Shown: one piece after another, positions 1 to 62,718 of the stretch | How positions within the stretch are numbered: position 1 is the first letter of the stretch | How the letters are laid out: the number at the start of each line of letters is the position of its first letter | Source: a virus | Reading direction: 5' to 3' (one strand) | DNA length: 62,718 nucleotides | IMG/VR virus record: IMGVR_UViG_3300028901_000105 | Span: 1 to 62,718 of that record | Translations under genes and position numbers: made by a program | The notes under the pieces: model-generated | Databases searched by the model: none | Told to the model about the DNA's origin: nothing | The model's input: only the letters and a program-made list of their open reading frames with translations

Positions 1-141
1 ATCAGTGACTTTATTACGCTGACGGTCGTTCCTTCGGTGCAATCGTTTATCGACAAGGTGACTGCCATTTGGACATTGGTCGAGCCGGGATTGACCAGCC
101 TCAAAAATGGCATGAGTGCGGTGTTTGACTGGATCAACACC
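1..141. repeat. Terminal overlap; identical to 62578-62718 (circular assembly junction)
   Basis: Both window ends read atcagtgactttattacgctgacgg...tttgactggatcaacacc. Unit genome length is 62577 bp. Confidence 0.95.
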
Positions 142-546
142 AATGTTATTCAGCCTGCCAAAACCGCATTTGAACAGCTTCTAGCCATCTTTAATACCTT
201 AACTGGACAAGCCGGAGGAGGGTCGGGCGGGGGCATTGATATTGGCGGCGCAGTATTTAATGCCCTGTTCCCCAACCTAGCCCTTCTCGGAAATGTTCCC
301 GGTTATGCCGCTGGCATTGACTACATTCCGAATCAGCAGATCGCCATGCTGCATCCGGGCGAAGCCGTGCTGACCGCGCAGGAAAACCGTGCGCGGATGG
401 AAGGGGGCAGTGGCGGCAGTGGGACAGTGCTGAATTTTGCTGAAGGCGCGTTTGTGATTAATGCCAGTGGGGAAGCGGAAGGCCGCGCTGCTGCCAGAGG
501 GTTTAAGGAAGAACTTGGTGAACTGATTCAGGGGAGACTGGATTAA
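1..546 (+). CDS. Tape measure protein, C-terminal part (continuation of 60319..62718 across the circular junction)
   Basis: Frame 1 is open from base 1 and in phase with the ORF running off the window end. Stop TAA at 544-546. Gly-rich GGSGG tracts. Confidence 0.9.
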   Translation: MSDFITLTVVPSVQSFIDKVTAIWTLVEPGLTSLKNGMSAVFDWINTNVIQPAKTAFEQLLAIFNTLTGQAGGGSGGGIDIGGAVFNALFPNLALLGNVPGYAAGIDYIPNQQIAMLHPGEAVLTAQENRARMEGGSGGSGTVLNFAEGAFVINASGEAEGRAAARGFKEELGELIQGRLD

Positions 547-1415
547 TGGGACGCATAACCAAGTTTACGGGTCTGAATGGCAAAACCTACACCTTCCCAA
601 CAGTACCGGGCGACCAAGATTACCGCGACAACTTCAAAGAAGTGCGGGGCAGCGTCAGCCGCATTCCCGGTGCATCCGGCGGCGTCGATGAACATGGGAT
701 CGGCAGAGCGCCAACTGCTACAGGCAATGTGCAGTTTTCTATTTATATGCTGTCCACTGACCGCAACGGAATGGACGCCTTACGCGATGCTATTGCAGAG
801 ATGGTCGATTGGGGGTGGGGACGCCTGTTTTATCAACCCACAAACCCCGCCGCCGCAGAACGGTTCTGCTGGGGTCGCGTGAACAATATTGATGACCCGG
901 AACAGCGGCACAAAAACACCGATCTGTGGCAGCCCGTACGGTTGAGTTTTCAAGTGCCTGACCCCTATTGGTACACCAGAGGGAATGAATTTCTCTGGGA
1001 CGATGGCAACTTATGGGATGCATCCGGGCTGACATGGGACGGCACAGGGGCGCTCAACAGCATCACCAACAGCGGCGAATTTACCGTTACCTACAATGGC
1101 AGCGCTTACACGGTTGCCAATATTCTGTTGCTGAAAGACACATCCGGCACGGCCAATTACTTCAAGATTCAGCGCATTGTAAACCAGCAAATCAAGGATG
1201 AAGTGCGGTGGGATGGCGCACTTTTCAACGGGCAATATCTTCTGTTCGACGCCCGCGCTCATAAAGTTATGAACGTGGGCGGCGAAACCACCCGTATTCT
1301 CTTAACGACTAAATATGCCGACTGGATGCGCCTCTTGCCGGGGGATAACACCATCCGCGTTTTGTGCGAAGGCAGCGTGAAAGTAGGGCTGCGCTATTTG
1401 GAGCGATACCGATGA
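546..1415 (+). CDS. Distal tail protein (Dit / siphovirus tail family-like)
   Basis: 289 aa. The ATG overlaps the tape measure stop (TAATG). Call rests on position directly after the tape measure gene and on size. Confidence 0.55.
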   Translation: MGRITKFTGLNGKTYTFPTVPGDQDYRDNFKEVRGSVSRIPGASGGVDEHGIGRAPTATGNVQFSIYMLSTDRNGMDALRDAIAEMVDWGWGRLFYQPTNPAAAERFCWGRVNNIDDPEQRHKNTDLWQPVRLSFQVPDPYWYTRGNEFLWDDGNLWDASGLTWDGTGALNSITNSGEFTVTYNGSAYTVANILLLKDTSGTANYFKIQRIVNQQIKDEVRWDGALFNGQYLLFDARAHKVMNVGGETTRILLTTKYADWMRLLPGDNTIRVLCEGSVKVGLRYLERYR

Positions 1416-1729
1416 CAATCACTTTAAGCATAACCCATACAGCCGCGCCTACAACAGCGGTAGGCGCGGCTGATGTGACCGGGCCGGATACGCAGCTCGC
1501 CAATCACATCAACAACATCCTGAACGCGGCACAGGCGTTTGAGCAGCAGCTTTTTACGCAGATTGCCACGCCTGCCAACCCAACCGCGACCAACTTCAAA
1601 ATCTATGTGAAGTCCGATGGCAAGGTCTACGTCCTCAACAGTTCTGGCACCGAAACGCTGGTCGGGCCAGCAGCCGCGTCATCCAGCGGGGACACATTCA
1701 ATATGGTACGAAATCGCATTTTTGCGTGA
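1412..1729 (+). CDS. Hypothetical tail-module protein
   Basis: ATGA start/stop overlap with the upstream gene. 105 aa from the internal Met of ORF 1364..1729. Confidence 0.6.
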   Translation: MTITLSITHTAAPTTAVGAADVTGPDTQLANHINNILNAAQAFEQQLFTQIATPANPTATNFKIYVKSDGKVYVLNSSGTETLVGPAAASSSGDTFNMVRNRIFA

Positions 1730-1737
1730 GGTAAACA

Positions 1738-2097
1738 ATGGCAACAGCTTATACGCTTATTCCGCTCAGCGGGTCAACACATGGGCGACCGATCAAAGTC
1801 ACCCAAACGGCAACAGCCGGGAACATCATTCATACTGCCAACGCTGTTACAGCGGACGATACGGGTGATTTGATTGAACTGTATGCAACCAATACTAGCA
1901 GTTCAAATGTTGTCCTAACGCTAGAAGTCGGCGGAACAACCAGCCCCGACGATTTAGTGAAGTTCACTGTTCCGGCCAATGGCACAATTCCGCTAGGCGA
2001 ATATTTACTGCGAAACAGCCTAGTCCTGCGAGCATTTGCTGGCACAACGGCTGTCATCAATGTGTTTGGTAAAGTGTACAGGCTGACAACGGTATGA
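1738..2097 (+). CDS. Hypothetical tail-module protein (beta-rich)
   Basis: 119-aa ORF, tightly packed in the tail operon. Confidence 0.65.
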   Translation: MATAYTLIPLSGSTHGRPIKVTQTATAGNIIHTANAVTADDTGDLIELYATNTSSSNVVLTLEVGGTTSPDDLVKFTVPANGTIPLGEYLLRNSLVLRAFAGTTAVINVFGKVYRLTTV

Positions 2098-2843
2098 AGC
2101 CCCGAATGAACTCGCTCTACAACGGCCTCATCGAATACTGGCCGCTGCATGAACCGAGCGGTGATCGATTTGGAATAGTGCTTGCAACGCAACTGGCCGA
2201 TACAAACACGGTTACACAGGCGGATGGGCGTGTCATTAGTGCAGCATCGTTTGCCAGCGCCAGCAGTGAGCGATTAGGGGTTGCCAGCAGCGCAGTTATT
2301 CAAACAGGTGACATTGACTTTACATGGGCGGCGTGGGTCTGGCTAGAAACCACAACAGCCAATATGTATATCCTGAGCAAAGACAATGCCTCTGGCACGG
2401 GGCGCGAATACGTGGTGAATTACGCCAACGTAGCAGATCGCCTTCAGTTTTCCGTATTCAAATCCGGGCCAACAGCGGTTACTGCACAAGCGGATACCTT
2501 TGGCGCACCACCAGATGACACATGGATGTTTGTGGTCGGATGGCACGATGCAGCGGCAGATACGGTCAATATTCAGGTCAATGATGGAGCAGTAGACAGC
2601 ACGGCTACAGGCGGCGCATTACAGGCAGCAGGCGCGGCGGCACTGAATTTTGGGGCGCGTGGTGATGCGACCATTTACTTAAACGGGCGGCTGTGTGAAG
2701 TCGGATTCTGGAAACGTGTCCTCACACCGCTCGAACGGCTGTGGCTCTACAATCAGGGGTTGGGCAGAACCTACCCCTTTGATGGCCGTCCCGGATTGAA
2801 ACCGCGCAAGCCGTGGCAGCAAATGATGGGGCCACTGTCATGA
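2094..2843 (+). CDS. LamG / concanavalin-A-like lectin domain protein
   Basis: DIDFTWAAWVWL...TWMFVVGWHD...IYLNGRLCEVGFWKRVLT pattern is typical of Laminin_G_3-type domains. Confidence 0.6.
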   Translation: MKPRMNSLYNGLIEYWPLHEPSGDRFGIVLATQLADTNTVTQADGRVISAASFASASSERLGVASSAVIQTGDIDFTWAAWVWLETTTANMYILSKDNASGTGREYVVNYANVADRLQFSVFKSGPTAVTAQADTFGAPPDDTWMFVVGWHDAAADTVNIQVNDGAVDSTATGGALQAAGAAALNFGARGDATIYLNGRLCEVGFWKRVLTPLERLWLYNQGLGRTYPFDGRPGLKPRKPWQQMMGPLS

Positions 2844-4624
2844 GGCTATACACAAGCGTTTACAGCACCAGTGATGAACACTTGGGGGATGTTTACACCC
2901 TCAAAGAGGCTTCGTTCACTGAAGCGTTGGACGAGGTGGGGTCAATCGCGTGCAGCATCCCGCTGGCTGACAAGGAGGGCTTTGATTTACTCGCATCCGA
3001 ACGCGAAATCCGGCTGCACCTTGAACACGACGATACAACCCGCGAATGGGGTAGGGGGATTGTTCGCAAACGGAACATCAAAAACCTGACCGATTTGCGT
3101 GTCACTGGCCCGGATGCGACGGACAAACTCAAACGCGCCAACACCCTTTTGGGGCGCAGCTATGAAAACCAGACCCTACAAACCATTGCCAACAGCCTCA
3201 TTGCGCTTGCGCCCGGATGGACAGTGACGGTTGCACCTGCCTATGCCAATTTGCTGCACAGCGCCCGCTTTGAAGGGGTGAGCGTCCTGAAAGCCCTCAC
3301 CCGCCTGGCAGAAGAACGGGGGTTGCACATTCGGCAGGGAACAGCCGCACAAACCATTGAAATTGGAGCATTCGGTACTGACAATGGCATTTGGGCGGTC
3401 GCGCCGGATTCGATTGGCCTTGACATATACCTCAACGATAACCTGATCCTCATTGACGACATCACGCAAGACACCAGCACACAGGAAGTTGTCAACTGGA
3501 TTATCCCGATTGGCGCAGGCGAAGGCACTGCTGCCCTGACCCTCAAATACAGCACCCGGTCAATTGCAGGTGGGTATCCCTACAACATTCAGTCCATGAC
3601 CGGTCCCGATGGCCGCACCTTGTATTACCTCAGCGATTCAGCCAGTATCGCGCTGTATGGACAGTCGCAAAAGGTAGTGACGTTCAAGGAAATCGGCCCC
3701 ATTGCCAACAGCAGCCCCGCGCGGGAACTGGCGGCCAACGCCCTGTATGATGCCGCCGCTGCGTGGTTGCAGCGCAACAGTGTGGCGCTTGTCACCTACA
3801 AAATCAGCGCCAAAAAGACGCGCCAAACTATTCGGGCAGGGGACAAAATTCGTGTCACCTACAAGGGCTATATCGAAACAGAAAAGGGTGATGTTGTCCC
3901 GATTGACCTGAACAATCAATTGTTTTGGGTGATGCGAAAACGGGAAAATGTAGGCAGCGATTCAACCACGCTTGGGCTGGATATTGCCAGTGTTGATCGT
4001 TATGAGATGGATACTGCGCGAGTTGTCGTGGGGGCGATTGAATCTATTCGTGTCAAAAATGTGGCCGTGCAAACATTTCCTGCCATGTTTACCTATTCGC
4101 AATGGGACACCATTCAATGGGGAACAAATGTCTATCACCAGAAGGCGGCGATATTCCCCCTCCGGGTGGATTCCAAAATCACCGATCTGATTCAGGTTTC
4201 GATGCAATTCAGAACACGTCCGCTGAGTACAACCGCAACCTTTGACCACTACGACGGCACGGCTGACCACAATGAATTTTTGGAAACCTATGCATTCGCC
4301 GTGCGGGTAAGCGAACACTACCCGCAAAGTATCTCCCTGTACATTGACGGGGAGAATGTGACGAGTGAGTTTGGCGGGCCGTGGGCCGGAAGTGACGCGG
4401 CAGTGGATATAACGCTCGAACTAACCGATAAGATCATCAACGATCCGGGCGGGTTATACCAGACACACCGAATTGAATTTCGCTGCGAACCAGTAGAGGG
4501 GCAGGATTTTGTCCATGTACAAGGCAGCGCCCCGCCTTATTCGGTCGTCAATATCAGTCACGGCTTTGTTGACTGCACAATCAGCGTCTTCGGGACGGTT
4601 CAGGCTATTGCGCCTACGACATGA
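2840..4624 (+). CDS. Tail-associated (Tal-like) tail tip protein
   Basis: ATGA overlap with the upstream stop. 594 aa. The N-terminus (MRLYTS...YTLKEASFTEALDEVGSIACSIPL) resembles the N-terminus of siphovirus Tal / prophage tail endopeptidase family proteins. Confidence 0.55.
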   Translation: MRLYTSVYSTSDEHLGDVYTLKEASFTEALDEVGSIACSIPLADKEGFDLLASEREIRLHLEHDDTTREWGRGIVRKRNIKNLTDLRVTGPDATDKLKRANTLLGRSYENQTLQTIANSLIALAPGWTVTVAPAYANLLHSARFEGVSVLKALTRLAEERGLHIRQGTAAQTIEIGAFGTDNGIWAVAPDSIGLDIYLNDNLILIDDITQDTSTQEVVNWIIPIGAGEGTAALTLKYSTRSIAGGYPYNIQSMTGPDGRTLYYLSDSASIALYGQSQKVVTFKEIGPIANSSPARELAANALYDAAAAWLQRNSVALVTYKISAKKTRQTIRAGDKIRVTYKGYIETEKGDVVPIDLNNQLFWVMRKRENVGSDSTTLGLDIASVDRYEMDTARVVVGAIESIRVKNVAVQTFPAMFTYSQWDTIQWGTNVYHQKAAIFPLRVDSKITDLIQVSMQFRTRPLSTTATFDHYDGTADHNEFLETYAFAVRVSEHYPQSISLYIDGENVTSEFGGPWAGSDAAVDITLELTDKIINDPGGLYQTHRIEFRCEPVEGQDFVHVQGSAPPYSVVNISHGFVDCTISVFGTVQAIAPTT

Positions 4625-4672
4625 GCATTACCTAAAACAGTATGAATTACTGCACAGTAGGAATGCATTGTG

Positions 4673-4681
4673 TGGTATAGT
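4673..4681 (+). promoter_or_regulatory. Extended -10 element (TGgTATAGT) upstream of the esterase gene
   Basis: tgtggtatagt lies in the 85-bp gap after the Tal-like gene. There is no good -35. An agtatgaatt 10-mer upstream equals one operator repeat at 23897. Confidence 0.35.
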
Positions 4682-4709
4682 GGTGGGTAATAAGTGCTAA
4701 CGGGCAATC

Positions 4710-5759
4710 ATGATTCGATATCTTTTCCTACTACTCACCGTACTGCTTGGCATCCGCGAAACGGCTGCTGCTCAAGCTATCACTCTGACTGTGACCTCGC
4801 CAACCGCCTATCAGGTATTCCAGCGCAGTGCTGGTGCATCTGATATTCAGGTATCGGGGTATGTCGCCAATAGTCCCGGTTATACCATCGAAGTATCACT
4901 GGACGGCGGGCAAAACTGGAACTGGCTCACGACGGCCAATGTCCCGTTTTTTCACGGGGTGGTGAGTGGAATCGCACAGGGGCAGTACACTATCTCTGTG
5001 CGGATCGCTGGCAGCGCTGTACAAAAAGATGTGCCGTTCGTCGGTGTCGGTGACATCTTTGTCATTGCGGGGCAGTCCAACGCCAGCGGGCGCTTGGTAT
5101 ACAGGCAGGTCTACAGTCATCCCACGTTGAAGGCGGGATTATTTACCAATGCGTATCTTTGGGGCGAATTGAAGGATTTCACCGACAGCATCACGAGCCA
5201 GCGAGATACCATATCGGCAGGTGATTATGGTGTTGGCAGCATATGGCCGCTGCTGGCAACGCATATTATGGCAGACCAGAATGTGCCTGTAGCCTTTGTG
5301 CCATGCGCCAAAGGTGGCAGCAGCATCACCCAATGGCAACCTGCGTACCCTCTAACTCAAACGACCTTGTACGGGTCGTGTGTCAACCGGATTTACACGG
5401 TCGGCGGAGCGAAAGCGATTCTCTGGCTGCAAGGCGAAACAGACGCGGGCAACAACATGGCAACTGAGATTTACGAGGAACGGCTAAACACCCTCGCGGA
5501 TGCTTTCCAAGCCGACACTGGCTTGTCTATGATGGTTGCCCAGCTTCACACACTGACAAAAATCCCCGTTTCTGCCCAAATGGAAATCCGCGAGGCAATA
5601 TTCGCAGCAGATGAAGCCAATGAGAACATTATCACCGGGCCAGACTTGAGTGTCATCCGGGCGACTGACCGCGCTGGTCAGCACTTCACGACCACCGCAG
5701 CAGGCCAACTTGCCGCTGATCTTTGGTGGCAGGCGATTAAAACCGCCCTGTATTCCTAA
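4710..5759 (+). CDS. Secreted SGNH/SASA-type carbohydrate O-acetylesterase-like protein
   Basis: N-terminal signal peptide MIRYLFLLLTVLLGIRETAAAQA. The motifs GQSNASGR, CAKGGSSITQW and LWLQGETDA match the sialate O-acetylesterase (DUF303) pattern. Confidence 0.65.
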   Translation: MIRYLFLLLTVLLGIRETAAAQAITLTVTSPTAYQVFQRSAGASDIQVSGYVANSPGYTIEVSLDGGQNWNWLTTANVPFFHGVVSGIAQGQYTISVRIAGSAVQKDVPFVGVGDIFVIAGQSNASGRLVYRQVYSHPTLKAGLFTNAYLWGELKDFTDSITSQRDTISAGDYGVGSIWPLLATHIMADQNVPVAFVPCAKGGSSITQWQPAYPLTQTTLYGSCVNRIYTVGGAKAILWLQGETDAGNNMATEIYEERLNTLADAFQADTGLSMMVAQLHTLTKIPVSAQMEIREAIFAADEANENIITGPDLSVIRATDRAGQHFTTTAAGQLAADLWWQAIKTALYS

Positions 5760-5992
5760 TTTTCGCCTTTGGGCGAATTATCACCCAACAAAAATTCCGT
5801 ATCAACCCAGCCTGTAGAATAAATCTGATTAAGCCCAACATGGGATTGCGCCCATTGGCACATTTTTTCAAGGACTTCAGTAGAAGTCAATCCACCCGGC
5901 CAAGCATCCTCGCCGGAAAATCCAGCAAAGTATTCACGCTCGGTTTGAGGCCTCTTAATCAGCTTTATTGGTTCACGATCATTCATGTTCAA
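5756..5992 (-). CDS. Hypothetical protein next to the recombinase
   Basis: 78-aa ORF co-oriented with the recombinase gene. Confidence 0.55.
   Translation of the reverse strand: MNMNDREPIKLIKRPQTEREYFAGFSGEDAWPGGLTSTEVLEKMCQWAQSHVGLNQIYSTGWVDTEFLLGDNSPKGEN
5762..5777. repeat. TTCGCC-TTTG-GGCGAA palindrome copy 1
   Basis: Inverted 6-7 bp arms with a 4-nt centre. Lies 3 nt after the esterase stop and inside the 3' end of 5756..5992(-), where it reads SPKGE. Confidence 0.9.
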
Positions 5993-5996
5993 ATCC

Positions 5997-6905
5997 TTAT
6001 TGGTAACGTTCGTCTAGCTTTTCAGTGAGAGCATCCGCAGCACCCTTATTGACATGCTGCAAATAAATACTGGTCACACGAACGCTTTTGTGGCGCATCA
6101 ATCTGGAAACCTCTGTGATACGCGCTCCAGATCGCTCCGCATTCATCGCCGCTGTATGGCGCAAACTGTGAACACTAATGCCATGCCCCGGCCCAAAAAC
6201 AGCGTCACATCTTTTCTTGACCATGTACTGAATCTGATAGTATTTCATGCCAAACAATGGGGCATCATCTTCACGTTCAACTGTTTTGATGTAGTCGCGG
6301 AGCACCTTCGTGGTGTTTGTGGGCAACCTGCATTCTTCTTCGTCACCACCTTTATTGACGTAAGCAAAATACATCACACTCCCTTGATTGCGAAAACTGT
6401 CTACGGTCGCACTAGCGATAGCATCAAGTCGAACAGCCGTCGTCAAAAACAAAAGCAGTATGGTGTAATCCCGCTGCCCAATAAGAGTCTTTCGGTCAAT
6501 GGCCTTCAGCAGGTCTACATCCTGTCCATCTTCCAAGGCGGTTGCTTTGCCATAGGGGTTTACTGGAATATGGTGGACATCTTCAGCCGGATTGTCATCC
6601 CTCAGATAGCCTTTGTTTATCTTGATAAATTCATAGAACGACGAAATGGCTGACAGCTTTTGATTGACAGTCGCCGCTTTGTGCTTTTGCCCCAAAACGA
6701 TTTTCCATGCGCGTACATGGTCGCGTTCAACCGCGCCTGCATGAAGCCCGCAAAACGCATAAAACTGTTCCCACGCCCGATTGTAGGCTTCGCGGGTATG
6801 ACGTGACCTAAACTCCGAAATCCAAAGCACATAAGCCTGCTGCCATTCATCAGGAAGGGTACTATGAATTGCTGTTGTTTGATGGGGTGCTGTGATCTTA
6901 CCCAT
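5997..6905 (-). CDS. Tyrosine recombinase / integrase (XerC/D-like)
   Basis: Contains RDYTILLLFLTTAVRLD and the C-terminal HSLRHTAA...RLMRHKSVRVTSIYL (R..H-x-x-R..Y catalytic pattern). Start chosen at the internal ATG preceded by GGGAGAG; the longest ORF extends to 6968. Confidence 0.85.
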   Translation of the reverse strand: MGKITAPHQTTAIHSTLPDEWQQAYVLWISEFRSRHTREAYNRAWEQFYAFCGLHAGAVERDHVRAWKIVLGQKHKAATVNQKLSAISSFYEFIKINKGYLRDDNPAEDVHHIPVNPYGKATALEDGQDVDLLKAIDRKTLIGQRDYTILLLFLTTAVRLDAIASATVDSFRNQGSVMYFAYVNKGGDEEECRLPTNTTKVLRDYIKTVEREDDAPLFGMKYYQIQYMVKKRCDAVFGPGHGISVHSLRHTAAMNAERSGARITEVSRLMRHKSVRVTSIYLQHVNKGAADALTEKLDERYQ

Positions 6906-6997
6906 ACCCTTGCTCTCCCTAAGATTGGTTTCTACATAACAACCCATTATGTAGAATAATTTTAGCATGTGCGGTCTAGGTTTGCAAACGAACAGAC

Positions 6998-7027
6998 TTG
7001 CAATTTATAGAACAAATGTGTTAGTAT
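6998..7027 (+). promoter_or_regulatory. Promoter, GAAC-N4-GTGy family (TTGCAA-N18-TAGTAT)
   Basis: cTTGCAAtttatAGAACaaatGTGtTAGTAT lies upstream of the lysis-block gene at 7055. Confidence 0.5.
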
Positions 7028-7054
7028 TCTTTAGGGAATATCAATGGTGTCTCA

Positions 7055-7807
7055 ATGTCTGTACTCGAAACAACCGAACTGAAAGAACTTGTAGAACTCC
7101 TGATGCCTGAAATTGAAGATAAGATTCGGGCGGCTGTTCGTGACGCCATGCATGATGTCCCAACCCTTGAAACCGTTGACCGGATGATCGACGCCAAGGT
7201 TGATCCGTTGAAGGTACAGATTCGGGAGCAGACCAACAGCCTTGATAAACACCTACGCCAATCTGAAGCGGACTTAAAGGAAGCTGCCCGTACCTTCAAC
7301 AAGTCGGCTGCTGACTTGCAGGTACTAAATGGGCAAATCAGCGAAAAAATTGGCGGGCTAACTGCAATGGATGCGTCCCAGCAAGGACAAATCACCCAAC
7401 TGCAAAATGCTATCACGACCATCACCAGTCAAGCGGTTGGCGACCGCAAAGACATAGATCGGGTTGTGACAGATGCCTATCGTCTGAAAGTCGATATTCA
7501 TGGCGACCCAGATCAACCTCATATTCCGAGTCTATATGGGATTATCAAAACCAATCACGCGGCGATACTTGAAAGCATCAAGCAGGTGTCGGATGAGCAG
7601 CGCCAAATCAGCGAACGTCTGGCTTCTGTAGAAGGCTTCATAACCACGCAAAAAACAGCCTTAAAAGCGCTAGTCAGCACATTTAAAGCCGTATGGCGTA
7701 CCGGACGCGGAAAGCTGCTTATTGGGGCTGTTGTGGCGGGTTTAACCACCCTCCCCGACACCGCCCCGTTTCATGCCATTATCAAGTCAGTGTTAGGACT
7801 GCCATGA
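7055..7807 (+). CDS. Coiled-coil protein with C-terminal transmembrane segment (lysis-cassette associated)
   Basis: 250 aa with heptad-rich sequence. The C-terminal LLIGAVVAGLTTL is hydrophobic. The stop overlaps the start of the glycosidase gene. Confidence 0.6.
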   Translation: MSVLETTELKELVELLMPEIEDKIRAAVRDAMHDVPTLETVDRMIDAKVDPLKVQIREQTNSLDKHLRQSEADLKEAARTFNKSAADLQVLNGQISEKIGGLTAMDASQQGQITQLQNAITTITSQAVGDRKDIDRVVTDAYRLKVDIHGDPDQPHIPSLYGIIKTNHAAILESIKQVSDEQRQISERLASVEGFITTQKTALKALVSTFKAVWRTGRGKLLIGAVVAGLTTLPDTAPFHAIIKSVLGLP

Positions 7808-9246
7808 GAATCGGTATCGGTATCCATTCGCACGGTCAAGGCATTGACCGCCAGCGGTTAAACAATTTCCTCATTACCACCCGCCCGGATTGGAACTTGG
7901 TGCTGGATGACTTGGACTACGCCAAGAAGGTTCGGGAACTGCTGCCCAACTCCAACGTCATCTTCCGTGAACATGGCGACAAGGGTGATGAAACCATTCA
8001 TCTGCAAAAAACACCGGAGGAATGGGTAACGTGGAAAAAGCCGCAGCTTGCCCAAGCACCCGGCGTCTGGATGCATACCAGCAATGAACCCCCCTTTGAT
8101 GCCAAAGTCCTCCAGTGGCACATCCGGCTGATGAAGCTGTGCGTCAAAGAGCGTATCCCGCTGGTTGTTGGCAGTTGGGCGGTTGGTGTTACGCCCAAGC
8201 CTGAAGAATTACCGAACTATCCTGACCTCAAGGAATTCCTGCAACTGCTGGATGAGCACCGCGATTTGTTCGTGTTGGGGCTGCATGAATACGGCTGTGG
8301 GGTGCTGACATCGGGATTGGTGGGCGGCGCACCGGATGACCCGGCACATCCCAATTACATCTTTCGTACAAATTGGCCGGAAAGCACAAGGGGGTTGACC
8401 AAGTTCCACTGTGGGCGTTTTGAGTTTCTGACCAACTATGCCCGGTCGCTTGGCCTTCGCGCCCCGCGTATCGTGCTGACTGAACATGGCCTCGATGACC
8501 TGAGCGACATCAAGTTCTGGTCGCAAACGCTCAAGGTCAAATCTGGCTACCTGAACATTCGCGGCTGGAAAACACTGACTGACCAATGGAACGATTGGTA
8601 CAGCAAGTACGGTTGGTCGCCTGAACAGGCTTACTTTGAAATGCTGAAGTGGGCTGACAAAGCCATCTACCAAAACACCGAAGTCGAAGGCCAAATCATC
8701 TTTTCGTGGGGTTATTCGTCCGGGGATTGGGATCAGTTCAATATCTCGGAAGCCTTCACGCTCCAACAGCAGCTTGCGCTGTACGCCTTTGAGCAGCCTG
8801 TACCCAAACCCGGTGAACCGCCTACTAACATTGGAATGCCGATGAAAGTTGTACTGCTACACGATACCCCGCTGTGTGCTGCGCCGCAGGGTGCAGCCAT
8901 TGAAACCCTGCCTGCTGGAACGGTGGGCATTCTGTACGGCATTCCAGAAACAAAGGTGGGGAATTATAGCTGGCGGTGGTTTCAGCGCGAAGGCGCACAA
9001 ACAGGCGGATTCGTCCGGTTCACCGATTTGCAGTACCGCACGTGGACACCTGAGCCGCCGCCCCCTGATCCAGAAAAGCCTACCACGCGGACGATTAAGA
9101 TCACCATCGAAGCAACCGACCCGGAACTGGCTGAACTGGCAACCTCCTATATGCAAGTCATGACCAACTTCGCGCAATACGTGGAGTTATGGCAGTCCCT
9201 TAAACCTTCAATTGTTGTGGCAATCCCACAAGGAGAAACATCGTGA
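7804..9246 (+). CDS. Putative endolysin: clan GH-A-like TIM-barrel glycoside hydrolase with C-terminal SH3b-like domain
   Basis: ATGA overlap with the upstream gene. The motifs MHTSNEPP and VLTEHGLDD resemble the acid/base and nucleophile strands of GH clan A. The C-terminal KVVLLHDTPL...GNYSWRWF is SH3-like. Confidence 0.55.
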   Translation: MRIGIGIHSHGQGIDRQRLNNFLITTRPDWNLVLDDLDYAKKVRELLPNSNVIFREHGDKGDETIHLQKTPEEWVTWKKPQLAQAPGVWMHTSNEPPFDAKVLQWHIRLMKLCVKERIPLVVGSWAVGVTPKPEELPNYPDLKEFLQLLDEHRDLFVLGLHEYGCGVLTSGLVGGAPDDPAHPNYIFRTNWPESTRGLTKFHCGRFEFLTNYARSLGLRAPRIVLTEHGLDDLSDIKFWSQTLKVKSGYLNIRGWKTLTDQWNDWYSKYGWSPEQAYFEMLKWADKAIYQNTEVEGQIIFSWGYSSGDWDQFNISEAFTLQQQLALYAFEQPVPKPGEPPTNIGMPMKVVLLHDTPLCAAPQGAAIETLPAGTVGILYGIPETKVGNYSWRWFQREGAQTGGFVRFTDLQYRTWTPEPPPPDPEKPTTRTIKITIEATDPELAELATSYMQVMTNFAQYVELWQSLKPSIVVAIPQGETS

Positions 9247-9800
9247 GTCGTGTTCGTTCGTTGTTCCTGCTTTATCTCGTGTTGTTCGTGCTTGTCCCGG
9301 TGGCCGCCGCACAGGATATTCCCGGCGTACCCACCACTGAAGACATTCTCGGCCCGGTCGCTGCAATCGCGGTCGCGGTCAATGCATTTGTAGAATTCGT
9401 CAAGCCGCGTGTTCGGACGACGAAATTCTCGGTTGGTGTACAAGACTCGCTGCTGCTATTGATCGCGGTGTCTGCGGGAATCGCTGCGGTGTTTATGGCT
9501 GGTGGGGCGGCGAACTTGTTTCCGAATATGCCAGTCCGCTACCAGACATTTGCGCTTATTCTTACAGGCGTAGTCGCGGCTTTCGGTGCTGAATTCCTGC
9601 ATGTGCTGGTCGATTTCTTGTACGCTGGTCGGGATTGGCTGCGACCGACGCCGGATGCATCCGAAAAGGTTTCGCGTTCGGATTTAAGCAAGGCGCTGCG
9701 GCGTAACGTCCCCGTGCCGGAAATTGGTACGGCTAAGGGGCAAATTGATGTGGATGTCTATCCTCGCTTGCACCCTTCGCCTCCTGACGAACGCAACTAA
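9243..9800 (+). CDS. Holin-like multi-pass membrane protein
   Basis: GTG start overlapping the upstream stop. Signal-like N-terminus plus about 3 hydrophobic helices. Last gene of the lysis block. Confidence 0.5.
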   Translation: MSRVRSLFLLYLVLFVLVPVAAAQDIPGVPTTEDILGPVAAIAVAVNAFVEFVKPRVRTTKFSVGVQDSLLLLIAVSAGIAAVFMAGGAANLFPNMPVRYQTFALILTGVVAAFGAEFLHVLVDFLYAGRDWLRPTPDASEKVSRSDLSKALRRNVPVPEIGTAKGQIDVDVYPRLHPSPPDERN

Positions 9801-9823
9801 CAGTCTAAAACCTGATGATTATG

Positions 9824-9850
9824 ACCGCCCTCCGGGGCGGTTTGCATTTA
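9824..9850 (+). terminator. Rho-independent terminator after the lysis block
   Basis: accgccc-tccg-gggcggt stem-loop followed by ttgcattta. Confidence 0.7.
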
Positions 9851-9870
9851 TAGAACTTCCGTGCTATATT
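9842..9870 (+). promoter_or_regulatory. Promoter, GAAC-N4-GTGC family (TTGCAT-N17-TATATT)
   Basis: TTGCATttatAGAACttccGTGCTATATT. It faces the ORF-free region 9871-10549. Confidence 0.55.
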
Positions 9871-9876
9871 TTCCTT

Positions 9877-10375
9877 GTCACGAGGCAAACCCTACTTCCT
9901 GTTTAAACAAGTAGAAAGGACTGCCTGGTAACACACGCCGCCGCCGAAATGGTATCGGTCGTTCCTCGAAGGGGAGCGCAAAGAGTCTCGGTACTCACGG
10001 CGGCACATGCGAGGGGGCGCTCGGCTTTCGCCCTTAAATCAGCAGAATGGCGCTGCTGTCCGGTAGCATCAGGGGGCAACCTCCGTTTACATGGTTGCAT
10101 TTCATTGGGGCGGTGGCGTCATTCTATCCCCGCTATACTGCTGACAATAGACGCAAACAAAACAGCAGTGGATAGCCTAACAGATGGTAAGGCGAGCCAT
10201 AGCCGAAAGGTTTTCCTTGCTTTATAGTCCGGGTGCAATTCCCGGCAAGGCTTCATACCCATATGACGGTTGGTAGGTTGGCGGGTGTGCGACACGTCGC
10301 TTTAAGCCGTAAAGCCGTCAAACAATGCCATTGCAGTTTCGTATCGGTGACTGTCCTACCGCAGTCACCCGCTTG
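9877..10375 (+). ncRNA. Large structured non-coding RNA of unknown class (boundaries approximate)
   Basis: Largest ORF-free stretch of the genome, with a promoter upstream. Many local helices, for example cagcag/ctgctg at 10040-10058, gcaacc/ggttgc at 10076-10098, nested ccttg..ccggg..cccgg..caagg at 10215-10250, and ggtgactg/cagtcacc at 10346-10369. Confidence 0.45.
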
Positions 10376-10450
10376 AAGGGTGTAGCTTAACCGGAAAAGC
10401 ACCCGGCTCAAGGGCGAGGCGATACTGGTTCGAATCCAGCCACCTTTCCA
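10376..10450 (+). tRNA. tRNA-like element (non-canonical anticodon arm; G3:U70)
   Basis: 7-bp acceptor aagggtg/caccttt with a G:U at pair 3:70. D arm gctt-aaccggaa-aagc. T arm ctgg-ttcgaat-ccag. Followed by cca. The anticodon stem has only 3 of 5 pairs around the loop ctcaagg. Confidence 0.45.
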
Positions 10451-10549
10451 TTTTAAAATTAGCGCTTGGCGGTCGGCAGCGCGGCCATAGTCCAGCAAGG
10501 GTTTCTTGTCTGTGATGAGTTGGCAGTCCCGCCACATGGTGTTTGTAGC

Positions 10550-12778
10550 TTAGCGGTAAAGCGCCTGATTGTGGTCGCTAACGTGATGCCATATCCACGT
10601 TTCGTCAACTTGCGGTTCGCACTCGCTTACTTGACTCTTCTCTGGCAAATTGGGTTCCAACGTTCGCGTCACTTTGCGCTCAACGATGCCCCGGCCATCC
10701 GGTTCGCTCATCTGCTCGGCAACCGCGACCTTGTACCCCTTCTCAACCAAGAGGTTAATGTATTGGTCAACGGCATGATGCGGGACGCCCGCCATTGGCA
10801 CACGTTCATCACGACTGATCGGACGCCCGGTAAGCACCAAATCGAGTTCACGCGCGGCGGTTTCGGCATCGTCATCGAAGGTTTCGTAAAAGTCTCCCAA
10901 GCGGTAGAAAAGGATGTGATTGGGGTACTCTTTTTTAATGTCTAGGTATTGCTGGCGCAGCGGGGTAACACGGGTAGCAGACTTGAAGGCCGAAACAGTT
11001 TTGAACGCGCCGCCGCTGGCGACTTGTACGAATTTGTCATTAGCTGCTTGAACATCTGGGTCTTCGAGTGCCAGATGAACGACTGGTGACATATTCAGCG
11101 TTTCAGCAAATGCAGCATCAGCAGCGCGGGCAGCTTCATTGACTTGTTTCACCCAAGCGTCTGTTTTAGCAAGATCATCCTCAACAGGCGGTGCGGTTGT
11201 AACCATATCCCACAAGCAAAGCATTCCATGAGGAAGGTTTTCAAACCGCACAGTCAGCGCTAATGGGCCGCGATTCTCAACTTTGCCTTTTGTGCCAGCC
11301 GGAACAATGACCTTTCCTTGCTCGTGAATATCTTCACTGGCATAAATGGTTGAACCTTTCTTAATTGTCTTTAGCGTGGCGTCGCTAGCCCGAGGGATAG
11401 GCTTGAGATTTTCAGGCGGTGGTACTGGGAAATCCAGATCAATGCCGTTCTCTGCTGCCCATGCTTCGCCAGCTTCAGTTATTTCAATCTTTGCCCAATC
11501 GTTGGTATCGGTAATAAACCCATGCTCCCGCAATGCCTTGCGGGTTGCCGCGTTCTTGACAACCGGTTCGCCTTTCGCTAGTGCCTGAAGGAATTCAACC
11601 TGTCGCACTGGTAGCATTAGACTTGGCGTATCAATCCGAATTTCAGGCAGATTATGTTTCGCTGCATGGCAGTTCCGGCAAATCACCTTGCCATACGGCA
11701 GCCCCATTAATGGCTTTGCCCAACCCGGTTGTTGAGCAGCGCGGTTCGACTCCGAATCAAGAAACACGCCGCACACATCACAACATATCCAACCAAGCCA
11801 ATCTTGACCGGGTTTAAGATCGCGCTTGGAGTCGTTCTCAACCATGTAGGGGCTTGTGCCGTCGGCTTCATTACAAGGCGGCAGCTTCATCACGCATTCC
11901 CAGCAGTACAACTCGCCATTGCTGGGATATAGGTCTACGCTAAGCTGTCCACATTGGGTGCAATAACGTGCTTCTGACTTAGGCGAAAATTCGCGGATTT
12001 TGCCAAACGGTGTCGGGCTGAAATGCAGATCGCGCTCAATGCGTAAATTGTAATGCCCACGCGACGCTCGAATTTCAGTGAGAGGGATATATCCCCATTC
12101 AGCACCATCGGGATAATCTGAATTGTAGGCATACCCAAAAGCCACGTCGCTTTTCGGATCGTACTCCACGATGTACCATGTCCATGAACTGTCAGGCGTG
12201 AACCAGCGGACATGCACAATCTTTTCCGCTGCCGGAATGCTTTCGGTTTCGTACATACCGGGGATTGCATGGCCGGGCGGAATAAGCACATAAGCGCTAT
12301 TGGAAGCAGGCCAACGATTGGCGGGGCGCAGCAGATGAGTTGGAATGACGAGTGTTGCACCTTCTACTTGTACACGCGAATGGGCTGGTAGTTCGCGCTC
12401 GATTTTCAACCATGTACCTTTCAGCACACCTGATGGGCTATCCCATTCAACAGAGTCACCGTCGGTAAATGAAATAACATCGTTTTTCTGCACTGGCGGG
12501 GGCGCAGATGCTTGGATTGCAGGCTGTGGCGGCTCAGATACCTTAATCGGCGTTTTGGGGCTTTCTGGTGCGTTTAACAGCCCTTCCATGCCGTACACAC
12601 CATCTACAATTTGCTGCACAGCATCCGGCAGCTTTTCACCCGTGTAAATCCAACAAACCTTTTTGTCGTCCCATTTACACCCGGCTTGACGCAAAGCATC
12701 TTTGTATTGGGGAACAGCCTTGATCTCCCAACTTCCTTCGACCTTTTTTGCTGTAACTGATGTTTTTGCTTTCGTCAT
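10550..12778 (-). CDS. Multidomain protein: DUF5710-like N-terminus, DUF2958-like domain, zinc ribbons, C-terminal MutS domain I (mismatch-binding domain only)
   Basis: The C-terminus QQYLDIKKEYPNHILFYRLGDFYETFDDDAETAARELDLVLTGRP..PMAGVPHHAVDQYINLLVEKGYKVAVAEQM..VERKVTRTLEP aligns with the bacterial MutS N-terminus, including GDFYE. The mid region FTPDSSWTWYIVEYD..FGYAY..EWGYIPLTEI..IERDLHFSP is DUF2958-like. CxxC pairs are also present. Confidence 0.8.
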   Translation of the reverse strand: MTKAKTSVTAKKVEGSWEIKAVPQYKDALRQAGCKWDDKKVCWIYTGEKLPDAVQQIVDGVYGMEGLLNAPESPKTPIKVSEPPQPAIQASAPPPVQKNDVISFTDGDSVEWDSPSGVLKGTWLKIERELPAHSRVQVEGATLVIPTHLLRPANRWPASNSAYVLIPPGHAIPGMYETESIPAAEKIVHVRWFTPDSSWTWYIVEYDPKSDVAFGYAYNSDYPDGAEWGYIPLTEIRASRGHYNLRIERDLHFSPTPFGKIREFSPKSEARYCTQCGQLSVDLYPSNGELYCWECVMKLPPCNEADGTSPYMVENDSKRDLKPGQDWLGWICCDVCGVFLDSESNRAAQQPGWAKPLMGLPYGKVICRNCHAAKHNLPEIRIDTPSLMLPVRQVEFLQALAKGEPVVKNAATRKALREHGFITDTNDWAKIEITEAGEAWAAENGIDLDFPVPPPENLKPIPRASDATLKTIKKGSTIYASEDIHEQGKVIVPAGTKGKVENRGPLALTVRFENLPHGMLCLWDMVTTAPPVEDDLAKTDAWVKQVNEAARAADAAFAETLNMSPVVHLALEDPDVQAANDKFVQVASGGAFKTVSAFKSATRVTPLRQQYLDIKKEYPNHILFYRLGDFYETFDDDAETAARELDLVLTGRPISRDERVPMAGVPHHAVDQYINLLVEKGYKVAVAEQMSEPDGRGIVERKVTRTLEPNLPEKSQVSECEPQVDETWIWHHVSDHNQALYR

Positions 12779-13059
12779 TATGCTACCCGTGCCATCTGCA
12801 CTAAACCTTCATGGCTGTAGTAGTAACATTCGTCATATCCAGCAGCTTCCGCTTCCGCCCGCGTCTCAAAGACATCTTCAGGGCTACCCTGATCGCAAGC
12901 ACGATAGAGTTTCCCTGTCCATTCATCGACAAAATAGTCGTCCGTGGCGTTGTCATCTGTTCCATGCAACCATTGGAAATCCTGCCAGTTCGCCATATGA
13001 CGGACATACTTGCTAATCCATTTCTGCGGATTACGAATGCGGCGCTTTTTCTTGGTCAT
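12778..13059 (-). CDS. Hypothetical protein
   Basis: 93-aa ORF, first gene after the promoter at 13098-13126. Its stop overlaps the start of the downstream gene. Confidence 0.65.
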   Translation of the reverse strand: MTKKKRRIRNPQKWISKYVRHMANWQDFQWLHGTDDNATDDYFVDEWTGKLYRACDQGSPEDVFETRAEAEAAGYDECYYYSHEGLVQMARVA

Positions 13060-13097
13060 TCCCCTGCCCTCCTGTTGGGGTTGTGTTGATATAGATA

Positions 13098-13126
13098 ATT
13101 ATACCGGGTATTACCCGGTATTGCAA
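13098..13126 (-). promoter_or_regulatory. Sigma70-type promoter with palindromic operator in the spacer (P1)
   Basis: The minus strand reads TTGCAA-TACCGGGTAATACCCGG-TATAAT. The 19-bp perfect palindrome TACCGGGTA-N-TACCCGGTA is at 13102-13120. Confidence 0.75.
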
Positions 13127-13160
13127 TGGGGAATGCAGAAATTGGACATGGAATGCGTTT

Positions 13161-13640
13161 TTAGCTTAAGGTCTGTGCCGTGTGAATCAGTGCAAGGGCG
13201 ATCACCATCTTACGGTTTAGGTGTTTGCCGTGTTTTAGGTATTTAGCTGCTGCTGTTTTCTCCAAAACCCCCTGTAGGGTTTTGAGTTCGCTGGCAACAT
13301 CCAACGCCCCAATCGAGCGTTCGCCCGCGTGAAGTTTTTCTTTACTGGAACTGGTTCCGGCTCGCGCGCTTAAATAGTGTTCAACATAAGATTGCCACTG
13401 TTGCGGCGAGATCGACGCAGAATCCAATGCCAGCTTCTTGATGCTAATCTCTACCAACAGCGTCAGATTTTCGCTGTAGCTAGGCAGCGGATAAGGGATA
13501 CCCGCCTCATCAGCGACATGCTGCAATTGACCACGCAACGTCTCCAATCCTCGCCCAATGGTGGTTATTTGAGGCAGGAAGGCGTCATAGAGAATGTAAA
13601 TGCTTTCGCCTTGTGGCAATCTATTTCGAACCTTATACAT
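13161..13640 (-). CDS. Hypothetical protein
   Basis: 159-aa ORF in the leftward operon. Confidence 0.65.
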   Translation of the reverse strand: MYKVRNRLPQGESIYILYDAFLPQITTIGRGLETLRGQLQHVADEAGIPYPLPSYSENLTLLVEISIKKLALDSASISPQQWQSYVEHYLSARAGTSSSKEKLHAGERSIGALDVASELKTLQGVLEKTAAAKYLKHGKHLNRKMVIALALIHTAQTLS

Positions 13641-14478
13641 GGCTGATCACCTCAGCCAGTTCATGGAGGCCAATTCGCCGCAGCGCAGCCGCGCAAGCCT
13701 TACGAACCTGCTCTGGCGTATGCGCCCACTCTGCCAGCAAAATTCCGGCTGCCTCTGCGTGAGGTGTCCCGTCCTGCAAGAAAAAGCCAGCCGCAAGTCG
13801 GACAAGTTCCTCATAGGCGCTGGTATCGGGTCGCCCTGCCTGCCCGTTACGATAAACCGTTAATGGCAATGGTGGGTCAGCATACACCACCCGACACTCA
13901 AGACCGTCCTTTTTCTCGGCAGTGACATATTCGTAGGCGACCTGCGCCGCGTCTTCATAATCGGCAAACCGCCGCTCAACCGCCAGTTCCCAATCCAACT
14001 GCTGGCCGTCCGCAAAGGTGGGTGAAATCCGCTTCTGGATGATGAACAGTGCTTCCGGCAAGCTCTCATCTGAGTCTATGCCTACAAAACCGGGGGTCGC
14101 TACCCGCGTCCCATTAAGCGCATTCTCAACATACCGCTGCCCGAAATCAAACACCGGAAATCGGGGCAATACCAAGCCATCTGGGACAACTCGGAAAACG
14201 TTGGCATTGGTCACACTGAACCGCCGGGCGGTCGCTTCCGCTTCCGCTTCATCGGGTTTGGTATCCACCGTCACCCAAACGACTTCTTTTTCCACCTTCT
14301 TCGGCACTTGGATGAGATAATCACCACCAACAGCAGCAAATCCCTGAGCAGTTAGTTTGTGATCTTCAGTCAAGTACCCCTTGCTGACAGCCAACTTGAG
14401 CGCCGCCGCTTGAATATGCGAAACGTCACCTTGCTTGGCAGCGTTCAACACCGCTTGCATTTTTGGCGATAGTGCCAA
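13633..14478 (-). CDS. Hypothetical protein
   Basis: 281-aa ORF with an 8-nt overlap with the downstream gene. Confidence 0.7.
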   Translation of the reverse strand: MALSPKMQAVLNAAKQGDVSHIQAAALKLAVSKGYLTEDHKLTAQGFAAVGGDYLIQVPKKVEKEVVWVTVDTKPDEAEAEATARRFSVTNANVFRVVPDGLVLPRFPVFDFGQRYVENALNGTRVATPGFVGIDSDESLPEALFIIQKRISPTFADGQQLDWELAVERRFADYEDAAQVAYEYVTAEKKDGLECRVVYADPPLPLTVYRNGQAGRPDTSAYEELVRLAAGFFLQDGTPHAEAAGILLAEWAHTPEQVRKACAAALRRIGLHELAEVISHV

Positions 14479-14494
14479 TTTAACACCTTTCTAA

Positions 14495-14698
14495 CTAGTT
14501 CTCAACCGAATGGTTGTTCTGGTCATCCCCAACGGGTTTCATTTCGCGGGTGCGGAATATATCCTCATCCGAGTCGTCTACCTGTGTTTCAATGGGACTG
14601 TTTGTTATTTGGTCAAACAGTCCCATATGCCACATGTGCTTCAGCCACGCGATATAGCCCCTTGATGAGATCGTATTCGCGTCCTTAGGAGGCCACAT
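14495..14698 (-). CDS. Hypothetical acidic protein
   Basis: Internal ATG (MWPPKD...) overlapping the stop of 14685..14951. 67 aa. Confidence 0.5.
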   Translation of the reverse strand: MWPPKDANTISSRGYIAWLKHMWHMGLFDQITNSPIETQVDDSDEDIFRTREMKPVGDDQNNHSVEN

Positions 14699-14951
14699 CG
14701 GTATCCTCCACCACAATGGGCAAACGGCCATGCTGGTAGGTGTAGCGGCAGTCCGCGAAAAACTGCTGTGCGCTCTCCAATCCACATTCCTTCGATTCGC
14801 TCCGCAGTCCCGCTTTCAAATACGGAATGCGCTGCTTGAGGGCTTCTATCGCTACGGGGTCAATGTGGGCGAACATGTCACTGGCAAGCAAGGCCAAGTG
14901 GTTTTCCAGCGATACCGATGCGTAATCAACTTCCTGCTGTATAGTAGTCAT
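14685..14951 (-). CDS. Hypothetical protein
   Basis: 88-aa ORF, first gene after the promoter at 15024-15052. Confidence 0.65.
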   Translation of the reverse strand: MTTIQQEVDYASVSLENHLALLASDMFAHIDPVAIEALKQRIPYLKAGLRSESKECGLESAQQFFADCRYTYQHGRLPIVVEDTDVAS

Positions 14952-15023
14952 AGCCCTACCTCACTAGGGTTAGCAGCAGTCATCGTTGTCGCAATCGGTG
15001 GCTGCTGCGCTTCATTTGATTCT

Positions 15024-15052
15024 ATGTTACCGGGTAATACCCGGTATGTCAA
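15024..15052 (-). promoter_or_regulatory. Sigma70-type promoter with palindromic operator in the spacer (P2)
   Basis: The minus strand reads TTGACA-TACCGGGTATTACCCGG-TAACAT. The palindrome is at 15028-15046. Confidence 0.7.
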
Positions 15053-15057
15053 ATTAA

Positions 15058-15087
15058 GAAAAAAGGCGATTGTCAAAAATCGCCTTT
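15058..15087 (-). terminator. Rho-independent terminator after the primase operon
   Basis: aaaggcgat/atcgccttt 9-bp stem, followed on the minus strand by a T run. It sits just upstream (in transcription order) of P2. Confidence 0.7.
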
Positions 15088-15172
15088 CGGGGTATGCTCT
15101 GAGGTGTGACATCTCAGCGGCTTTAGGGCTGTCGAGAAACCAACGCGCCTCGGATTTCCGGGGCGTTTTGGT

Positions 15173-16861
15173 TTACCGAAATTCAATCCGCGATTTCTCC
15201 GCCAGTTTTGCTTTCGCGGTCGTCAGGTCATCGGTCGTGAGCAGATAATCAACTTCCGCAATCAACCGACTCAACCGCAGTTGATACATCAATTCCAACA
15301 CATCATCTGGCTTGGTGTCGGACGGCTGGCTCACAATGGCCCATTGGTCAGCATCTAAACAGCTTTCTAGGTAAGCAATGGGTTCTACATCAAACTGCCC
15401 AATGGCATCCGTGAACATTTCGTAGACGTCTCCGAAGGTGGGAAAATCTTCGGCTTCAGGCGGTGGCGCTTGTACTTGACGAAAGCTGCGCCGGATACCA
15501 TCATACAATCCCGGCTGTGCGACCAGCGCCCGGATCACCGCTGTTTCAATACCCACGAGTTCTATGCGGGGGGCTTCATCTTCCGCCCATTTCTCCGGTA
15601 CATGTCCAGTCGCCATCATCAACACCTGATCAACAGGCAGCCGCAACCGGGCCGCTAAGGATTGCACATTCCACATTTTATAAATATCGCTCTCGCAGGC
15701 CATCAACGGTGGAATCAGGCGTTTAACCAGTTCGACGCGCTGCGGTAGTGAGGCATTTTCAGGCAGCGATTCGCAGCCTGTGCGGATGATGTAATCCGCA
15801 ACCGGTTCGGCACTACTCACCAAATCGCGCCACTGCTGCGGCGACTGCCTGATAATATCGTCCGGGTCGTGGTCAGCGGGCAATGTCATGACATACACAT
15901 CCCGTTCGGATTTCACCAGCGGTTCAATATTGCGGGCGGCGGCTTGCTGCCCAGCCTTATCGCCATCCAGCGCCAGCACAATCGATTTACTACCGCGCAG
16001 CAGTTTCAGGTGTGCGTTGGTGAGCGCCGTTCCCATCTGTGCCACAACATTCTTAAAGCCTGCCTGCCATGCCTGCATTGCATCCATGTAGCCTTCGACG
16101 ATCACCACCTGATCGCGGCACATTTCCCGGTCATAAGCAAACAACAGGCGCGATTTGCTGAAGATCGCCGTTTCCGGCCCATTCAGGTATTTGGGCTGCT
16201 GGTCATCAGCCATTGCACGTCCGGCCAGCGATACCACCCTGCCCCGTTCATCCCGAATAGGAATGATGAGTCGATTCCGAAACAGGTCATACACCCCTTT
16301 TTCAGAACGCCCCGCGAGGCCAGCCGCAAGGATTTCGGCTTCGGTGTAGCCCTGCTTTTTGAGATGATTCAAAAGCGTCTGATACCCGGATGGTGCATAC
16401 CCCAACTGAAAATGCTGCACGGTTGCAGGATTCAACTGCCGTTTTGTTTCGATGTAGGTTCGCACATCTGCCGCGCCGTTCCATTCGAGCAGGCAGCGAT
16501 GATAGACCTCGACAGCGGCAGCCAGCAGCCCATACAACTTTTCAGCATGGAAAGCGGCTTGTTTTTCGGCAGACGTTTGGCGTTTAACCTCAACGCCGAC
16601 CTGCTTACCCAATTCTTGAAGCGCCTCGCCAAATGACCAGTTGTTTCGCCTTTGGGCGAAAGCGATCACATCACCCCCGACCGCACACGCGCCGTAACAG
16701 TGCCACGTCTGCCGAATCGGGTCAACCATAAAACTGGGGGACTTTTCGCTGTGGAAAGGACACAAGCCTTTATAATGGCGTCCGGCTTTTTTGAGTTGAA
16801 CAAACTGCCCAACATAAGCAACAATGTCCAACCGCGCCTTGATGTCATCGACCGCGCTCAT
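15173..16861 (-). CDS. dnaG: DNA primase (DnaG-type)
   Basis: CHC2 zinc finger CPFHSEKSPSFMV..WHCYGCAVGGD. TOPRIM segment VVIVEGYMDAMQ..LALDGDKAGQ. Confidence 0.9.
   Translation of the reverse strand: MSAVDDIKARLDIVAYVGQFVQLKKAGRHYKGLCPFHSEKSPSFMVDPIRQTWHCYGACAVGGDVIAFAQRRNNWSFGEALQELGKQVGVEVKRQTSAEKQAAFHAEKLYGLLAAAVEVYHRCLLEWNGAADVRTYIETKRQLNPATVQHFQLGYAPSGYQTLLNHLKKQGYTEAEILAAGLAGRSEKGVYDLFRNRLIIPIRDERGRVVSLAGRAMADDQQPKYLNGPETAIFSKSRLLFAYDREMCRDQVVIVEGYMDAMQAWQAGFKNVVAQMGTALTNAHLKLLRGSKSIVLALDGDKAGQQAAARNIEPLVKSERDVYVMTLPADHDPDDIIRQSPQQWRDLVSSAEPVADYIIRTGCESLPENASLPQRVELVKRLIPPLMACESDIYKMWNVQSLAARLRLPVDQVLMMATGHVPEKWAEDEAPRIELVGIETAVIRALVAQPGLYDGIRRSFRQVQAPPPEAEDFPTFGDVYEMFTDAIGQFDVEPIAYLESCLDADQWAIVSQPSDTKPDDVLELMYQLRLSRLIAEVDYLLTTDDLTTAKAKLAEKSRIEFR
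16645..16660. repeat. TTCGCC-TTTG-GGCGAA palindrome copy 2
   Basis: Inside dnaG. This is the only coding copy in a different frame (FAQRR). Confidence 0.9.
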
Positions 16862-18360
16862 TTGCTATCTCCCAAGCGTCCAAATGGGATGGGCTTCTGT
16901 TGTGGCGGCGGGTCGGAATAAAACGTCTGGTAGGCAGGTTCCCAACCCAACTGCGCGATAACGTTAGCCCCTCCACGTCCTGCGCGATTTTTACGGAATA
17001 ACAGCTTGGCATCCATCGTGTCGGGGTCTTCGCTCACCATGCTTTCGTGATAGATGTAAAACAGCACATCAGCAGCAGCGCGACCTGCTGAACCATAATA
17101 CAAATCGGTTGCGCCGGGCAGCTTGCCTTTCCGGCCATCCCACTTCTGGTTCATCTGCGCAAAGGCCAGAATTGGCATATCGTAGTGTTTCTTCCAACCC
17201 TTCAACGCTTTGTAAAAGGCACTGGCCGCCTCGAAGTCGCCCCGAAAGCCAGAGATGGTGTCCGGGCCAACATAATCGACAATCACCAAATCGAACCCTG
17301 AACTGAGGTCAATCTCGGTGAGCTTACTCTGAATCTGCGTAAGTGTTGGTGCTTCAAAGATCGCCATCATGAACTGCTTGGAGGCGGTGTATTGTTTGAG
17401 GGTTGCGGTTGCTCGTTCAAACTGCTTTATATCCTCGTCCGTCCATTCACGTTTCTGATAGGCGGTGTAATCAATCTGCCCGATCACACAAATCATACGC
17501 TCTAGCAGTTCATCAAGTTCCATTTCCAGCGAAATGAACAGTACCCGTCTCCCTTGTTTTAGCTGATTTAATGCAGCGCAAATGGCAAAGGCGGTTTTAC
17601 CCCAACCGGGCGGCGCGGCACCGATGTACAGTTTCTTTTTCCGCCAACCGATAATCACCTTATCCAGACTGTGGAAACCTGTCGACAGTGCGGGCTGTTT
17701 CTTTTCTTCAAGTTCTGCCCGGATATTGTCGCTGTACTCCTCAACCGCATCATACAGGTTAAACGTATTCTGTTCGGATACAGTATGCATACGCACCGTC
17801 AAATCACGGGTCGCGGTTGGAACTGCATCCCGGATATCAACCAGCGACATCTGATTGACCCGCTTTCCGATTTCCGTAAGCTGGTCAGCCGAAAACATCA
17901 TAGAACGCCCCAACGATGCCCGAACGACATCCAGCGCATAATCTTCTAGATTCATGCCAGTACGGTTTTTGAGCATCAGCAAATACCGTTCGCCGCCAAT
18001 CAGATCAAGGAAAGATTGATTGCCGCGCGAAAGTTCTCCCAGCAGCGTGACCAGTCGGTCAAGGTCAATTTCCTGCCCAGATTGGTAACAACGTTCCATT
18101 GCCCTAAAAACAATCGCGTTTGACTTAAAGTAAAAGTCATCCCAATGCAGATCGGGAATACGTTCTAGTGCTTGTTTCCCCCTCCCCTGATCGCCCAAGC
18201 GTAGGATGCATGACAATACATCCTGCTCGGCACGTTCGTTATGCGGGAACTGGTGCGCCCCGATGACGTAGGTCTGCCCATCAATCTGGATTGGGCCGGG
18301 TTTGCTGGTTTCGTTAATCCAAACAGGCTTGCGAGCGCCAGTGCGTGCGAGTGCGTTCAT
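16858..18360 (-). CDS. dnaB: Replicative DNA helicase (DnaB-type)
   Basis: N-terminal ERAEQDVLSCIL. Walker A GAAPPGWGKTAF. Walker B-like LVIVDYV. 500 aa. Confidence 0.9.
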   Translation of the reverse strand: MNALARTGARKPVWINETSKPGPIQIDGQTYVIGAHQFPHNERAEQDVLSCILRLGDQGRGKQALERIPDLHWDDFYFKSNAIVFRAMERCYQSGQEIDLDRLVTLLGELSRGNQSFLDLIGGERYLLMLKNRTGMNLEDYALDVVRASLGRSMMFSADQLTEIGKRVNQMSLVDIRDAVPTATRDLTVRMHTVSEQNTFNLYDAVEEYSDNIRAELEEKKQPALSTGFHSLDKVIIGWRKKKLYIGAAPPGWGKTAFAICAALNQLKQGRRVLFISLEMELDELLERMICVIGQIDYTAYQKREWTDEDIKQFERATATLKQYTASKQFMMAIFEAPTLTQIQSKLTEIDLSSGFDLVIVDYVGPDTISGFRGDFEAASAFYKALKGWKKHYDMPILAFAQMNQKWDGRKGKLPGATDLYYGSAGRAAADVLFYIYHESMVSEDPDTMDAKLLFRKNRAGRGGANVIAQLGWEPAYQTFYSDPPPQQKPIPFGRLGDSK

Positions 18361-18368
18361 GATGCCCC

Positions 18369-19409
18369 CTAATCCAATGTTGCGATGATGTCAGCGATGA
18401 GGCTGGATGTTTTGTCAACATCAACCGGGATGCGTTTTGGGGCAGGTTCGGCAGCCTTTATCCCAAAAACCTTTTCTTTCTCTTTCTCAAGCCGCCGCTG
18501 GGCGCGGGCTTCCAACTTCCCATCGTAGGTGGGCCGGAAGATGGTTTCTTTTTCCGCAATCGTGGCAGGTTTTTGCAACATGGAAATATCATCAAACTGA
18601 TCCGTCCACCAAAGTTTCATGCCAATGATTTCCAGCGCCGTGAACGGTTCTTCCTTGAACTGAAATTCCTTGAAGGCGTCATTGGGTTTATCTTGCCCAA
18701 TCTTGCCTCGAAAGAAGTTGCCCATCTTGCGGACGTGTGACCAACCCTTGTTGTTGTTCAGCGTGGGGTGTTTGATTCCGAAGAAGTAACAGACCGCCAA
18801 GTCATAGGCTTGCTGTTCGGTTATTTCTTCTGTGGCTGATTCTTCAAACAGTTCGGTTTCGATGAATGGCTTGAATGCGGTTGGCGTTTCCTCCGTGCCG
18901 ATAGGCGCGGGTGAATATTCTTGTTTTTCTATACGTTCTTCTAAAGCGTTATTCGTTGGTGCCTGATTGGGTACAGGGGGTGTACCTGATTGGGTACAGG
19001 TTTCGTCGGAAAGGTGTACCTGATTGGGTATAGGGTGTGCCTGATTGGGTACACCTTTTTGATAACGCTGAACGTTTTCAGCCCATCGGTCGCGCACAAC
19101 AATAACGGTGGGAATTCCTTGTTTTTGTTCTTCCGCCGTTGGGCTGATAACCCGGATGTAACCCATGTTTTCAAGCTCGGTTCGGGTTTTACGAATCGTA
19201 TCCTTACCCATGCGAGTCACGCGGGCGGTTTCCCGTATACCTTCTTCGCATTGTCCGCCTTGCCCCGCCCATCTGACATAATGCCCTAAAAGGCGGTACT
19301 GGCTGGGGTTCAACTCATCGTCCGCCATGTTCAGCATCATATGGAAGTAGGTTTTTTCGCTGCGTTCTGCGACGATGCTTTGTTTTTCGTCGCCCCTTTT
19401 TTTATCCAT
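18369..19409 (-). CDS. Replication initiator / replisome organizer-like winged-helix protein
   Basis: N-terminal wHTH-like segment (TARVTRMGKDTIRKTRTELENMGYIRV). Sits upstream of dnaB-dnaG and contains four iterons in its coding sequence. Confidence 0.55.
   Translation of the reverse strand: MDKKRGDEKQSIVAERSEKTYFHMMLNMADDELNPSQYRLLGHYVRWAGQGGQCEEGIRETARVTRMGKDTIRKTRTELENMGYIRVISPTAEEQKQGIPTVIVVRDRWAENVQRYQKGVPNQAHPIPNQVHLSDETCTQSGTPPVPNQAPTNNALEERIEKQEYSPAPIGTEETPTAFKPFIETELFEESATEEITEQQAYDLAVCYFFGIKHPTLNNNKGWSHVRKMGNFFRGKIGQDKPNDAFKEFQFKEEPFTALEIIGMKLWWTDQFDDISMLQKPATIAEKETIFRPTYDGKLEARAQRRLEKEKEKVFGIKAAEPAPKRIPVDVDKTSSLIADIIATLD
18962..19052. repeat. Four direct 13-bp iterons CCTGATTGGGTAC (candidate origin)
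   Basis: Copies at 18962, 18985, 19019 (last base T) and 19040, flanked by the AT-richer stretch 18920-18960. They encode the PNQ repeats of the initiator. Confidence 0.7.
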
Positions 19410-19570
19410 GATAGAACCCTCGTTCTAAGGTCTATAGGTAATTTTAATCTAGTTCCAACCTTTCTACTTGCACGAACAGCAATCCTGCGCTATTCTGTAG
19501 TCAGGTGGAGGTAGTGATAACTATTCCGCCAGCGGTCGCCTAAACCGCAAGCCCGATGTGCATACACCCG

Positions 19571-19590
19571 AAGCCCCCTATGGGGGTTTT
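19571..19590 (+). terminator. Plus-strand GC hairpin plus T run inside the minus-strand operon
   Basis: aagccccc-tat-gggggtttt. A paralogous element is at 22044-22065. Confidence 0.4.
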
Positions 19591-19707
19591 CGCATTCTAT
19601 GGGGACATTGTTACGCTCCACACTTAAGGTATGTTTAAATGTACCTTATTGCGGTGGGGAGAGCAAATTACCCTCCCCTTCCCCATTCGGATGTATGCAA
19701 AATCCGC

Positions 19708-20418
19708 CTAGAATGGAATGTCGTTGTCGGGCGGCGGAACGTAATCCGTTACAGGCTCACGCGCCTTTTCAGGCGTTTGCCCCAAGTTTCCGTAGATTTG
19801 ATCGGCTACAGCCTGAACAGTCAGAAAGGCTTCCGGGCTGGTCGGATTCAAATCACCCACATGGACTAGACTCGGCAGTGGCGTAACCGTCTCAATCATC
19901 TTGATCGGCGGCAGCTTATCCAGTTCCTTCGACAAAATTTTCCCGGTCATCTTGGTTCCGTGAACGGCCATGAATGGGGCGCATTCTTCAAGCTGACGGA
20001 AGGTTTGTTCCTTGTCGTCGTAGCGCCCAAGCAGCCATCTCCGGGTAGCGTCAGTATCCAGCTTCAACAACTGAGTCTGTAACGCGCGAGGGGCATTCAG
20101 CACCCACAGCAGAAATTGACTGGCGTCATAGGTGACAGTTGCTTCTGTCGCGGCTTGGAATGCGCCATGTGTCTTTTCACCCGTCAGGTGATAGCGGGCA
20201 ATGGCGGCCTTTTGCAGTTCGGTTTTTAAGGCGTCGGCAGGCGCTTTGGCGTCGTCATAGGCTTTTTTGGCAGCATCGGCGGCATCCTGAAGGGCTTTGT
20301 ATTTGCGCCCCTGCTCGGCAAGATCGGCGTCCAGTTTTTGCAACAAGGCTTCGCTGTCACCTTCATGGGCTGCAAGGCCACCGCTTAATAGGTCATCTGG
20401 CAGATATTCAAAAGGCAT
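19708..20418 (-). CDS. Coiled-coil (Gp157-like) protein ending in an SSB-type acidic tip ...DNDIPF
   Basis: The N-terminal half is Ala/Lys/Asp-rich coiled coil. The last residues PPPDNDIPF match the conserved bacterial SSB C-terminal tip D-D-D-I-P-F. Confidence 0.5.
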   Translation of the reverse strand: MPFEYLPDDLLSGGLAAHEGDSEALLQKLDADLAEQGRKYKALQDAADAAKKAYDDAKAPADALKTELQKAAIARYHLTGEKTHGAFQAATEATVTYDASQFLLWVLNAPRALQTQLLKLDTDATRRWLLGRYDDKEQTFRQLEECAPFMAVHGTKMTGKILSKELDKLPPIKMIETVTPLPSLVHVGDLNPTSPEAFLTVQAVADQIYGNLGQTPEKAREPVTDYVPPPDNDIPF

Positions 20419-20468
20419 GGTTTACCTCGTATGTCTGGTTAAGGGGGTATGACACCCCCTGCGAATGG

Positions 20469-21980
20469 TTAAGCGAAAAAGGCGTTCAGGTCAGATTCTT
20501 CAACGGGTGGTTCTTCGGCGAAATCGACATCTTCCTCTGGCGGAAGTGGACTGACGAGAGTCGCATTCAGATAGCCCTGCTTGGCTTCGTACTGCACACA
20601 AACTTCACCAATCTCGTACTCGTTTCCCGGCTGCCACTGGTCGATGCCCCATTCGGTGTAAAACTCATCACCCACCCACGCTTTGAAGGTGGTTGAGCGC
20701 CCGTAAGCACGAACAGGCTGTGGTGTGAGCAGTTCGATGTAGGTCTGTTTCTGCTTTTTGCCGCGCACGGTTGTTTCGGATTCAACATATTTGGCGCGAA
20801 CGGCATACATGGGAACACGCTGTAAGACACAGGTGTTGACGTGGGCGTTCCACGCGGCGGCGGGATTGGGGAATTTCTGCTTGTAGTCTGCACCCAATGA
20901 CTTCTCAATATCCTGCCCTACCTGCCGCAAGCCGTACCAAAGGTTGTCGATCAATTGCAGTGCGTTATCTTCTGTCCAGCCCTCACCTGCTGGTTTGGTT
21001 TTTGTGGATGCTGGCTTGTTGATTTCCGCCGCAATCTGCCGCAAGCGGGCGACAAGCTGTTCTTCATTCAGCGTGGTATCGCCCAGCTTGGTAATCGGGT
21101 TCTGTGGCTGAATCTTGGGCATCCAAAGATCCATGTTATCCCCAACCAACCCCAAGTCTTTGAGCAGATAGGCAATCTTATTTTTGGCGATCTGATCTTC
21201 CAACCAATGCGGCGCGGGTTTCTCATCGGGCGGCGGTGGGCTTGCAGGCTTTTTATCCGGTGCAGGTGGTTGTTGGGCTTTGGGGGTAGCGGGCTGTGGC
21301 GGCGGGGCAATAATGGTCATACGCCCAGACTCATCGACATTAACATCCGCGCCAAGTTCTTCTTGGGTGTATAACCCTAAGATTTTGTCGGAGAATGTTA
21401 CCCGTAAATTAGCCGCCAGCGCCCGCCACTGAAACATGACTTTGGGCTGAATCTTGTAATTGCGGCTTTCCATGAGCGAGATGTTGACTTGCTGGCCGTT
21501 TCGCCATTCAGTGGTTTGGTAGCGGGTCGCTTCTTCAACACCAAAGCGGGTTGTATGGGGGGATTTACCCTTACGCTTCACGGTGACGATGCAGCGTTCA
21601 TCGTTGGCATCGAATTGAATGTCTTCCAATTCGTTGCTGTTGTAACACAGGGCTAACATCCCTTGTGGGTCGAGTGCGGGTTTGCCCTTAATCAGATCAA
21701 TTGACTTGAGCGCAGCCATCTCGGTTAGCCCAAGCGACAAGCCCTCAAGGAAGATCATCATAATATCGCCTTCGGTCAGCGGATTGCTGCCATTTTTGAC
21801 AAAGGCAAGCTGACTCTTGGCGATGTACTTGGCGAGGGTTTGCAGACGCCCGAATTGTTCTTCCGTCATGTGCAAAATCGAACGCGGAAGCGGGGCAAGA
21901 ACCCCTTGTGGTGCGTAAACCGCCAAGTCTGAGGGAGCGTTTAGCAGCGCAATTGAATTCGCTGTTGTTTCTTCAGACAT
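20469..21980 (-). CDS. RecT/Redbeta-superfamily single-strand annealing protein with long C-terminal extension
   Basis: GLSLGLTEMAALKSIDLIKGKPALDPQGMLAL...FDANDERCIVTVKRKGKSPHTTRFGVEEA resembles the Bet/RecT core. A Pro-rich linker is followed by about 200 extra residues. Confidence 0.6.
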   Translation of the reverse strand: MSEETTANSIALLNAPSDLAVYAPQGVLAPLPRSILHMTEEQFGRLQTLAKYIAKSQLAFVKNGSNPLTEGDIMMIFLEGLSLGLTEMAALKSIDLIKGKPALDPQGMLALCYNSNELEDIQFDANDERCIVTVKRKGKSPHTTRFGVEEATRYQTTEWRNGQQVNISLMESRNYKIQPKVMFQWRALAANLRVTFSDKILGLYTQEELGADVNVDESGRMTIIAPPPQPATPKAQQPPAPDKKPASPPPPDEKPAPHWLEDQIAKNKIAYLLKDLGLVGDNMDLWMPKIQPQNPITKLGDTTLNEEQLVARLRQIAAEINKPASTKTKPAGEGWTEDNALQLIDNLWYGLRQVGQDIEKSLGADYKQKFPNPAAAWNAHVNTCVLQRVPMYAVRAKYVESETTVRGKKQKQTYIELLTPQPVRAYGRSTTFKAWVGDEFYTEWGIDQWQPGNEYEIGEVCVQYEAKQGYLNATLVSPLPPEEDVDFAEEPPVEESDLNAFFA

Positions 21981-22043
21981 GTTAATGTACTCTCTTTCTT
22001 GAGGCAGGTAGCCAGCTCTCCAAAGTTAGACTACCCACCTCGG

Positions 22044-22065
22044 AGACCCCCAAATGGGGGTTTTT
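22044..22065 (+). terminator. Plus-strand GC hairpin plus T run inside the minus-strand operon
   Basis: agaccccc-aaat-gggggttttt. Similar to 19571-19590. Confidence 0.4.
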
Positions 22066-22066
22066 C

Positions 22067-22660
22067 CTATAGGGTGTAGGGCATGAACGGGGTACTCCAA
22101 CCCCAATCCGTGTCCGGGATGTCGCAGTATTCCTCTACGACCCGCGCTGGTGCTGCTGCTGATTTAGCAAACCGCAGAATGGGCGGAGTCTTGCCTAGAT
22201 TCAGCTTCAGCAAGCCAGTCCGATCATAATATTCCCAATACAGTGGAACACTCGGTTGGTCAATAACGACGACAAAGCGCCCATCCTGCAATATCCGATG
22301 GATGTACCCTGCCCGACCGCCGCGCGTCCAGACCGTTGTCCCTACTTCAAAAGCCGCTTCTGGAAGCCGCTTGACGGTATCCAGATTGACAAAGTTAGTG
22401 GTTTCTCCATCAGTGACTTCAATTTGAATGATGGGACTGCCCACCTTTTGGGAAGCATCGCCTGTGAGGGCGATCAGGTACTTGCTCCATGCCTTCCCGG
22501 TTCGCAGCCCTTCCATGAGAAAGGTCTGACCGGGCTTAAAGGGACTAATGGTTTCGACCGGGACAATCGGAACGATGCCAAGTTTGCCCTGCGGCTTACG
22601 TAAAAAGGTTGGTGAACGCCCGCTGAAAATCGGCGCACGTTCGTCAAATTCAGTTGACAT
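22067..22660 (-). CDS. Hypothetical protein
   Basis: 197-aa ORF in the early operon. Confidence 0.7.
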   Translation of the reverse strand: MSTEFDERAPIFSGRSPTFLRKPQGKLGIVPIVPVETISPFKPGQTFLMEGLRTGKAWSKYLIALTGDASQKVGSPIIQIEVTDGETTNFVNLDTVKRLPEAAFEVGTTVWTRGGRAGYIHRILQDGRFVVVIDQPSVPLYWEYYDRTGLLKLNLGKTPPILRFAKSAAAPARVVEEYCDIPDTDWGWSTPFMPYTL

Positions 22661-22922
22661 ACGGCTCTCCTTCTCGTGGCACTAATACAACGACTTGATT
22701 CACCGATACGCAGATGGTTTTGACCATCGGGTATCCCTGCTTGTCACTACCCATGCAGAACAGGTTGTAGGCAACCGGTTCGCGCGGCTCGAAGATGGTG
22801 TTGTAAACGGGCGCTGCCCCAATGACTTCCGGCGCACCCGGACCCATCAGGACGACATGAACATCATCGGGAATGCGGTTCATGTGAACATCTGCGGGGA
22901 ATACGCCTAGAAATACGTGCAT
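22650..22922 (-). CDS. Hypothetical protein
   Basis: Internal ATG (MHVFLGV...) overlapping the upstream stop (TGATG). 90 aa. Confidence 0.55.
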   Translation of the reverse strand: MHVFLGVFPADVHMNRIPDDVHVVLMGPGAPEVIGAAPVYNTIFEPREPVAYNLFCMGSDKQGYPMVKTICVSVNQVVVLVPREGEPYVN

Positions 22923-23269
22923 CACGCGACCGCCCTTTCTCGTTTTTGGCGAACAGGGGCGACGCCGTAATTGGCGTCGATCAGTCCGCACAGAACACCG
23001 CACTGTTCGGCGGCTTTGGTGCTGGCATAGGTAGCCGTGTAAATGACGTTCACGCCGAACAAAACAAGCACACGGATACCATTTGACCCGATACGTCGCC
23101 CAATCCAGCGTGTGCCATCCGGGGCAGTAAACCGTAGATTGGACGGGTGCTTATTGGTTTCATAACGGATGACCAAATGGTCAACTGCGCGTGTGCCGCG
23201 TTCGGTGGCGAACCCTAGATCATCCACGCGGATAACGGTTTCAGTAATGGGGGGTGTTGAAATCGGCAT
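22922..23269 (-). CDS. Hypothetical protein
   Basis: 115-aa ORF. Confidence 0.65.
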   Translation of the reverse strand: MPISTPPITETVIRVDDLGFATERGTRAVDHLVIRYETNKHPSNLRFTAPDGTRWIGRRIGSNGIRVLVLFGVNVIYTATYASTKAAEQCGVLCGLIDANYGVAPVRQKRERAVA

Positions 23270-23387
23270 GTTGCTAACCTTCCTGATACTAAAGTGGTAG
23301 ACCCTATATTAGAACACAATTTCCAAATTAGAGTCTAATAAGGCGTCCGAATTTGGTTAGAACTCGGTTCGAAAAGTTGCATATCTG

Positions 23388-23681
23388 TTATTTGTAGACA
23401 TGATCTCCTTTCGGGACGGGCAAAAGATGTTCGGGGACATCGTAGAATTTGCCCGTGTATGCGGGGGCAAGCTGTGCGACCTTTGGCGTATGCGCCGCAA
23501 AATACCGCGCCAGATCGCTTAAGAGTTGATCGCTGATCTCGTCAATGAAGAATGGGTCAGGCTCTTGGTCGATCCCTTTTTCTTCGCAGATTTCCCACGC
23601 AGTGGTGACGGCGAAATCCCGGATTTGTTCCCGCAGTTCATGCAGAAACACGACACATTCGACGGATAAATCGTAAGACAC
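23388..23681 (-). CDS. Hypothetical acidic protein (first gene of the leftward early block)
   Basis: 97 aa. GTG start with GAAAGG upstream. Confidence 0.6.
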   Translation of the reverse strand: MSYDLSVECVVFLHELREQIRDFAVTTAWEICEEKGIDQEPDPFFIDEISDQLLSDLARYFAAHTPKVAQLAPAYTGKFYDVPEHLLPVPKGDHVYK

Positions 23682-23897
23682 AGGCGACCTTTCTAACTAG
23701 ATGCCGTCCCAATGCGACTTGAGACGGCCTCGGTTGGTGGACACCCCGCCCGCCTACGCCCCTATGTGGAGAGTCGGTAGCGCTGCGAACGGGTGGTTAT
23801 GTAGTGTCATTAGCATTGACACGTTGTTAGAACTTACTGCACCCCTATCACCTTAAAGAGCTTTATAGGTGGTATGATTATGAGTGTGCATGTCATA

Positions 23898-23974
23898 GTA
23901 TGAATTGTATGACTTGTATGACTTTCAGTCAAGTATGAAAAATGATACTAGTATGCCTTGACACATTAGTATGC
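23898..23974. promoter_or_regulatory. Array of six GTATG(A/C) repeats (operator-like) in the divergent control region
   Basis: Copies start at 23898, 23907, 23916, 23933, 23951 and 23969. Includes the ATACTAGTAT palindrome. Confidence 0.55.
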
Positions 23975-23986
23975 CTCGTTTACAAT
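23958..23986 (+). promoter_or_regulatory. Rightward promoter TTGACA-N17-TACAAT
   Basis: ccTTGACAcattagtatgcctcgttTACAAT. Two GTATGC repeats overlap it. The ATG at 23999 is only about 6 nt from the expected transcription start. Confidence 0.55.
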
Positions 23987-23998
23987 AAAGGAGAACAA

Positions 23999-24220
23999 AT
24001 GTCTCAAAAATCTGAAGGAAAGAAAATGACGACTATCAAGGTTAGCGTTGAAGTCGCAGCAGTTATCTCAAATACCGTTCGTCGCTTGAAGGCCCAGGGT
24101 CGCAAGTCACTGACCGCAGATCAATTCCTGCTGGAACTGATGGAGGAAAAATTCCCTGAGGATACAAAACTGATTCTTAATGTCCCAAAACGAGAACAAG
24201 GCAAGGGTCAGCAGAACTAA
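23999..24220 (+). CDS. Small DNA-binding protein, possibly ribbon-helix-helix
   Basis: Internal ATG after AAGGAG. TTIKVSVEVAAVISNTVRRL fits a beta-strand plus helix pattern. Confidence 0.45.
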   Translation: MSQKSEGKKMTTIKVSVEVAAVISNTVRRLKAQGRKSLTADQFLLELMEEKFPEDTKLILNVPKREQGKGQQN

Positions 24221-24248
24221 CCTCGCTACCATAACAGGATAGAGCGAA

Positions 24249-24464
24249 ATGACTAAAAGAAGCGGTTACGTAAGGGTCAAGTCAAGGACGCATATCGCGA
24301 TTAATATGATTGCGGCAGAAATGCAGATGAAGACAGGCAAAAGTCATTCTGCTGATACAGCAATCTGGGATTTAATACAAAAAGTCAGGGCCGATATAGC
24401 TGCACTGGCCGCAGCTAAGGCCAAAGAATCTGAACAAGAAGATGACAATGACGAACAGGAGTGA
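24249..24464 (+). CDS. Small protein, possibly ribbon-helix-helix, with acidic tail
   Basis: 71 aa. YVRVKSRTHIAINMIAAEM pattern. Confidence 0.4.
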   Translation: MTKRSGYVRVKSRTHIAINMIAAEMQMKTGKSHSADTAIWDLIQKVRADIAALAAAKAKESEQEDDNDEQE

Positions 24465-24473
24465 ATAACTACA

Positions 24474-24962
24474 GTGATTTACTTCCTGCGTAATCCAAAC
24501 ACGGGGTTGGTCAAAATCGGAACTACAGGTAATTACCACTTGCGGCTTTCCCAACTAATTGCGGAGCATGGCGATTTGGAATTGCTCGGATTAATGGATG
24601 GCTCTCGTTTAGATGAGCAGGCACTTCATCAACGATTTATTGATGACCACGATCACCATGAATGGTTTCGAGTTTCTGCTGCAATAACTGACTTTGTGAA
24701 AATGAGCACGCATATGTGCGTTCCAAATAAAGGGAAACAGATTGAACGTTTTCGCCGCGTACCAGTTACGCCCGAAATCCACACTGAGTTACAAGATTTT
24801 GCGTACGGTCTAGGGGTCACATTTGATGATGCCATTAGAGTTTTATTGCTTGAAGTTGCCGATAACGAAGACCGTCTAAGTGTCGGACGGCGACTGCGGA
24901 CAAAATACCAAGCAATACTCAAACCGCAATCCAAATCAAAGAGCAAGTCAAACCCCAACTAA
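24474..24962 (+). CDS. T5orf172 / GIY-YIG-like domain protein with RHH-like C-terminus
   Basis: IYFLRNPNTGLVKIGTTGNYHLRLSQL...EQALHQRF...HEWF matches the T5orf172/MUG113 pattern. GTG start. Confidence 0.6.
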   Translation: MIYFLRNPNTGLVKIGTTGNYHLRLSQLIAEHGDLELLGLMDGSRLDEQALHQRFIDDHDHHEWFRVSAAITDFVKMSTHMCVPNKGKQIERFRRVPVTPEIHTELQDFAYGLGVTFDDAIRVLLLEVADNEDRLSVGRRLRTKYQAILKPQSKSKSKSNPN

Positions 24963-25043
24963 AACACCCCCGCAATCAAACGAGAAGGGGTCTAGAACGC
25001 ACGGCATGGGTAAAATAGGTATCCCTGTAAGCAAAGGTTAAAG

Positions 25044-26009
25044 ATGTCCACCGGAGAGCGCCGTCCACTTGCAGAAGCCCAAATTATCGCTGAGGATTTA
25101 CTCGCCCTGCTCGCGCCGTATGCGGCGTGGTGCGCGATTGCGGGCAGCATTCGGCGACAGCGCCCCACCATTGGCGATGGCGAAATTGTAGCAATTCCTA
25201 TCGGCGGGCATATCACAAAGGCACATTCCCTGCTCGGCATTACGGATAAGCTGCTGCACGAGGGGGTTATCAGCCAAGCCCTGTACAATGGCAAACCACG
25301 TTGGGGAACAAAGCTGCGCGGAATCATTTACAAGGGCATGAAGTTCGAGTTGTTTATGGTGGACGAGTATAACCGGGGGTATCGCTTCGCGGTGTGTACC
25401 GGGCCAGATAACAGCGAGGACAAAGCCAATACGTATTGCATGACGATGATTAAGCGCGGCAAAGCGCCCTTCTCGGTTCACGATGGCTATGTATGGTTGG
25501 GCGATACCGCACTGAAGATCAACACGGAGGAAGATTGGTTCGCCCTGCTCGGTATTCCTTGCCTACCGCCACCAGAGCGCAGCATTAAAGCGTATATGCG
25601 CTTTTTCGGGCGTGGTCACCGTTGGGGTGATCCGCAGCGCTACCGCGTCCAGTATGTCCAGCAAACCCTTTGGAATCTAGAACACATGTTAGAATTGGAG
25701 GAGCGTCATTTGAAGGCGGATGCATCCCCTTCCCTGCCGCAGCGCGATTTCCAATGGTGTGCGCCGTGGCTGCGCGGCAATGGCATGGTCATCATCCGCG
25801 ATTGGCGCGGACGGTGGGTGCTGGCGGAACCCACGCATCCAGCGGCGGAAGGGTATCGCCAGCGGTTGTGCTGGATGAGTTCACCGCTGTTTGGTGGGGA
25901 ACAATACACATTAACCGCATGGCTGCGCGATCAATGGGAACGGCAGCATTTTGTAGCGGACGTGCTGGCTGAAGCAATCGAGGCATTAAGGGACGCGGTT
26001 TATGAATAG
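25044..26009 (+). CDS. Pol-beta-superfamily nucleotidyltransferase, minimal family-X polymerase-like
   Basis: AGSIRRQRPTIGDGEIVAI parallels the GSxRR..DxD motif. FELFMV and the C-terminal WFALLGIPCLPPPER parallel the PolX palm and thumb ends. There is an extra 130-aa tail. Confidence 0.5.
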   Translation: MSTGERRPLAEAQIIAEDLLALLAPYAAWCAIAGSIRRQRPTIGDGEIVAIPIGGHITKAHSLLGITDKLLHEGVISQALYNGKPRWGTKLRGIIYKGMKFELFMVDEYNRGYRFAVCTGPDNSEDKANTYCMTMIKRGKAPFSVHDGYVWLGDTALKINTEEDWFALLGIPCLPPPERSIKAYMRFFGRGHRWGDPQRYRVQYVQQTLWNLEHMLELEERHLKADASPSLPQRDFQWCAPWLRGNGMVIIRDWRGRWVLAEPTHPAAEGYRQRLCWMSSPLFGGEQYTLTAWLRDQWERQHFVADVLAEAIEALRDAVYE

Positions 26010-26925
26010 CATGGTTGTCATTGAACCGATGGCGGAAGTGGAAGCCCGGGCTTGTCTCATGGCGATTCGGGGCAATTTGCAAGCGGCGGCGGCGTTGGTC
26101 AGAGAGTTTGATGAACGCCGGGGATGGGCGGCACTACAGTACAACAGCCTGCGCGAATGCCTTGCGCTGGAATTAGGCTACAGCGAGAAACACGGGTATC
26201 GGCTGGAAGCGGCGGCGCGGGTGGTAGCGAACATTCAGCAGCATTCGCCCATGGGCGAAACTGTTCTTCTCAAAGAACGCTGGATACGGGATTCAGGCAT
26301 TACTAAATTGGATGCGCCCGAACAAGCGCAAGCCTATCTGACGGCGAAAAAACTGGCGGCAACAGAAGCGAGGCCAATGCAAACGCGCCATATAGTACAG
26401 GCAGTTCGCACGATTCAGCGGCAGAGTACCGTCGTGTTCAACTGCATTTACGCAGTCGTCACCAATTTGGTGCTGACACAGTTCATTACCCCGGAGCGTG
26501 GTAAGGCGTTGGCGGATGCGATTGATCGCCTGAAGCCCAAAAAACGGGCGTACATTGTGCAGTTGATTGCCCAATACAAGCTGAACGACCCGGAACTGGT
26601 CGCACCGATTGCGGGCATGTTTGATCGTCCACCCGGTCAGGAAAGTTATGTACTGCCTGAAGTCCTCGCCGGACGACTGAACGGGAAATTCTTAGACAAA
26701 GCGACAACGGCTGATCTTCAGCGGGCGAATGCAGAGGCGCAGGAGCAGCATAAGGCGGTAGCTGCTGAACAGAAGCGACAGACGCAGCTTGCGGCGGGGG
26801 AAATCCCGGTCGAAGAAATTGCGGTAACGATTTACAAGGGCGATCCGGGTAAGACAATTCGGGCGTTGCAGCAGGCGTTGGGGGATGAATTTAAGACATT
26901 ACATAAGGCAATGTTGGGGTTATAA
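26002..26925 (+). CDS. Hypothetical protein, possible DNA-binding
   Basis: 307-aa ORF. Contains palindrome copy 3 (reads SPMGE). Confidence 0.6.
   Translation: MNSMVVIEPMAEVEARACLMAIRGNLQAAAALVREFDERRGWAALQYNSLRECLALELGYSEKHGYRLEAAARVVANIQQHSPMGETVLLKERWIRDSGITKLDAPEQAQAYLTAKKLAATEARPMQTRHIVQAVRTIQRQSTVVFNCIYAVVTNLVLTQFITPERGKALADAIDRLKPKKRAYIVQLIAQYKLNDPELVAPIAGMFDRPPGQESYVLPEVLAGRLNGKFLDKATTADLQRANAEAQEQHKAVAAEQKRQTQLAAGEIPVEEIAVTIYKGDPGKTIRALQQALGDEFKTLHKAMLGL
26244..26259. repeat. TTCGCC-CATG-GGCGAA palindrome copy 3
   Basis: Perfect 16-bp palindrome. Confidence 0.9.
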
Positions 26926-26928
26926 AAA

Positions 26929-27333
26929 ATGAGTGTTGACCGTACACATCCTAATCCAATTGTTGAGGCGTTGTATCAGGAATATTGGGACTGTATCCAA
27001 CGAACACACCAAGCAAAACAGGCTTATGAGTGGGCGTGGGGTGTATATTGGCAGGCACAGTATTGCCAAGAATGGATCGATGCGGGATTTGAGGAGCCGG
27101 TATTGTACAAAGGCGACGAATTAGCAGCAACGGAACTATTTAGAGAGTTTGTCCGGTCACAGGGAGATCGTTGGTGGCATATTCCCGAAAACAAGCAGCT
27201 TTATATTTTGGCTGTGCCATATCCTCAAGATCGTCCATATGTAAGGGCCGGAGCTTATGATAAGGCTTATAATTGGCACATCCCAATTCCAATAGCACAA
27301 GAAATGCGATTGGCTTACTTGAACGGTTTGTAG
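26929..27333 (+). CDS. Hypothetical protein
   Basis: 134-aa Trp/Tyr-rich ORF. Confidence 0.65.
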   Translation: MSVDRTHPNPIVEALYQEYWDCIQRTHQAKQAYEWAWGVYWQAQYCQEWIDAGFEEPVLYKGDELAATELFREFVRSQGDRWWHIPENKQLYILAVPYPQDRPYVRAGAYDKAYNWHIPIPIAQEMRLAYLNGL

Positions 27334-27400
27334 ATTCTAGCGGCGTTCAAGTGGACAAGTCAGATGATTTGTTCTAAGCTATTTAGTAGTAGAATTTAAA

Positions 27401-27432
27401 CCCGGCAAGCGCCGCTTAACTCGCTTGCCGGG
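27401..27432. terminator. Bidirectional stem-loop between convergent genes
   Basis: cccggcaagcg / cgcttgccggg 11-bp stem. Confidence 0.65.
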
Positions 27433-27482
27433 TCGAGACACCGATCTGGAAGGTATCAAGTGATAGTGTACACAGGAATGAT

Positions 27483-27947
27483 TTACTTTTCTAGCCGCCC
27501 AATTTCTCGATTGAGCTTGTCGATTTTTTCTTGGGCGCTGGCGAGTTGCTCCTCTGTACGCTTGAGCAAGGCTCTCAGTTCGATGTTCTCGTTCTCGAAC
27601 GGCAGCAGTCGTTCAACCTCTGCGGACAATTCGGTTACCCGCCTTTCAAGCAGCACCATTTGCATTGTGGTCTGGCTGATGGCGGTTTGCATTCCGGGTG
27701 GCGTTCCGCGTTGGCCGTTTGTGAGTGCCAAATGGATTTCATCGAAGATGACTCCGCGTTCCTTCATTTCGGCAATCAGGGCAAAAACGGTCAGGTCATC
27801 TTCTGTGTACTGGCGGTGCTTTCCTTTTTGACCGGGGGCAGCACTTGGCGATAGATACTGTGCGAATTCAATAGCCCACTGGCGCACAGTTTCCTTGCTG
27901 ATGCCAAAAAGTTCCATGAGTTCGTTGGGTGTGTAGATCATACCCAA
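27483..27947 (-). CDS. MerR-family HTH transcriptional regulator with C-terminal coiled coil
   Basis: YTPNELMELFGISKETVRQWAIEF...RQYTEDDLTVFALIAEMKERG is a typical MerR N-terminal domain. It is the lone minus-strand gene in a plus block. TTG start, or ATG at 27941. Confidence 0.7.
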   Translation of the reverse strand: MGMIYTPNELMELFGISKETVRQWAIEFAQYLSPSAAPGQKGKHRQYTEDDLTVFALIAEMKERGVIFDEIHLALTNGQRGTPPGMQTAISQTTMQMVLLERRVTELSAEVERLLPFENENIELRALLKRTEEQLASAQEKIDKLNREIGRLEK

Positions 27948-28123
27948 AGATTACAGCACAATCGCTACCTTGTACCAGCTTGCTTTTAATGTGGGTTTAG
28001 ACGGTCAATATGTACAAAGAATACCCGTTCTATTGCGGGAGAAAGGCAATCTATGGCACAGTAAATCCAATGTGGCAACCTAACGACAATATAATCGCAA
28101 AGTATGACCAATCGTAAAAAAAG

Positions 28124-28160
28124 CCCCTCTTTTAATGGAAGAATTAACCATTAAAAGGGG
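28124..28160. other. Long imperfect hairpin immediately upstream of the ParM-like gene
   Basis: cccctcttttaatgg / ccattaaaagggg form about 13 bp with two bulges, preceded by an A7 run. Confidence 0.5.
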
Positions 28161-28181
28161 TATCAAACAGGAGCAAAGAAT

Positions 28182-29477
28182 ATGACTGCGAAACTACCAA
28201 AGGCCAAGAAGGAAAAGAAAGTTGACATCCCGATCTACACTGCGGCTTCACGTGTTAATGTGAGTGACGACGACCGTGAACGTTTGAAAGGTGTGGTCGG
28301 TTATGAAGGCGGGAATGGAAAGGGTGGCATTATCTTCTTAAACAAGAAGGGATTGCTTCAACGAACCATCCTGCCAAATGCCCGTATTCGCGTTACAGGT
28401 GATCGTCTGGCAGGTGATCGCGTCGGCGTGCGCGTCCCCTATGCACAGGTAGGCATGGATAAGTGGGGTTATTCAGATGCTTTATGGCACATCTCCGGGC
28501 GGGTTGACACTTTTCAAAGTTCGCCTGAGCGGTATGGCTCACCAGAGCACGTATTCCCGTTGCTGGTCATGATGGCCGAAAACGATCTTGCAGACGGTGC
28601 GTATGCTTTGTTGGTCACTGTTCCGCCCGGCTACTACAACAGTGTGATGAATCAGGTTGAAGAAGGGTTTAGCCGCGGCGAAGTCATGGACATAAACGGT
28701 CGTAAAGAATACACCGGGCAATGGACAATCACCCTGTCTAAAGATGAAAAGCGGCGTACCTATGCATTCCCGCGAGTCTTTGTGACCATGGAAGCGGCAG
28801 ACGCTGGTTATGCAGCGTTTCGGTATGACCTCCAAGGTAATGTTGTGAAGAAGCGGGGCGCAGACGGTTTCGATTTTCTGGGTGGGCGCGTTCGCGTCGT
28901 TGACTTGGGATTTGGGACTTGTGATACCCCAACCCTTATCGATTCTAAGCTGCTCGAAGATGGATTGAGCCGGGCCAGTGATGCTCAAGGTGGCATTCTG
29001 GTCAATATCGCTGAACCAATCATGGGTCAGGTCGTTGAACAGATTCCCGAAACACGGGACTGGCTAACGACAGCCCACGTTGATTACTGGTTGCGTCGGT
29101 ATGCTACAGGCTTCACGGACGCAGAAGGTAAAACCGTTAGGCCGTGGACGTCAGAAGCTGCTCAGGTGAGCATATCTGGCAAGATTCTGCATTTGCATTC
29201 CGCCTTTGAGCATTATGCGGAACAGTACGCCCGCTATGCTTATCGCCAGATACTGGCGGCTTCCACTGAGCAGAGCGATGTTGCGTTGGCAATTGGCGGC
29301 GGATGGCTGTATGCCATTAACCACGTGCAGCGCTGGTACAAAGAATCCGGTCTGGTGATGCAGTTCTTTACCCATCAGGATGTGCCACACCTGAAGGATT
29401 TCAGCTTCGTTGACATCAATCTTGCTGGACTTATGGCACTGGCGATTGTGTTGATCCGGGAAGGGGTCTTATCATGA
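28182..29477 (+). CDS. Actin-like segregation ATPase (ParM/StbA-like)
   Basis: RVVDLGFGTCDTP (phosphate-2 DxGxGTxD) and LAIGGGWLYA (adenosine motif). 431 aa, followed by a small RHH-like gene. Confidence 0.55.
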   Translation: MTAKLPKAKKEKKVDIPIYTAASRVNVSDDDRERLKGVVGYEGGNGKGGIIFLNKKGLLQRTILPNARIRVTGDRLAGDRVGVRVPYAQVGMDKWGYSDALWHISGRVDTFQSSPERYGSPEHVFPLLVMMAENDLADGAYALLVTVPPGYYNSVMNQVEEGFSRGEVMDINGRKEYTGQWTITLSKDEKRRTYAFPRVFVTMEAADAGYAAFRYDLQGNVVKKRGADGFDFLGGRVRVVDLGFGTCDTPTLIDSKLLEDGLSRASDAQGGILVNIAEPIMGQVVEQIPETRDWLTTAHVDYWLRRYATGFTDAEGKTVRPWTSEAAQVSISGKILHLHSAFEHYAEQYARYAYRQILAASTEQSDVALAIGGGWLYAINHVQRWYKESGLVMQFFTHQDVPHLKDFSFVDINLAGLMALAIVLIREGVLS

Positions 29478-29869
29478 TACCGCAGCGCCGTCCGCCGAAT
29501 GGTTCGGGTACATCAGGGACAGTGACACTGGAACTGAACCTAAATGATCCAACGCAGCGCCGCGCCTATGAGGTTGCGTGCAGACTTGCCATTCCGCACG
29601 GGCGGCGAAAAGCGCTGTTGGTTCAGATATTAAATGCCCTCGGCGATTTTGAGGAGCGGACGAATAAGTTGCCGACGGCGGAATTGTTGTCTGCGTCGAT
29701 CATGGCTGCCGCTTTTCTGGGACGGCTAGTAATGGGAACGGGGGCGCAAGTAGATGCGCCCCCTCCGCCTCCGGGTAAGATTCTCGTTGGGACAGCTGCC
29801 AAACCGGACGAAGAACAATCCGCGAAGGTGTTTTCGTCCGGGTTTGCAAGCCGTTTCAAGAAAAACTAG
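29474..29869 (+). CDS. ParR-like RHH adaptor (putative)
   Basis: ATGA overlap with the ParM-like gene. VTLELNLNDPTQRRAYEVACRL fits a beta-strand plus helix pattern. The C-terminal half is disordered. Confidence 0.4.
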   Translation: MIPQRRPPNGSGTSGTVTLELNLNDPTQRRAYEVACRLAIPHGRRKALLVQILNALGDFEERTNKLPTAELLSASIMAAAFLGRLVMGTGAQVDAPPPPPGKILVGTAAKPDEEQSAKVFSSGFASRFKKN

Positions 29870-29904
29870 GTATACTATAAGATCATTTGTGCGTAAGGTG
29901 AGCC

Positions 29905-31323
29905 ATGAATCTAGACCTCGAAAACAAACTTTCCATCACGGTAGACGATCTTGTGAGCCAACGTATTGCTGTGCTGGGTGCGTCGGGTATGGGCAAAAGC
30001 AACACGGTTGCGCTGCTTTTGGAAAACCTGATTCCGCAGTGGCCGTTTGTGATCTTCGATATTCACGACGAATATTGGGGACTGCTTGAACAGTTCCCGA
30101 TGCTGCGGGTCGGTAAACCCTGTCCATATGGGGACGATAAATCACCCGCCATCCAGCTTGAAGCTGGCCCGGATGAAGCGGCCAAGATCGCAGACCTGTC
30201 TTACGACAAACGGCTTTCGGTGCAGGTCAATATGCTGTATATGAACCCGGACGAACGGTTGGAATTTGTGCATAACTATTGCGCCCGAATTTGGCAGCGT
30301 AATATGGTGGCGCGAACTCCGTATGGGGTGGTGCTGGAAGAAGCCCAAAACTTTATTCCGCAGCTTGGCAACAGCGAAGCACTGTTGCTGATGAAACGCT
30401 TTGCGCTGGAAGGGCGCAAGTTTGGATTCACCGTCGTGATTTCGTCGCAGCGTTCCAGCGAAATCCACAAAACGGTTCTCGGCATGTGCGGGGTGGCGTT
30501 TCTGCATGGGGTTGATATTTACAATGATGTGCAAGCCTATCAGGGGATGCTGCCGTGGACGTTTAGCGAAACCAAAAAGATAGCCTTGTCGCTTTCCGTA
30601 GGGCAGGCGATTGTCAAATGGAAACGCAAGGGGGTTAAGTTCTATGAAACCGCAAGTATTTGCCCACGCCAGACGCTGCATGTGGGTGACACGCCGGGGC
30701 TTGAAACCCGCGAGGCGGTATCGCTGAAACCGATTGACCCTGATCTCATTGACGAACTTCGCCAGCAGCTTCAGGCGGTTGCGGCAGATGAGACGGTTGA
30801 TGAAACCACGCGCGAGATTCAACGGCTAAAAGACCTTGTAGCCAAGCTGGAAGGCGAGAAACAGGCATTGGCTAAAGAACTCGCTGTGCGTCCAGTTGCC
30901 GTCCAGCAGACGTTTTTAAATGACGAAGAACAGGTCGAAATGGTGCGGGTGGAGGAACGTACCACCACCACCTATCGGTCGAGCAGGGCTGTCAATCTGG
31001 CGGTCAAACGCCAAGAAGCGGTTTTTGCCAATTACCTGACACAGTTACGGGGACTGAGTAAATCCCAACACCGGGTCTTGGCCTATTTCATGGAAGATGA
31101 AAGCCGGATTGTCGGGGCAGAAGTGATTGCCCGTGCGTGGGATTATCAGGTGGGAACCGTCCAGAACGTATTCACCAAGCTGGTGAATATGGGATGGCTG
31201 ATGCGGGTAGGGGGTGGCAAATACAAATGCCAAGTGACCTATCGCATAAAAGAAGAATTTGCCGATCTCGTCCCGGAGGACTTGATTCAGCAAATTCTGG
31301 ATGTGCTTGATGGACGCCCCTAG
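29905..31323 (+). CDS. HerA/FtsK-superfamily (DUF87-like) ATPase with coiled coil and C-terminal winged helix
   Basis: Walker A GASGMGKSNT, then DIHDEYW, then Walker B VVLEEAQNFIPQ. The C-terminal SQHRVLAYFMEDE...VQNVFTKLVNMGWLMRV is wHTH-like. Confidence 0.6.
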   Translation: MNLDLENKLSITVDDLVSQRIAVLGASGMGKSNTVALLLENLIPQWPFVIFDIHDEYWGLLEQFPMLRVGKPCPYGDDKSPAIQLEAGPDEAAKIADLSYDKRLSVQVNMLYMNPDERLEFVHNYCARIWQRNMVARTPYGVVLEEAQNFIPQLGNSEALLLMKRFALEGRKFGFTVVISSQRSSEIHKTVLGMCGVAFLHGVDIYNDVQAYQGMLPWTFSETKKIALSLSVGQAIVKWKRKGVKFYETASICPRQTLHVGDTPGLETREAVSLKPIDPDLIDELRQQLQAVAADETVDETTREIQRLKDLVAKLEGEKQALAKELAVRPVAVQQTFLNDEEQVEMVRVEERTTTTYRSSRAVNLAVKRQEAVFANYLTQLRGLSKSQHRVLAYFMEDESRIVGAEVIARAWDYQVGTVQNVFTKLVNMGWLMRVGGGKYKCQVTYRIKEEFADLVPEDLIQQILDVLDGRP

Positions 31324-31340
31324 TGCGGGGGCGTTTTTAT
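31314..31340 (+). terminator. Rho-independent terminator
   Basis: acgcccc-tagtgcg-ggggcgt followed by tttttattt. Confidence 0.75.
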
Positions 31341-31640
31341 TTATTTCCGGCGCGTCAGCATCATTCCGACAAGGCTTTCGATGGTTTCATAGACATCTAA
31401 GTTGGCAGGGTCAACCCATTCAACAAGCCAGCCATATTCGCGTGTGAGATTGGCTCGCTCAATGGTCAATGTCGAATCGATAGCGATACGATAATTGACC
31501 AATGCGGCATCCAAAGTCATGCCTGCGGTGCTGACATCAAACGTCAATTTGCCCGGATGGTTGTGGCCGCGCTCAAGCAGCTCATCAATTTTGTCATTCC
31601 AAAGTCTTTCAAGTTCTGCTTTCTGTGTTTCGGTTAGCAT
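31341..31640 (-). CDS. Hypothetical protein
   Basis: Internal ATG (MLTETQKAELERLW) after GAGGGAA, overlapping the upstream stop. 99 aa. Confidence 0.55.
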   Translation of the reverse strand: MLTETQKAELERLWNDKIDELLERGHNHPGKLTFDVSTAGMTLDAALVNYRIAIDSTLTIERANLTREYGWLVEWVDPANLDVYETIESLVGMMLTRRK

Positions 31641-32041
31641 AATTCCCTCTGTGGTTGGGCAAACATTCGGGTCATTTCTTCGTGATGTTCTTGCCCCAAA
31701 AACACCACATAATGCGCTAGGTTCAGCAGGTAGCGATTGCGTTCTTCCCGGCGCTGGGCAACACTGCGCGTCGTGGTAATGACTCGTTCGTACCGCTGAT
31801 CGAATGCCCCGCGAACAACCGCGCCATTGGAGGGTTTCAACGCTGTGCCAACGATGAGTAGGGGGATGCGCCAGTAGATGCATACCCGCGCCACTTCCGC
31901 CTCAATGCCATAGCCGTCTCCTGTGATGATGCGGCAGCTTCCGCCGCAGGGAATGGGCATGGCATGGAGCGCAGCATTACGCGCCAATGAAATCATTTCG
32001 TCAGTAGGGCAGTCAATCCCCAGTACCAAAATATTCATCAT
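31634..32041 (-). CDS. SLOG / DUF2493-like protein
   Basis: ATGA overlap with the upstream gene. ILVLG...IITGDGYGIEAEVARVCIYWRIPLLIVG resembles the DUF2493 Rossmann-like pattern. Confidence 0.4.
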   Translation of the reverse strand: MMNILVLGIDCPTDEMISLARNAALHAMPIPCGGSCRIITGDGYGIEAEVARVCIYWRIPLLIVGTALKPSNGAVVRGAFDQRYERVITTTRSVAQRREERNRYLLNLAHYVVFLGQEHHEEMTRMFAQPQRELC

Positions 32042-32238
32042 TGACGCACCCCCAAACGGCGATACACGCGCAGGTAACGGCGGCAGTAGCGCAGGCGTTC
32101 GGCCTCGGCTGTCTGGCGCAGACCGTCCTCGAAATCCTGTAGGGCAAGCTGCGTAAATGCCCCCTCGTATTGGATGATGCACTGCCGCACATTGGCGACA
32201 AGTGCATCCAGTGTCCGGCGCTCTTTACGGGTTAGCAT
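32038..32238 (-). CDS. Hypothetical small protein
   Basis: 66-aa ORF, translationally coupled on both sides. Confidence 0.55.
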   Translation of the reverse strand: MLTRKERRTLDALVANVRQCIIQYEGAFTQLALQDFEDGLRQTAEAERLRYCRRYLRVYRRLGVRQ

Positions 32239-34291
32239 GGGCTGTCTCCCGTTCGGCTTTGGCTGCTTGCAGCAGCGCGATCAGGGTATCTATTTCGTTC
32301 GGCTGAAGCTGTTCGATCAGGGCTTGCAGTCGTTGTGCGGGCGGTGTGTTTGGCACGGGCCGAATGACCACAGGCTTTAGAGGTTGGGCTGGACTGGAGT
32401 CATCCTCAAACAAGGGGGTATTTCGCAGCGCATTGAGCGCGTCATCCTCTACGGGCTTAATGGTTTCCAGCGCTTCATCCAATAGCGCCGGGTCGTTGCC
32501 ATTCGCCACTGCCAGTTTCACCGCTTCATTGCGCGGCATAGTGTAGACAACCGGAGGGGGTAGGGCGGGTGTTTCGCCCATGGGCGAAATTACCTCGAAT
32601 GTCCCTTCAATCACATCATCTTTAGGCGCAGGCAACGATTCGGTAGGCCACACCTGATCGTCAAAGTTCAACTGGACATAAGGCGGCTGGTGATTGTCGC
32701 GCAGGAAGCGGTCATTGGTGAGATACACAACGGTGGATTTGGCGCGGGTGCGGGCAACATAATCGAGATTGGTTTCCTGCTGTGAGGCTTCGGCGGTCAG
32801 TCCCGGAAACATGAGGGGCAGCTTTTCAGGCTTCAGGATGAATACCCGGTCGGCTTCTAAGCCCTTCGATTTGTGGATGGTGGATAAGATAACCTTACCA
32901 TCGGTGTTGCCATCCGAAAACAGCTTTTCAATCTCATAAATCAGTTCGTCAACAGTGGTGGCCTTGCTGCGTTCCATAATGACGCGCAAGCCTGCAACCC
33001 TGTCCTTGACGCCTTCCGCGCCTGCTTCGTCACCTTTTTTCATGAAGCGTTCAACTTCTGCTTCTTCGTAGGCAGCGAGGACATCAAGGCGTTTGTCCCA
33101 ATTCCAGTCATCCCGTTTCTGCAACTTTTCGAGCAGAGCAGTGAGGGATTTCCCGATTTCGCTGCCTAAGATGGTTGCTGGAACACCTGCTGCAAGGAAT
33201 TCGAGGATGCCCGCGACCAGTGGGGCGCGAACACGGCAGAGGATCATGTCACCGGGTTTGGCAACCTCGACCATACGCTCCTCATCAATCCACACGATTT
33301 TCCCGCGCGGCTTGTCGGGCAGGCATTGGAAGGGAGGTACAAGGCGGGCAGCATGTTCGGTGACAATCCGGGCGCAGCGGCGGGTCACAGTGAGGGGCAT
33401 CACGGTACAGTTGAATTGTTCCCGCGATAGGTCGAACGAGTCCGAATCGGCACCAGCGAAGGCATAAATCGCCTGAAATTTGTCGCCTACGAGGAAAATG
33501 CGGCCCGTGCGCCAGAGGGCTTTTGCGATCAATGCCCGCTGCATAGGGGATAGGTCTTGGGACTCGTCAACTAACACATAATTAAACTGATACATCTTGG
33601 CGTCCCACCGCACGACCCAATAGATCATATCGGTGAAGTCGATCAGCAGATTCCGGGTCTGGTTTTCCGCGACGGACATGAAGGTGGGAACGGCCTCAAC
33701 GACAACCGTGATGATACGTTCGTCGTTAAAAATGTCATCATCCATGCGATACATCTGCACCAGATCACCTAATGCGCTGAAATCGTCCCATTCGACCAGC
33801 TTGTAGCGGGTGAAGGCACACAGATCAATCGCCATTTTGATGGTGTCCTTGAGCAGGTCTTTGCGAAGCTGCTCAACGCGCTTGGCGCGGTTTTCTTGGT
33901 CACCATCTTCGCCTACTTCTTCAGCGACCGCATTAATGGCTTCCATCAGGTGGGTATTGTCCTCTGCCCATGCCTGAATGATGGCGCGGTACTTGTTGCC
34001 ATCCAGCGTCAGGTCTTTGACACCCAAGTGTTTTTTGAGGGCACTGAACCCGATGCTGTGGAAGGTCTGGGTGCGGACGCCAGTCCCGGCCAGCCGCCGT
34101 TCCAGTTCCGAAACGATGTCTTTGTTAAACGCGCAGAACAATTTTGAACCCTGTGCGGGCAACTGTTTAGCGATTTCAACCAGCGTGGTTGTTTTACCTG
34201 TGCCAGCGAGGGCAGCAATCAATAGATTGTCATGGGTGGTACGAACGGCTTCCAGAATGGCAGCCTGTTCAACCGATGGTTGGAATGCCAT
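32225..34291 (-). CDS. UvrD/Rep/PcrA-like superfamily 1 DNA helicase
   Basis: AGTGKTTTLVEIA (motif I), VLVDESQDLSP (II), GDKFQAIYAFAGAD (III), TIHKSKGLEADRVFI (V/VI region). 688 aa. Confidence 0.85.
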   Translation of the reverse strand: MAFQPSVEQAAILEAVRTTHDNLLIAALAGTGKTTTLVEIAKQLPAQGSKLFCAFNKDIVSELERRLAGTGVRTQTFHSIGFSALKKHLGVKDLTLDGNKYRAIIQAWAEDNTHLMEAINAVAEEVGEDGDQENRAKRVEQLRKDLLKDTIKMAIDLCAFTRYKLVEWDDFSALGDLVQMYRMDDDIFNDERIITVVVEAVPTFMSVAENQTRNLLIDFTDMIYWVVRWDAKMYQFNYVLVDESQDLSPMQRALIAKALWRTGRIFLVGDKFQAIYAFAGADSDSFDLSREQFNCTVMPLTVTRRCARIVTEHAARLVPPFQCLPDKPRGKIVWIDEERMVEVAKPGDMILCRVRAPLVAGILEFLAAGVPATILGSEIGKSLTALLEKLQKRDDWNWDKRLDVLAAYEEAEVERFMKKGDEAGAEGVKDRVAGLRVIMERSKATTVDELIYEIEKLFSDGNTDGKVILSTIHKSKGLEADRVFILKPEKLPLMFPGLTAEASQQETNLDYVARTRAKSTVVYLTNDRFLRDNHQPPYVQLNFDDQVWPTESLPAPKDDVIEGTFEVISPMGETPALPPPVVYTMPRNEAVKLAVANGNDPALLDEALETIKPVEDDALNALRNTPLFEDDSSPAQPLKPVVIRPVPNTPPAQRLQALIEQLQPNEIDTLIALLQAAKAERETAHANP
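32573..32588. repeat. TTCGCC-CATG-GGCGAA palindrome copy 4
   Basis: Part of the 18-bp perfect palindrome tttcgcccatgggcgaaa. Reads SPMGE in the helicase. Confidence 0.9.
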
Positions 34292-34865
34292 AGGCTTCTT
34301 CCTTGTGTACGCTTAAAAATTCCCAAATGTGGGGGTGAGACTCGCCACTTTCAACCTGTTCGGCTGTCAGGACGAGCAGGGGGATACCGCGCCGCTTTAA
34401 GAGCCGCGCCTTCCGTTTGTCATTCTTGATCTTGTGGGGCAGCTTGTGGACGCCGCCGTTGATTTCAATGGCCCACATCTGCCCTCGGCAGACGACCATA
34501 AAATCAACCAAGCAGACCCACTTTTTGCGCCCGCTGGCTTTGGTTGCCAGTGCATATTCCGGCACATATTCCACGCCCAAGTCATTCAGCAGATTGGCAA
34601 CCAGCGTTTCACTTGGCATAGGATTTTTCAGGCGGTGATCCTGTACATGGCGCATCGCCCAACGCCAGCCGTATTTTTTGACCATCGCGCGAAAGCCGAG
34701 TTCAGCCTTCGCTTTTTGGCTGCACAGGAAACAAATCGACTGGCGGCGTTCGGCATCCTTCGCACTACGTTTGGACAGCCACCGCCAATCGTCGCATTCC
34801 GGGCAGTACACGTGGTACTGTCCCTCAGCATTTGGGGTCGCCCAATCAACCTTCACGTCGGTCAT
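34269..34865 (-). CDS. Vsr / DUF559-like endonuclease with N-terminal zinc ribbon
   Basis: CPEC...CFLC pair. The core LVDFMVVCRGQMWAIEINGGVHK...NDKRKARLLKRRGIPLLVL matches the DUF559/Vsr pattern (D..ExxG..H..D..R..L..G). Start taken at the internal Met (MTDVKV). Confidence 0.6.
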   Translation of the reverse strand: MTDVKVDWATPNAEGQYHVYCPECDDWRWLSKRSAKDAERRQSICFLCSQKAKAELGFRAMVKKYGWRWAMRHVQDHRLKNPMPSETLVANLLNDLGVEYVPEYALATKASGRKKWVCLVDFMVVCRGQMWAIEINGGVHKLPHKIKNDKRKARLLKRRGIPLLVLTAEQVESGESHPHIWEFLSVHKEEAYGIPTIG

Positions 34866-35106
34866 GGTGGTTCTCCCGCCATTCCCCAAAGCGGGCAAAT
34901 GAACGGTCAATCCGCGTGTAGCCCAAATGTAGGGCTGCTCGAATGGCCTGTACTGCGGTTTCGCGCCGTACAACCTGCCGACAATGCCCGTTGATCGTGC
35001 GGACAACCACAAAACTGCGGTCGCCAAACACATCCGGTTGTTCACAGCGTACAAGTTCGGCTGTGACCGTTTGCCCCCTGTACTTTCGTGTAACTTTCAC
35101 TGGCAT
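34846..35106 (-). CDS. Hypothetical protein (first gene after P3)
   Basis: Internal ATG (MPVKVTRKY) after AGGAGAG. 86 aa. Confidence 0.55.
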   Translation of the reverse strand: MPVKVTRKYRGQTVTAELVRCEQPDVFGDRSFVVVRTINGHCRQVVRRETAVQAIRAALHLGYTRIDRSFARFGEWRENHHDRREG

Positions 35107-35143
35107 AGGACTCTCCTGTGTGACATCTCTTTGAGATAAAAGG

Positions 35144-35172
35144 ATTATACCGGGTATTACCCGGTATGTCAA
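35144..35172 (-). promoter_or_regulatory. Consensus sigma70-type promoter with palindromic operator in the spacer (P3)
   Basis: The minus strand reads TTGACA-TACCGGGTAATACCCGG-TATAAT. The palindrome is at 35148-35166. Confidence 0.8.
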
Positions 35173-35185
35173 TTAAAGCCGCGCA

Positions 35186-35917
35186 CTAGGCGGCATTGCG
35201 TGTCCATTCAAAATAGGCTTCAATATCGGCTAATTTTTCAGCAGCCGCTTGTTCGCCAAGATAGCTTATAAGCCATTTAATGGGGTCTTTATTGCCTTTG
35301 GAGTGATTGCAACTCGTTTCACCCAAAACTACCTTGATGGAATGACACAGCGGTAAAACGTTCCAAGCCACATGACCGGGGTTATCGGGGCGCGAATCAC
35401 TGATTGGTATCCAGTGATCTATTGCTATTGTGCGCGATTCGCTTGCTGAACAGCCACAAATTGCACATTTGTTACCCCAATAGGTGTGCATATTTGTTAT
35501 CTGCAATGAGGTGAGGCCTGTTGGTAAACTTTTAAGTTTTGCCCGCCTCGCCCCTTGTGCAGCGCCGCGAATGAATTTGATTTTTCGGGGATTTTTTGCG
35601 TTATATTGTTGTTGCGTTTTCCGGTTTCGAATCTTATTGTCGTCAAGCCATTGTTTAATAGCGGCCTTAAAGCGCTCAGAGTTGTTCGCCCGCCACTCTT
35701 TTAGGTACTGGCGAAATTCTTCTGGATGGTTATTGCGCCATTTCCGGCTGTATTGACGTTGTTTTTCAGGGTTATGCCAATAATGTTGTCTAGAGCGTGA
35801 CTTGGCGCATGTTTTGCAGGTGTAGGTAAATCCATCCCGACTGGTTTTATCCCGGTGAAAAAATGCAGGCGTGAGTGGGAATACTTCCCCGCATTTTGAA
35901 CACTGCTTTGTGGTCAT
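35186..35917 (-). CDS. HNH endonuclease, paralog 1 (zinc-finger N-terminus, basic repeat region)
   Basis: CSKCGEVFPLTPAFF..YTCKTCA, then AIDHWIPIS..NVLPLCHS..CNHSKG (H-N-H). Paralogous to 38838..39635 and 40693..41439. Confidence 0.7.
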   Translation of the reverse strand: MTTKQCSKCGEVFPLTPAFFHRDKTSRDGFTYTCKTCAKSRSRQHYWHNPEKQRQYSRKWRNNHPEEFRQYLKEWRANNSERFKAAIKQWLDDNKIRNRKTQQQYNAKNPRKIKFIRGAAQGARRAKLKSLPTGLTSLQITNMHTYWGNKCAICGCSASESRTIAIDHWIPISDSRPDNPGHVAWNVLPLCHSIKVVLGETSCNHSKGNKDPIKWLISYLGEQAAAEKLADIEAYFEWTRNAA

Positions 35918-35932
35918 GTTACCTCTTTTGCA

Positions 35933-35991
35933 TCAAGTGATGTATCTTGATTATAGCACTTAATCAAGTTGCGTCAAGTGACTATACTTGA
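35933..35991. promoter_or_regulatory. Two 18-bp inverted-repeat operators TCAAGTGA-N2-TAT-N-CTTGA plus an extra TCAAGT half-site
   Basis: tcaagtgatgtatcttga (35933-35950) and tcaagtgactatacttga (35974-35991), in the gap between HNH-1 and the RHH gene. Confidence 0.6.
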
Positions 35992-36025
35992 TATGATGGA
36001 GAAATGATTAGCTATGGAGAAACAC

Positions 36026-36220
36026 ATGCCCAAAATCACAATTACGATTGGTCAAGGAATGGATAAAGCGTTGCGCGAAATTGCAGACGAGCGGGGTGCG
36101 CCTATCGCCATTGTTATACGACAGGCACTTGAAGCCTATTTAGCCGCACAGGGTAAGCCGATTCCAGATGAGATTAAATGGGGCGGGAATCGAAAAGGGC
36201 AGGACAAGCCTAGTAAATAG
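36026..36220 (+). CDS. Ribbon-helix-helix (CopG/Arc-like) regulator
   Basis: MPKITITIGQGMDKALREIADERGAPIAIVIRQALEAYL is a classic RHH pattern. GGAG upstream. An alternative start is at 36014. Confidence 0.65.
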   Translation: MPKITITIGQGMDKALREIADERGAPIAIVIRQALEAYLAAQGKPIPDEIKWGGNRKGQDKPSK

Positions 36221-36329
36221 GTTATCGCTATGGGGTTGTCAGGATGTACGGATAGGCTTGGTGCTGCTGATAAGGGGGTAAGGCGCGGATTACGGGAGGT
36301 GTAGGGGTTTCCATAGGGATTGTGTTGAT

Positions 36330-36358
36330 TTGACGGTATGGAACGGATGTGCTATAGT
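36330..36358 (+). promoter_or_regulatory. Promoter, GAAC-N4-GTGC family (TTGACG-N17-TATAGT)
   Basis: TTGACGgtatgGAACggatGTGCTATAGT. Confidence 0.6.
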
Positions 36359-36364
36359 CTTTTA

Positions 36365-36573
36365 TATGGCGTCGGGTTTCCTCCTGTGGTACTTCTGGCT
36401 CTCCTAAACCTGCGAATGAGAAAACTCCGCCCGACGCTATCGTGTATCGGAGAATTCCGTGTCTGGTCGCCAGTTTGCACGAGCTGACGGATAGGCATCC
36501 GGGAGCCGATGGGCGGATGAGAACCGCTAAAGCCAGTCCTCCAATTTGGGTCAACCGGGGGACTGGCTTTTTA
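36365..36573 (+). ncRNA. ~210-nt promoter- and terminator-bounded RNA of unknown class
   Basis: Lies between the promoter at 36330-36358 and the terminator at 36531-36573. Long-range helix ggcgtcggg / cccgacgct. Hairpins ctgg-tcg-ccag and catccg..cggatg. No credible plus-strand ORF. Confidence 0.5.
36531..36573. terminator. Stem-loop plus T5 (terminator of the small RNA; also at the 3' end of the convergent minus operon)
   Basis: agccagtcc / ggactggct 9-bp stem followed by tttttaatt. Confidence 0.7.
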
Positions 36574-36855
36574 ATTAGGCTGGAGCAGAGAGTTCGTTGG
36601 CGGATGCCCGCGTCGTCGCGCTGTGTGGATTGTTACGGTGATATTGACGCTCCCAACCGCATCTGTCATGTAGGTTGGTGGAATGTCTTTATTGGGAATA
36701 ATGTCATCTCGGTGCAATATCGCCAACTCATCCCCTGATATGAGGTTGACACTATCAACAGCGGGGATAAGTTGTATATCCTCGTATTCACCAGTGTCGG
36801 GATTGTAGCGACCAATTCGGGCATTGCTCATGTAGAAGATTTTATCGTCTGTCAT
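36571..36855 (-). CDS. Hypothetical protein
   Basis: 94-aa ORF with ATGA coupling to the upstream gene. Confidence 0.55.
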   Translation of the reverse strand: MTDDKIFYMSNARIGRYNPDTGEYEDIQLIPAVDSVNLISGDELAILHRDDIIPNKDIPPTYMTDAVGSVNITVTIHTARRRGHPPTNSLLQPN

Positions 36856-37259
36856 TCCTTATGCCTTTCTAGCCATGCCGAACGCATTTCACGGACTACA
36901 GTAAGCGGTAGAATTGCGACTGCGACTGCTCCTCGTTTGTCAGCGTCCGATTTCGAGTTCTCTCCAACTACAACAAAGTCATCATCATCCAGTCGCGCGT
37001 GAATGTAATGGTAAACATGGTGGATTGTATGAATAGGCCAACCCGATGATAACAACAGGTTACGGGCAACCTCAGTCATCAAAAGTCCATCACCTTCGTG
37101 TAAGCGATCTTCCTTATCAGTCCAAAAGATTTCCTCGCTGACTGATTCCGCTTGTTTAACCAATGATTCACGCTGTTTGGTAAGGTCTTTCATCAGTGCA
37201 TCAATATCTGAAATTTGCTGCCTGATCTCTGCGAGGATTTGAATATTATCTGTAGTCAT
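36852..37259 (-). CDS. Hypothetical protein
   Basis: 135-aa ORF, coupled. Confidence 0.65.
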   Translation of the reverse strand: MTTDNIQILAEIRQQISDIDALMKDLTKQRESLVKQAESVSEEIFWTDKEDRLHEGDGLLMTEVARNLLLSSGWPIHTIHHVYHYIHARLDDDDFVVVGENSKSDADKRGAVAVAILPLTVVREMRSAWLERHKE

Positions 37260-37447
37260 GCAATCTTATTCCCTTTCTCCCCGAAGCTGACACACAATGC
37301 GCCGAGCATGAAGGCAATGGGTACGATCACAGCCGCGCAACCCTGTTGAAATAGACACAACGCAATGAATAGACCAAATGCTAAGATGAGCATCAGGCCG
37401 CCGATGGCTTTGTAGTCTTTGGCGGTTAGGGGTTTGCGGGTTGTCAT
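37256..37447 (-). CDS. Small two-helix membrane protein
   Basis: 63 aa with two hydrophobic segments. Confidence 0.55.
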   Translation of the reverse strand: MTTRKPLTAKDYKAIGGLMLILAFGLFIALCLFQQGCAAVIVPIAFMLGALCVSFGEKGNKIA

Positions 37448-37746
37448 TTGCTTATCTGCATTTGGATTACGGATTCGATTTCGACAAATCCGCGATTAAA
37501 TCGAAGCCATTCAATGAAATCAGGCATCAGCTTGCCCATTTCAGAATTCGGCTGTTGGGTGAACTGCCGCCATAACTCGTCAATGTCGGGTTGAGATGGG
37601 CCGACAATCCTGAAGCTAGTGGGCGGATCATAAGACATGATGCCCAAATCAATGAAAATAAGGTAAACGGTGTATTCGATGCTTGCTAACGATTTGTCGT
37701 GCGTTCCGTCAAGCGCTTGGAACTGCCTTAAATCTTTGCCAGCCAT
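37444..37746 (-). CDS. Hypothetical protein
   Basis: 100-aa ORF, coupled. Confidence 0.6.
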   Translation of the reverse strand: MAGKDLRQFQALDGTHDKSLASIEYTVYLIFIDLGIMSYDPPTSFRIVGPSQPDIDELWRQFTQQPNSEMGKLMPDFIEWLRFNRGFVEIESVIQMQISK

Positions 37747-37755
37747 ACAACCTCC

Positions 37756-38220
37756 CTAAAACAAGGTCAACTGTTTTTCGACAGGTGCTTTGCCTATCGC
37801 GCGAATGCCATCTGCGCTTAGGTGCGTCACCTCCACATTGTAACGCGCTTCCATTTCAGCAGCGGCGGTGCTGCGGTGACAGGTGTGATGATCCGGGCAG
37901 GCACACAGCAAAATAACACTGCGCTGGTTGAGCAATTGCACAAGTCGGAAACATCCATCATCCGGGTCAACGAGTTTAATGCCCAACTCAGGATTGCGGT
38001 AATTCACATTTCCGAGTGCGCGGATGTGGACGTAACGTTCTGTAAAGCGGCGACTCAGGTTGATACCTGACCACAGCGGATTGCGCGAGTAGGGGGATAT
38101 GCGAACATCCACCAACACAGCGTCGTAATGTTCAACGGCCTTCGCCAATTCTTCTGGCTTCAGCCCTGTGTACCCAACAGTAAAAAGGGTGTTCATGTGG
38201 CGCTCCAATAACTCGATCAT
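37756..38220 (-). CDS. DUF488-family protein
   Basis: LFTVGYTGLKPEEL..VLVDVRISPYSRNP...ILLCACPDHHTCHR matches the DUF488 pattern. Confidence 0.6.
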   Translation of the reverse strand: MIELLERHMNTLFTVGYTGLKPEELAKAVEHYDAVLVDVRISPYSRNPLWSGINLSRRFTERYVHIRALGNVNYRNPELGIKLVDPDDGCFRLVQLLNQRSVILLCACPDHHTCHRSTAAAEMEARYNVEVTHLSADGIRAIGKAPVEKQLTLF

Positions 38221-38228
38221 GTGTTCTA

Positions 38229-38257
38229 ATTATACCGCGTAATAACAGTTGGAGCAA
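38229..38257 (-). promoter_or_regulatory. Sigma70-type promoter (P4), degenerate relative of P1-P3
   Basis: The minus strand reads TTGCTC-CAACTGTTATTACGCGG-TATAAT. Only one operator half-site (TACCGCGTA) is retained. Confidence 0.6.
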
Positions 38258-38347
38258 ATAAAACCGCAAGGGGCTTGCAAAGATTTTGGTATGCTGGTAT
38301 TTTTATATAGAACGGATTTTCGCATTTAAGCGGGAACGGTTGGTTAT

Positions 38348-38420
38348 CCACTCGTCGGCTAGTCGTCTAGGCCGCCTCCTTCTCAGGGAGGAAACGCAGG
38401 TGCAAATCCTGCCGAGTGGT
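38348..38420 (+). tRNA. tRNA-like gene, anticodon CUC (Glu) by position; atypical D and T loops
   Basis: Acceptor ccactcg/cgagtgg (7 bp). D stem ggct/ggcc. Anticodon stem cctcc/ggagg with loop ttCTCag. T stem gcagg/cctgc with loop tgcaaat. Followed by cttttcgttt. The D loop lacks GG and T-loop position 55 is G. Confidence 0.55.
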
Positions 38421-38438
38421 CTTTTCGTTTATGGGGAG

Positions 38439-38454
38439 TTCTCCAATGGGCGAA
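38439..38454. repeat. TTCTCC-AATG-GGCGAA, degenerate palindrome copy (1 mismatch)
   Basis: Overlaps the RBS and start of 38446..38733. Confidence 0.6.
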
Positions 38455-38733
38455 TGTTACCTGATTGCCTTGAATGACCAAGATAGCGTGTTGGTTCTTT
38501 CACCAGATGGAAACGGGGCGTTACTGGCTGCCAATGGACATCCAATGGATGATGTTTTGGCGCGAGTCAGAGCGTTTGAAGATGTGATTAACGTGAAGCT
38601 GGATTTTGAACCGCTGGTGATGTTTCTGAAGCGGTTAGGGCTAACCGAAAGGGAACTGACAGTCAAAGATGCTGTGCAGGGCATGATGGGCGTATTGAAG
38701 CAGTATCGACACTTGGCTGAAGGGGTTCAATGA
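38446..38733 (+). CDS. Hypothetical protein
   Basis: Start placed at the ATG after GGGGAG (MGECYLIAL...), because the longer ORF overlaps the tRNA-like gene. Confidence 0.5.
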   Translation: MGECYLIALNDQDSVLVLSPDGNGALLAANGHPMDDVLARVRAFEDVINVKLDFEPLVMFLKRLGLTERELTVKDAVQGMMGVLKQYRHLAEGVQ

Positions 38734-38837
38734 GCAAAAAGCGGAATTTTTAGGTATAATTGATTCACCATAAGACAACGCGCTCACGTTGCTATGAACA
38801 ACTGAGCGCGCGAGTAACCAATTGGAGCTTGGCTACT

Positions 38838-39635
38838 ATGGCTAATTTTACATCATGTCCAGACCAATACAAACGCTGTACGATGTGTCAGCAATGTATT
38901 CCAGCAACCCCGCAATATTTTCTTCGCAACAAATTAGGGCTTTACGGACTCCAAGCATATTGCAAGGAATGTTCTGCTGCTTTAAGGCACGGGTGTCTCT
39001 GCAAAATTGATCCGTACAAAGCCTCACAAAAAAAGCCATGTGCAAAGTGTAGGGAAATCAAATCAGCAGAGGGATTTTACCCTGCAAAACGAGGCTTACT
39101 TGGTCGTAGAACGATATGTATTGCCTGCGAGAAAGAGTTGCAACACAGCAATTTACCAAGAATCCGCGTCAAGCAACGGATAAGGTATCACAATAATCCA
39201 CAAGTAGGCAAATCAATTAAAGATTGGCAGATTGCCAATTTTCAAAAAGTCAAAAGTTTTAAACAAAGCTGGAAAAAGAACAATCCTGAACAGGTGCAAG
39301 TTGCAAGCCTTCGTCGGCGCGCCCGCATTTATAGTTTGCCCGACACTTTTACCCACAAAGAATATCAACAGATGATGGAATATTGGGGATATGCTTGTGC
39401 AATTACGGGGCAAACCGCTGATTTGCATGTTGACCATTGGATTCCTGTCGCTCATGAAGATTGCCCCGGAACTGTTGCCATAAATCTTATCCCATTGGCG
39501 GCTCATCTAAATTTAAATAAGCATCGAAAACCCCCTCATCAATGGCTTTATGAAACATTCCCAGAAGATCAAGCAAGGATAATACTGGAACGCATAGAAG
39601 CCTATTTTGAGTGGGTTAGGTCGCAAGCCGACTAA
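38838..39635 (+). CDS. HNH endonuclease, paralog 2
   Basis: CTMCQQCIPATPQYF..YCKECS, then VDHWIPVA..NLIPL..LNLNKH, and the shared C-terminus IEAYFEWVR. Internal Met start after GGAG. Confidence 0.7.
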   Translation: MANFTSCPDQYKRCTMCQQCIPATPQYFLRNKLGLYGLQAYCKECSAALRHGCLCKIDPYKASQKKPCAKCREIKSAEGFYPAKRGLLGRRTICIACEKELQHSNLPRIRVKQRIRYHNNPQVGKSIKDWQIANFQKVKSFKQSWKKNNPEQVQVASLRRRARIYSLPDTFTHKEYQQMMEYWGYACAITGQTADLHVDHWIPVAHEDCPGTVAINLIPLAAHLNLNKHRKPPHQWLYETFPEDQARIILERIEAYFEWVRSQAD

Positions 39636-39643
39636 ATCTAATC

Positions 39644-39670
39644 AGGGGTGTTTTACACCCCTTAATTTTT
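39644..39670 (+). terminator. Rho-independent terminator after HNH-2
   Basis: aggggtg-tttta-cacccct followed by taattttt. Homologous to 41448-41477. Confidence 0.75.
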
Positions 39671-39754
39671 GCTGTAAAATCAGAACTAATGTTCGTACAA
39701 ACTGACGTACAGCGCGGCGGTTATGCACCGCGATAGAGAAGGGACGTTACAAGA

Positions 39755-39976
39755 ATGGCAGACGAAGTTCAACAAGACAGCGAAAACCTAACTTGTCCTA
39801 CATGCGGCGGGCATTTGCAAAGACGATTCACAGGGGAACGGTCAACCGCTGCACCAGAGCAGTTTGAATTTGAGTTATGGTGTCCAGCTTGCACCAAGCG
39901 CGAAGCCAATGAGGTTTACATGGCGGCACAGAAGCGGTTGGCCGACGCGGGCTATTTCACCGGAGGAGGTTCGTAA
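39755..39976 (+). CDS. Zinc-ribbon protein
   Basis: CPTCGG...CPAC. 73 aa. Its stop is coupled (TAAATG) to the next gene. Confidence 0.6.
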   Translation: MADEVQQDSENLTCPTCGGHLQRRFTGERSTAAPEQFEFELWCPACTKREANEVYMAAQKRLADAGYFTGGGS

Positions 39977-40522
39977 ATGACCTGCATTGTCGGTATAGAA
40001 CACGAAGGTAAGGTCTACATGGGGGCTGACAGTATCGGGGTTGATGGCTGGCAGCGAACCGTTATGGATTTCCCTAAAGTGTTCCACGTTCGGGATTTAC
40101 TCATTGGTTGCGCTGGCAGTATCCGGGCATTGCAACTTCTTCGCTATAACCTCGATGTGCGTGCACGAAATGACAGCGAAGATGATATGGAATACATGGT
40201 TACAGGTGTTGCGGATACCGCCCGGCGATTATTCAAAGATAGTGGCTGGTCGCACATCGAAAACAATAAAGAGTCTGGGGCTAATTTCCTTGTCGGTTAT
40301 CGGGGGAGATTGTATGCCGTTGAAGATGAATTTAGCGTTGTGCGTATGCAGCAACCCTATTGGGCGCTTGGGGTAGGGAAGGTTTACGCATTGGCAGCCA
40401 TTCTCACCCTGCGCTCGGAACGCGATGATTTGACTCCTGAGCATCAAATCAATCGTGCGTTAAAAGTGGCATCGGAATTAAGCATCGGTGTGCATCCGCC
40501 ATTTCACATTGAAAGTCTGTAG
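39977..40522 (+). CDS. HslV / proteasome beta-like Ntn peptidase (family T1-like)
   Basis: MTCIVGIEHEGKVYMGADSIGV...PKVFHV..LLIGCAGS aligns with the HslV sequence TTIVSVRRNGHVVIAGDGQ...KVRRL..VIAGFAGG. Thr2 is the predicted nucleophile. Confidence 0.6.
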   Translation: MTCIVGIEHEGKVYMGADSIGVDGWQRTVMDFPKVFHVRDLLIGCAGSIRALQLLRYNLDVRARNDSEDDMEYMVTGVADTARRLFKDSGWSHIENNKESGANFLVGYRGRLYAVEDEFSVVRMQQPYWALGVGKVYALAAILTLRSERDDLTPEHQINRALKVASELSIGVHPPFHIESL

Positions 40523-40589
40523 TTGGAGATCGAAGCATGGACATTGCAGCAATCAACACGACCTTAGCGGAACTCTCAAAACAGATTTG

Positions 40590-40598
40590 TGGTATAAT
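40590..40598 (+). promoter_or_regulatory. Extended -10 element TGgTATAAT upstream of HNH-3
   Basis: tttgtggtataatg in the intergenic gap. Confidence 0.45.
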
Positions 40599-40692
40599 GA
40601 TAGGCATAGGCAGTCTAGGGTAGCTCCCAAAAAGCGGTAAACCTCACCGTCTGGCTGTCTAAACATCAAGAGGTGTAGCATAGAGGTGTGCT

Positions 40693-41439
40693 ATGAATGT
40701 CCCCGCAAAGGCTTGTACATGCTGCAAGCGTGAATTTCCAGCTACGACAGAATTTTTCTACAAATCGAAAACGGGGCGCGATGGCCTTATGTCGGAATGC
40801 AAAGAATGCCGACGCGCCTACGCGAAAGTGCAGGGTCAGCGTCCGGAAGTTATCGCGCGTGATAAAGCCCGACGAAAAACACCCAAGTTCAAGGATCGCA
40901 ATCGGGAATATCAACGCGAATGGATGCGACTCCCTGAAAACAAGGAACGCAGCAAGCGTTATCGTGATGCGAATAAAGATCGGATACGCATTCGAGACGC
41001 TGAATACCGTTCACGCCCTGAACAACTAACCAAGCAACGAGTACGGCGGCAATCCGAAGATTACAAGACTTATATGGGAATCTTTGGACTAAAAAGACGT
41101 GCGCGGCGCAAGGGATTACCGTCAACGCTCACAAAGGCAGATTGGGAACGGGCGTTAGATTATTGGGGAAATCGGTGTTGTATTTGCGGCAAAGAAGCTG
41201 ATTCTTGTACAGTGATTGCAAGAGAACACTGGATACCCCAATGTAAAGGGGGCGGATATACCCCCGAAAATATTCTACCCATGTGTCATTCTGTTAAGGG
41301 TGGTAGAGGCGGTTGTAACAATACTAAAAACAGCACAGACCCTATCAAGTGGCTTGTGCATAAATTAGGAGAAGAAAGCGCACTCCTAAAACTAGCTGAG
41401 ATTAATGACTATTTTGAATGGGCAAGTCAGCAAGGGTGA
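40693..41439 (+). CDS. HNH endonuclease, paralog 3
   Basis: CTCCKREFPATTEFF..SECKECR, a basic repeat region, EHWIPQCKGG..NILPMCHS..CNNTKN, and the C-terminal INDYFEWA. Confidence 0.7.
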   Translation: MNVPAKACTCCKREFPATTEFFYKSKTGRDGLMSECKECRRAYAKVQGQRPEVIARDKARRKTPKFKDRNREYQREWMRLPENKERSKRYRDANKDRIRIRDAEYRSRPEQLTKQRVRRQSEDYKTYMGIFGLKRRARRKGLPSTLTKADWERALDYWGNRCCICGKEADSCTVIAREHWIPQCKGGGYTPENILPMCHSVKGGRGGCNNTKNSTDPIKWLVHKLGEESALLKLAEINDYFEWASQQG

Positions 41440-41447
41440 TAATCATT

Positions 41448-41477
41448 AAGGGGTATATTGTGTACCCCTTAATTTTT
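41448..41477 (+). terminator. Rho-independent terminator after HNH-3
   Basis: aaggggta-tattgtg-tacccctt followed by aattttt. Confidence 0.75.
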
Positions 41478-41517
41478 AAGTAGAATTAGAACATCAGTTC
41501 TTTATTTGAGGAATGCC

Positions 41518-42000
41518 ATGCCCCGGCCTCGTAATGGGGAGAAGCCTCAAAAGGGCAAAAAGTCCGTGCGTTGGGATATTGACCCAGAGATATTGGCGCG
41601 TCTCACGGTTGTGCAGTCGATGATGGTGCAGAAGGCGCGGTCGTGGCAAATTGCGAACGCGATGGGCTACGATGTGCGGACGGCGCTGCGCGACATGGAC
41701 AGGGTACGTGAACTGCAACGTCGGGAGTCCATTGGCGAAATTATCACGCTGCGCAACGAAAGCCTTGCCCAACTGGATGAGGTTATCCTGCGGTCATGGG
41801 AAAGCTACCGGGCGGCTGATAAACCCCACATCAAAAATGACTGCCTTCGAGTCATTTTGCAGGCGCAAAAGCAGAAGGATGAGATTCTTGGCACCAAAGC
41901 GCCTGACACCATTAAACACACAGGGAGTTTGGGTCTGACGCTTGACCCCAAAGGGCTAACCGACGATGAGCTTGCAGCTATCGCGGCAGGACGCGGCTAG
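41518..42000 (+). CDS. Terminase small subunit (putative)
   Basis: ATG after GAGGAA. Basic N-terminus, HTH-like ARSWQIANAMGYDVRTALRDM. Immediately upstream of the large terminase. Confidence 0.55.
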   Translation: MPRPRNGEKPQKGKKSVRWDIDPEILARLTVVQSMMVQKARSWQIANAMGYDVRTALRDMDRVRELQRRESIGEIITLRNESLAQLDEVILRSWESYRAADKPHIKNDCLRVILQAQKQKDEILGTKAPDTIKHTGSLGLTLDPKGLTDDELAAIAAGRG

Positions 42001-43468
42001 TGAGCTGATCGCACGTCGCCAAGCCCGAAACAGCCTGATCGCGTTTGCCCAATACACCTATCCGGGGTATCTCGTTGACCCGATGCATGAACTCATTGCA
42101 TCCAAATTGGATGCAGTGGCGGATGGGAAAATACGGCGGCTTATCATTACCGCTCCCCCGCAGCACGGGAAATCCCTCTTAACCTCTGTGCTGTTTCCCG
42201 CCTATTGGATGGGCAAACGCCCCAACGATCCGGTCATTATTTCCAGTTACGCGGCAGATCTCGCCCATTCCAAATCCCGCGAGTCGCGCGGTATTGTCGA
42301 AGGGCATGAATACCGGGCGTTGTTTGGCGATTTGGTGTCTCAAGATTTTGTCCCGGTCGCCACCAGCCCAGACAGCCGCGCAGTAGACGAATGGCATCTC
42401 AAAATCCCGTATCGGGGCGGAATGCGGGCGGTTGGTGTTGGCGGCGGGTTGACAGGTTTCCCCGGCATGTTGGGCATCATCGATGACCCAATGGCGGGCT
42501 GGAAAGAAGCCCAATCCCGTACCGAACGCGATAATGCCCGTGAGTGGTACAAGTCAGTATTCCGCACCCGTATTTGGGAGGGCGGCGCGATTGTTATTAT
42601 CATGACTCGCTGGCACGCAGATGACCTTGCTGGGTGGCTGCTCAAAACACAAGCGGGGTTATGGGAAGTGCTGCGCCTGCCCGCTTTAGCCGAAACCCAA
42701 GAACAGCGCGACCGCAATAATGTGTATCTAGGGCTGCCTGAAGGACTGCCTGATCCATTAGGCCGCGAACCCGGTGAACCGGTCGCCCCGCGCCGATTCA
42801 GCAAAGACGCACTGCTCGAAATCAAAAGCGAGTCTGGGTCAGTGGTGTGGGGCGCACTGTATGACGGTGTTCCACGTCCAGCAGAAGGCAACCGTTGGAA
42901 GCGGCATTGGTTTGAAATCGTGGATGCCGTTCCCGCGCGGGCAAAACGCATTCGCTATTGGGACAAAGCGGACAACGAAGGGGAGGGGGCGGCGACTGCT
43001 GGTGTGCTGCTGGCGCAAGTCAATGGGATGACCTATGTCGAAGATGTGGTGCGCGGGTTTTGGTCAGCCTATGAACGCGAAAAGATCATTAAACAAACCG
43101 CCCAATTAGATGCCCAGAAATATGGCGGACCGTCCGCCGTTGAAATTTGGATTGAGCAAGAACCCGGCAGCGGCGGTAAGGAAAGCGCAGAAGCGACGAT
43201 TAAAAACCTTTCCGGGTTTAAAGTCAGAAAAGAAACCGCATCGGGCGATAAAGATACGCGCCTTGAACCGTTTGCAGCCCAAGCGGAGGCGGGGAATGTA
43301 CGTCTGAAACGGGCAGCATGGAATGGTGATTACATTGAGGAATTTGTCGCTATTCCCAACGGCGCGTACCGCGACCAGTCAGATGCAACGAGTGGCGCAT
43401 TCAATAAATTCATCAGACCGACCCGCCAAGCCACCCTTCTTGAGCAAACAGGATTGTATGACCGTTAA
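41966..43468 (+). CDS. Terminase large subunit
   Basis: Walker A ITAPPQHGKS. Walker B-like GMLGIIDDP. MTRWHADDL. C-terminal nuclease-type acidic motifs. 500 aa. Confidence 0.85.
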   Translation: MSLQLSRQDAASELIARRQARNSLIAFAQYTYPGYLVDPMHELIASKLDAVADGKIRRLIITAPPQHGKSLLTSVLFPAYWMGKRPNDPVIISSYAADLAHSKSRESRGIVEGHEYRALFGDLVSQDFVPVATSPDSRAVDEWHLKIPYRGGMRAVGVGGGLTGFPGMLGIIDDPMAGWKEAQSRTERDNAREWYKSVFRTRIWEGGAIVIIMTRWHADDLAGWLLKTQAGLWEVLRLPALAETQEQRDRNNVYLGLPEGLPDPLGREPGEPVAPRRFSKDALLEIKSESGSVVWGALYDGVPRPAEGNRWKRHWFEIVDAVPARAKRIRYWDKADNEGEGAATAGVLLAQVNGMTYVEDVVRGFWSAYEREKIIKQTAQLDAQKYGGPSAVEIWIEQEPGSGGKESAEATIKNLSGFKVRKETASGDKDTRLEPFAAQAEAGNVRLKRAAWNGDYIEEFVAIPNGAYRDQSDATSGAFNKFIRPTRQATLLEQTGLYDR

Positions 43469-43529
43469 GGCGTTGGACAGTCTTTATTTTTTCTGTATAA
43501 TTGAGTAGAACAAAGGTTCGGAATATGCT

Positions 43530-45056
43530 ATGACTACTCGCCAAAAAACATCTACTGAGATTCGAAAACAGCGCCAGCGCGTCCATGAAGTCATCGGACG
43601 TTCGGGTTCGATAACGGGGTCTGCTTTCTCCCGAAACAGCGCGTCCTATACCTATGACACCACCATCACCGATTATGCTTGGTGGGACAAGTTTCGGCGC
43701 GGAATGCTCAAAGGGTATGAGTTCTCAGGGCTGTTTGCCAAGCCTATCACGCAGATTATCAGTGGTTGGGTTTTGGGGTCAGGCATTGACGCGAGTCTGG
43801 TCACAGATGAAGTAGGCGAATCGGTTGACTACACCAATGATGTACTCAATCGGTTGATGAAAGCCCTACATGGTTTTTTGGGGCAGGTGGTTGAAGATTT
43901 ATACGGGTTGGGCGATCAGTATGTGATCGTCAATCTGGATGGGTCGTTCAGCGTGCCGTCGCCGGAAACCGTAGATGTTGAACACGATTTGCTGGATTAC
44001 CGAACTGCTGTTAAATACACCATTTCCAACAAGCTCCCCAACGGGCTTGAAGTTAAAGACATCTTTACCGCGGAGAGCCGCACCCTGCGGGTTAAAACCA
44101 GTGACAAGCTGAAGGCGGTTGAACTGCGGGCGCGGGGTTTCCAGCAAATTAGCGGCGACGAATTTGAACTGGTGTACGAAAACCTGATCGGGCGTATCCC
44201 CATTGTTCACTTCGCCAATGATCGCAGCAGCAACGAAATGCGGGGACGCCCCATCTATGAGGCTTTGTATCGACTGTTTAGTCGGTACAACGATCTCCTC
44301 GAAAAGATGGTTACAGGCGCTGCTCTGCTCGGCAATCCCATTCCCACCTTTGAAGGACTCGAAGATATAGATGGGACAATCGCTGCAAACGGGTCGCCAA
44401 CCAATGAAACCTACACAGACGCGCAAGGCAATGAGCGTCAGCGTTACAAACTCTCCTTTGACAAAATCCCTGCCATCTTAGTGCCGGGGAACGGACGGTT
44501 TAAATTCTCCGGCCCGGATATTGGTTTCACCAAAGACTTGATTGAAGCCCTCAAAACCATGTTTCTGCTCATTATGGAATTTACCCGCATTCCAGATGGG
44601 ATGTGGGGTGCAGAACTTGGCAGTGCTCGCGCCACGTTGGTTGAGCAGATGAAAACCTTCGAGATGTATGTGACGTCGCGGCGGGCGTTGCTCAGTGGGC
44701 AGGGGACAGATGAAGTATTGGGGATGCAGGCGAAGGGCGGCTTGCTGGAATTGGTTGAGATTTGGCTGATGATTAAGCGCCTCACTGATCCGCGCATTGT
44801 TGTGGGTGCGGTCACGATTACCTATCAACCGCTGAATGAAGAGGACAAGAAACTACTCTTTGACAAGATCAAGCACGCTGACGATACTGGCAAACTGACC
44901 GATGTCACTGCACTGGATTTACTAGGGTTGGTCGCTGACCCTGAAGCCGAAATTGAAGCTGCAAAAAAGGAACGGGCTGAAAGCGATCCCTTTGAGAATT
45001 CCGTAGATACAGACCTACTAAATGGCAACACAAATAATGATGAGGAGGCCGCATAA
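43530..45056 (+). CDS. Portal protein
   Basis: 508 aa directly after the large terminase, with an acidic C-terminus. Call rests on position and size. Confidence 0.65.
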   Translation: MTTRQKTSTEIRKQRQRVHEVIGRSGSITGSAFSRNSASYTYDTTITDYAWWDKFRRGMLKGYEFSGLFAKPITQIISGWVLGSGIDASLVTDEVGESVDYTNDVLNRLMKALHGFLGQVVEDLYGLGDQYVIVNLDGSFSVPSPETVDVEHDLLDYRTAVKYTISNKLPNGLEVKDIFTAESRTLRVKTSDKLKAVELRARGFQQISGDEFELVYENLIGRIPIVHFANDRSSNEMRGRPIYEALYRLFSRYNDLLEKMVTGAALLGNPIPTFEGLEDIDGTIAANGSPTNETYTDAQGNERQRYKLSFDKIPAILVPGNGRFKFSGPDIGFTKDLIEALKTMFLLIMEFTRIPDGMWGAELGSARATLVEQMKTFEMYVTSRRALLSGQGTDEVLGMQAKGGLLELVEIWLMIKRLTDPRIVVGAVTITYQPLNEEDKKLLFDKIKHADDTGKLTDVTALDLLGLVADPEAEIEAAKKERAESDPFENSVDTDLLNGNTNNDEEAA

Positions 45057-45511
45057 TGGCTGGATGGACGAATCGTGGCAAGAAGCTGATTATGGATAGT
45101 TTTTTCCGTGCAGCTACCCCGCCTACAAATTTCTATGTCGCACTGGTGACGAGCGCAACCGCGCCGACTGCCGATACCAATACCCTAAGTGAATTGACCG
45201 AAATCGCGGCGGGTAATGGGTATACCTCTGGTGGCATTAGCCTCAGCCGTAACAGTACGGACTTTGACACTCTGACTGAAAATGACACCGATGACCGGGG
45301 CGAATTGCTCATCAAGGATTTGGCATGGACGGCCAGCGGTGGGCCACTACCTGCCAGCGGCAACGGTGCGCGGTACGCGGTGCTGACCACTGATGAAGGC
45401 ACGGTCGGCAATCGTCAAGTGATCGCATTCTGGAGTTTGACCAGTGATCGCTCCGTATCCGTTGGGCAGACGCTTACCTTGCAAAACTGCGAACTCCGCT
45501 TGACTGAATAG
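45056..45511 (+). CDS. Hypothetical virion-module protein
   Basis: 151-aa ORF with TAATG coupling. Confidence 0.65.
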   Translation: MAGWTNRGKKLIMDSFFRAATPPTNFYVALVTSATAPTADTNTLSELTEIAAGNGYTSGGISLSRNSTDFDTLTENDTDDRGELLIKDLAWTASGGPLPASGNGARYAVLTTDEGTVGNRQVIAFWSLTSDRSVSVGQTLTLQNCELRLTE

Positions 45512-45528
45512 CGCAGGAGGCTTCACCA

Positions 45529-45783
45529 ATGGCCGCTTTGACAAATACTGATCGCATAGCGATTTGGCAGAAAATGATGGAATCCATGTCTCGCGCAAAC
45601 GAGTCGTGTTCACTGACAAAACCCCAACTCCGGGCCGCCATTGATGCGGCGGACGATTGGGCTGATGCCAACGCTGCTGCATACAATAATGCATTACCTG
45701 CCGCCGCGCGTACCAATCTGACAGCAAAGCAAAAAGCCTATTTGCTGGCACTGGTCATCATGCGGCGATGGGAGGTCGGCTGA
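45529..45783 (+). CDS. Hypothetical protein
   Basis: 84-aa ORF. Confidence 0.6.
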   Translation: MAALTNTDRIAIWQKMMESMSRANESCSLTKPQLRAAIDAADDWADANAAAYNNALPAAARTNLTAKQKAYLLALVIMRRWEVG

Positions 45784-46280
45784 TGGCTACACGGTTTGTA
45801 CTCACTCCCGAATCGGCTGCACCCGTTGCAGGCTCTACTTTCCCAGAGCGCGGACGAGACGCCCAAGACCGTTCCTATTTGGCGTTCGATGCTGCGAATG
45901 ATGAACTTGCCGAATGGGGCGGTCTGGTGATGCCGCAAGGTATCACGGGAACATGGACGGCGCTGGTGTATTACTACATGGCCTCGGCAACCAGCGGCAG
46001 TGTACGCGGGCAAGGCGCGGCTGAGTGCATCACCCCCGGCGATGCCCTTGATCTGGATTCTGCCAGCAGTTTCGATACCGCCAACAGTGCTGGTGATACT
46101 GTGCCAGCGACAGGGCAGTACTCGGATGTGTTGAGCATCACCATGACCAACATGGACAGCCCCGCCGCTGGTGATTTATTTCGCTTTCGCTTTAACCGGG
46201 ATGCTGACCAGACAAGCGGGACGGATGACGCCGCTGGAGATATGCGCGTTATATCAATCGAACTCCGCGATGGTGCGTAA
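45783..46280 (+). CDS. Hypothetical protein
   Basis: ATG after GGAGG, overlapping the upstream stop (TGATG). 165 aa. Confidence 0.6.
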   Translation: MATRFVLTPESAAPVAGSTFPERGRDAQDRSYLAFDAANDELAEWGGLVMPQGITGTWTALVYYYMASATSGSVRGQGAAECITPGDALDLDSASSFDTANSAGDTVPATGQYSDVLSITMTNMDSPAAGDLFRFRFNRDADQTSGTDDAAGDMRVISIELRDGA

Positions 46281-46283
46281 TCC

Positions 46284-47903
46284 ATGACCCGCTTTGATGC
46301 CGCCGCAGATCGTCAGTTAAGGACGAGCGATTTGCTCTCCATGAACAGTGATTACACGATCATGGGTTGGGCTTATTTGTCGTCTGATACCAATACCTAT
46401 CAGACGTTCTACGGGGTATCCGACGACAGCACCAACAACTTCGACACCTGTGGCGCAAGTGCCGATGGCACAACCTTCATGGTTGGGCGAACCAATGGTG
46501 GCGCTGGTACGTTCGTCGAAAATACAGGGACGGTGCTGTCCTTAAATACGTGGTATCACTGGTGCGTGGTGCGGTCGGGCAGCAACTTGACCGGGTATCT
46601 GAATGGCGTTCAGGATGTCACCATCAGCAGCAGCATCAGCGGACGTGCGGCTGCTACACGCATGGAACTCGGTGGGGCAACCTCTGCTAATCTTTCTCGG
46701 CTGGACGGGCGCGAAAATTACATCAAGGCATGGGCGGCTGCCCTCACGCTGGCGGAAATCAACATTGAACGCCCGCTGATTCGTCCAACACGGCTGGCAA
46801 ATCTGTATGGTTGGTGGCCGCTGCTGGCGGGCAGCGCCGAAAGATTGCGGGACTATTCAGGATTCGGACGGGCATGGACTGAAGTCGGAACGCTGACGGA
46901 TGAAGACCAACCCCCTGTTGCATGGGGCGGCTCGATTTATGTCATAGCACCGAACTTCAGCGTTGCGATAACACCCAATCCAGTCAGCGCGGCGGCATCT
47001 AAGATTGACCCAACGGTTGTACTTGGAAGCCTATCCCTATCACCCAACCCGGCAGCCAGCAGCGCGGCGGTTGTTGACCCTACAACCGTTTTAGGCAGCG
47101 TCGCCATTACCCCTTCGCCAGTAAGTGCTGCATCCAACGTAATCGCCCCCACTGTCGTACTCGGCAACGTTGTAATCACCCCTGCCAGCGCCGATAGTGT
47201 GACCGCAGTGGTCACGCCGGATGCGGTGTTGGGCAGTCTGACGATTGCCCTTGATCCTGTTCAGGCTGTTGCTGCGGTTGTTGCGCCGACTGTGCTGGAA
47301 GGCTCTGTTTCCATTACGCCATCCCCAGTGGCAACCGCCGCGTCTGGCGTCGATCCGATTGTGGCGATGGGCAGTCTGAGTCTTTTGCCTGCGGCAGCAG
47401 CGGCGGCAGCAGGTGTTATTGATCCGACTGTTGTGCTGGGCAGTATTGTCGTAGCACCGGGGGCGGCTAATGCGGTAGCAACGACCATAGCGCCAACAGT
47501 GGAAGGCGGCGGAATCATCTTCACGCCTGATCCGGCTTTGGTAGCAGCAGTGAGTGTCAATCCTGATGTTGTATTGGGCAGTCTGATTTTGACACCGCAA
47601 TTTGCTTCAGCGGTTGCGACAGTTCTTGATCCAACGGTCGTAGCAGGCGGTGATTTGGTAATTGCGCCAAATTCAGCATTCGCAGTCTGTACAACTTTCC
47701 AGCCAGATATCATTTTGAGCAGTGTTGTAATTACGCCCGCAGCAGGTGAAGTTGTAACAACCGTAAATAACCCTGCGGTCTTAGTTGGCTCACCTGAAAC
47801 ATCCGGCAGTGTGATAGTTACTACGCAACCTGCCGGGAGCGTTGCGTTTGCAATCATCCATGCGGGGACATTGACCATAGATATTCAACCGAGGGACTCA
47901 TGA
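46284..47903 (+). CDS. LamG-domain protein with 12 tandem 23-aa repeats (putative head or virion fibre)
   Basis: N-terminal YTIMGWAYL...WYHWCVVRSGSNLTGYLNG...YIKAWAAALT (LamG pattern), then repeats of the form ITPxPVxAAxxxxDPTVVLGSxx. Confidence 0.6.
   Translation: MTRFDAAADRQLRTSDLLSMNSDYTIMGWAYLSSDTNTYQTFYGVSDDSTNNFDTCGASADGTTFMVGRTNGGAGTFVENTGTVLSLNTWYHWCVVRSGSNLTGYLNGVQDVTISSSISGRAAATRMELGGATSANLSRLDGRENYIKAWAAALTLAEINIERPLIRPTRLANLYGWWPLLAGSAERLRDYSGFGRAWTEVGTLTDEDQPPVAWGGSIYVIAPNFSVAITPNPVSAAASKIDPTVVLGSLSLSPNPAASSAAVVDPTTVLGSVAITPSPVSAASNVIAPTVVLGNVVITPASADSVTAVVTPDAVLGSLTIALDPVQAVAAVVAPTVLEGSVSITPSPVATAASGVDPIVAMGSLSLLPAAAAAAAGVIDPTVVLGSIVVAPGAANAVATTIAPTVEGGGIIFTPDPALVAAVSVNPDVVLGSLILTPQFASAVATVLDPTVVAGGDLVIAPNSAFAVCTTFQPDIILSSVVITPAAGEVVTTVNNPAVLVGSPETSGSVIVTTQPAGSVAFAIIHAGTLTIDIQPRDS
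46968..47792 (+). repeat. Twelve diverged tandem 69-bp coding repeats
   Basis: Periodic ..P.P..A.....(D/A)PTV(V/L)LGS.. in the translation. 825 bp divided by 69 is about 12. Confidence 0.8.
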
Positions 47904-48196
47904 GTCAAGTTTTTAGCGGGGCTGAACAACAGCTGACGTTTACCTTTAAGAATGTCAGCGGCACATTGAGTAATCCCACAACCATTAGCTTTATGCTGAT
48001 GCGACCAGATGGGACGGTTGTATCCCCAACCTACACGCAGGCCGATATGAGCAATCCGTCAACAGGTGTTTGGCGTTTTCTGTTCACCTTCGATGAAGAA
48101 GGGCGCTGGCGGTATCGCATTACATCTACCGGAACGCCCAAAACAGCCTTTCAGGGTTTTGTTGACGTTGCAGATAATCCCTTTGCTGAGGTGTAA
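47900..48196 (+). CDS. Hypothetical beta-sandwich-like protein
   Basis: 98-aa ORF, coupled on both sides. Confidence 0.6.
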   Translation: MSQVFSGAEQQLTFTFKNVSGTLSNPTTISFMLMRPDGTVVSPTYTQADMSNPSTGVWRFLFTFDEEGRWRYRITSTGTPKTAFQGFVDVADNPFAEV

Positions 48197-49335
48197 TGGT
48201 CGAACCAATTGCAACCAAGCAGGTTTTGGGGAAAGCCCAAAAGGGATTCCGGCGCGATGTACGGTTGGAATTTCAACGGACTGCTGCATCTATTCGTCAA
48301 ACCATCATGCGGGCGGCCAACGCCAATGGTGTCATCCCAATCAGCCGTAAAGAAGCGGTTGTACGCGAAGCCGGGGGCATTCTCCAGCGCATGTTCATCG
48401 GCTACAACGGACAGCCTTTTGCAGACGATGGTGTGACGGCGACCGCGCCCTATCCGCAACTGCTCAACAAGTGGTATGTGCTGACGGTTACGGGGGTCGT
48501 CAAACAACACCATAACTGGATGAAGCGGCACATTCCCGAAGATGTGTTTAATGCACTACGGTGGCGGCGGTCGCGTCCCATTCCGGTCAAGGTTGCAGAA
48601 GCGGCTAACCCTTTCTTGCGCCACGAAGGGGAGAGCGTTGAAGACCATATCAAGCGGTTGGCTGACCTGCGTATCTTCCGCCCGAATCCGCTGGCGGAAT
48701 ACGACCCGATGCATACATGGGTTGATCCCAACGGATACCGACTCAGCGACCGCATTTGGAATACCAGCGATACCGCACGTAATCAGCTTAACAATCTCAT
48801 CCGGGACGCCATTAATCAGGGGATGCCTGCTGAGAAGCTGGCGAAGCTGATTGAACAGTTTCTTGACCCGGAGCGGGCGGCGCTGCGAACCCAGAAACCG
48901 TATGGGCGCGACGGCAGCTTTGATGCCATGCGCCTTGCGCGAACGGAGATTTCCCGCGCCCACGCGCAGGCGGCTTTTATCGCCGCCTATTTGAATCCCT
49001 ACACCAAAGGGGTTGATTGGGCGTTGTCGCCCTCCCATCCAAAACGGGATGTGTGCGATTCGCGCGCCACTATCGGCATGGGTGGCGAACGCCTCAAGGA
49101 CTCGTATCCATTTGAAAGCGCACAGCTTCCACCTGCACATCCCCATTGTTTATGTAGGGTGCAGTCAGACATGCGGGATGACCCGGCAACCGTCACCGCA
49201 CAGCTTAAGGCGATTCTAGACGATGCCCAAGCGCAGTATCTTGAACCCTATCTCACACCTGCGGCGATAGACGAATTTATCCTGTCGCTGCTTGGCCCAA
49301 TCCTCAATCAGTTCTTAGGACAACTGGCAGCATGA
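48196..49335 (+). CDS. Head morphogenesis protein (Mu F / SPP1 gp7-like)
   Basis: RTEISRAHAQA...DWALSPSHPKRDVCD...LPPAHPHCLCRV matches the Phage_Mu_F C-terminal pattern. Confidence 0.7.
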   Translation: MVEPIATKQVLGKAQKGFRRDVRLEFQRTAASIRQTIMRAANANGVIPISRKEAVVREAGGILQRMFIGYNGQPFADDGVTATAPYPQLLNKWYVLTVTGVVKQHHNWMKRHIPEDVFNALRWRRSRPIPVKVAEAANPFLRHEGESVEDHIKRLADLRIFRPNPLAEYDPMHTWVDPNGYRLSDRIWNTSDTARNQLNNLIRDAINQGMPAEKLAKLIEQFLDPERAALRTQKPYGRDGSFDAMRLARTEISRAHAQAAFIAAYLNPYTKGVDWALSPSHPKRDVCDSRATIGMGGERLKDSYPFESAQLPPAHPHCLCRVQSDMRDDPATVTAQLKAILDDAQAQYLEPYLTPAAIDEFILSLLGPILNQFLGQLAA

Positions 49336-49607
49336 ACCAACTTCCCAAGTTTAACTATTTCACTGACGTGCTGATTTATATCTGCGATACGTTCAATCTC
49401 GATCACCAGACGATGATTCTGCTCAGACAGCGGCTTGAGAAGGCATTTCACAGTCAAGGCAAGCCCAAGAAAAAAACACCTGCAACCCTGATGCAAATCG
49501 CACTATTGATGCTGTCGGACTTCAATGCAGGACGCACAGTTCAACAGGTTCTTGATCGGTCAGACAAGGACTTTATCAAGCTGGCACGAAAGGTTAAACC
49601 CCAATGA
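49332..49607 (+). CDS. Hypothetical protein
   Basis: 91-aa ORF, coupled. Confidence 0.55.
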   Translation: MNQLPKFNYFTDVLIYICDTFNLDHQTMILLRQRLEKAFHSQGKPKKKTPATLMQIALLMLSDFNAGRTVQQVLDRSDKDFIKLARKVKPQ

Positions 49608-50851
49608 AGATGGCACTTGGGTTTATGTTCCAGAACGAAGCGGCGTGGATAAATCTTCACCTGCCAGTGCTGTTGAAATCCGCTATGGTGGATGGCGTGG
49701 TTGCCATTGATGGCGGTTCAACGGATGGCGGGCGGCAGGTGATTGAGTCGCTCGGCGGCCAAGTCCGTGACCGGGTGTGGGACTGGAAACCGTGCGAACA
49801 GGAAAACGCGGTGATTCAGTTTGCCGAAGCAGAAGGTTATGACGCCCTGATGCTGGTCGCGCCGGACGAATTGTGGTTTCCTGAACATCTCGACCAGATC
49901 AAAATGTTTTTGGCAGGCGGACAATACAAGGCGCTGCGTTTCCCCACCTACAACTTCATGAAAGACCGTCTGCATTATTCGCCTGTTCCCCCGTATTACC
50001 CGGACGCACATGTACGCGCGTGGATGTTGAATGAGGGCGTTCGGCATGTGGGGGCGCTGGACAGCGTTCCCAACACGGATGCATTAGGGTGGTACGAGGG
50101 CGATAAGCTGCTGTCTGTCCCGCATATTCACCTGTACCACTATGCCCACATCAAAAATCGGGCGTGGTACACCCTAAAGGGACTCAATTTTCACCGCGTC
50201 AAAGACGGACTTTCGCCTTTGGGCGAATTACCGGAAGGCACACCGCTGGCCGCTTACCCAATGACCATTCCGTTTGTGGGGGTGCAGCCGCTAGACCCAT
50301 CTGTAGGGAAACGTGCGCCGCTGCCCTACTTTGAAGAAACACCCGCCCAAACCAGCAATGGGGCGTTTATGTACAAATCATTTGCAGTAAACCACCAAGA
50401 GACATTTACAAATTGGGAATGGCTGCCCGAAATACACACGGCCATCCATCTGGGCAGTGGTATAGGCGAATTCGGCGTTGGGCTAAAAAAGAAATTCCCC
50501 AATGCACAGCTTATTACTGTCGAAACCGTAGAACCAAAAGGGACGGATTTAATTCAACTTAACCTTGCACATTGGCCTGACGTGTATTGCTATGAGTGGA
50601 AAGACGAATCTGATCGTTCAGGGCAAGGCGGAGCACAGTTACTAGAAACAATGTTACACCGTCATCTGATGCCAGAGGTTGATCTGCTGTACCTTGATGC
50701 CCGCCCATATTATCAGGCGGTGTTCAATAACCTGCCTGTAGAGCATCAGCAGCGGTTTAAGTGGATTATCACATCCGGGGTTATTGCGCCAGCAACCCAC
50801 GAAGAAGTGATGCGCGTGAATGGAATGGTCTACTGGAGGCGGAAGGCGTGA
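49604..50851 (+). CDS. Glycosyltransferase-like (GT-A fold) protein with possible methyltransferase-like C-terminal half
   Basis: VVAIDGGSTDGG and LMLVAPDELW (DxD-like) in the N-terminal half. IHLGSGIGEFG in the C-terminal half. Contains palindrome copy 5 (reads SPLGE). Confidence 0.4.
   Translation: MKMALGFMFQNEAAWINLHLPVLLKSAMVDGVVAIDGGSTDGGRQVIESLGGQVRDRVWDWKPCEQENAVIQFAEAEGYDALMLVAPDELWFPEHLDQIKMFLAGGQYKALRFPTYNFMKDRLHYSPVPPYYPDAHVRAWMLNEGVRHVGALDSVPNTDALGWYEGDKLLSVPHIHLYHYAHIKNRAWYTLKGLNFHRVKDGLSPLGELPEGTPLAAYPMTIPFVGVQPLDPSVGKRAPLPYFEETPAQTSNGAFMYKSFAVNHQETFTNWEWLPEIHTAIHLGSGIGEFGVGLKKKFPNAQLITVETVEPKGTDLIQLNLAHWPDVYCYEWKDESDRSGQGGAQLLETMLHRHLMPEVDLLYLDARPYYQAVFNNLPVEHQQRFKWIITSGVIAPATHEEVMRVNGMVYWRRKA
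50212..50227. repeat. TTCGCC-TTTG-GGCGAA palindrome copy 5
   Basis: The 20-mer tttcgcctttgggcgaatta is identical to copy 1 (5761-5780). Confidence 0.9.
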
Positions 50852-51612
50852 ATATTCACTGTATTGTCATTGCCTATGGACTGGTTGAAGATTTGCTGCG
50901 TTTGTTCGAGCGTGGCAATGCGCCAAACATCATGTGGCATCTGTTTCTGCACAGCACCATTCCGCAGGTAGTTACTGCCTGTGACCAACTGACAGCGCAG
51001 TATCCGAACCTGTATTACTACCGCCATATGCGAAATCGCGGTCTATCCGCATCATGGAACGATGGCATTGAGGCTGCTTACCGCGACGGCGCGGACGTGG
51101 CGCTTATCATCAATGACGACATGATTCCGGGGCCGGGTGATATTCAGAAGGTCGCCCAAGCCGCGCTTGATCATCCAGATTGCGGCATCGTCAAATGTTG
51201 GGGATTCGATCTGCGCTCCATGACACACACCACAATGGAATTTGGGCTGACCGCGATCACCAAACGTGGTTGGGAAGTGGTGGGCGCTTTCGACGAAAAC
51301 ATTTTCCCGATCTATTGGGAGGACATTGATTGGGGCAGGCGTCACGGATTAGCAGGACTGCCCATGCATATTGTCGATAACACCAGTGCAGTTCACGCGG
51401 GAAGCAAAACCAGTGTTACTGTGCCGGGACTGCTTCAGGAAACATCACAGGCATATAACCAGAATGAGGCGTATTACCGTCGCAAATGGGGCAGAACTCA
51501 TACAGAAGGGGAGTCCTACGCCACCCCCTTTAATGACCCTGCATTGACCTTCTACATCGCGCCGGAACAGCGCCATGCGCCGTATCCCGGTTATGACAGG
51601 ACAGACCGATGA
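50848..51612 (+). CDS. Family 2 glycosyltransferase
   Basis: GTG start overlapping the upstream stop. CIVIAYG..., NRGLSASWNDG, LIINDDM (DxD). Confidence 0.6.
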   Translation: MNIHCIVIAYGLVEDLLRLFERGNAPNIMWHLFLHSTIPQVVTACDQLTAQYPNLYYYRHMRNRGLSASWNDGIEAAYRDGADVALIINDDMIPGPGDIQKVAQAALDHPDCGIVKCWGFDLRSMTHTTMEFGLTAITKRGWEVVGAFDENIFPIYWEDIDWGRRHGLAGLPMHIVDNTSAVHAGSKTSVTVPGLLQETSQAYNQNEAYYRRKWGRTHTEGESYATPFNDPALTFYIAPEQRHAPYPGYDRTDR

Positions 51613-52616
51613 AATACCTTGTGACAGGTGGGTTTGGATTTATTGGCAGTCATCTTGTGGAACGGCTGCTGAAGGATGGGCATCAGGTTCACATTGTTGA
51701 TAACCTGAGCAGCAATGGGGTAATGCCAGATGTTCTGCTGGACGAATGGGGGCATCCTGAAGGACTCACATTTGATCTGGCGGAATTCACAGAATGGCGT
51801 GAGGGGAAAGCCTACCACCATCGGGGTTTTGACGGCATCTTTCATCTCGCCAGCCCGGTTGGGCCAGCCGGGGTTCTGCAACATGCGGGCGATATGGTAT
51901 GGGACATCACCATGAGTACCTACGCTGCAATGGCATTGGCACAAAATGTCTGGAAGGCCAAATTGGTGGATGTTTCCACCAGCGAAGTCTACGGTGGCGG
52001 CCAGCAGGGATACTGCTCTGAAGAATTGCCCCGAATCATTCAGGCTGAAACGACGGTTCGGCTTGAATACGCCGTCGCAAAGCTGGCCGCAGAAACCGCG
52101 ATTATCAACATGTGCAAAGTACATGCGCTTAATGCCGTTATTGTGCGCCCGTTCAATGTGGCTGGGCCGCGCCAGTCCGGTAAAGGCGGCTTTGTGCTGC
52201 CGCGCTTTATTCAGCAGGCAATGGCGGGTAGTGGGCTAACCGTGTTTGGCGACGGATCGCAGATTCGCGCCTTCACGCATGTGGTAGACATCGTAGATGG
52301 GCTGGTACGCGCAATGGACAAGGGGCGCTCTGGCGAAGTCTACAATTTGGGCAACCCTGCCAACAAAACCACCATCCTTGATCTTGCAGAACGGGTTATT
52401 GAGATTGTGGGGCAGGGCGCGATTGTCTTTACCGATCCCAAACTGCTGTATGGGAAGCTGTATGCGGAAGCGGCGGATAAGTATCCAAACGCCACCAAAG
52501 CACAGCGCGATTTGGGATGGACACCTACACGCAGTATTGACCAGACGATCAAAGACGCCTATGCCTACATACAGCATTTAGCCGAGCCTGTTGCAATTAC
52601 AGAACACTTGTGCTAA
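51609..52616 (+). CDS. NAD-dependent sugar-nucleotide epimerase/dehydratase (SDR)
   Basis: VTGGFGFIGSHLV (GxxGxxG), YAVAKLAAE (YxxxK). 335 aa. Confidence 0.85.
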   Translation: MKYLVTGGFGFIGSHLVERLLKDGHQVHIVDNLSSNGVMPDVLLDEWGHPEGLTFDLAEFTEWREGKAYHHRGFDGIFHLASPVGPAGVLQHAGDMVWDITMSTYAAMALAQNVWKAKLVDVSTSEVYGGGQQGYCSEELPRIIQAETTVRLEYAVAKLAAETAIINMCKVHALNAVIVRPFNVAGPRQSGKGGFVLPRFIQQAMAGSGLTVFGDGSQIRAFTHVVDIVDGLVRAMDKGRSGEVYNLGNPANKTTILDLAERVIEIVGQGAIVFTDPKLLYGKLYAEAADKYPNATKAQRDLGWTPTRSIDQTIKDAYAYIQHLAEPVAITEHLC

Positions 52617-52619
52617 ATT
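52591..52619 (+). promoter_or_regulatory. Promoter, GAAC-N4-GTGC family (TTGCAA-N17-TAAATT), overlapping the epimerase stop
   Basis: TTGCAAttacAGAACacttGTGCTAAATT. Confidence 0.55.
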
Positions 52620-52641
52620 AAGGATTGAACAATTATACGAA

Positions 52642-52685
52642 TCCGCGAGGCGGACAGAGGGCGAGGCCCTATGTTCGCCTTTTTT
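52642..52685 (+). promoter_or_regulatory. Leader with two GAG-triloop hairpins and a competing terminator-like stem plus T6
   Basis: tccgc-gag-gcgga, agggc-gag-gccct, and the alternative ggcga..tcgcc followed by tttttt. Confidence 0.5.
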
Positions 52686-52703
52686 GTTGTTGGACGTGTT
52701 GTG

Positions 52704-53957
52704 ATGGAACGGATTGCTGAAACCCTGTATGGCCCGCTCAAGGGGGATTATCCCAAAGATATTCCTACCTATCCATCGGTCGATACCGAACTGCTTTACG
52801 AAGGGGATGATAAACCATTCCATGTGGTATTGCCGATTGCAGAGGTTGGGCGTATCAGCGAAAACGGCCTGTTGTATGACGAGGCGCTTGTCAACGCCAT
52901 TGCTGAACAGTTACCGGGTTCAGGTGGCATACGCGGGCATATTCCATCCGACCAGATCAGTTCGGCGTTTCCAGTGGACGCGGTTCACTGGATTGGGCAT
53001 GTCATTCAAGAAAATGTGCTGTGGGGCAAGGGCTACATCCCTCCGGGGGAAACCCGCGAAGACGTGAGACGTCGGAAAGCGCGAGGCGGCAACTTAGGCA
53101 CATCCATCTTTGGGGACGCAATCAAGGAAACAACCGACAAAACCAACAAACGGGGCAATAAGGTTTGGCGCGCTCGGAATTTCCAGCTTGAAACACTGGA
53201 CTTGGCGCACGACAAACGGGCTTCACTGCGCCAGAAGCGCGGGTTCGCAATCGTTGGTGAAACAGAAGGATACCCTCAAATGGAAAACATGACTGTGGCA
53301 GATGTTCCACAGAATATCCGTGAGCAGATTATTCGGGGCTATGAAACCGAAGAGAAAGCCCAACGGGTAGCTGAGCTGGAACAGAAATTGCAGACTGCCG
53401 AAGAACGGGTGAAGGTTGCAGAAGCACAGGTCGCAGAAGCGGCAAGCTGGAAATCCATTGTTGCAGAAATTCGCAGCACCATTGGCAAGGACACCGATAC
53501 CGTTCAGATCATTGCGGAATACCACAACCAAATCACCAAGCTGGCTGAGATGTTGGGCGTTCCATTTAGCAATATCACCGTCAAAGTCGAGGAAATGCAC
53601 GAACAGGTAGCGGAAATGAAAGAAGCTGCCTTTGAAGGGGCTGTGGTCGCAGAAGTCGAAAAGCGCACTGCATGGAAGGTGAACAACCCCAAAGTTCAGG
53701 AACAAGTCAAGGCATTTCGGAATTCGTTCAAGAAAGCGATTCTGGCTGAGATGGGTGACGAACGCGCTACCGAACGTATTGCGGAAACCGCGACAGGTCT
53801 TTGGGACAGCGAGTACAGTCTGATCGCACAGGGATTGCTCACCACGCTGGGCGGCCCCGCTGCGGCAATTGGTGGGAAGTCACCCGCGATTGAACAGCGC
53901 GTAGACCTTGACGTGCCTGAAACGCGCACTGCTGTCAAAGCCAAGTTCGGTTTGTAA
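52704..53957 (+). CDS. Prohead protease (HK97 S78-like) fused to a coiled-coil scaffold region
   Basis: The N-terminal half has GGIRGHIP, LGTSIFGD and LETLDLAHDKRAS. The C-terminal half is Glu/Ala/Lys coiled coil. Internal Met start (MERIAETLY). Confidence 0.5.
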   Translation: MERIAETLYGPLKGDYPKDIPTYPSVDTELLYEGDDKPFHVVLPIAEVGRISENGLLYDEALVNAIAEQLPGSGGIRGHIPSDQISSAFPVDAVHWIGHVIQENVLWGKGYIPPGETREDVRRRKARGGNLGTSIFGDAIKETTDKTNKRGNKVWRARNFQLETLDLAHDKRASLRQKRGFAIVGETEGYPQMENMTVADVPQNIREQIIRGYETEEKAQRVAELEQKLQTAEERVKVAEAQVAEAASWKSIVAEIRSTIGKDTDTVQIIAEYHNQITKLAEMLGVPFSNITVKVEEMHEQVAEMKEAAFEGAVVAEVEKRTAWKVNNPKVQEQVKAFRNSFKKAILAEMGDERATERIAETATGLWDSEYSLIAQGLLTTLGGPAAAIGGKSPAIEQRVDLDVPETRTAVKAKFGL

Positions 53958-53990
53958 CCAGCACTGCTGGAGAAATACGAGACATAACAC

Positions 53991-54422
53991 ATGGCAATTC
54001 TCACACTGGAGGCCAAAGCAGTACGCCCGCTGTTTGGCTCAGTCACCAGTTCAAAGGTAATGGGCGAAGCATCAAGCGTGAAAAAGATCGTGTTTGTTGG
54101 CCCGGACAGCCTTATGTACGAAGCCGCAGGCGACGATAACAACCACGCGACAGGTCTTTTGGGCATGATCGTTTCCGGTGGACGCGCAGCCACCGACGGC
54201 ACGGTACAGGCGGGCGAAGCGGTTGACGTGCTGTGGTTTGGGCGCGTTGAACTGGGTACAACGTTGGACGAAACCAAGCAGTATTACCTCGCTGACGAAA
54301 CAGGTGGGGTAAAAGGACTGATTGGCGACGCCCCCGGCACGGTTACCCGCCGCTTGGGTAAGCCGGAAAGCTCGCGCGTTTTCTTTTTCAACCCGCAAGA
54401 CGTGGCGACTGCCTACACGTAG
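53991..54422 (+). CDS. Head decoration-like protein (DUF2190-like)
   Basis: 143 aa, located between the scaffold and capsid genes, with a Gly-rich beta pattern. Confidence 0.4.
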   Translation: MAILTLEAKAVRPLFGSVTSSKVMGEASSVKKIVFVGPDSLMYEAAGDDNNHATGLLGMIVSGGRAATDGTVQAGEAVDVLWFGRVELGTTLDETKQYYLADETGGVKGLIGDAPGTVTRRLGKPESSRVFFFNPQDVATAYT

Positions 54423-54458
54423 GCCGCACCGAAACAACACTAAGGAGAAACAAATCTC

Positions 54459-55622
54459 ATGCCATCAATTGGGCCACGTATGTTACTCGACATCGCCCTG
54501 CCGACCGGGGTTGATGCGAACACCATTCTCAATTTCGAGATGCGGGAAGGGATGACCCCGCAAGATGTCATCACTATGGCGGTCACCGTCATTGGTGAGG
54601 CCAATGAATATGTGCGGATGACCTATGGCGGTCTGTACGCCGAAACACAGCGCCTGTGGTCGCGGTATCGCAAAGGCGATGGTACACGGTCAATGACGCC
54701 TAAACGCAGCGAAGTCAGCCGCAAGGACGGCATTCGCGGGGATCGTATCGGGCATATGTTGGACATCGAATCGTTCGATGATGCCAACGACTGGACAACT
54801 GATTATCTGCGCGAGGCGATCCGCGAAGACCTGCGCGATGATGTGCTGATGGTTCGTGACCGCTGGATTAACCGCTGCGACTACAACTTCATCTGGCGGA
54901 TGCTCAGCAACACTGAGGTTCAAATCGGGCAAACGGGTTGGGCGCCGGGATGGGCAATTGGCAGCGGTGGAAACCTGCCTTTTGTTCCGCCGCAGTACGG
55001 CGCGTATAAGTTCGATAGTACCCACACACACTACATCCGCTACAACGCTGCGTACAACGCAACCAATCTGGCGACAGCATTGGATCGTGGGGCGCAGGAA
55101 CTGTCGCATCACGGGCATACCGGGCAGAAGATTTGCCTCATGAGCGAATCCAACCTGAGTATCCTGAAAACCATGACGGCAAAGGAACTTGCACGTTTTC
55201 TTCCTGCGGGCTTCCGGCCTGCGGGCGGCAACACCGGACAATCCACACTGCCCGGCGAATTGGAAGGTATTCCGGGCGAAACCGTCGCGTGGTATGCCAG
55301 CGACTACGGCATGGTTCAGATCAAGTATCACCCGCGCCTGCCTGCTGGCTATCTGTGGATGGGGAAGTCCTACGGTATCGACAATCCGGCGAACCCGCTG
55401 GCACTGCGGACTGATCCGCTGCGCGGCGGCTTCGGCATCGTGGTTAATCCACAGGTGGATAACAGCCTGAATCCACGTCTGCAAAAGCTCTCCTATGAGG
55501 GCAAAAACGGCGTGAACGTCAATGACCGCACCAACGGCGTAGCCATTCAGATCGAAACAGGGTCTGATGACTACGAAAGCCCAACGGACACCGAACTCGG
55601 CGTGGAGACCCAAGCCGCGTAA
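54459..55622 (+). CDS. Major capsid protein (by position and size)
   Basis: 387-aa ORF after the protease/scaffold and decoration genes, preceded by AAGGAG. Confidence 0.6.
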   Translation: MPSIGPRMLLDIALPTGVDANTILNFEMREGMTPQDVITMAVTVIGEANEYVRMTYGGLYAETQRLWSRYRKGDGTRSMTPKRSEVSRKDGIRGDRIGHMLDIESFDDANDWTTDYLREAIREDLRDDVLMVRDRWINRCDYNFIWRMLSNTEVQIGQTGWAPGWAIGSGGNLPFVPPQYGAYKFDSTHTHYIRYNAAYNATNLATALDRGAQELSHHGHTGQKICLMSESNLSILKTMTAKELARFLPAGFRPAGGNTGQSTLPGELEGIPGETVAWYASDYGMVQIKYHPRLPAGYLWMGKSYGIDNPANPLALRTDPLRGGFGIVVNPQVDNSLNPRLQKLSYEGKNGVNVNDRTNGVAIQIETGSDDYESPTDTELGVETQAA

Positions 55623-56632
55623 TGAAAGCTATAAACTGGGTTGCGTACCGGTTTATCAAAGAGGATGGCTACGGGCGCTTTGGCATCAATATGGTGCGGG
55701 CGCTCGTGGCCGCTGGCCTACAGGTTACACCCGGTACGACAGAAGCGATAGCGGAACTGCCCGCTTGGATGCAGAACCTTGCAGGCTGGAATTGGGGGAA
55801 TACCACCATCCAGTGCCTACCCGCAAACATGGCAATGCCTCTCGCGGGGCGCAGCTTTATTTTTTCCATGACCGAAGATACAGGCTGTCCCAAAGATTGG
55901 CCTGACAAGATCAACACCATCGCGGAACGGCTGATTGTCCCCTGTGAACAAAACGTGGAAGCCTTTCAGCGGCGGGGTGTCAAATGCCCGATTCATGTGG
56001 TGCATGGCGGCACAAACCCCGAAGAATTTCCGGTCATTGAAGCCCCACAGAATGGCCGCCCATACACGTTCCTCTGTTTGGCGGATCGCCTGCCGCGTAA
56101 AGGCACAGAGGTTGTATGGAGTGCCTTCTACAAGGCGTTTGAAAATAACCCTGATGTACGGTTGATTGTTAAAGGGCGTCCGTCGTCCATGCAGTGGCTC
56201 AACACGTTCAACTTTGTGGACAAACGCATCACCTTTTGGAAAGCGGATGTGGAGTCGATGGCGGATGTGTTCGCCCAAGTGGATTGTTTCGTATTCCCCT
56301 CATTCGGGGAAGGGTGGGGGATGCCACCGCGCGAAGCCGCCATGATGGGTTTGCCTGTGATTGCGACCCGCTGGAGTGGACTGGAAGTTGGCATTGATGA
56401 ATGGGCGATTCCGGTCAACACGTTCAAGATGGGCGAAAGCACACTGCCACATGGCAGCAGTCAATGGGCGCTCCCTGATCTGGACGAGGTTATCGCCCAT
56501 ATGCGCTGGTGTTACGAAAATCAGGACGCAGCGCGGATGCGCGGGCGCAAAGCGGCTGCATGGCTGCGCGAAAACCAGACATGGAAACACAGCGCCCAAC
56601 AAGTAATGAGGCTGCTCGAAGAACATGGCTAA
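55622..56632 (+). CDS. Family 1 (GT4-like) glycosyltransferase
   Basis: FVFPSFGEGWGMPPREAAMMGLPVIAT (E-x7-E motif). TAATG coupling to the capsid gene. Confidence 0.7.
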   Translation: MKAINWVAYRFIKEDGYGRFGINMVRALVAAGLQVTPGTTEAIAELPAWMQNLAGWNWGNTTIQCLPANMAMPLAGRSFIFSMTEDTGCPKDWPDKINTIAERLIVPCEQNVEAFQRRGVKCPIHVVHGGTNPEEFPVIEAPQNGRPYTFLCLADRLPRKGTEVVWSAFYKAFENNPDVRLIVKGRPSSMQWLNTFNFVDKRITFWKADVESMADVFAQVDCFVFPSFGEGWGMPPREAAMMGLPVIATRWSGLEVGIDEWAIPVNTFKMGESTLPHGSSQWALPDLDEVIAHMRWCYENQDAARMRGRKAAAWLRENQTWKHSAQQVMRLLEEHG

Positions 56633-57011
56633 CCTAACTGCAACAGAGATTGAGCGCATTCGCCGCAAAATCGGAGACAATGGTGTTCCCCAAGAGGGAG
56701 GAGAGCCGAAATACACATTCCAAGACTCCGAAATCCAAGATGAATACGATGCTGCGGGCGGGGACTTCAATAAGACAATTCTTGCGCTATATGAGGATTT
56801 GCTTGGCAGTGCGTGGCGCTTCCACGACTACACCCAAAACCAATCCGACGAAAAGAAGCAGCAGATTTTTAAGAATCTGGAAGCTGCTGCTAAATGGTGG
56901 CGGCAAAAGGTTGCAGACGATACAGCCATAGCCACTAGAGCAGTGCCGCGTATCATCGGCGTTGAAGTTGTTCCGCCAGATGACAAATCTGCACCGGAAG
57001 GGTGGGACTGA
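56625..57011 (+). CDS. Head-tail connector protein (putative)
   Basis: 128 aa. Call rests on position after the capsid block. Confidence 0.45.
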   Translation: MANLTATEIERIRRKIGDNGVPQEGGEPKYTFQDSEIQDEYDAAGGDFNKTILALYEDLLGSAWRFHDYTQNQSDEKKQQIFKNLEAAAKWWRQKVADDTAIATRAVPRIIGVEVVPPDDKSAPEGWD

Positions 57012-57382
57012 TGGACATCAATGTGATTACCGGGCAAGGCCAACCGATTGAGGCAACCGAACGGGCGACTGATGCATGGTCACATATCCTCGAAAAACCC
57101 ACCAGCATTGTGCTTGTGCGTGGCAAAAATACGACCCTTGCTGCACAAACCGTCCGCATTGAATTTACCAGCACCACGCGCGGCACAGAGGTTACAGGGC
57201 AGGGGGGCGGTCAATCTTCTAACCAATCCGTTGTCATCTTTGGTGTACGCGATCATCCCACCATTCCCGATACCAACATTGAACGTGACGACCGTTTTGT
57301 TGAGGATGGCATTTTCTTCCGAGTCACCGATGTTGTGAAAACCATCGGGCAAATCCAAGCGAACGCAGATGCCAACCAATGA
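57002..57382 (+). CDS. Head closure / head-tail adaptor protein (putative)
   Basis: 126 aa. Call rests on position. Confidence 0.45.
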   Translation: MGLMDINVITGQGQPIEATERATDAWSHILEKPTSIVLVRGKNTTLAAQTVRIEFTSTTRGTEVTGQGGGQSSNQSVVIFGVRDHPTIPDTNIERDDRFVEDGIFFRVTDVVKTIGQIQANADANQ

Positions 57383-57728
57383 GATTCGTTGGTATGGCAT
57401 CGAAGAAATGCAGACCAACATCCGCAAATATGGCGAAGCGGCGCGTTTTGCAGTGGTGCAGGTTGCTCAATACTGGCAGCCTGTTATAGAAACCTTCGCC
57501 AAAAACAACGCCCCGTGGACAGATCGCTCTGCCAACGCCCGCCAATCCTTAGAAGCATGGGTAGATGATCTCTCCGAAGATACGGTTAAACTCTACCTCT
57601 CCCACGGAATGACATATGGCATTTTCCTTGAAACCCGTTGGGCAGGGCGTTATGCCATCATCTGGCCGACGCTTGAGCAGCACCTTGAACCGATTGCCCA
57701 AATGCTGCGCGGCATCTTCGGGCGCTGA
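57369..57728 (+). CDS. HK97 gp10-family tail-completion protein
   Basis: APWTDRSANARQSL...YLSHGMTYGIFLE pattern. Confidence 0.55.
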   Translation: MPTNEIRWYGIEEMQTNIRKYGEAARFAVVQVAQYWQPVIETFAKNNAPWTDRSANARQSLEAWVDDLSEDTVKLYLSHGMTYGIFLETRWAGRYAIIWPTLEQHLEPIAQMLRGIFGR

Positions 57729-57749
57729 TTTTCGCCAATGGGCGAAAAT
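57728..57749. repeat. ATTTTCGCC-AATG-GGCGAAAAT palindrome copy 6 (only intergenic copy)
   Basis: 9-bp arms. Starts at the last base of the gp10-like stop codon. Confidence 0.9.
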
Positions 57750-57791
57750 ATAGTAAAAATAAAGGGGCTACTAATTCATAAGTGAGGGGTT

Positions 57792-57989
57792 ATGAGACGA
57801 AAATCGCGTCGCGTCAAGGTCATCCGTATCAATCATGGCATTATGGGCAATCCGCATAGCCGCAATATCGAACGCGCAATCACCAAATGGATGAAAAAAG
57901 GGTATCGGTTAGACAAACAGCAAGACGAACGGGGGAGGGGGTGTACGAGTTGGGGCTACACCCTACTAACGTTCATAGAAGAAGAATAA
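57792..57989 (+). CDS. Small basic hypothetical protein
   Basis: 65 aa. GAGGGG upstream. Inserted between the connector and tail genes. Confidence 0.5.
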   Translation: MRRKSRRVKVIRINHGIMGNPHSRNIERAITKWMKKGYRLDKQQDERGRGCTSWGYTLLTFIEEE

Positions 57990-57999
57990 ATCAGCCTGC

Positions 58000-58028
58000 T
58001 TGAAATAATCGAACAATTGTGCTAAATT
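58000..58028 (+). promoter_or_regulatory. Promoter, GAAC-N4-GTGC family (TTGAAA-N17-TAAATT)
   Basis: TTGAAAtaatcGAACaattGTGCTAAATT. Confidence 0.55.
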
Positions 58029-58047
58029 AAGTCTATAAGCAGATAAA

Positions 58048-58095
58048 TTCCGCGAGGCGGAACGTGCCGATACTGTCGGTGTGTTCCGCCTTTTT
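58048..58095 (+). promoter_or_regulatory. Leader with mutually exclusive hairpin and terminator
   Basis: ttccgc-gag-gcggaa competes with ggcggaac...gttccgcc followed by ttttt. The sequence is paralogous to 52620-52690. Confidence 0.55.
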
Positions 58096-58108
58096 GTTTG
58101 GAGGCGAC

Positions 58109-58543
58109 ATGAAAAGACTCCTGTTGGTGCTAATCGGACTGCTGTTGTTGGCACTGCCCGTACAGGCACAGGATGCACCGCTAACCCCTGACCAGATTCG
58201 GGCGCTGGTGTTGAATACGCTGCCCGGTGGGGTGGGGCTGTCGCTAGATGTGTATTACACCCGCGAAGTCCGCGAAACCGTTGCTGGTGAAATCGCTCTT
58301 GGAACGGCGGTCACCTTTAACGCAACCGCAGAACTGGCAATCGGGCAGGTTGGCACAACCAGCGGTGTGATTGTGGGCTACATCTTCGCCTCGCCATCCA
58401 ACACCATTCCTGCTTCACTGACCGGAGCATTCAACCGGGCGGATTGGGCAACGGTGCGTTACATCATCCGCTTCACCCGCGCACCGGGAAACCTCCACTT
58501 GGATGAAGTCGCGCTGGACGCTGACCAGTTTCAGGTTGTTTAA
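58109..58543 (+). CDS. Secreted hypothetical protein
   Basis: Start after GGAGG. Signal peptide MKRLLLVLIGLLLLALPVQAQ. Confidence 0.6.
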   Translation: MKRLLLVLIGLLLLALPVQAQDAPLTPDQIRALVLNTLPGGVGLSLDVYYTREVRETVAGEIALGTAVTFNATAELAIGQVGTTSGVIVGYIFASPSNTIPASLTGAFNRADWATVRYIIRFTRAPGNLHLDEVALDADQFQVV

Positions 58544-58990
58544 ATGCCCACCCTGCGCGAACTCCTCCAATCCACCTTAACAGCAGATGCCACGCTGACC
58601 GCACTGCTGCCGGGTGGATTCATGGATGCCAACGACCTCCCGCAAGACAGCGGCGGCGCAGCCAGCGCCCCACGTCAAGGCGACGGGATACGCATCAATC
58701 CGTTTGGAATTATCCGGTATCGCGCAGGCAACCGCACACAGGCAGATGTTCCAAGCCTGCGTTCTGGGCAGCAGTCCATCGAAATCTATGTCTATGAGGA
58801 TGTGGGCTACGGCGTGATTGACGCGGCGATTGATCGACTCATCACGCTGCTGGACAACACATACCTGTACCCCACAGACCGCGCAATTGTCCATCTGCTC
58901 AACAGTTTCGAGTCAGAAGAAATCCCGGCTGAAGAATTTGGCAATGCGCCAAGCCGCTTCGTCCGGTTCCAAACCGTAAGCACACGCTAG
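58544..58990 (+). CDS. Tail terminator-like protein (DUF3168-like)
   Basis: 148 aa immediately upstream of the major tail gene. Confidence 0.45.
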   Translation: MPTLRELLQSTLTADATLTALLPGGFMDANDLPQDSGGAASAPRQGDGIRINPFGIIRYRAGNRTQADVPSLRSGQQSIEIYVYEDVGYGVIDAAIDRLITLLDNTYLYPTDRAIVHLLNSFESEEIPAEEFGNAPSRFVRFQTVSTR

Positions 58991-59003
58991 AGAGGAACGA
59001 CCA

Positions 59004-59609
59004 ATGGCTGTTTATTCTGAAGTGATCTACAACCCGACAGAGACGTGGATCGCCAAACTCAAAAACGACAACACCTATGAAACCCCGGTCAAGATCGACT
59101 ACTTGGGCAAGGTGTCCTTCACGGTCGAAGCCGACACCGACGAACTGATGTCAGGCGGCATGATCGTCGAAACCCTCGCCATCCCCAAGAAAAACACCGG
59201 GGAAATCACGATGGGTAAGCTCAATCTGGACGCGATGGCGGCCATGTGCAACTACCCAACGGGCGAGTATTACACCACGCCCAATCGGGTTTCCGTGCTC
59301 GACCTGCTCATGGGTGGTGAAGGATTGCCCTTCTTTGGCATGATCGTTGCCTACGCCTCCACGCTCGGCGCGAACGTGATGGTGGGCTTCCCCAAAGCCA
59401 AGCTGCAAACCGTCCCCGGATTCGATGTTGACCAAAACAAATTCCGCATTGGCAGCGCCAATTTCGATGCCATTGCCCCTTCAACCAGCGTTCGTAAAGC
59501 GGCGCGTTTCAAGTTAAACGAGACGGCTGCCACGATTGAAGCGTTCTATGCGGCGTCGGCAGGGAATTTCCTGTCGTACTTCAAAGCGCCGACCGATATG
59601 TTCGCCTAG
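59004..59609 (+). CDS. Major tail protein
   Basis: 201 aa. Located upstream of the chaperone pair and the tape measure gene. Confidence 0.6.
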   Translation: MAVYSEVIYNPTETWIAKLKNDNTYETPVKIDYLGKVSFTVEADTDELMSGGMIVETLAIPKKNTGEITMGKLNLDAMAAMCNYPTGEYYTTPNRVSVLDLLMGGEGLPFFGMIVAYASTLGANVMVGFPKAKLQTVPGFDVDQNKFRIGSANFDAIAPSTSVRKAARFKLNETAATIEAFYAASAGNFLSYFKAPTDMFA

Positions 59610-59618
59610 AGGTACACA

Positions 59619-60029
59619 ATGGCTTCATCCGCAAAAGACTTTCGCCGTATCGAAACACTCACTTTGCCATCCGGACTGCAAGTGGATGTCCACCCGATCA
59701 ACCTCCAACGGTTGGTCTTGACTGCCCCTGCGGGAACACTGCCTGACCCGATTACCAAGCGGGTGATGGACAGCCTCATCAAAGGGAAAAAGGTCAACCC
59801 GAAAGAGCAACCGGAGTGGACGCCTGACGATGTGCCGAAACTCAACCATCTGATGGAGATGGTGGTGAAGGCCGTCGTCGTTTCACCCGCGATTGTGGAT
59901 GCCCCGGACTATGAGCAAAACCAGATGGCGATTACGGATTTGCAGGATGCGGAAATCAACCAAATTTTCGCATGGGCTATGCCGGGGGTGAACGCGGAAA
60001 TCAACGCCGCGATCACGTTTCAGCAGTGA
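59619..60029 (+). CDS. Tail assembly chaperone (gpG-like)
   Basis: 136 aa, acidic. Lies between the major tail and tape measure genes. Confidence 0.6.
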   Translation: MASSAKDFRRIETLTLPSGLQVDVHPINLQRLVLTAPAGTLPDPITKRVMDSLIKGKKVNPKEQPEWTPDDVPKLNHLMEMVVKAVVVSPAIVDAPDYEQNQMAITDLQDAEINQIFAWAMPGVNAEINAAITFQQ

Positions 60030-60318
60030 TCTTTACCAAGTCTATGCGCTCTACGAACGCTGCGTCGATTTTGGGCTGAATCCCTCTGACGAGTTTGGGC
60101 TGACCGAAGAATGGGTTCGCTACTGCTTCAACAATGCCGTATGGCAGTTCGGGCGAACCGTCCGCAACAAACTTGACGAGTTTGATGTGAACAAGGCAAC
60201 CGGCGAACGCAAGCGCAAGTGGACGCTTGAACAGATTTTGGAAGGCTACGCCTTCGGGCGGCTTCAGCAAATGAGTGCCGCGTTCCTGCTGAGTGGACAA
60301 GGCTCAATGGATATTTAG
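59992..60318 (+). CDS. Start-less +1-frame extension of the chaperone (gpGT-like frameshift product)
   Basis: Frame 1 is open from 59992 to the TAG at 60316-60318, with no ATG/GTG/TTG near its 5' end. It overlaps the last 38 nt of the chaperone gene. Confidence 0.5.
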   Translation, partial: TRKSTPRSRFSSDLYQVYALYERCVDFGLNPSDEFGLTEEWVRYCFNNAVWQFGRTVRNKLDEFDVNKATGERKRKWTLEQILEGYAFGRLQQMSAAFLLSGQGSMDI

Positions 60319-62718
60319 ATGCCTCCAAACCGCGATCCCGCCACCGGGCGCTTTATATCAAGCGGCGGTGGTACACAGCTAGGCAATGCTTACGGTGTCA
60401 TCACGATTGACACCAGCGGCATTGACGCGGCTATTGACCGGGCGGTCAGCGCGGTTGGGCGGATTCCCGGTGCAATACAACCGGGCATTGATAAGCTGCT
60501 GGATTCGGTCGGCACTATCGCAGGCAACCTCACCGCGCTCACTGCGCCGCTGATGGTGGCAGGTGGGGCAGGGGTTAAAGCGGCAGCAGACTTCGATGTA
60601 CTGCTCACGCAAATTGAAGTGTTCGGCAATGTCGCCCCTGACCAGATGGAAAAGGTGCGTCAGTACGCGCTGCAAATGGGCGCGGATACCAAGTTCGCGT
60701 CATCGGATGCTGCCTCTGCCATGCTCGATCTGCTGAAATCCGGGCAATCGCTAGAACAGGCAATGGCAACCCTGCCAGAAGTCCTGAATCTGGCAGCAGC
60801 AGGCGAGATCGGGCTGGCAGAAGCAGCGGGCATCGTCTCATCTGGTTTGGCAGTCTTCAAGCTGGGCGCGGAAGATGCTGCGCGGGTATCCAATGCGCTT
60901 GCACAGGCGGCGAACGCCAGCCGTGCGGACGTGCGCGGACTAGGGCAAGCGCTGAACAACGTCGGGCCAGTCGCTGCACAATTTAATCTCAGCATCGAAG
61001 ATACAGCGGCGGTGTTAGGCGTGTTCGCCCAAAACGGTATCATGGGGGCTGAAGCCGGAACACAGCTTCGCTCGATGCTCTTGAATATGTCCGAGCAGAC
61101 GCCCAAGACGAAGGCGGCATGGGATGAACTAAACATCTCCATGTACGACAGTCAGGGCAACATGCGCGATTTCAACACCATCATCAAGGAGTTGGATACC
61201 GCGCTCGACAGACTCCCGGTAGAAGATCAAAACCGCCTGATGGCGCAACTCGGCGGTTCATACGGTATCGTCGGTTTGTCAGCACTCCGCGCAGCGGGCG
61301 GTATCGACAGTATGCGGGCGTCAATGGCCGAAGCCCCCGAAGCGGCCAGCATTGCAGAACGGTTCATGGAAACCTTCAAGGGCAAGGTCGAGTCCCTCAT
61401 GGGGTCAATTGAAACCCTGCAAATCACAGCGCTGACCCCCTTCATGAATGATTTCCTCGCGCCGCTGGCAGATCGTGTGATTGAGGTCGTCAACGCAACC
61501 ACCCAATGGGTTGAAGCCAATCAGCCAATCGCCCAAACCATCATTCGCATTATTGCGGTCGTAGGGGCGCTTGCCCCGATTATTTGGGGCGCAACCAAAG
61601 CCATACAGTCGGTTATTTCCGTATTTCGGGCATTAGGGACAATTATCACTTTGGCTACTTCTAGCTGGATTGTTCCCTTAATCGCCGCGATTGCCGGGTT
61701 GGTGTGGGCATTCCAGAACAACTTTTTGGGCATCCGGGATTTCTTGCAGCCCATCATCGACAACATTGTGGGTGGATTCCAAACCCTTTTCGGGGTGTTA
61801 GGCAACCTCGGCAACATTGTGGATACGCAGGGCATTGGCGCGGCAATTGATTACATCCTGAACGCCTTTGCTCAAATGTTTGGCCTCGTGGATTCGGGCG
61901 ATTTCCTTGAACCACTGCGGGGATTTGGCGATGGCATTGTAGGCGCGTTCCTGTCGGTTGTCAGCTTCATTCAAGCCAATGTGCTGCCCGTTCTCCAGCA
62001 GGTGGGGGATTGGTTTATCAACACCGCACTGCCCGCTATCATCACCTTCGTGACGACGGTGGCTATCCCGGCGATTGGGTCATTCTTCAACTTTTTGGGG
62101 CAGGCGTGGGCGGTCATCGGGCCAGCCTTGTTTGCAATCGCCGACTGGTTTATCAATACTGCGCTACCGTTCATTGTGTCCTACATTCAAACGGTTGTCG
62201 TTCCCGCTTTTCAGGGGTGGTTTAATTTCTTAGGCCAAGTGTGGGCAATCATTGGCCCCGCGCTGGCCTCGCTTTATGACTGGTTCGTCACGACGGCACT
62301 CCCCGCGATTGTCACTTACATCACGGATACCGTTGTTCCGGGTGTACAAACCTTTATTGACCAGTTGGTGAACTTCTGGACAAACATCCAACCAACCCTG
62401 CAAAGCGTTTATGACTGGTTTATCACAACGGGATTGCCCGCAATCGTTACGTTTATCACCGATACGGTTGTGCCGGGCGTACAAGATTTCATTGATTTGG
62501 TGGTGGGCATTTGGGAGGACATTCAGCCCACACTCCAAAGTGTTTATGACTGGTTTATCACGAGTGGGCTTCCTGCCATCAGTGACTTTATTACGCTGAC
62601 GGTCGTTCCTTCGGTGCAATCGTTTATCGACAAGGTGACTGCCATTTGGACATTGGTCGAGCCGGGATTGACCAGCCTCAAAAATGGCATGAGTGCGGTG
62701 TTTGACTGGATCAACACC
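60319..62718 (+). CDS. Tape measure protein (N-terminal 800 codons; continues at 1..546)
   Basis: No stop before the window end. The core ADTKFASSDAASAMLDLLKSGQSLEQAM...LGQALNNVGPVAAQFNLSIEDTAAVLGVFAQNGIMGAEAGTQLRSMLLNM matches the TP901-type tape measure core. Confidence 0.9.
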   Translation, partial: MPPNRDPATGRFISSGGGTQLGNAYGVITIDTSGIDAAIDRAVSAVGRIPGAIQPGIDKLLDSVGTIAGNLTALTAPLMVAGGAGVKAAADFDVLLTQIEVFGNVAPDQMEKVRQYALQMGADTKFASSDAASAMLDLLKSGQSLEQAMATLPEVLNLAAAGEIGLAEAAGIVSSGLAVFKLGAEDAARVSNALAQAANASRADVRGLGQALNNVGPVAAQFNLSIEDTAAVLGVFAQNGIMGAEAGTQLRSMLLNMSEQTPKTKAAWDELNISMYDSQGNMRDFNTIIKELDTALDRLPVEDQNRLMAQLGGSYGIVGLSALRAAGGIDSMRASMAEAPEAASIAERFMETFKGKVESLMGSIETLQITALTPFMNDFLAPLADRVIEVVNATTQWVEANQPIAQTIIRIIAVVGALAPIIWGATKAIQSVISVFRALGTIITLATSSWIVPLIAAIAGLVWAFQNNFLGIRDFLQPIIDNIVGGFQTLFGVLGNLGNIVDTQGIGAAIDYILNAFAQMFGLVDSGDFLEPLRGFGDGIVGAFLSVVSFIQANVLPVLQQVGDWFINTALPAIITFVTTVAIPAIGSFFNFLGQAWAVIGPALFAIADWFINTALPFIVSYIQTVVVPAFQGWFNFLGQVWAIIGPALASLYDWFVTTALPAIVTYITDTVVPGVQTFIDQLVNFWTNIQPTLQSVYDWFITTGLPAIVTFITDTVVPGVQDFIDLVVGIWEDIQPTLQSVYDWFITSGLPAISDFITLTVVPSVQSFIDKVTAIWTLVEPGLTSLKNGMSAVFDWINT
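62008..62682 (+). repeat. Five tandem 135-bp (45-aa) repeats in the tape measure gene
   Basis: ga(c/t)tggtt(t/c) units start at 62008, 62143, 62278, 62413 and 62548. The peptide unit is DWFI.T.LPAI..FIT.TVVP.VQ.F... Confidence 0.85.
62578..62718. repeat. Terminal overlap; identical to 1-141
   Basis: See feature 1..141. Confidence 0.95.

Follow-up and report, generated by a model that had tools for sequence, protein, structure and literature searches.

The sites bound by ParB-family proteins, which include the KorB operators (OB) of plasmid RK2, parS, the Noc-binding sites and the N15 centromeres, are palindromes of 13-16 bp that are scattered over a replicon and often lie within genes. They are bound by dimers and act at a distance, and their specificity differs between related replicons. 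The cyanobacterial HIP1 element is an over-represented 8-mer palindrome that occurs about once per kb, largely within genes. The lambdoid nut/boxB sites, which function with the N protein, form short stem-loops that are specific to each phage and co-vary in sequence with the trans factor, and REP hairpins near stop codons can affect expression of the upstream gene. Mycobacteriophage stoperators are present in tens of copies per genome. Two accounts describe stoperators as spread genome-wide and oriented to transcription, with a motif that differs between related phages (PMC6550527; PMC9283540). A study on DNA uptake sequences describes preferred reading frames, placement at poorly conserved residues and a raised frequency of the encoded peptides (PMC2817400). 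Here we describe a palindrome, TTCGCC-N4-GGCGAA, that is dispersed through a viral contig of 62,718 nucleotides (IMGVR_UViG_3300028901_000105, referred to in full as the window) and is kept, in the same or variant form, in related phages.

Copy number, placement and spacing

The window carries six exact copies of the palindrome (Table 1), as compared with a mean of 0.00 in dinucleotide shuffles, and the matches with at most one mismatch total eight, against 0.27 expected. When the codons of all ORFs were shuffled synonymously, the mean was 1.17 copies, a figure that includes one intergenic copy left unshuffled, so that about 0.17 intragenic copies are expected and five are observed; none of 1000 such shuffles reached six copies. 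An earlier note, made from the sequence of the window alone, had claimed over-representation, and codon-aware randomisation did not yield similar counts. The element is a 16-base inverted repeat with arms of 6-7 nt whose centres are 10 bp apart, its sense-strand consensus is T-TCG-CCN-NYG-GGC-GAA-A, and its density is about one site per 9 kb. Background frequencies of the TCG, GGC and GAA codons are 0.17, 0.37 and 0.75, respectively, and the motif encodes every SPxGE peptide found in the window's ORFs.

Table 1. Copies of TTCGCC-N4-GGCGAA in the window and their genetic context.
Position	Strand	Match	Sequence	Context
5762..5777	+	exact	TTCGCCTTTGGGCGAA	begins 2 nt past the TAA stop of gene 4710-5759 (SASA esterase domain); also C-terminal SPKGEN-stop of a doubtful minus-strand ORF, 5756-5992; integrase gene 5997-6968(-) adjoins
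9776..9791	+	one mismatch	TTCGCCTCCTGACGAA	C-terminal tail of ORF 9243-9800, same frame (SPPDERN-stop)
16645..16660	+	exact	TTCGCCTTTGGGCGAA	within dnaG 15173-16861 (minus strand)
26244..26259	+	exact	TTCGCCCATGGGCGAA	HSPMGET in 307-aa protein 26002-26925; predicted loop, residues 82-91
32573..32588	-	exact; 18-bp perfect palindrome	TTTCGCCCATGGGCGAAA	ISPMGET in UvrD-like helicase 32225-34291(-); variable C-terminal linker
38439..38454	+	one mismatch	TTCTCCAATGGGCGAA	18 nt past tRNA-Glu
50212..50227	+	exact	TTCGCCTTTGGGCGAA	LSPLGEL in GT2-type glycosyltransferase 49604-50851
57731..57746	+	exact; 9-bp arms	ATTTTCGCCAATGGGCGAAAAT	begins 2 nt past the TGA stop of gene 57369-57728; lies 46 nt ahead of the next gene

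The central tetranucleotides, the 20-mer common to the first and fifth exact copies, the 18-bp palindrome (from 32572) and the 9-bp arms at 57731 are all as first described, and re-reading of the ORFs returned the same frames: SPKGE, SPMGE, SPMGE and SPLGE, with FAQRR in dnaG. The dnaG copy alone is out of frame (FAQRRN, past the zinc ribbon); its NNTG centre is antisense to the gene. The glycosyltransferase label also holds: neither Pfam nor PHROG gave a match for the 415-aa protein itself, but its homologues carry PF00535 (GT2). The degenerate copy at 38439 is a one-mismatch match that occupies the largest gap between exact copies and has no hairpin fold. A longer ORF reading there, which would add a further SPMGE, fares less well, since the central ATG (38446), with a GGGGAG ribosome-binding site upstream, is probably the start codon (MGECY...). 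The copy at 9776 is possibly a decayed or weak site.

Sites are found in linkers, loops and C-terminal tails or at positions exactly 2 nt past stop codons. The single intergenic copy after a stop in the earlier account was that at 57731; the copy at 5762 directly follows a stop as well, making two in the window. A third intergenic copy, at 15824 in the relative L198, also begins exactly 2 nt past a stop codon, and other copies end C-terminal tails. On the circular genome of ~62.6 kb the 7-8 sites recur at roughly 9-kb intervals, and the coefficient of variation of the spacing of seven sites is 0.245 (P ~0.001, as compared with ~0.014 for the six exact sites, in a test devised after the data had been seen). 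The earlier note contained neither this even spacing nor the stop-codon association, conservation in relatives, variant site types and polarity.

Conservation and variation in related phages

The relatives compared at the nucleotide level have only 32-50% protein identity. In the 307-aa protein, the orthologous position also bears the motif in L076, L198, L199 and L200, and the SPxGE sites of this family are exact in all five cases, that of the window included. The helicase linker contains an exact site in L116 and L117 and a hybrid form in L115, and SPxGE is found in the otherwise unalignable linker of 22 of 120 helicase homologues. At both positions the relatives encode the peptide as TCG-CCN-NNN-GGC-GAA, the hybrid GGT excepted, and in 11 of the 12 cases that could be read the TCG, GGC and GAA codons are invariant; the one deviation is again the hybrid GGT, which is itself a genome-wide type. 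This is the opposite of a conserved SPxGE peptide encoded by varied DNA. The motif is under selection at the nucleotide level and is kept across the phage clade, and the invariant codons, together with the excess over codon shuffles, bear out the initial proposal of a DNA- or RNA-level element tolerated in one frame. The arms are unchanging within each genome, and the flanks at -1/+1 are always A or T yet non-complementary in 7 of 15 sites, which indicates that sequence is conserved and not merely pairing.

The sites do not arise by insertion. Glycosyltransferase homologues without the site are of equal length and read xPLDx in place of SPLGE, which implies that the site at 50212 was made by substitutions, with loss of a conserved Asp. 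Likewise, in members of the 307-aa family the loop has 13 residues whether or not the site is present. The idea that the element was inserted in frame, as a miniature palindromic insert, is therefore not sustained.

Related genomes also contain variant sites, all of which keep the 6-N4-6 layout. TTGACC-N4-GGTCAA is present in five copies at one mismatch or fewer in L362 (0.06 expected) and in two exact copies in L201; L119 has a TTCACC-N4-GGTGAA type; and L115 has four exact copies of an asymmetric form, TTCGCC-N4-GGTGAA (0.02 expected). Each genome has one site type, and L114, L115 and L119 differ in type while encoding near-identical 307-aa proteins. The presence of a single type per genome that differs between genomes points to a trans factor whose specificity shifts between phages. 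The types are connected by a path from G4-C13 through G4.U13 to A4-U13, plus a flip of C3-G14 to G3-C14. Read in the same phase, the TTGACC type gives a stop codon.

Two polarities follow the coding strand. The asymmetric form in L115 is on the coding strand at four of four sites, all at non-homologous positions, and G occupies sense-strand position 10 in 10 of the 11 codons for x other than Met; the dnaG copy is an exception to this orientation.

Candidate functions of the element

The reading that we favour, tentatively and at slightly less than even confidence, is that the motif is a cis-acting element kept by selection as the recognition site of a sequence-specific trans factor, this being a dimeric DNA-binding protein that acts as a roadblock or organiser. 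The target would then be duplex DNA and not the transcript. A dimer would sit on each dyad, contacting the arms and leaving the 4-bp AT-leaning centre uncontacted, and from 7-8 sites about 9 kb apart it could act genome-wide, whether by blocking or silencing transcription or by organising the genome, by analogy with the stoperators and the KorB operators of RK2. In a genome that is nearly fully coding, such sites would be placed where proteins tolerate them, that is, in interdomain linkers, surface loops and C-terminal tails, or after stop codons. They would use the one frame that yields a flexible S-P-x-G-E, in which the six wobble positions (1, 4, 7, 10, 13 and 16) mirror each other, so that both half-sites can change together synonymously. 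Recognition as a duplex is favoured by a TTCTCC...GGCGAA variant in which pairing is impossible and which has arisen in frame twice independently, at 38439 in the window and at 3066 in L407. Of the candidates listed in the earlier note, a protein-binding dyad remains the best, and a nuclease or methylase target is without support.

The element is not an ordinary promoter operator, as the spacers of three near-consensus promoters in the window are filled by a 21-bp palindrome of different sequence. No -10/-35 element was found at a fixed distance from the sites, and no site overlaps a consensus promoter of the phage; a MerR- or CI-type promoter operator was rejected on these grounds. Several observations count against the favoured reading. 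MerR was found in motif-free genomes and not seen in the motif-bearing L116 and L117. The 307-aa protein, a frequent host of the site, gave no structural match in the PDB for its predicted fold, and L114 and L119, which differ in site type, have the same putative recognition helix in this protein. Two further observations do not fit a symmetric dimer, which predicts neither the uniform asymmetric coding-strand form of L115 nor the second polarity seen in the G10 bias.

Those same polarities are better accommodated by a hairpin in the sense-strand RNA (or in single-stranded DNA), a serious though less probable alternative in which a 6-7-bp stem with a tetraloop acts in the transcript, either through a sequence-specific RNA-binding protein or ribonuclease or through gene-end effects such as 3′-end protection, attenuation or ribosome release. 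All exact copies are predicted to fold (-9 to -14.5 kcal/mol, z-scores of -2.2 to -3.6), and the differences between site types are compensatory. In L115 the sense transcript alone would form a G.U-containing hairpin, the antisense having A.C with loss of the stem. The three intergenic copies just past stops and those that close C-terminal tails are also in keeping with a hairpin, as are the two copies that an unrelated phage has between two tail genes of one operon. Against this, the invariant arms and the flanks without pair covariation suggest that sequence is read and not only structure, the loop varies, an unusual feature in a hairpin recognised by a protein, and the non-pairing variant recurs in frame in two phages. 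The ORF-internal copies and the even spacing have no obvious reason at the transcript level, and, since the available synonymous CpG transitions are limited to C13 to T and G4 to A, mutation bias could imitate the compensatory path. An intrinsic terminator was rejected because none of the copies is followed by a T run, whichever strand is read, and the hairpins are just 6-9 bp. In an Rfam search of the window only two tRNAs and an int-alpA RNA reached the gathering score, with no overlap with the sites.

A broader formulation, which we regard as speculative and rather improbable when taken as a whole, is that of a frame-locked regulatory code running through coding sequence: a stem-loop or dyad with coding-strand polarity, located at domain junctions and gene ends, present clade-wide and in at least one unrelated phage, and co-evolving with its factor along the path from G-C via G.U to A-U. 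Only the wobble-to-wobble pairing of the S-P-x-G-E frame makes that path possible. If such a code exists and acts in the transcript or in transcription, for instance by programmed pausing, processing or roadblocking that sets domains and genes apart, it would represent a new class of intragenic control in tailed phages.

It is unlikely but conceivable that the motif is linked to the host, being read by a host protein or driven by a host process and accumulating in phages wherever their proteins tolerate it; the host component might be a nucleoid or segregation factor, a signal resembling Chi or an uptake sequence, or biased repair as proposed for highly iterated palindromes. The unrelated phage contig IMGVR_UViG_3300037246_001819 (GC 0.62) is also enriched in the motif, with at least seven copies, and has no protein in common with this clade in the parts read, which fits a host better than a phage factor. 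Its distribution in the clade is patchy (present in L284, L198, L116 and L117, with L118, L285 and L201 lacking the TTCGCC type), no candidate phage gene tracks its presence or absence, and uptake sequences similarly favour certain frames and poorly conserved residues (PMC2817400). Against this reading, the density of one copy per 9 kb is low, the differing types of L114, L115 and L119 would demand a host switch at each step, and the exact conservation of orthologous sites between deeply diverged phages suggests that selection acted in the phage lineage. The identity of the host is hinted at by a single Anaerolineae MAG contig only.

Still more doubtful is an in-frame recombination linker or nuclease hotspot, at which modules would be exchanged at their boundaries, perhaps by HNH cleavage followed by RecT-like repair, with the constant frame keeping fusions in frame. 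The sites do lie at domain junctions (between the helicase core and tail domain, and between the N-terminal part of the 307-aa protein and the rest) and at gene ends, the strict frame extends to copies just past stops, and the phage is predicted to encode three HNH proteins and a RecT-like protein. Yet 16 bp offers very little length for homologous exchange, the differing types of close relatives would block it, and no mosaic breakpoint was shown at any site in a comparison that lacked close relatives. Finally, a miniature palindromic insertion (MITE-like, a Rickettsia-type in-frame palindromic element (RPE) or a transposon footprint) or a functional SPxGE peptide is highly improbable: an 18-bp element makes six codons in frame and SPxGE recurs in unrelated proteins, but orthologues in the GT2 and 307-aa families show no length difference, and the peptide is contradicted by its invariant codons, by the in-phase stop of the TTGACC type, by the post-stop, intergenic and out-of-frame copies and by codon shuffles that lack such counts.

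Comparison with known dispersed elements

With regard to HIP1, both GCGATCGC and CGATCG have zero copies in the window. The uptake sequences of Pasteurellaceae and Neisseriaceae (USS/DUS) are asymmetric, host-borne and number hundreds to thousands, whereas the element described here is a dyad with few copies per phage. In boxB the loop is conserved and each genome has two copies, both intergenic, and REPs are extragenic and longer, whereas here the copies are mostly intragenic and the loop is variable.

Relative to parS and the Noc-binding sites, the TTTC core is 3 bp further from the dyad axis. No Pfam match to a ParB-family protein was obtained among the window proteins scanned (ORFs at ~4.7-41 kb, terminase large subunit, 46284-47903, GT2, 57369-57728), and ParB_N gave a weak match in the relative L117 only. 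Genomes with the TTCGCC type have either of two partition cassettes, one ParA/ParB-like, as in L116 and L117, the other a 431-aa plus 131-aa pair, as in the window and L284; a ParB/KorB-type site was rejected on the basis of the scan and of this occurrence with both kinds.

For the stoperators, no homologous immunity repressor was identified. A stoperator is an asymmetric site of 13 bp to which a monomer binds, whereas the sites considered here are mostly perfect dyads, with 7-8 copies per ~62.6 kb, and often lie within genes in a fixed frame. As to orientation, most sites are palindromic, the asymmetric form of L115 and the G10 bias follow the coding strand, and the dnaG copy is an exception. 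As with the stoperators of Cluster A mycobacteriophages (L5 gp71-type), one short site is repeated in many copies genome-wide, including in structural operons, and away from promoters, none of the 7-8 sites falling on a consensus promoter.

Copy number, placement and spacing of the dyad

The dyad TTCGCC-N4-GGCGAA occurs six times in exact form in the window, at positions 5762, 16645, 26244, 32573, 50212 and 57731, and no copy was found in any dinucleotide-preserving shuffle of the window. When one mismatch is allowed the count rises to eight, against 0.27 expected, the additional copies lying at 38439 and 9776; among dyads with 6-nt arms in the window, this one is by far the most repeated. The earlier note had described an over-represented palindrome read within genes mostly as S-P-x-G-E, and its coordinates, centres and frames, together with a shared 20-mer and an 18-bp palindrome, were correct on re-check. 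Codon-aware randomisation, in which synonymous codons were shuffled within every ORF with proteins and codon usage preserved, did not reproduce the counts: about 0.17 intragenic copies are expected and five are present, and a total of six copies was not attained in any of 1000 shuffles. Every SPxGE peptide across the ORF set is encoded by the motif.

Counted by independent gene family, five intragenic sites are in the S-P-x-G-E frame and one, in dnaG, is out of it. Three intergenic copies (window 5762 and 57731, and 15824 of the relative L198) start exactly two bases 3′ of a stop codon and are therefore in phase as well. The motif also forms the last residues of proteins, directly before the stop, as in SPTGE (relatives L115 and L119), SPPDERN (window 9776) and SPMGETPGS (relative L284), and the copy at 38439 probably overlaps a start codon. 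Our reading is that a required element has been packed where proteins tolerate it.

An exact direct repeat of 141 bp at the window ends (1-141 and 62578-62718) indicates that the window represents an entire phage genome, assembled as a circle, with a true length of 62,577 bp. A tape-measure-like ORF of ~980 codons spans the circular junction, and its antisense strand probably accounts for the spurious minus-strand ORFs annotated at 60013-62619. On this circle, seven sites (with 38439 included, filling the largest gap) are separated by intervals of 5.9-11.8 kb with a CV of 0.245, an evenness equalled in ~0.1% of random placements of seven sites in a test devised after the data were seen; for the six exact sites only, 1.4% of random placements were as even by the same post hoc test.

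Conservation and variation of the site

In the helicase homologues, a conserved core of ~530 residues precedes an unalignable linker, and SPxGE is found in that linker in 22 of the 120 best homologues. Where the DNA is readable, the site is exact in the relatives L116 (TTCGCCAATTGGCGAA) and L117 (..CGTG..), at 38% and 41% protein identity to the window. In the 307-aa protein (26002-26925) that hosts the copy at 26244, the site falls in a predicted loop; SPxGE is present in five members of this family (the window, L076, L198, L199 and L200), the exact motif encodes it in all five, and the remaining members carry unrelated residues in a loop of equal length. Synonymous positions should be randomised at such divergences, and the background codon frequencies are 0.17 for TCG, 0.37 for GGC and 0.75 for GAA. 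A conserved peptide encoded by varied codons, which the earlier note had named as evidence against a nucleic-acid element, was looked for, and exact motif DNA was found instead in the 307-aa family and the helicase linkers.

In the 415-aa glycosyltransferase GT2 (49604-50851), the window reads G-L-S-P-L-G-E-L-P, versus G-L-x-P-L-D-x-L-P in nine equal-length homologues. Because homologues with and without the site are equal in length, the site arose by substitutions, one of which cost a nearly invariant Asp. The glycosyltransferase domain (residues 1 to ~240) is fused to an extra C-terminal domain, and the sole full-length homologue, at 52% identity, is encoded by L407, a phage-like contig (JAEUQX010000222.1) binned in the Anaerolineae MAG GCA_016788625.1. 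This MAG (Chloroflexota) is the only host hint, and the L407 epimerase gene carries TTCTCCAATTGGCGAA in frame (SPIGE).

Non-orthologous copies in the same frame lie near the C-terminus of a 79-aa protein (L284), in its tail, and in the low-complexity linker of a DnaD-like protein (relative L114). When IMG/VR was scanned for exact matches to TTCGCCNNTGGGCGAA, the matches listed were mostly chance singletons, but they also included the relatives L076 and L114. The local sequence GGTTTCGCCGTCAGGCGAAATT is identical in nine contigs (L292, L297, L304, L332, L353, L359, L361, L305 and L345; from IMG/VR sample 3300045988 and elsewhere); it seems to be a single conserved stretch of a gene in a different phage group, and to hold the motif by happenstance.

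Relatives without the TTCGCC type have other dyads, again laid out as 6-N4-6, with one site type per genome and all copies alike. L362 has five TTGACC-N4-GGTCAA sites (at most one mismatch) in 21 kb versus 0.06 expected, L201 has two exact copies of the same dyad, and L119 has TTCACC-N4-GGTGAA. An asymmetric form, TTCGCC-N4-GGTGAA, occurs four times in 22 kb of L115 versus 0.02 expected, all four on the coding strand and each in a different gene, and twice in L363; a search for more genomes with this form returned only orthologous sites and a doubtful antisense case (L399). The series TTCGCC, TTCACC, TTGACC is one of mirror-image changes. In the S-P-x-G-E frame, wobble falls on positions 1, 4, 7, 10, 13 and 16, which pair with each other across the dyad, so that a 4/13 change leaves the amino acid unaltered in both half-sites. 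Such wobble-to-wobble mirroring is unique to this frame and holds for both strands, and mirrored wobble positions in a single frame of a dyad 16 bp long offer a general explanation for elements that settle in a single frame. The TTGACC variant in this phase reads T-TGA-CC, its TGA being the stop of the upstream ORF at L362 10888 and L201 14200.

Genomic setting and other elements

The window encodes a tyrosine integrase, a MerR-like regulator, DnaB, DnaG, a UvrD-like helicase, a DnaD-like initiator, a RecT-like protein, a HerA/DUF87 ATPase, the large terminase subunit and a structural module. Megablast against INPHARED returned nothing, terminase matches among cultured phages reached at most 41%, and a helicase search of IMG/VR yielded no relative; distant UvrD-like genes dominated a helicase-alignment search of metagenome and genome collections, which found no prophage and no host. 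The HNH-type proteins (Table) are clustered upstream of the terminase genes and had no Pfam match at E ≤ 0.001.

Table. Coordinates of selected features in the window
Feature	Position	Details
tRNA-Leu(CAA)	10376-10449	
Palindrome ATACCGGGTA-W-TACCCGGTAT	13101-13121	Spacer of near-consensus sigma-70 promoter, minus strand
Palindrome ATACCGGGTA-W-TACCCGGTAT	15027-15047	Spacer of near-consensus sigma-70 promoter, minus strand
Cassette adjoining MerR-like gene	28182-31323	431-aa and 131-aa proteins and DUF87/HerA-type ATPase
Palindrome ATACCGGGTA-W-TACCCGGTAT	35147-35167	Spacer of near-consensus sigma-70 promoter, minus strand
HNH-type nuclease	35186-35917	Paralogous, N-terminal CxxC repeats; reading of translations
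tRNA-Glu(CUC)	38348-38421	
HNH-type nuclease	38760-39635	Paralogous, N-terminal CxxC repeats; reading of translations
int-alpA RNA family match	40608-40673	41.9 bits vs gathering score 35.8
HNH-type nuclease	40693-41439	Paralogous, N-terminal CxxC repeats; reading of translations

Several familiar identities were rejected for the motif. No T run follows any copy, as a terminator would require, no Rfam family matches at the sites, and a tRNA explanation was checked and dropped. The motif is not the promoter operator of the phage, a role that probably falls to the 21-bp palindrome ATACCGGGTA-W-TACCCGGTAT, which fills the 17-nt spacer in three near-consensus leftward promoters (TTGACA ... TATAAT at 35148). 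Early leftward transcription probably starts chiefly from these promoters, whose spacer-borne operator is a MerR-type layout, and the MerR-like gene (27483-27947, minus strand) is a plausible regulator of them. MerR was rejected as the motif binder: the two do not occur together consistently across genomes, and the spacer palindrome suits MerR better. A ParB-type centromere was set aside, since the window proteins that were scanned include no ParB and relatives with different partition cassettes have the motif in common. The 307-aa protein, considered as a ParB/KorB-like HTH protein, had no Pfam match and belongs to a PHROG of unknown function only; its AlphaFold model (pLDDT 81.6) had no Foldseek match in the PDB.

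Other features were observed in passing. UUG, decoded by tRNA-Leu(CAA), is the central codon in three motif copies. A 742-aa protein (10550-12778) joins DUF2958 to a C-terminal MutS domain I (mismatch-binding), the rest of MutS being absent. The last residues of the protein at 19708-20418, ...PPPDNDIPF, are similar to the acidic tip at the C-terminus of bacterial SSBs, and the protein is a possible SSB-like hub of the phage. CGATCG and GCGATCGC have zero copies in 62.7 kb (52% GC), where ~15 CGATCG are expected and GATC occurs 192 times; CGATCG is likewise absent from several relatives, which looks like host-tied restriction-site avoidance. In the cassette adjoining the MerR-like gene, the 431-aa protein, with a DLGFGTCD motif, is putatively actin- or ParM-like, and the C-terminus of the ATPase looks winged-helix-like. 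L116, L117 and L285 have ParA and a ParB-like gene at this place, which suggests a plasmid-prophage or DNA-segregation module exchanged between types.

Recognition of the element

The motif is very probably a selected nucleic-acid element that is read sequence-specifically by a trans factor whose specificity shifts between related phages. The manner of reading is less certain, and recognition of the duplex by a putative dimer, which we place just short of an even chance, is favoured by arms that do not vary and lie one helical turn from each other, a centre that is unconstrained and AT-leaning, A/T flanks that do not covary, the recurrence of an unpairable TTCTCC variant and the even spacing. 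The predicted dimer would contact the arms and leave the centre free.

A hairpin in the sense strand is rather unlikely, though a serious rival. It is favoured by the asymmetric sites of L115, where the sense transcript forms a hairpin with a G.U pair and the antisense has no stem, by the association with stop codons, and by both coding-strand polarities, the second being that 10 of 11 non-Met x codons have G as their third base (NNG usage is 0.22-0.30 for Thr, Val and Ala). A motif linked to the host is more doubtful still. An unrelated phage contig, IMGVR_UViG_3300037246_001819 (handles L299, L333, L339 and L358; 51 kb, GC 0.62), carries the exact motif at least seven times, in most cases as TTTCGCCAATTGGCGAAA; of these seven copies, four read SPIGE in one long ORF and two lie 54 bp apart between two tail genes. 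No proteins common to it and the window's clade were found in the 31 kb compared, a pattern suggesting that the binding protein is a host factor or is encoded by a mobile gene. An in-frame recombination linker is very improbable. We give almost no credence to a peptide motif or an insert, such as the miniature palindromic insert that the earlier note had listed, lengths being the same with and without the site in the GT2 and 307-aa families.

The usual way to read a phage genome is one gene at a time. In this genome the coding sequence bears a superimposed non-coding signal that is strong enough to determine amino acids, to the point that a glycosyltransferase has lost a conserved Asp to it, and that is retained at the same protein positions across relatives of only 32-50% protein identity. 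With seven defined sites, three specificity variants found in nature and an intermediate that is asymmetric, there is a testable handle on the putative DNA- or RNA-binding factor.

KorB sites are an analogue of a genome-wide roadblock, silencer or organiser, and by analogy with them and with stoperators the element read by the putative dimer could have such a function. Stoperators are the dispersed repressor sites of Cluster A mycobacteriophages (PMC6550527). The motif could settle whether stoperator- or KorB-type genome-wide silencing or organisation exists beyond mycobacteriophages and IncP plasmids. A literature search for the exact motif strings gave no matches, and a concept search gave nothing specific. 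The most similar known systems work on the same genome-wide logic as the motif but lack its dyad form, its fixed reading frame and its deep positional conservation within genes, and there is a real chance that the motif is something less familiar than any of them.

Follow-up and report, generated by a model that had tools for sequence, protein, structure and literature searches.

A modular non-coding cassette with degenerate tRNA-like elements in an uncultured tailed phage

Genomic setting of the locus

The DNA analysed here, referred to as the window, is a 62,718-nt stretch from an uncultured temperate tailed phage that encodes an integrase, a terminase and a portal protein, and whose host probably belongs to the Chloroflexota. 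Positions 9801-10549 of the window form a gap between two convergent genes, with putative lysis genes on one side and replication genes (primase, DnaB) on the other. The borders of the gap and the signals at its left end are as follows:

Ending at 9800: 185-aa ORF, the 5' neighbour of the gap
9823-9843, + strand: GC hairpin followed by a T-run (GACCGCCCTCCGGGGCGGTTT), read from the sequence as the intrinsic terminator of the operon upstream
9842-9870, + strand: promoter with the -35 element TTGCAT, an N17 spacer and a TG-extended -10 element TGCTATATT (TATATT)
Ending at 10550, - strand: 742-aa ORF, the convergent neighbour of the gap

The gap is non-coding. Two ORFs are called mechanically within it, at 9949-10227 on the + strand and 10253-10537 on the - strand (92 and 94 aa). 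When these are discounted, its 749 nt make it the largest ORF-free stretch of the window, the runner-up being 387 nt, in agreement with the initial annotation of this DNA. Neither ORF matches a family in Pfam or PHROG. Translated comparison with homologous loci gives similarity in all six frames, restricted to conserved nucleotide blocks, and the indels are not multiples of three. No conserved small-protein gene is thus found that would account for the region.

The initial annotation also described a TTGCAT-N17-TATATT promoter directly after a terminator, and both are present. The terminator hairpin is nearly identical in three homologous loci from metagenome contigs (L007, L048 and L084), and the promoter is conserved in the same three, together with its spacer. 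A simple terminator scan missed the hairpin because its T-run is only 3 nt long. From the position of the promoter, transcription would be expected to start around 9876. The suggestion that four other promoters of the same family exist in the window has fared less well, since 11 sites are found at two or fewer mismatches, compared to 10.3 expected by chance. The site at 52591 is the only one with the same spacer motif as the cassette promoter.

Relatives and modular organization

Metagenome contigs provide four further lineages with the cassette or parts of it, L007, L047, L048 and L084. A homologous cassette lies behind the same terminator and promoter in L007/L008, L048 and L084, while a partial one is found in L047. 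The window and L007 keep the full order of module A, module B and tRNA, although their neighbouring proteins are 43%, 27% and 23% identical. At the DNA level, the two are 53-58% identical in the neighbouring genes, 80% in module A and 61% over the whole RNA. L084 has only P1 of the P1-P4 helices that make up module A, followed directly by a tRNA-like element. In L047, P1-P4 and two hairpins are followed by an intrinsic terminator, forming a separate unit, some 300 nt long and placed at another site of the genome, that has its own promoter and no tRNA and adjoins the int operon. Conversely, L048 lacks P1-P4 and has the remainder, with a 78-aa ORF inserted before its tRNA. In a related phage, L044, the analogous gap contains a tRNA-Tyr and tRNA fragments behind an unrelated leader.

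Since the parts occur separately in relatives (P1 in L084, P1-P4 with hairpins in L047, everything except P1-P4 in L048), the single fixed RNA of about 500 nt proposed in the initial annotation is not borne out. The locus is modular, and the cassette looks like a set of modules that are shuffled independently rather than one giant RNA of a known class. L048 is itself mosaic, which means that recent exchange instead of selection could lie behind some of the identity.

The family is rare, with five lineages so far. An exact-pattern scan of IMG/VR with six conserved-block patterns returned nothing, or chance matches in coding DNA. Among 185,579 species genomes there was no true match, only 35 chance matches in which similarity was confined to the 18-mer itself (nhmmer); the RNA was therefore not copied from a host gene in that collection. 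A blastn search of 50,697 phage records gave no match. The family of the upstream 517-aa protein was found at 31 loci in a metagenome scan, and neither the RNA nor a tRNA is present at any of them. Relatives of the 742-aa protein are few, and the contigs that carry them (L003-L006) end before the locus or do not contain it. The genomic context of P0013 proved to be bacterial and non-phage.

Module A: the P1-P4 hairpins

Module A consists of two hairpin domains that follow the promoter:

9876-9933, + strand: P1, a 58-nt 5'-terminal hairpin with a variable tip, found in the window, L007, L047 and L084
9936-10011, + strand: P2-P3-P4, a 76-nt extended hairpin with two 29-nt invariant blocks, without counterpart in L048 and L084

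The same minimum free energy (MFE) fold of P1 is obtained from each of the four sequences folded independently, and the changes among lineages comprise one G-C to U-A compensation as well as G-U variants. The two 29-nt RNA blocks of P2-P4 are invariant across the window, L007 and L047. In P4, three to four base pairs are changed on both sides. P3 includes three G-U pairs that do not vary, and these assign the RNA to the + strand. The covariance model R1 scores 146-154 bits on the + strand, with an asymmetry of 153 to 28 bits in favour of that strand, and it found no extra or diverged copies when run over 40 loci and the window.

Pairing is found in 96.8% of the cells of the module A alignment, compared to 34-51% when the partners are slid, and only one of 500 shuffles attained the observed values. 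Seven pairs changed on both sides were counted by the tool, of which five are valid and two rest on L084, which has no P2; as elsewhere in this analysis, these numbers are low and to some extent fitted to the model, coming from five lineages in all and three to four per module.

The position of module A might suggest that P1 or P1-P4 is a cis-acting leader that alters RNA polymerase or the fate of the transcript. It could be an RNase III site or a processive antiterminator of the put type, allowing the hairpins and terminators downstream to be read through. The put RNA of phage HK022 consists of two stem-loop domains close to the promoter, and P1-P4 likewise forms two stem-loop domains near its promoter. 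Wherever P1 is present, it lies at the inferred +1 of the cassette, and the L047 unit with its intrinsic terminator is followed on the same strand by an xis-like/integrase operon. However, no resemblance to put RNA in sequence or size has been noted, L084 has P1 only, and the unit in the window runs into a convergent gene without any protein-coding cargo. The int operon of L047 also appears to have its own promoter-like sequence. A leader function is thus very unlikely.

Module B: the middle hairpins and the 3' domain

Module B lies between module A and the tRNA. Apart from a decayed tRNA-like element, the following parts are found in this stretch:

10013-10098, + strand: variable hairpin region, with hairpins at 10013-10035, 10040-10058 and 10076-10098
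10107-10131, + strand: hairpin Ba (GGGG/CCCC), with the conserved loop start GGUSG
10137-10169, + strand: helix Bb (ACUGCUG/CAGCAGU), with a partly conserved loop
10251-10263, + strand: invariant 13-mer CTTCATACCCATA, directly 3' of a decayed tRNA-like element and identical in the window, L007 and L048
10265-10319, + strand: 3' domain, with a closing helix GACGGU/GCCGUC around the core GGUUGGCRGG...GCGACAYGUCGC...CCGUAAA
10346-10369, + strand: 8-bp hairpin just 5' of the tRNA-shaped element

Hairpins with different sequences occupy the equivalent positions of the variable region in L007 and L047. A gcaacc/ggttgc hairpin is common to the window and L048, differing at three loop positions. The stem of Ba reads GGGAC/GUCCC in L007 and GGCGC/GCGCC in L048, so that two pairs are changed on both sides, and where Bb aligns with L007 and L048, these two have CCUGU/ACAGG instead. 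In the 3' domain, a comparison of three lineages shows changes on both sides in two to three pairs of the closing helix, and the inner helix UGGCR/YGUCG shows G-C to A-U covariation. The 8-bp hairpin has A-U to U-A and C-G to G-C changes in L007 and an A-U to G-U change in L048. The invariant 13-mer may also engage the T-arm strand of the preceding element in an alternative GGGUG/UACCC pairing, which is without variation in the aligned sequences.

The 3' helices of module B are misaligned by MAFFT and were tabulated by hand. Compensatory changes were found in five module-B helices, so that the covariation analysis of homologous loci called for by the initial annotation yielded such changes in both modules. 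The comparison indicates that structure is under selection in P1-P4 and in the 3' domain. All the stable helices named in the initial annotation are present, and ggggc/cccc, ccggg/cccgg and ggtgactg/cagtcacc have gained compensatory support, while the folding gain over shuffles is modest (z -1.9 to -2.7 for segments of the + strand, -2.98 for the whole region). The 3' domain folds with z -1.9 on the + strand and +0.1 on the - strand; taken together with the asymmetric covariance model scores and the G-U pairs, this shows that the RNA is on the + strand. None of the long-range helices predicted in the window alone is conserved in L007. Candidate antisense targets of the RNA at other places in the window amount to 28 11-mers versus 15 expected, none of them in conserved single-stranded blocks.

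tRNA-like elements

Several elements derived from or resembling tRNAs are found within and after module B:

10215-10250, + strand: decayed tRNA-like element, in which CCUUG/CAAGG encloses a T-arm-like hairpin (10229-10245, loop UGCAAUU)
10376-10449, + strand: tRNA-shaped element of 74 nt, 'Leu-CAA', found by Rfam tRNA and ARAGORN, ending at 10448/9
10449-10537, + strand: spacer, about 95% identical to L048 and partly common to L007
10538-10573, + strand: remnant of a tRNA-His(GUG), a 5' half that breaks off directly behind the anticodon

The element at 10215-10250 has no match to the Rfam tRNA model. Its copies in L007 and L048 are better preserved, spanning about 70 nt with a 7-bp acceptor-like stem (AGUCUCG/CGAGRCU) and a T arm, and the L048 copy is called as a weak tRNA-Phe(GAA) by ARAGORN, although only at a lowered threshold. 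The T stem (ccggg/cccgg) shows compensatory changes among the lineages.

The cloverleaf at 10376, already seen in the initial annotation, was recognized both by Rfam (37.9 bits, cut-off 29) and by ARAGORN. It has an intact 7-bp acceptor stem, a D arm and a T arm with a UUCGAAU loop, while only three of the five pairs of the anticodon stem are formed. Bacterial tRNA-Leu is a class II tRNA with a long variable arm; at 74 nt, with a variable region of just 5 nt and no long arm, the element was rejected as a tRNA of this kind. It carries G-1 and C73, which are features of the tRNA-His type. The L048 orthologue (41.5 bits) has a compensated T stem and an unrelated anticodon arm with the loop ACAUGGG. 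Its anticodon is AUG rather than CAA, and decoding identity is thus not conserved. One of the anticodon loops among the tRNA-shaped elements has 10 nt. With differing arms and anticodons, a broken stem and a 10-nt loop, a decoding function is doubtful.

The tRNA-like elements are therefore degenerate, with a common pattern: acceptor and T arms are kept and T stems are compensated, while anticodon arms are either broken or unrelated to one another. It is chiefly the acceptor/T-arm part of tRNA that RNase P, RNase Z and the CCA-adding enzyme recognize, and this retention is what would be expected of elements that serve mainly as processing or structural signals.

The initial annotation is supported in that a tRNA-like element closes the gap; the cloverleaf itself is followed by the truncated tRNA-His. 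An intact copy of this tRNA is present in L048 (L048:2476-2548, Rfam 70.8 bits), and the homology between the window and L048 stops after the GTG. The stop codon of the 742-aa gene on the - strand lies inside the remnant. Part of the "ornate" 3' half is likewise tRNA-derived, being a decayed tRNA.

These remnants could mean that the locus is simply a decaying tRNA-gene island, in which the helices are relics of dead tRNA genes and scars of recombination that serve no function, any working tRNA being the exception. The truncated tRNA-His, the degenerate element at 10215-10250, the broken anticodon stem of the 10376 element, and the tRNA-Tyr and fragments in the analogous gap of L044 all fit this explanation. 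It does not account for P1-P4, which is not tRNA-like and has 29-nt invariant blocks and compensatory changes concentrated in helices, nor for the 3' domain and the hairpins Ba and Bf, which keep their pairing through changes on both sides. In L047, moreover, P1-P4 is kept under a promoter and before a terminator of its own, without a tRNA. Simple decay is thus quite unlikely.

Sites of phage integration (attP) often contain tRNA-derived sequence, as this gap does, and an element acting at the DNA level (an attP, a replication origin or a packaging site) might also be placed between putative lysis and replication genes of an integrase-bearing phage. P1 is, in addition, a 58-bp imperfect palindrome. 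Against this, the conserved G-U pairs would become A-C mismatches on the other strand, folding is strand-asymmetric, and there are no iterons or direct repeats except the tRNA-derived ones. The integrase gene is about 3 kb from the cassette and adjoins a convergent gap of its own, and the tRNA-His remnant is a 5' half, whereas an attP would be expected to hold the 3' part. A DNA element instead of an RNA is highly improbable.

Finally, ARAGORN at a lowered threshold reports a permuted tmRNA with the tag ANKTAVDSLTDGKASHSRKVFLAL. None is called at the default setting, and no Rfam tmRNA family matches at E<=10. The call is absent in L007 and L048, neither the pieces of the tRNA domain nor the tag frame are conserved, and the comparable call made in L044 coincides with a genuine tRNA-Tyr. 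The acceptor-like stem AGUCUCG/CGAGRCU has U3-A/G70 in place of the G3:U70 of a tRNA-Ala-like acceptor. The candidate was rejected. That either a permuted tmRNA or one of the two short ORFs in the gap explains the region is hardly credible.

Relationship to GOLLD and ROOL

A cmscan of positions 9700-10700 against Rfam 15 detected tRNA only, whether the gathering threshold or E<=10 was applied. The classes without a match at E<=10 include GOLLD, ROOL, tmRNA, group I and II introns, RNase P RNA, 6S, SRP, HEARO/OMEGA, YrlA and the C4/CI antisense RNAs. In L007, L044, L047, L048 and L084, likewise, no family except tRNA was found at E<=1. Membership in GOLLD or ROOL, which the initial annotation had considered, is thus not supported, while its suggestion of a new class stands, since the RNA belongs to no Rfam family. 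The setting that prompted the comparison is real, in that this is a tailed phage with tRNA or tRNA-like elements inside and after the unit.

GOLLD RNAs have a variable 5' region and a universally conserved 3' region, with tRNAs sometimes present in the linker, and are found in phages and tRNA islands (PMC12286853). Both GOLLD and ROOL self-assemble into homo-oligomeric cages (PMC12286853). The cassette resembles them in being phage-encoded, several hundred nt long and rich in helices, and in lying beside and interleaved with tRNA or tRNA-like genes. The pattern is similar to that of GOLLD in that the 5' part differs more among relatives and a tRNA-like element is found in the middle, but the size is not. 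The cassette extends over about 500-575 nt before the tRNA, while GOLLD is typically longer than 800 nt, and relatives have the parts of the cassette as separate units. No conserved long-range helix was found in the cassette, nor any sign of a pseudoknotted long-range architecture.

The locus could still encode one large multi-domain RNA, a new class analogous to GOLLD and ROOL that folds into a single, perhaps oligomeric particle, with a variable 5' domain (P1-P4 or its alternative in L048), a linker with a tRNA-like element and a conserved 3' domain. The order of parts common to the window and L007 over some 500-575 nt, despite the low identity of their neighbouring proteins, would fit one large functional RNA as well. 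In L048, the middle and 3' parts are retained although the 5' region ahead of them is another one, the layout parallels that of GOLLD (PMC12286853), and the region as a whole folds better than its shuffles. Yet neither the GOLLD nor the ROOL model matches, the terminated unit of L047 and the P1 of L084 stand apart from the rest, window-predicted long-range pairs are not kept in L007, and whole-RNA identity between the window and L007 is just 61%. A single large RNA appears unlikely.

A proposed stable-RNA cassette punctuated by tRNA-like elements

The explanation that we favour, with moderate confidence, is a self-contained stable-RNA cassette in which cleavage of the transcript at tRNA-like elements yields several small RNAs. 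It would be an autonomous, moron-like transcription unit of a temperate tailed phage, with a + strand transcript that begins at about 9876 and is driven by the sigma-70-type promoter at 9842-9870. P1, at the 5' end of this transcript, would most likely protect it. Separable modules would follow: P2-P4, the variable hairpins, the decayed tRNA-like element, the 3' domain and the tRNA-shaped element. Host RNase P and RNase Z would cut at the tRNA-like elements, which would thus act as "tRNA punctuation", presumably releasing a P1-P4-containing RNA, a 3'-domain RNA of about 110 nt and a tRNA-like piece. The modules would be exchanged among related phages by recombination. The processing sites, the separate products, the stabilizing role of P1 and a function of the released RNAs in trans are all predictions from the sequence.

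A more speculative and unlikely proposal is that these RNAs form a new phage class in which structured domains are fused to tRNA-shaped scaffolds with exchangeable anticodon arms. They might act as decoys or sponges, possibly for anticodon nucleases, tRNA-tail nucleases, or tRNA-modifying or processing enzymes, or as a GOLLD-like assembly that displays tRNA-like modules.

Phage tRNA islands repeatedly hold large structured RNAs, such as GOLLD and ROOL. The cassette contributes two further structured RNA modules, without an Rfam match, from a hardly studied phage lineage whose host is probably among the Chloroflexota. Two features are less clear in the known cases: the parts are shuffled as independent modules, and the interleaved tRNA-shaped elements keep their acceptor and T arms but lose their anticodon arms. 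If the tRNA-like elements are indeed processing punctuation or decoys, they would provide a testable handle on the co-localization of ncRNAs and tRNAs in phages. With five lineages so far, the general importance of the family is uncertain.

The tRNA operon of T4, a virulent Escherichia phage, produces the stable species 1 and 2 RNAs, which are co-transcribed with tRNAs and freed by tRNA processing. The cassette would similarly have phage ncRNAs on one transcript with tRNAs, but several of these "tRNAs" are themselves degenerate. Another parallel is offered by MALAT1-mascRNA and by the bacterial YrlA/Y RNAs, which have tRNA-like domains (PMC4201824): a tRNA shape with acceptor and T arms and a non-decoding "anticodon" region is attached to a larger ncRNA. 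However, no YrlA-type model matched, no Ro60/TROVE protein was found among the 27 window ORFs scanned against Pfam, and processing of the cassette is inferred. Phage tRNAs with altered anticodon loops are able to escape host anticodon nucleases (PMC10264068), and differences among the cassettes also concentrate in the anticodon arm. Those tRNAs keep their anticodon identity and change loop positions alone (PMC10264068), whereas in the cassette, whole arms and anticodons differ.

An ORF-free locus between convergent genes

The window is a temperate tailed phage, encoding integrase, primase, DnaB, UvrD-like helicase, terminase, portal and MuF-like genes. Its largest ORF-free gap (749 nt; the next is 387 nt, two internal mechanical ORFs being disregarded) lies between two convergent genes.

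Features of the gap and its neighbours
ends at 9800: ORF of 185 aa, membrane-like, the 5' neighbour
9801-10549: ORF-free gap
9823-9843: GC hairpin plus T-run at the start of the gap, overlapping the promoter
9842-9870: perfect promoter, TTGCAT-N17-TATATT, with a TG-extended -10
9876-9933, + strand: P1, a hairpin of 58 nt, placed at the inferred start of transcription
9936-10011, + strand: P2-P3-P4, an extended hairpin, with P1 forming module A (9876-10011)
10013-10449: module B and the tRNA-like elements, beginning with three variable hairpins, followed by the conserved elements
module B: hairpin Ba, after the variable hairpins
module B: helix Bb
module B: T-arm-like hairpin, loop UGCAAKU
module B: invariant 13-mer
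module B: 3' domain of ~55 nt
module B: 8-bp hairpin
10376-10448/9: tRNA-shaped element, the terminal cloverleaf (ARAGORN and Rfam, 37.9 bits)
10538-10573: 5' half of a tRNA-His(GUG)
10550-12778, - strand: ORF of 742 aa with DUF2958 and a C-terminal MutS domain I, the 3' neighbour

The initial annotation described an ORF-free, promoter-driven structured locus, and this observation holds. The two mechanical ORFs inside the gap (92 and 94 aa) have no match in Pfam or PHROG, and translated similarity to homologous loci occurs in all six frames and is confined to conserved nucleotide blocks; a coding gene is one of the less likely explanations. Modestly better folding than in shuffled controls is seen for every + strand segment (z -1.9 to -2.7); for the whole gap region, z is -2.98.

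The 742-aa protein matches only DUF2958 and MutS mismatch-binding domain I in Pfam, lacks the MutS ATPase domain and has very few homologues (seven at E ≤ 1e-10). In relatives, its gene is followed by that of an N6-methyltransferase. The spacer of the cassette promoter has an unusual, conserved motif, TTAnAGAAC...GTGCTAnATT, and promoter-like sites at 52591-52619 and at L007:17929-17965, in a related phage contig, share it, a hint of a promoter type specific to the phage or of a site bound by a regulator.

Relatives

The conserved blocks have no true match in IMG/VR, the INPHARED phage records or 185,579 species genomes. Four further lineages were reached via homologues of the flanking proteins traced to assembly contigs: L007 (a 55-kb phage contig, identical to L008), L047, L048 and L084; another contig, L002, is identical to the window. 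The RNA family is rare in the data reached. The window and L007 are distant phages, with protein identities of 43% (the 185-aa protein), 27% (an upstream 517-aa protein) and 23% (DnaB). The DNA of these three genes is 53-58% identical and that of the 5' RNA module 80%; two 29-nt blocks in this module are invariant in the window, L007 and L047. Homologues of the 517-aa protein encoded by Anaerolineae MAGs are the sole pointer, and a hint only, to the host.

Conserved structure

The same architecture of module A was obtained from four sequences, each folded independently. In a model-fitted alignment, 96.8% of the cells are paired, versus 34-51% after the partners have been shifted by one to three columns, and seven pairs are changed on both sides, although two of the seven rest on L084, in which P2 is missing, and are to be discounted. 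The observed pairing values were reached by only one of 500 column shuffles. At three positions of P4, three different standard pairs occur, and three G-U pairs in P3 are invariant. A covariance model of the module scores 146-154 bits on the + strand versus 28 bits on the - strand, where P1 alone is matched. Together with the orientation of the promoter, the invariant G-U pairs and these scores fix the RNA on the + strand; a DNA element is a less likely explanation.

In module B, the pairing of each helix is kept in L007 and L048 through two-sided changes or G-U intermediates, and the 3' domain beats shuffles in folding on the + strand only.

tRNA-like elements

The T-arm-like hairpin of L007 and L048 is enclosed by a 7-bp acceptor-like stem, AGUCUCG/CGAGRCU, to make an element of ~70 nt. 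ARAGORN calls it a poor tRNA-Phe(GAA) at a lowered threshold only, and it has no Rfam tRNA match. The window copy (10215-10250) is more decayed.

The terminal cloverleaf carries G-1/C73 and lacks a long variable arm, and is therefore not a normal tRNA-Leu; three of the five positions in its anticodon stem are paired. In its orthologue at L048:2313-2386 (window 10376-10449), the acceptor, D and T arms are preserved and the T stem is compensated, while the anticodon arm, with loop ACAUGGG, is unrelated. A second orthologue pair, L007:14146-14219 and L084:1449-1520, likewise retains the three arms with compensatory T-stem changes and has unrelated anticodon arms, the L084 loop being 10 nt. Among the two pairs there are different anticodons and one broken stem. 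That the locus is purely a decaying tRNA island is less likely.

The homology of the tRNA-His half to L048, which has an intact tRNA-His(GUG) gene at 2476-2548, stops exactly after the anticodon, and this end marks a recombination breakpoint in an anticodon loop. The antisense of the remnant supplies the last codons and stop codon of the 742-aa gene. Elsewhere in the window (38275-38421) is a second tRNA, a canonical Glu(CUC) of 51.4 bits, preceded by a promoter-like TTGCAA-N17-TATTTT.

Known RNA families

By the proposed Rfam scan, the locus is not GOLLD or ROOL, the large phage RNAs with which it had been compared. In Rfam 15, tRNA is the sole match in the gap region at gathering thresholds and in 9700-10700 at E ≤ 10, which leaves GOLLD, ROOL, tmRNA, introns, RNase P RNA and all other families unmatched; homologous loci gave the same outcome. 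A tmRNA is also less likely. The permuted tmRNA called by ARAGORN at 9858-10318, at a lowered threshold, is a false positive: the call is absent in homologues, and neither the tRNA-domain pieces nor the tag is conserved. A similar call in L044, from a related phage, overlaps a real tRNA-Tyr and is equally false. Both are a caution for automated annotation.

A mosaic of modules

In L084, the terminator, promoter and P1 are the same, and a tRNA-like element comes directly after P1. In L047, no RNA follows the 185-aa homologue; instead, P1-P4, two hairpins and an intrinsic terminator form a separate unit upstream of a xis-like/integrase operon. L048 keeps the terminator and promoter, followed by a different 5' region and then the middle and 3' parts, some stretches of which are window-like and others L007-like. 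At L048:2070-2306, an inserted 78-aa ORF (phrog_6978, unknown function) that the window does not have separates the structured RNA from the tRNA-like element. By these layouts, the locus is a mosaic of modules that can be separated, at a hot spot of recombination. The analogous convergent gap of L044 (11747-12602) is likewise free of ORFs and contains a tRNA-Tyr(GUA) and two tRNA fragments; its leader, of ~330 nt, is unrelated. This place in the genome therefore seems to receive tRNA and ncRNA cargo in general.

Our best reading, to which we give an even chance, is that the locus is an autonomous stable-RNA cassette. A single promoter would drive a + strand transcript, protected by its 5' hairpin and carrying several structured RNA modules. 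RNase P and RNase Z recognise the acceptor/T-arm, and the tRNA-like elements may for this reason serve chiefly as signals at which these enzymes process the transcript, so that the modules come free as individual small RNAs. A put-like cis leader is less likely than such a cassette. The main rival, one large composite RNA belonging to a new class, is rather improbable. GOLLD has likewise been described as conserved in its 3' region and variable in its 5' region, with tRNAs in the linker (PMC12286853), but here the modules occur separately in relatives and there are no conserved long-range helices among the few sequences compared. Of the original interpretation, a genuine structured RNA locus with a tRNA-like end and no Rfam match to its body stands, while one fixed 500-nt RNA is probably not the case.

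An Rfam int-alpA RNA match (40608-40673; 41.9 bits, cut-off 35.8) is not beside the integrase; it has an HNH-like ORF and the terminase gene downstream. Just upstream of the packaging genes, a 181-aa ORF (39977-40522) has a weak proteasome-subunit match (PF00227).

Follow-up and report, generated by a model that had tools for sequence, protein, structure and literature searches.

Outside MutS, the mismatch-recognition domain of MutS (domain I, or MutS-I) has been recognised, by computational analysis, in polyvalent proteins that phages and conjugative elements encode (Iyer et al. 2017, J Bacteriol; PMC5512222). These published examples are from Bacteroidetes and Firmicutes, and ArdC-N accompanies about 80% of them, being a frequent feature of this subset and not an obligatory one (PMC5512222). 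Phage polyvalent proteins are encoded near late or virion genes, often as MuF fusions, and packaging followed by injection is presumed for them (PMC5512222). A second precedent is provided by the MSL (MutS-like) accessory proteins of diversity-generating retroelements (DGRs), together with the MutS_I-like extensions found on three DGR reverse transcriptases (Wu et al. 2018; PMC5758913). MutS itself contacts MutL through its connector and ATPase domains (PMC4521584), and its main clamp-binding motif is C-terminal (PMC5027486).

The gene considered here lies in a virus sequence of 62,718 nucleotides (IMG/VR record IMGVR_UViG_3300028901_000105, positions 1 to 62,718), the whole of which is referred to below as the window. 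It is the complete genome of a temperate phage, whose genes include those for TerL, the tail and an integrase, and it has a terminal overlap. The ORF at 10550..12778 on the minus strand encodes 742 amino acids from an ATG start (ORF list), exactly as a preliminary description had it. The fusion of MutS domain I to several other modules proposed there is supported: the polypeptide contains at least two unrelated domains, the parts being a DUF5710-like module, DUF2958, zinc ribbons and MutS_I. Both MutS_I and DUF2958 score above their Pfam gathering thresholds; neither an enzymatic domain (Pfam, PADLOC) nor a MuF or virion domain (Pfam) was found in the protein. We consider its identity and anatomy almost certain, namely that this ORF encodes a modular phage protein of the polyvalent type, the C-terminal module of which is an orphan MutS domain I.

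The domain occupies residues 596–711 (10646..10993, minus strand), as delimited by Pfam, by phmmer against the PDB and by Foldseek, with dN/dS as a further line of evidence (see below). The PF01624 (MutS_I) match runs from residue 605 to residue 707 and covers model positions 1–104 of 113; its E-value is 2.3e-35, and its score of 121.7 bits lies above the cut-off of 20.6. Residues 596–711 align with residues 2–118 of E. coli MutS (phmmer, E about 4e-28), the two domains being about 50% identical. The preliminary description was therefore right about the domain and its placement towards the C-terminal end, whereas the limits it gave, nt 10600–10945, have to be shifted, and its "last ~115 residues" do not all belong to MutS, a 31-residue non-MutS tail coming after the domain. 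All of the motifs that it quoted are present (TPLRQQYL, ILFYRLGDFYE, PMAGVPHHAV and VERKVTR). The Phe630-Tyr-Glu632 wedge is encoded at nt 10883–10891 (F630, nt 10889–10891; E632, nt 10883–10885); G628-D-F630-Y-E632 is aligned with E. coli G34-D-F36-Y-E38, F630 and E632 thereby matching F36 and E38. In the AF2 model, pLDDT is 85–98 across residues 601–710, and the predicted fold superposes on MutS domain I of 1e3m_A and 3k0s_A with an rmsd of 1.2 Å over 106 columns (Foldseek, E about 1e-10 to 1e-11).

The remainder of MutS is missing. No Pfam match to MutS_II to MutS_V was obtained in the window protein; the MutS equivalog model NF003810 of NCBIfam scores 142.9 bits, below its cut-off of 480, with model positions 2–108 of 793 alone being matched, and TIGR01070 scores 138 against 641.7. 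These results bear out the absence of the connector, core, clamp and ABC ATPase domains noted earlier. Domain I, by contrast with these lost parts, is intact in the window protein: its Phe-x-Glu wedge is there, and so are the remaining residues that do not vary in cellular MutS_I. Across 17 orphan copies of the domain, essentially all of these invariant residues are retained (in E. coli numbering, P12, Q16, Y17, G34, D35, F36, Y37, E38, F40, R58, G70, P72, H74 and R108), and the Phe-x-Glu of the GxFYE motif is present in 16 of the 17. The only invariant site lost is G117-T118, at the junction between domains I and II. Because the whole mismatch-contact signature is kept, the earlier phrase "mismatch reader without an ATPase" is, in our opinion, fair as a structural description.

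The other modules are less well characterized. The N-module (residues 1–67; 12578..12778, minus strand), delimited by profile search and in the full-length model, has the topology β-β-α-β-β-α with pLDDT 92–97. None of five N-modules scanned gave a direct Pfam match, even at E<=10. With a 69-column profile of the module, a word-index search gave nothing, and an exhaustive HMMER search succeeded, retrieving 106 representative clusters; among these is P0143 (E=1.9e-11), to which Pfam assigns DUF5710 with E=2e-15. Pfam DUF5710 is found in 25 of the 97 profile matches scanned. The N-module is thus probably a divergent DUF5710, the relationship being a transitive one only, and the earlier label "DUF5710-like" holds through the profile link to proteins called by Pfam, though not by direct match. 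No significant fold match was found in the PDB (best E=0.046), and similarities to the XPB N-terminal domain or to MSH2 (probability <=0.54) were set aside as not interpretable.

DUF2958, also named in the preliminary description, is found at residues 189–256 (12011..12214, minus strand), where PF11171 matches with E=7.6e-8 and 33.1 bits against a cut-off of 21; it is common to the window protein, P0002, P0006–P0008 and P0145. Both of the zinc ribbons described at the outset can be located by their cysteine positions. The first (C273xxC276...C292xxC295; 11879..11971, minus strand) occurs only in the window protein, as an insert that P0002–P0005 lack in alignment A1. The second, C333xxC336...C367xxC370 plus H371, consists of columns invariant in five family members and belongs to a module spanning residues 304–375 (11654..11869, minus strand), defined by the alignment and the cysteine positions. 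A small helical module (residues 388–446; 11441..11617, minus strand; pLDDT 93–96) is kept in P0002–P0004 and P0136. No PDB sequence match was obtained for the DUF2958 region or for the zinc-ribbon/helical region, and a literature search found no functional data on DUF5710 or DUF2958.

The 31-residue tail and stop codon take up 10550..10645 (minus strand), as established by blastn against the contig L001 and by protein alignment. The nucleotide match to L001, which carries the longer relative P0002, stops at nt 10574 (blastn); because homology to this longer protein ends here, the position appears to be a recombination breakpoint or a 3' truncation. Nothing in the window matches the sequence downstream of the MutS_I gene of L001 (blastn). 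A tRNA-Leu(CAA) gene (10376..10449, plus strand; ARAGORN; Rfam tRNA, 37.9 bits) is convergent to the MutS_I gene, 100 nt past its stop codon, and marks the boundary beyond which homology to relatives disappears.

The window protein belongs to a family. At least 16 protein clusters, of 213–1055 aa, pair the same N-module with MutS_I, and this pair is the constant unit of the family; P0015, P0130 and P0137 (213–231 aa) are minimal members with these two modules. The modules around it, namely DUF2958, zinc ribbons and DNA methyltransferases, come and go from member to member. MutS II–V occur in none of the 97 N-module proteins scanned. In the phage GenBank collection no record covers at least 80% of the query; a search of IMG/VR gave no relative of the whole protein, and the GTDB representative genomes gave none of the non-MutS part. 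Two GenBank MutS_I matches, H1 and H6, were inspected and rejected as full-length mutS (889 and 899 aa) with host flanks in unverified records. Each of the best 80 IMG/VR loci retrieved with an orphan-MutS_I profile is likewise either full-length mutS or truncated by the end of its contig, and P0013, P0028 and P0029, candidate stand-alone MutS_I proteins, are frameshift-fragmented full-length mutS from error-prone assemblies.

The history of the domain has to be considered together with the possibility that the ORF is an artefact or relic, that is, an assembly chimera, a recent non-functional capture, or a mutS segment serving integration into host mutS. The GC3 of the MutS_I segment (0.64) is above that of the whole gene (0.50), the captured segment begins at about residue 3 of cellular MutS, the phage has an integrase, and prophages adjoin mutS in other bacteria, all of which such an origin would accommodate. 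A chimera is contradicted by the identical ORF on the independent Logan contig L092 and by the recurrence of the fusion in the 16 or more clusters, which come from different sources. Recent or non-functional capture agrees poorly with the divergence of the domain: the nearest cellular mutS shares only 65–74% of its nucleotides with it (pS 0.62–0.75), and between phage copies dN/dS of MutS_I is 0.10 with P0003 (dS about 1.08) and 0.20 with P0002, which places the domain under purifying selection. The idea that the mutS 5' end is carried to rebuild a host mutS after integration was rejected, MutS_I being internal and in frame in several relatives (P0002, P0140, P0146 and P0153); it is also contradicted by the DNA identity to cellular mutS and by the distance of the integrase, which lies 3.6 kb away, beyond lysis/tail genes. 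Taken together, we regard an artefact or relic as very improbable.

The nearest named relatives of the window MutS_I are MutS proteins of Chloroflexota/Anaerolineae (77–79% identity). A neighbour-joining tree of 105 positions, which bears on single versus multiple capture, intersperses the orphans with cellular fragments without resolving them. The window protein, P0002 and P0003 are the only clearly monophyletic trio. Domain I would be an old acquisition by a phage lineage from a host MutS of Chloroflexota type, retained since then under selection.

The MutS_I gene is the last in a minus-strand replication/recombination operon, which includes, among others, genes for a RecT-like annealase (20469–21980), an initiator/DnaD-like protein (18369–19409), the DnaB helicase (16858–18360) and the DnaG primase (15173–16861), all on the minus strand and annotated by PHROG/Pfam. 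The "early protein" of the preliminary description is a designation derived from this position alone. The RecT-like context was read in the window operon, the other family loci being on short contigs; in one of these, L007, P0130 sits downstream of DnaB. PADLOC gave no match for the window protein and its three upstream neighbours, and a scan for promoters and terminators around the gene gave no excess over shuffled sequence.

An upstream gene of 159 aa (13161..13640, minus strand) is a conserved partner gene. In L001, L003, L007 and L009 the MutS_I gene is immediately preceded by a homologue of it (~155 aa; BLASTP), and the homology is supported by hhalign (probability 93.7%, E=1.9e-7). The gene has no Pfam, PHROG, NCBIfam or PADLOC match, and nothing was found for its product in the PDB by sequence. 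In the window, one short ORF of 93 aa (12778..13059, minus strand), with no family match, separates the partner gene from the MutS_I gene. Comparison with L001 (blastn) indicates that this ORF is inserted in the window phage only, 281 nt there being specific to the window: L001 positions 927–994 correspond to window 13127–13060, and L001 from 994 onward corresponds to window 12778 downward.

The genomic context bears on two further explanations. The first holds that the protein is a phage-autonomous mismatch or heteroduplex factor, in which MutS_I would sense mismatches or branched intermediates, recruit phage enzymes and promote repair or resolution. The placement of the gene in a DNA-metabolism operon fits such a role, the conserved partner could be an adaptor, and the same genome encodes an endonuclease VII/HNH-like protein (35186–35917) and an SF1-type helicase (32225–34291). 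These two genes, however, are more than 20 kb away, and the cassette has no conserved linkage to a nuclease or helicase in other loci, which makes this role improbable. The second would make the protein a DGR accessory factor that, like the MSL proteins, handles mismatches arising from mutagenic retrohoming. It has the precedent of those proteins and of the reverse transcriptase extensions cited above, yet the genome contains no pair of template and variable repeats (TR/VR), its direct repeats being limited to the terminal overlap and to a coding tandem array of 135 nt, and no reverse transcriptase was found among the scanned ORFs or in related loci; a DGR role is therefore extremely improbable.

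A more serious alternative is a polyvalent role in the sense of Iyer et al. (2017). MutS-I would then bind single-stranded or distorted DNA in a generic way, as a counterpart of ArdC-N, and hold the multidomain protein on the phage genome at entry or during early replication; the genome would thereby be protected or modified against restriction, mismatch repair not being the target. Besides the published precedent of MutS-I in polyvalent proteins, the extreme domain shuffling of the family speaks for this role. So do the DNA methyltransferases, which take the place of MutS_I in P0005, lie beside it in P0167 and occur in P0142, which has a degenerate remnant, as well as the N6_Mtase gene that comes after P0002 and the fusion of DUF2958 to N6_Mtase/Eco57I in P0006 and P0008. 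Moreover, LPD29 occurs in 2 N-module proteins and a DarA_C-like domain, below threshold, in P0146. These methyltransferase swaps and fusions, and the association of the N-module with LPD29 and DarA_C, speak for an anti-restriction or polyvalent role, and not for anti-repair. Nevertheless, several observations are at odds with it. ArdC-N, present in most described MutS-I cases, is found by Pfam neither in the window protein nor in the 97 N-module proteins; the gene belongs to a replication operon, not to the virion genes, and lacks a MuF fusion; the window protein itself carries no enzymatic domain; and strict retention of the Phe-x-Glu and of the MutS_I signature would be unnecessary for generic DNA binding. 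On balance we consider a polyvalent role unlikely, although it deserves serious attention. If it were true, the polyvalent concept would extend to genes of replication operons, to Chloroflexota phages and to a DUF5710-like header domain.

The most likely function, as judged from sequence, is that of an ATPase-less binder of mismatches or heteroduplexes unable to signal repair. Its MutS_I wedge would let the protein bind mismatches, small loops and other distorted or heteroduplex DNA, possibly with the aid of its other modules or of basic linkers. Having no means of signalling to MutL, the protein would be a silent occupant of mismatches. Those arising in phage replication and in annealase-made recombination intermediates would then be masked from host MutS-MutL, and host repair and anti-recombination would be avoided. 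The N-module and the partner protein may tether the MutS_I protein to phage proteins of DNA metabolism. We assign a probability of roughly 0.4 to the overall explanation, in which a captured and maintained domain I serves as a silent mismatch occupant; the specific mechanism of shielding from repair is put forward as tentative. The preliminary description had suggested either such shielding or recruitment of the phage nuclease and helicase, proposals for which the RecT-like gene in the same operon is the only contextual support.

It should be noted that DNA binding by intact MutS also needs the clamp domains and dimerisation, so a lone domain I may bind only weakly; a literature search found no paper on DNA binding by isolated MutS domain I. 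An intact and selected mismatch-recognition domain, devoid of signalling, raises the question whether MutS domain I can read mismatches alone, and a second question, namely what use a virus makes of a mismatch reader.

A stronger proposal, which we regard as rather doubtful, is that the DUF5710-like + MutS_I proteins and their ~155-aa partner are natural phage antagonists of host mismatch repair. In this case the ATPase-less copy of the host's mismatch reader would sit on mismatches of phage replication and of annealase-made heteroduplexes and would block repair and MutS-dependent anti-recombination, because recruitment of MutL is impossible. Such proteins would represent the first case of a natural viral inhibitor acting on MutS-MutL repair, and they would raise recombination between diverged sequences in the phage and possibly its mutation rate. 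A block of host repair would explain how annealase phages recombine diverged sequences despite host anti-recombination, and it would offer a small, portable repair suppressor for genome engineering and recombineering in non-model bacteria. Whether anti-repair or anti-restriction is the correct role, P0015, P0130 and P0137, together with the partner gene, are experimentally tractable targets.

Comparison with known systems places the window protein as follows. With bacterial MutS (E. coli, PDB 1E3M) it shares the fold of domain I, the Phe-x-Glu wedge and the invariant residues; unlike MutS, it has no connector, core/lever, clamp or ABC ATPase and none of the C-terminal parts for dimerisation and β-clamp binding, and without these it cannot form an ATP-driven sliding clamp or recruit MutL. 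The DGR MSL proteins are likewise ATPase-less MutS-related modules of phage-associated elements, presumed to handle mismatched DNA, but they are tied to a reverse transcriptase and a TR/VR pair, and their similarity to MutS is weak, whereas that of the window protein is very strong. The short "MutS domain I" ORFs of gut phage metagenomes (UniProt A0A8S5PPT8, A0A8S5PL02 and A0A8S5L9N2; 74–153 aa) are also ATPase-less and have the MutS_I fold (Foldseek, BFVD); they differ in being single domains or fragments, only 18–24% identical to the window domain and lacking the DUF5710-like N-module. DUF5710 (PF18974) repeat proteins, such as the RepB-primase fusion P0143, share the G-x-x-W-D...K-x-W-Y core with the N-module, which in the window protein is single, N-terminal and paired with MutS_I instead of a primase.

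The closest resemblance is to the polyvalent MutS-I proteins, in which, too, a mobile element encodes a multidomain protein with heavy shuffling and with a domain I derived from cellular MutS, and for which, as for the window protein, function is only predicted. The vocabulary is shared at the level of the family (DNA methyltransferases, LPD29 and a DarA_C-like domain), the window protein itself having only MutS-I in common with them. The preliminary description knew of no characterised protein with this architecture, which is literally true because the polyvalent MutS-I and MSL proteins are experimentally uncharacterised, but it overstated the novelty (PMC5512222; PMC5758913): MutS-I in polyvalent proteins was already known, and what is new here are the partner domains, the context and the lineage. 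The window family lacks ArdC-N and has the DUF5710-like N-module as its constant partner, the window domain has a Chloroflexota-like donor lineage, and the window gene is located in a replication/recombination operon, not among virion or conjugation genes, with a conserved ~155-aa partner upstream.

The window carries an exact 141-nt direct repeat at its two ends (1-141 and 62578-62718) and amounts to a whole genome, assembled as a circle of about 62.6 kb. Its gene content is that expected of a tailed phage, with a terminase (29905-31323), an SF1-type helicase (32225-34291), an endonuclease VII-like gene (35186-35917), and Dit-like and tail-fibre-like genes, and a tyrosine integrase encoded at 5997-6968 (minus strand; phrog_1, E=5e-28) marks the phage as temperate. 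The region 62008-62588 (plus strand) contains five tandem 135-nt units (45 codons) that are 61-76% identical, presumably a repeated domain of a structural protein that spans the circular junction. An int-alpA small RNA match (Rfam RF02996; 40608-40673, plus strand; 41.9 bits, gathering score 35.8) lies just upstream of ORF 40693-41439, itself a weak HNH_5 match.

The 742-aa ORF at 10550-12778 (minus strand) closes an operon on the same strand that holds a RecT-like annealase, an initiator, DnaB and DnaG. Its product contains MutS domain I at residues 605-707 (Pfam MutS_I, E=2.3e-35, 121.7 bits against a cut-off of 20.6), and Pfam finds no other MutS domain in it. A phmmer search of PDB sequences aligns residues 596-711 with residues 2-118 of E. 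coli MutS at about 50% identity (E about 4e-28), placing G628-D-F630-Y-E632 on the wedge G34-D-F36-Y-E38. In the AlphaFold2 model residues 601-710 are confident (pLDDT 85-98), and over 106 columns the model fits domain I of E. coli MutS with an rmsd of 1.2 A. NCBIfam MutS equivalogs match only at model positions 2-108 and reach 143 bits where the cut-off is 480, so the product has a MutS domain I without being a MutS protein. The remaining modules include DUF2958 (residues 189-256, E=7.6e-8, 33.1 bits against a cut-off of 21) and two CxxC...CxxC zinc ribbons (C273/C276-C292/C295 and C333/C336-C367/C370). These results bear out the ORF, the isolated domain I with its Phe-x-Glu wedge, the DUF2958 domain and the ribbons of the preliminary description; its extent for the MutS domain is corrected to nt 10646-10993 (minus strand), followed by a 31-residue tail.

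The ORF is neither a chimera made during assembly nor a dead gene fragment, as several observations show. A Logan contig from an independent assembly carries the identical ORF. Related proteins exist: P0002 (862 aa) covers 99% of the window protein at 51% identity with the same DUF2958 and MutS_I content, and P0003 (605 aa) also has MutS_I. Finally, for the MutS_I codons, dN/dS is 0.10 between the window and P0003 (dS about 1.08, dN about 0.10) and 0.20 between the window and P0002; purifying selection has thus acted on the domain in phage lineages.

The wider family was defined with a 69-column profile of the N-terminal module (residues 1-67), searched against 1.84 billion representative proteins. 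MutS_I was found by local hmmsearch in 16 of the 106 clusters matched (213-1055 aa), all 16 with the motif GDF[YF]E, and a Pfam scan of 97 of these proteins found no MutS_II to MutS_V. All residues invariant in cellular MutS_I are kept across 17 orphan copies (E. coli P12, Q16, Y17, K21, G34-E38, F40, D43, A44, R58, G70, P72, H74, Q95 and R108); the sole loss is G117-T118, at the junction to domain II. No family relatives were found in the GenBank phage collection, IMG/VR or GTDB representative genomes at the sensitivity used.

As alignments portray it, the family is strongly mosaic. Window and P0002 nucleotides are 87-94% identical over the N-terminal module, DUF2958 and MutS_I, and only 65% identical over the zinc-ribbon/helical core. 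P0015 (230 aa) and P0130 (231 aa), the latter likewise encoded downstream of DnaB, consist solely of the N-terminal module, a linker and MutS_I. The relative P0004 has no MutS_I, a DNA-methyltransferase-like module replaces it in P0005, and P0167 has both. In P0142, residues 613-648 are a degenerate MutS_I remnant adjoining a methyltransferase; GDFYETF has become GAMWTTW, so that the wedge has decayed in a lineage with an enzymatic module.

The N-terminal module itself had been called DUF5710-like. A direct Pfam scan gives no match even at E<=10, yet the label holds transitively, since the profile retrieves Pfam DUF5710 proteins (25 of 97 matches), among them P0143 (E=1.9e-11), a RepB primase with seven repeats that are DUF5710 by Pfam (E=2e-15). 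Structure prediction gives it a beta-beta-alpha-beta-beta-alpha fold (pLDDT 92-97 within the full-length model, 78 alone); a PDB search with this fold gave no significant match. The module co-occurs with RepB primase, methyltransferases, LPD29 and a DarA_C-like segment, among others.

In a domain-only search, the closest matches to the window MutS_I are MutS-named proteins of Anaerolinea, Anaerolineae, Chloroflexota, Phototrophicaceae and Dehalococcoidia (up to 77-79% identity). The domain's GC3 (0.64, compared with 0.50 across the whole gene) is a hint of foreign ancestry. The captured segment starts at about residue 3 of cellular MutS. Recent capture is ruled out, as synonymous sites are near saturation against the nearest sampled cellular mutS (pS 0.62-0.75, nucleotide identity 65-74%). 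The copies in the window protein, P0002 and P0003 group in a single clade; a 105-position tree with more divergent orphans added did not resolve the branching. Short "MutS_I-only" matches were rejected as orphans, being pieces of full-length mutS genes whose domains MutS_I to MutS_V follow one another at the locus, split by frameshifts in noisy assemblies. Many predicted prophage contigs in IMG/VR (within loci L012-L091) end in or adjoin full-length host mutS, and in a Ralstonia phage YO122_3 record (L011, 2559-6664) an integrase directly adjoins it. The mutS neighbourhood seems to be a place where prophages often insert, and it brings mutS contamination into "phage" records.

Upstream lies a gene of no known family (13161-13640, minus strand), separated from the MutS_I gene by an inserted 93-aa ORF without family match (12778-13059, minus strand) whose stop codon overlaps the start codon (ATG) of the 742-aa ORF and which is missing at the equivalent place in loci L001 and L002. 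Homologues of the former sit directly upstream of MutS_I genes on related loci (L001 404-895, L003 674-1126, L007 3700-4170, L009 296-748). These ORFs of about 150-160 aa fall into two groups by BLASTP, joined by hhalign (93.7% probability, E=1.9e-7, 121 columns), with P23, N58, W82, Y85, Y89, G138 and A150 invariant (window numbering); the gene is probably a functional partner. At the other border, homology to L001, which encodes P0002, ends at nt 10574, 24 nt short of the stop codon, so that, compared with P0002, the window protein is cut short. This position is a putative recombination breakpoint joining early and late modules. The roughly 100 nt past the stop, a convergent tRNA-Leu(CAA) (10376-10449, plus strand) and a non-coding stretch of about 570 nt (9800-10376) are all without an equivalent in the related loci. 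The phage also encodes tRNA-Glu(CTC), its second tRNA gene, at 38348-38421 (plus strand).

By its residues and predicted fold, the window MutS_I is an intact mismatch-reading module. Missing from the protein are the clamp, ATPase and dimerisation parts, the MutL-binding surfaces, which in MutS belong to the connector and ATPase (PMC4521584), and the beta-clamp motif at the MutS C-terminus (PMC5027486). Should the module bind mismatches or distorted DNA, it could not trigger repair, and the protein would be a silent occupant. In our opinion, at a probability of roughly one in three, it may keep host MutS-MutL away from phage replication and from heteroduplexes made by the annealase; this role is favoured by the gene's place in the operon and by how strictly the mismatch-specific residues are kept. 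The main rival, slightly less probable, is that the domain binds single-stranded or distorted DNA generically, as proposed for polyvalent proteins (PMC5512222), and would protect or modify the element's genome. The sister proteins that carry methyltransferases, and the links of the N-terminal module to LPD29 and DarA_C, support this rival. Less likely, or excluded, are a function in promoting repair or recruiting other factors, an artefact, and a role in diversity-generating retroelements (DGRs).

Although its structural reading stands, the preliminary description overstated novelty. MutS-I was reported in polyvalent proteins of Bacteroidetes and Firmicutes elements, about 80% of cases also carrying ArdC-N, and these were stated to be its sole occurrence outside MutS (Iyer et al. 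2017; PMC5512222). Small MutS-like accessory proteins of DGRs are also described (Wu et al. 2018; PMC5758913), and BFVD holds a few phage ORFs of 74-153 aa with the MutS_I fold; all three sets are without experimental study. The window family shares modularity and domain vocabulary with the polyvalent proteins. It differs from their MutS-I members in its DUF5710-like header, in lacking the ArdC-N of most of them, in its Chloroflexota-type donor, in its conserved partner gene and in the placement of the window gene within a replication operon.
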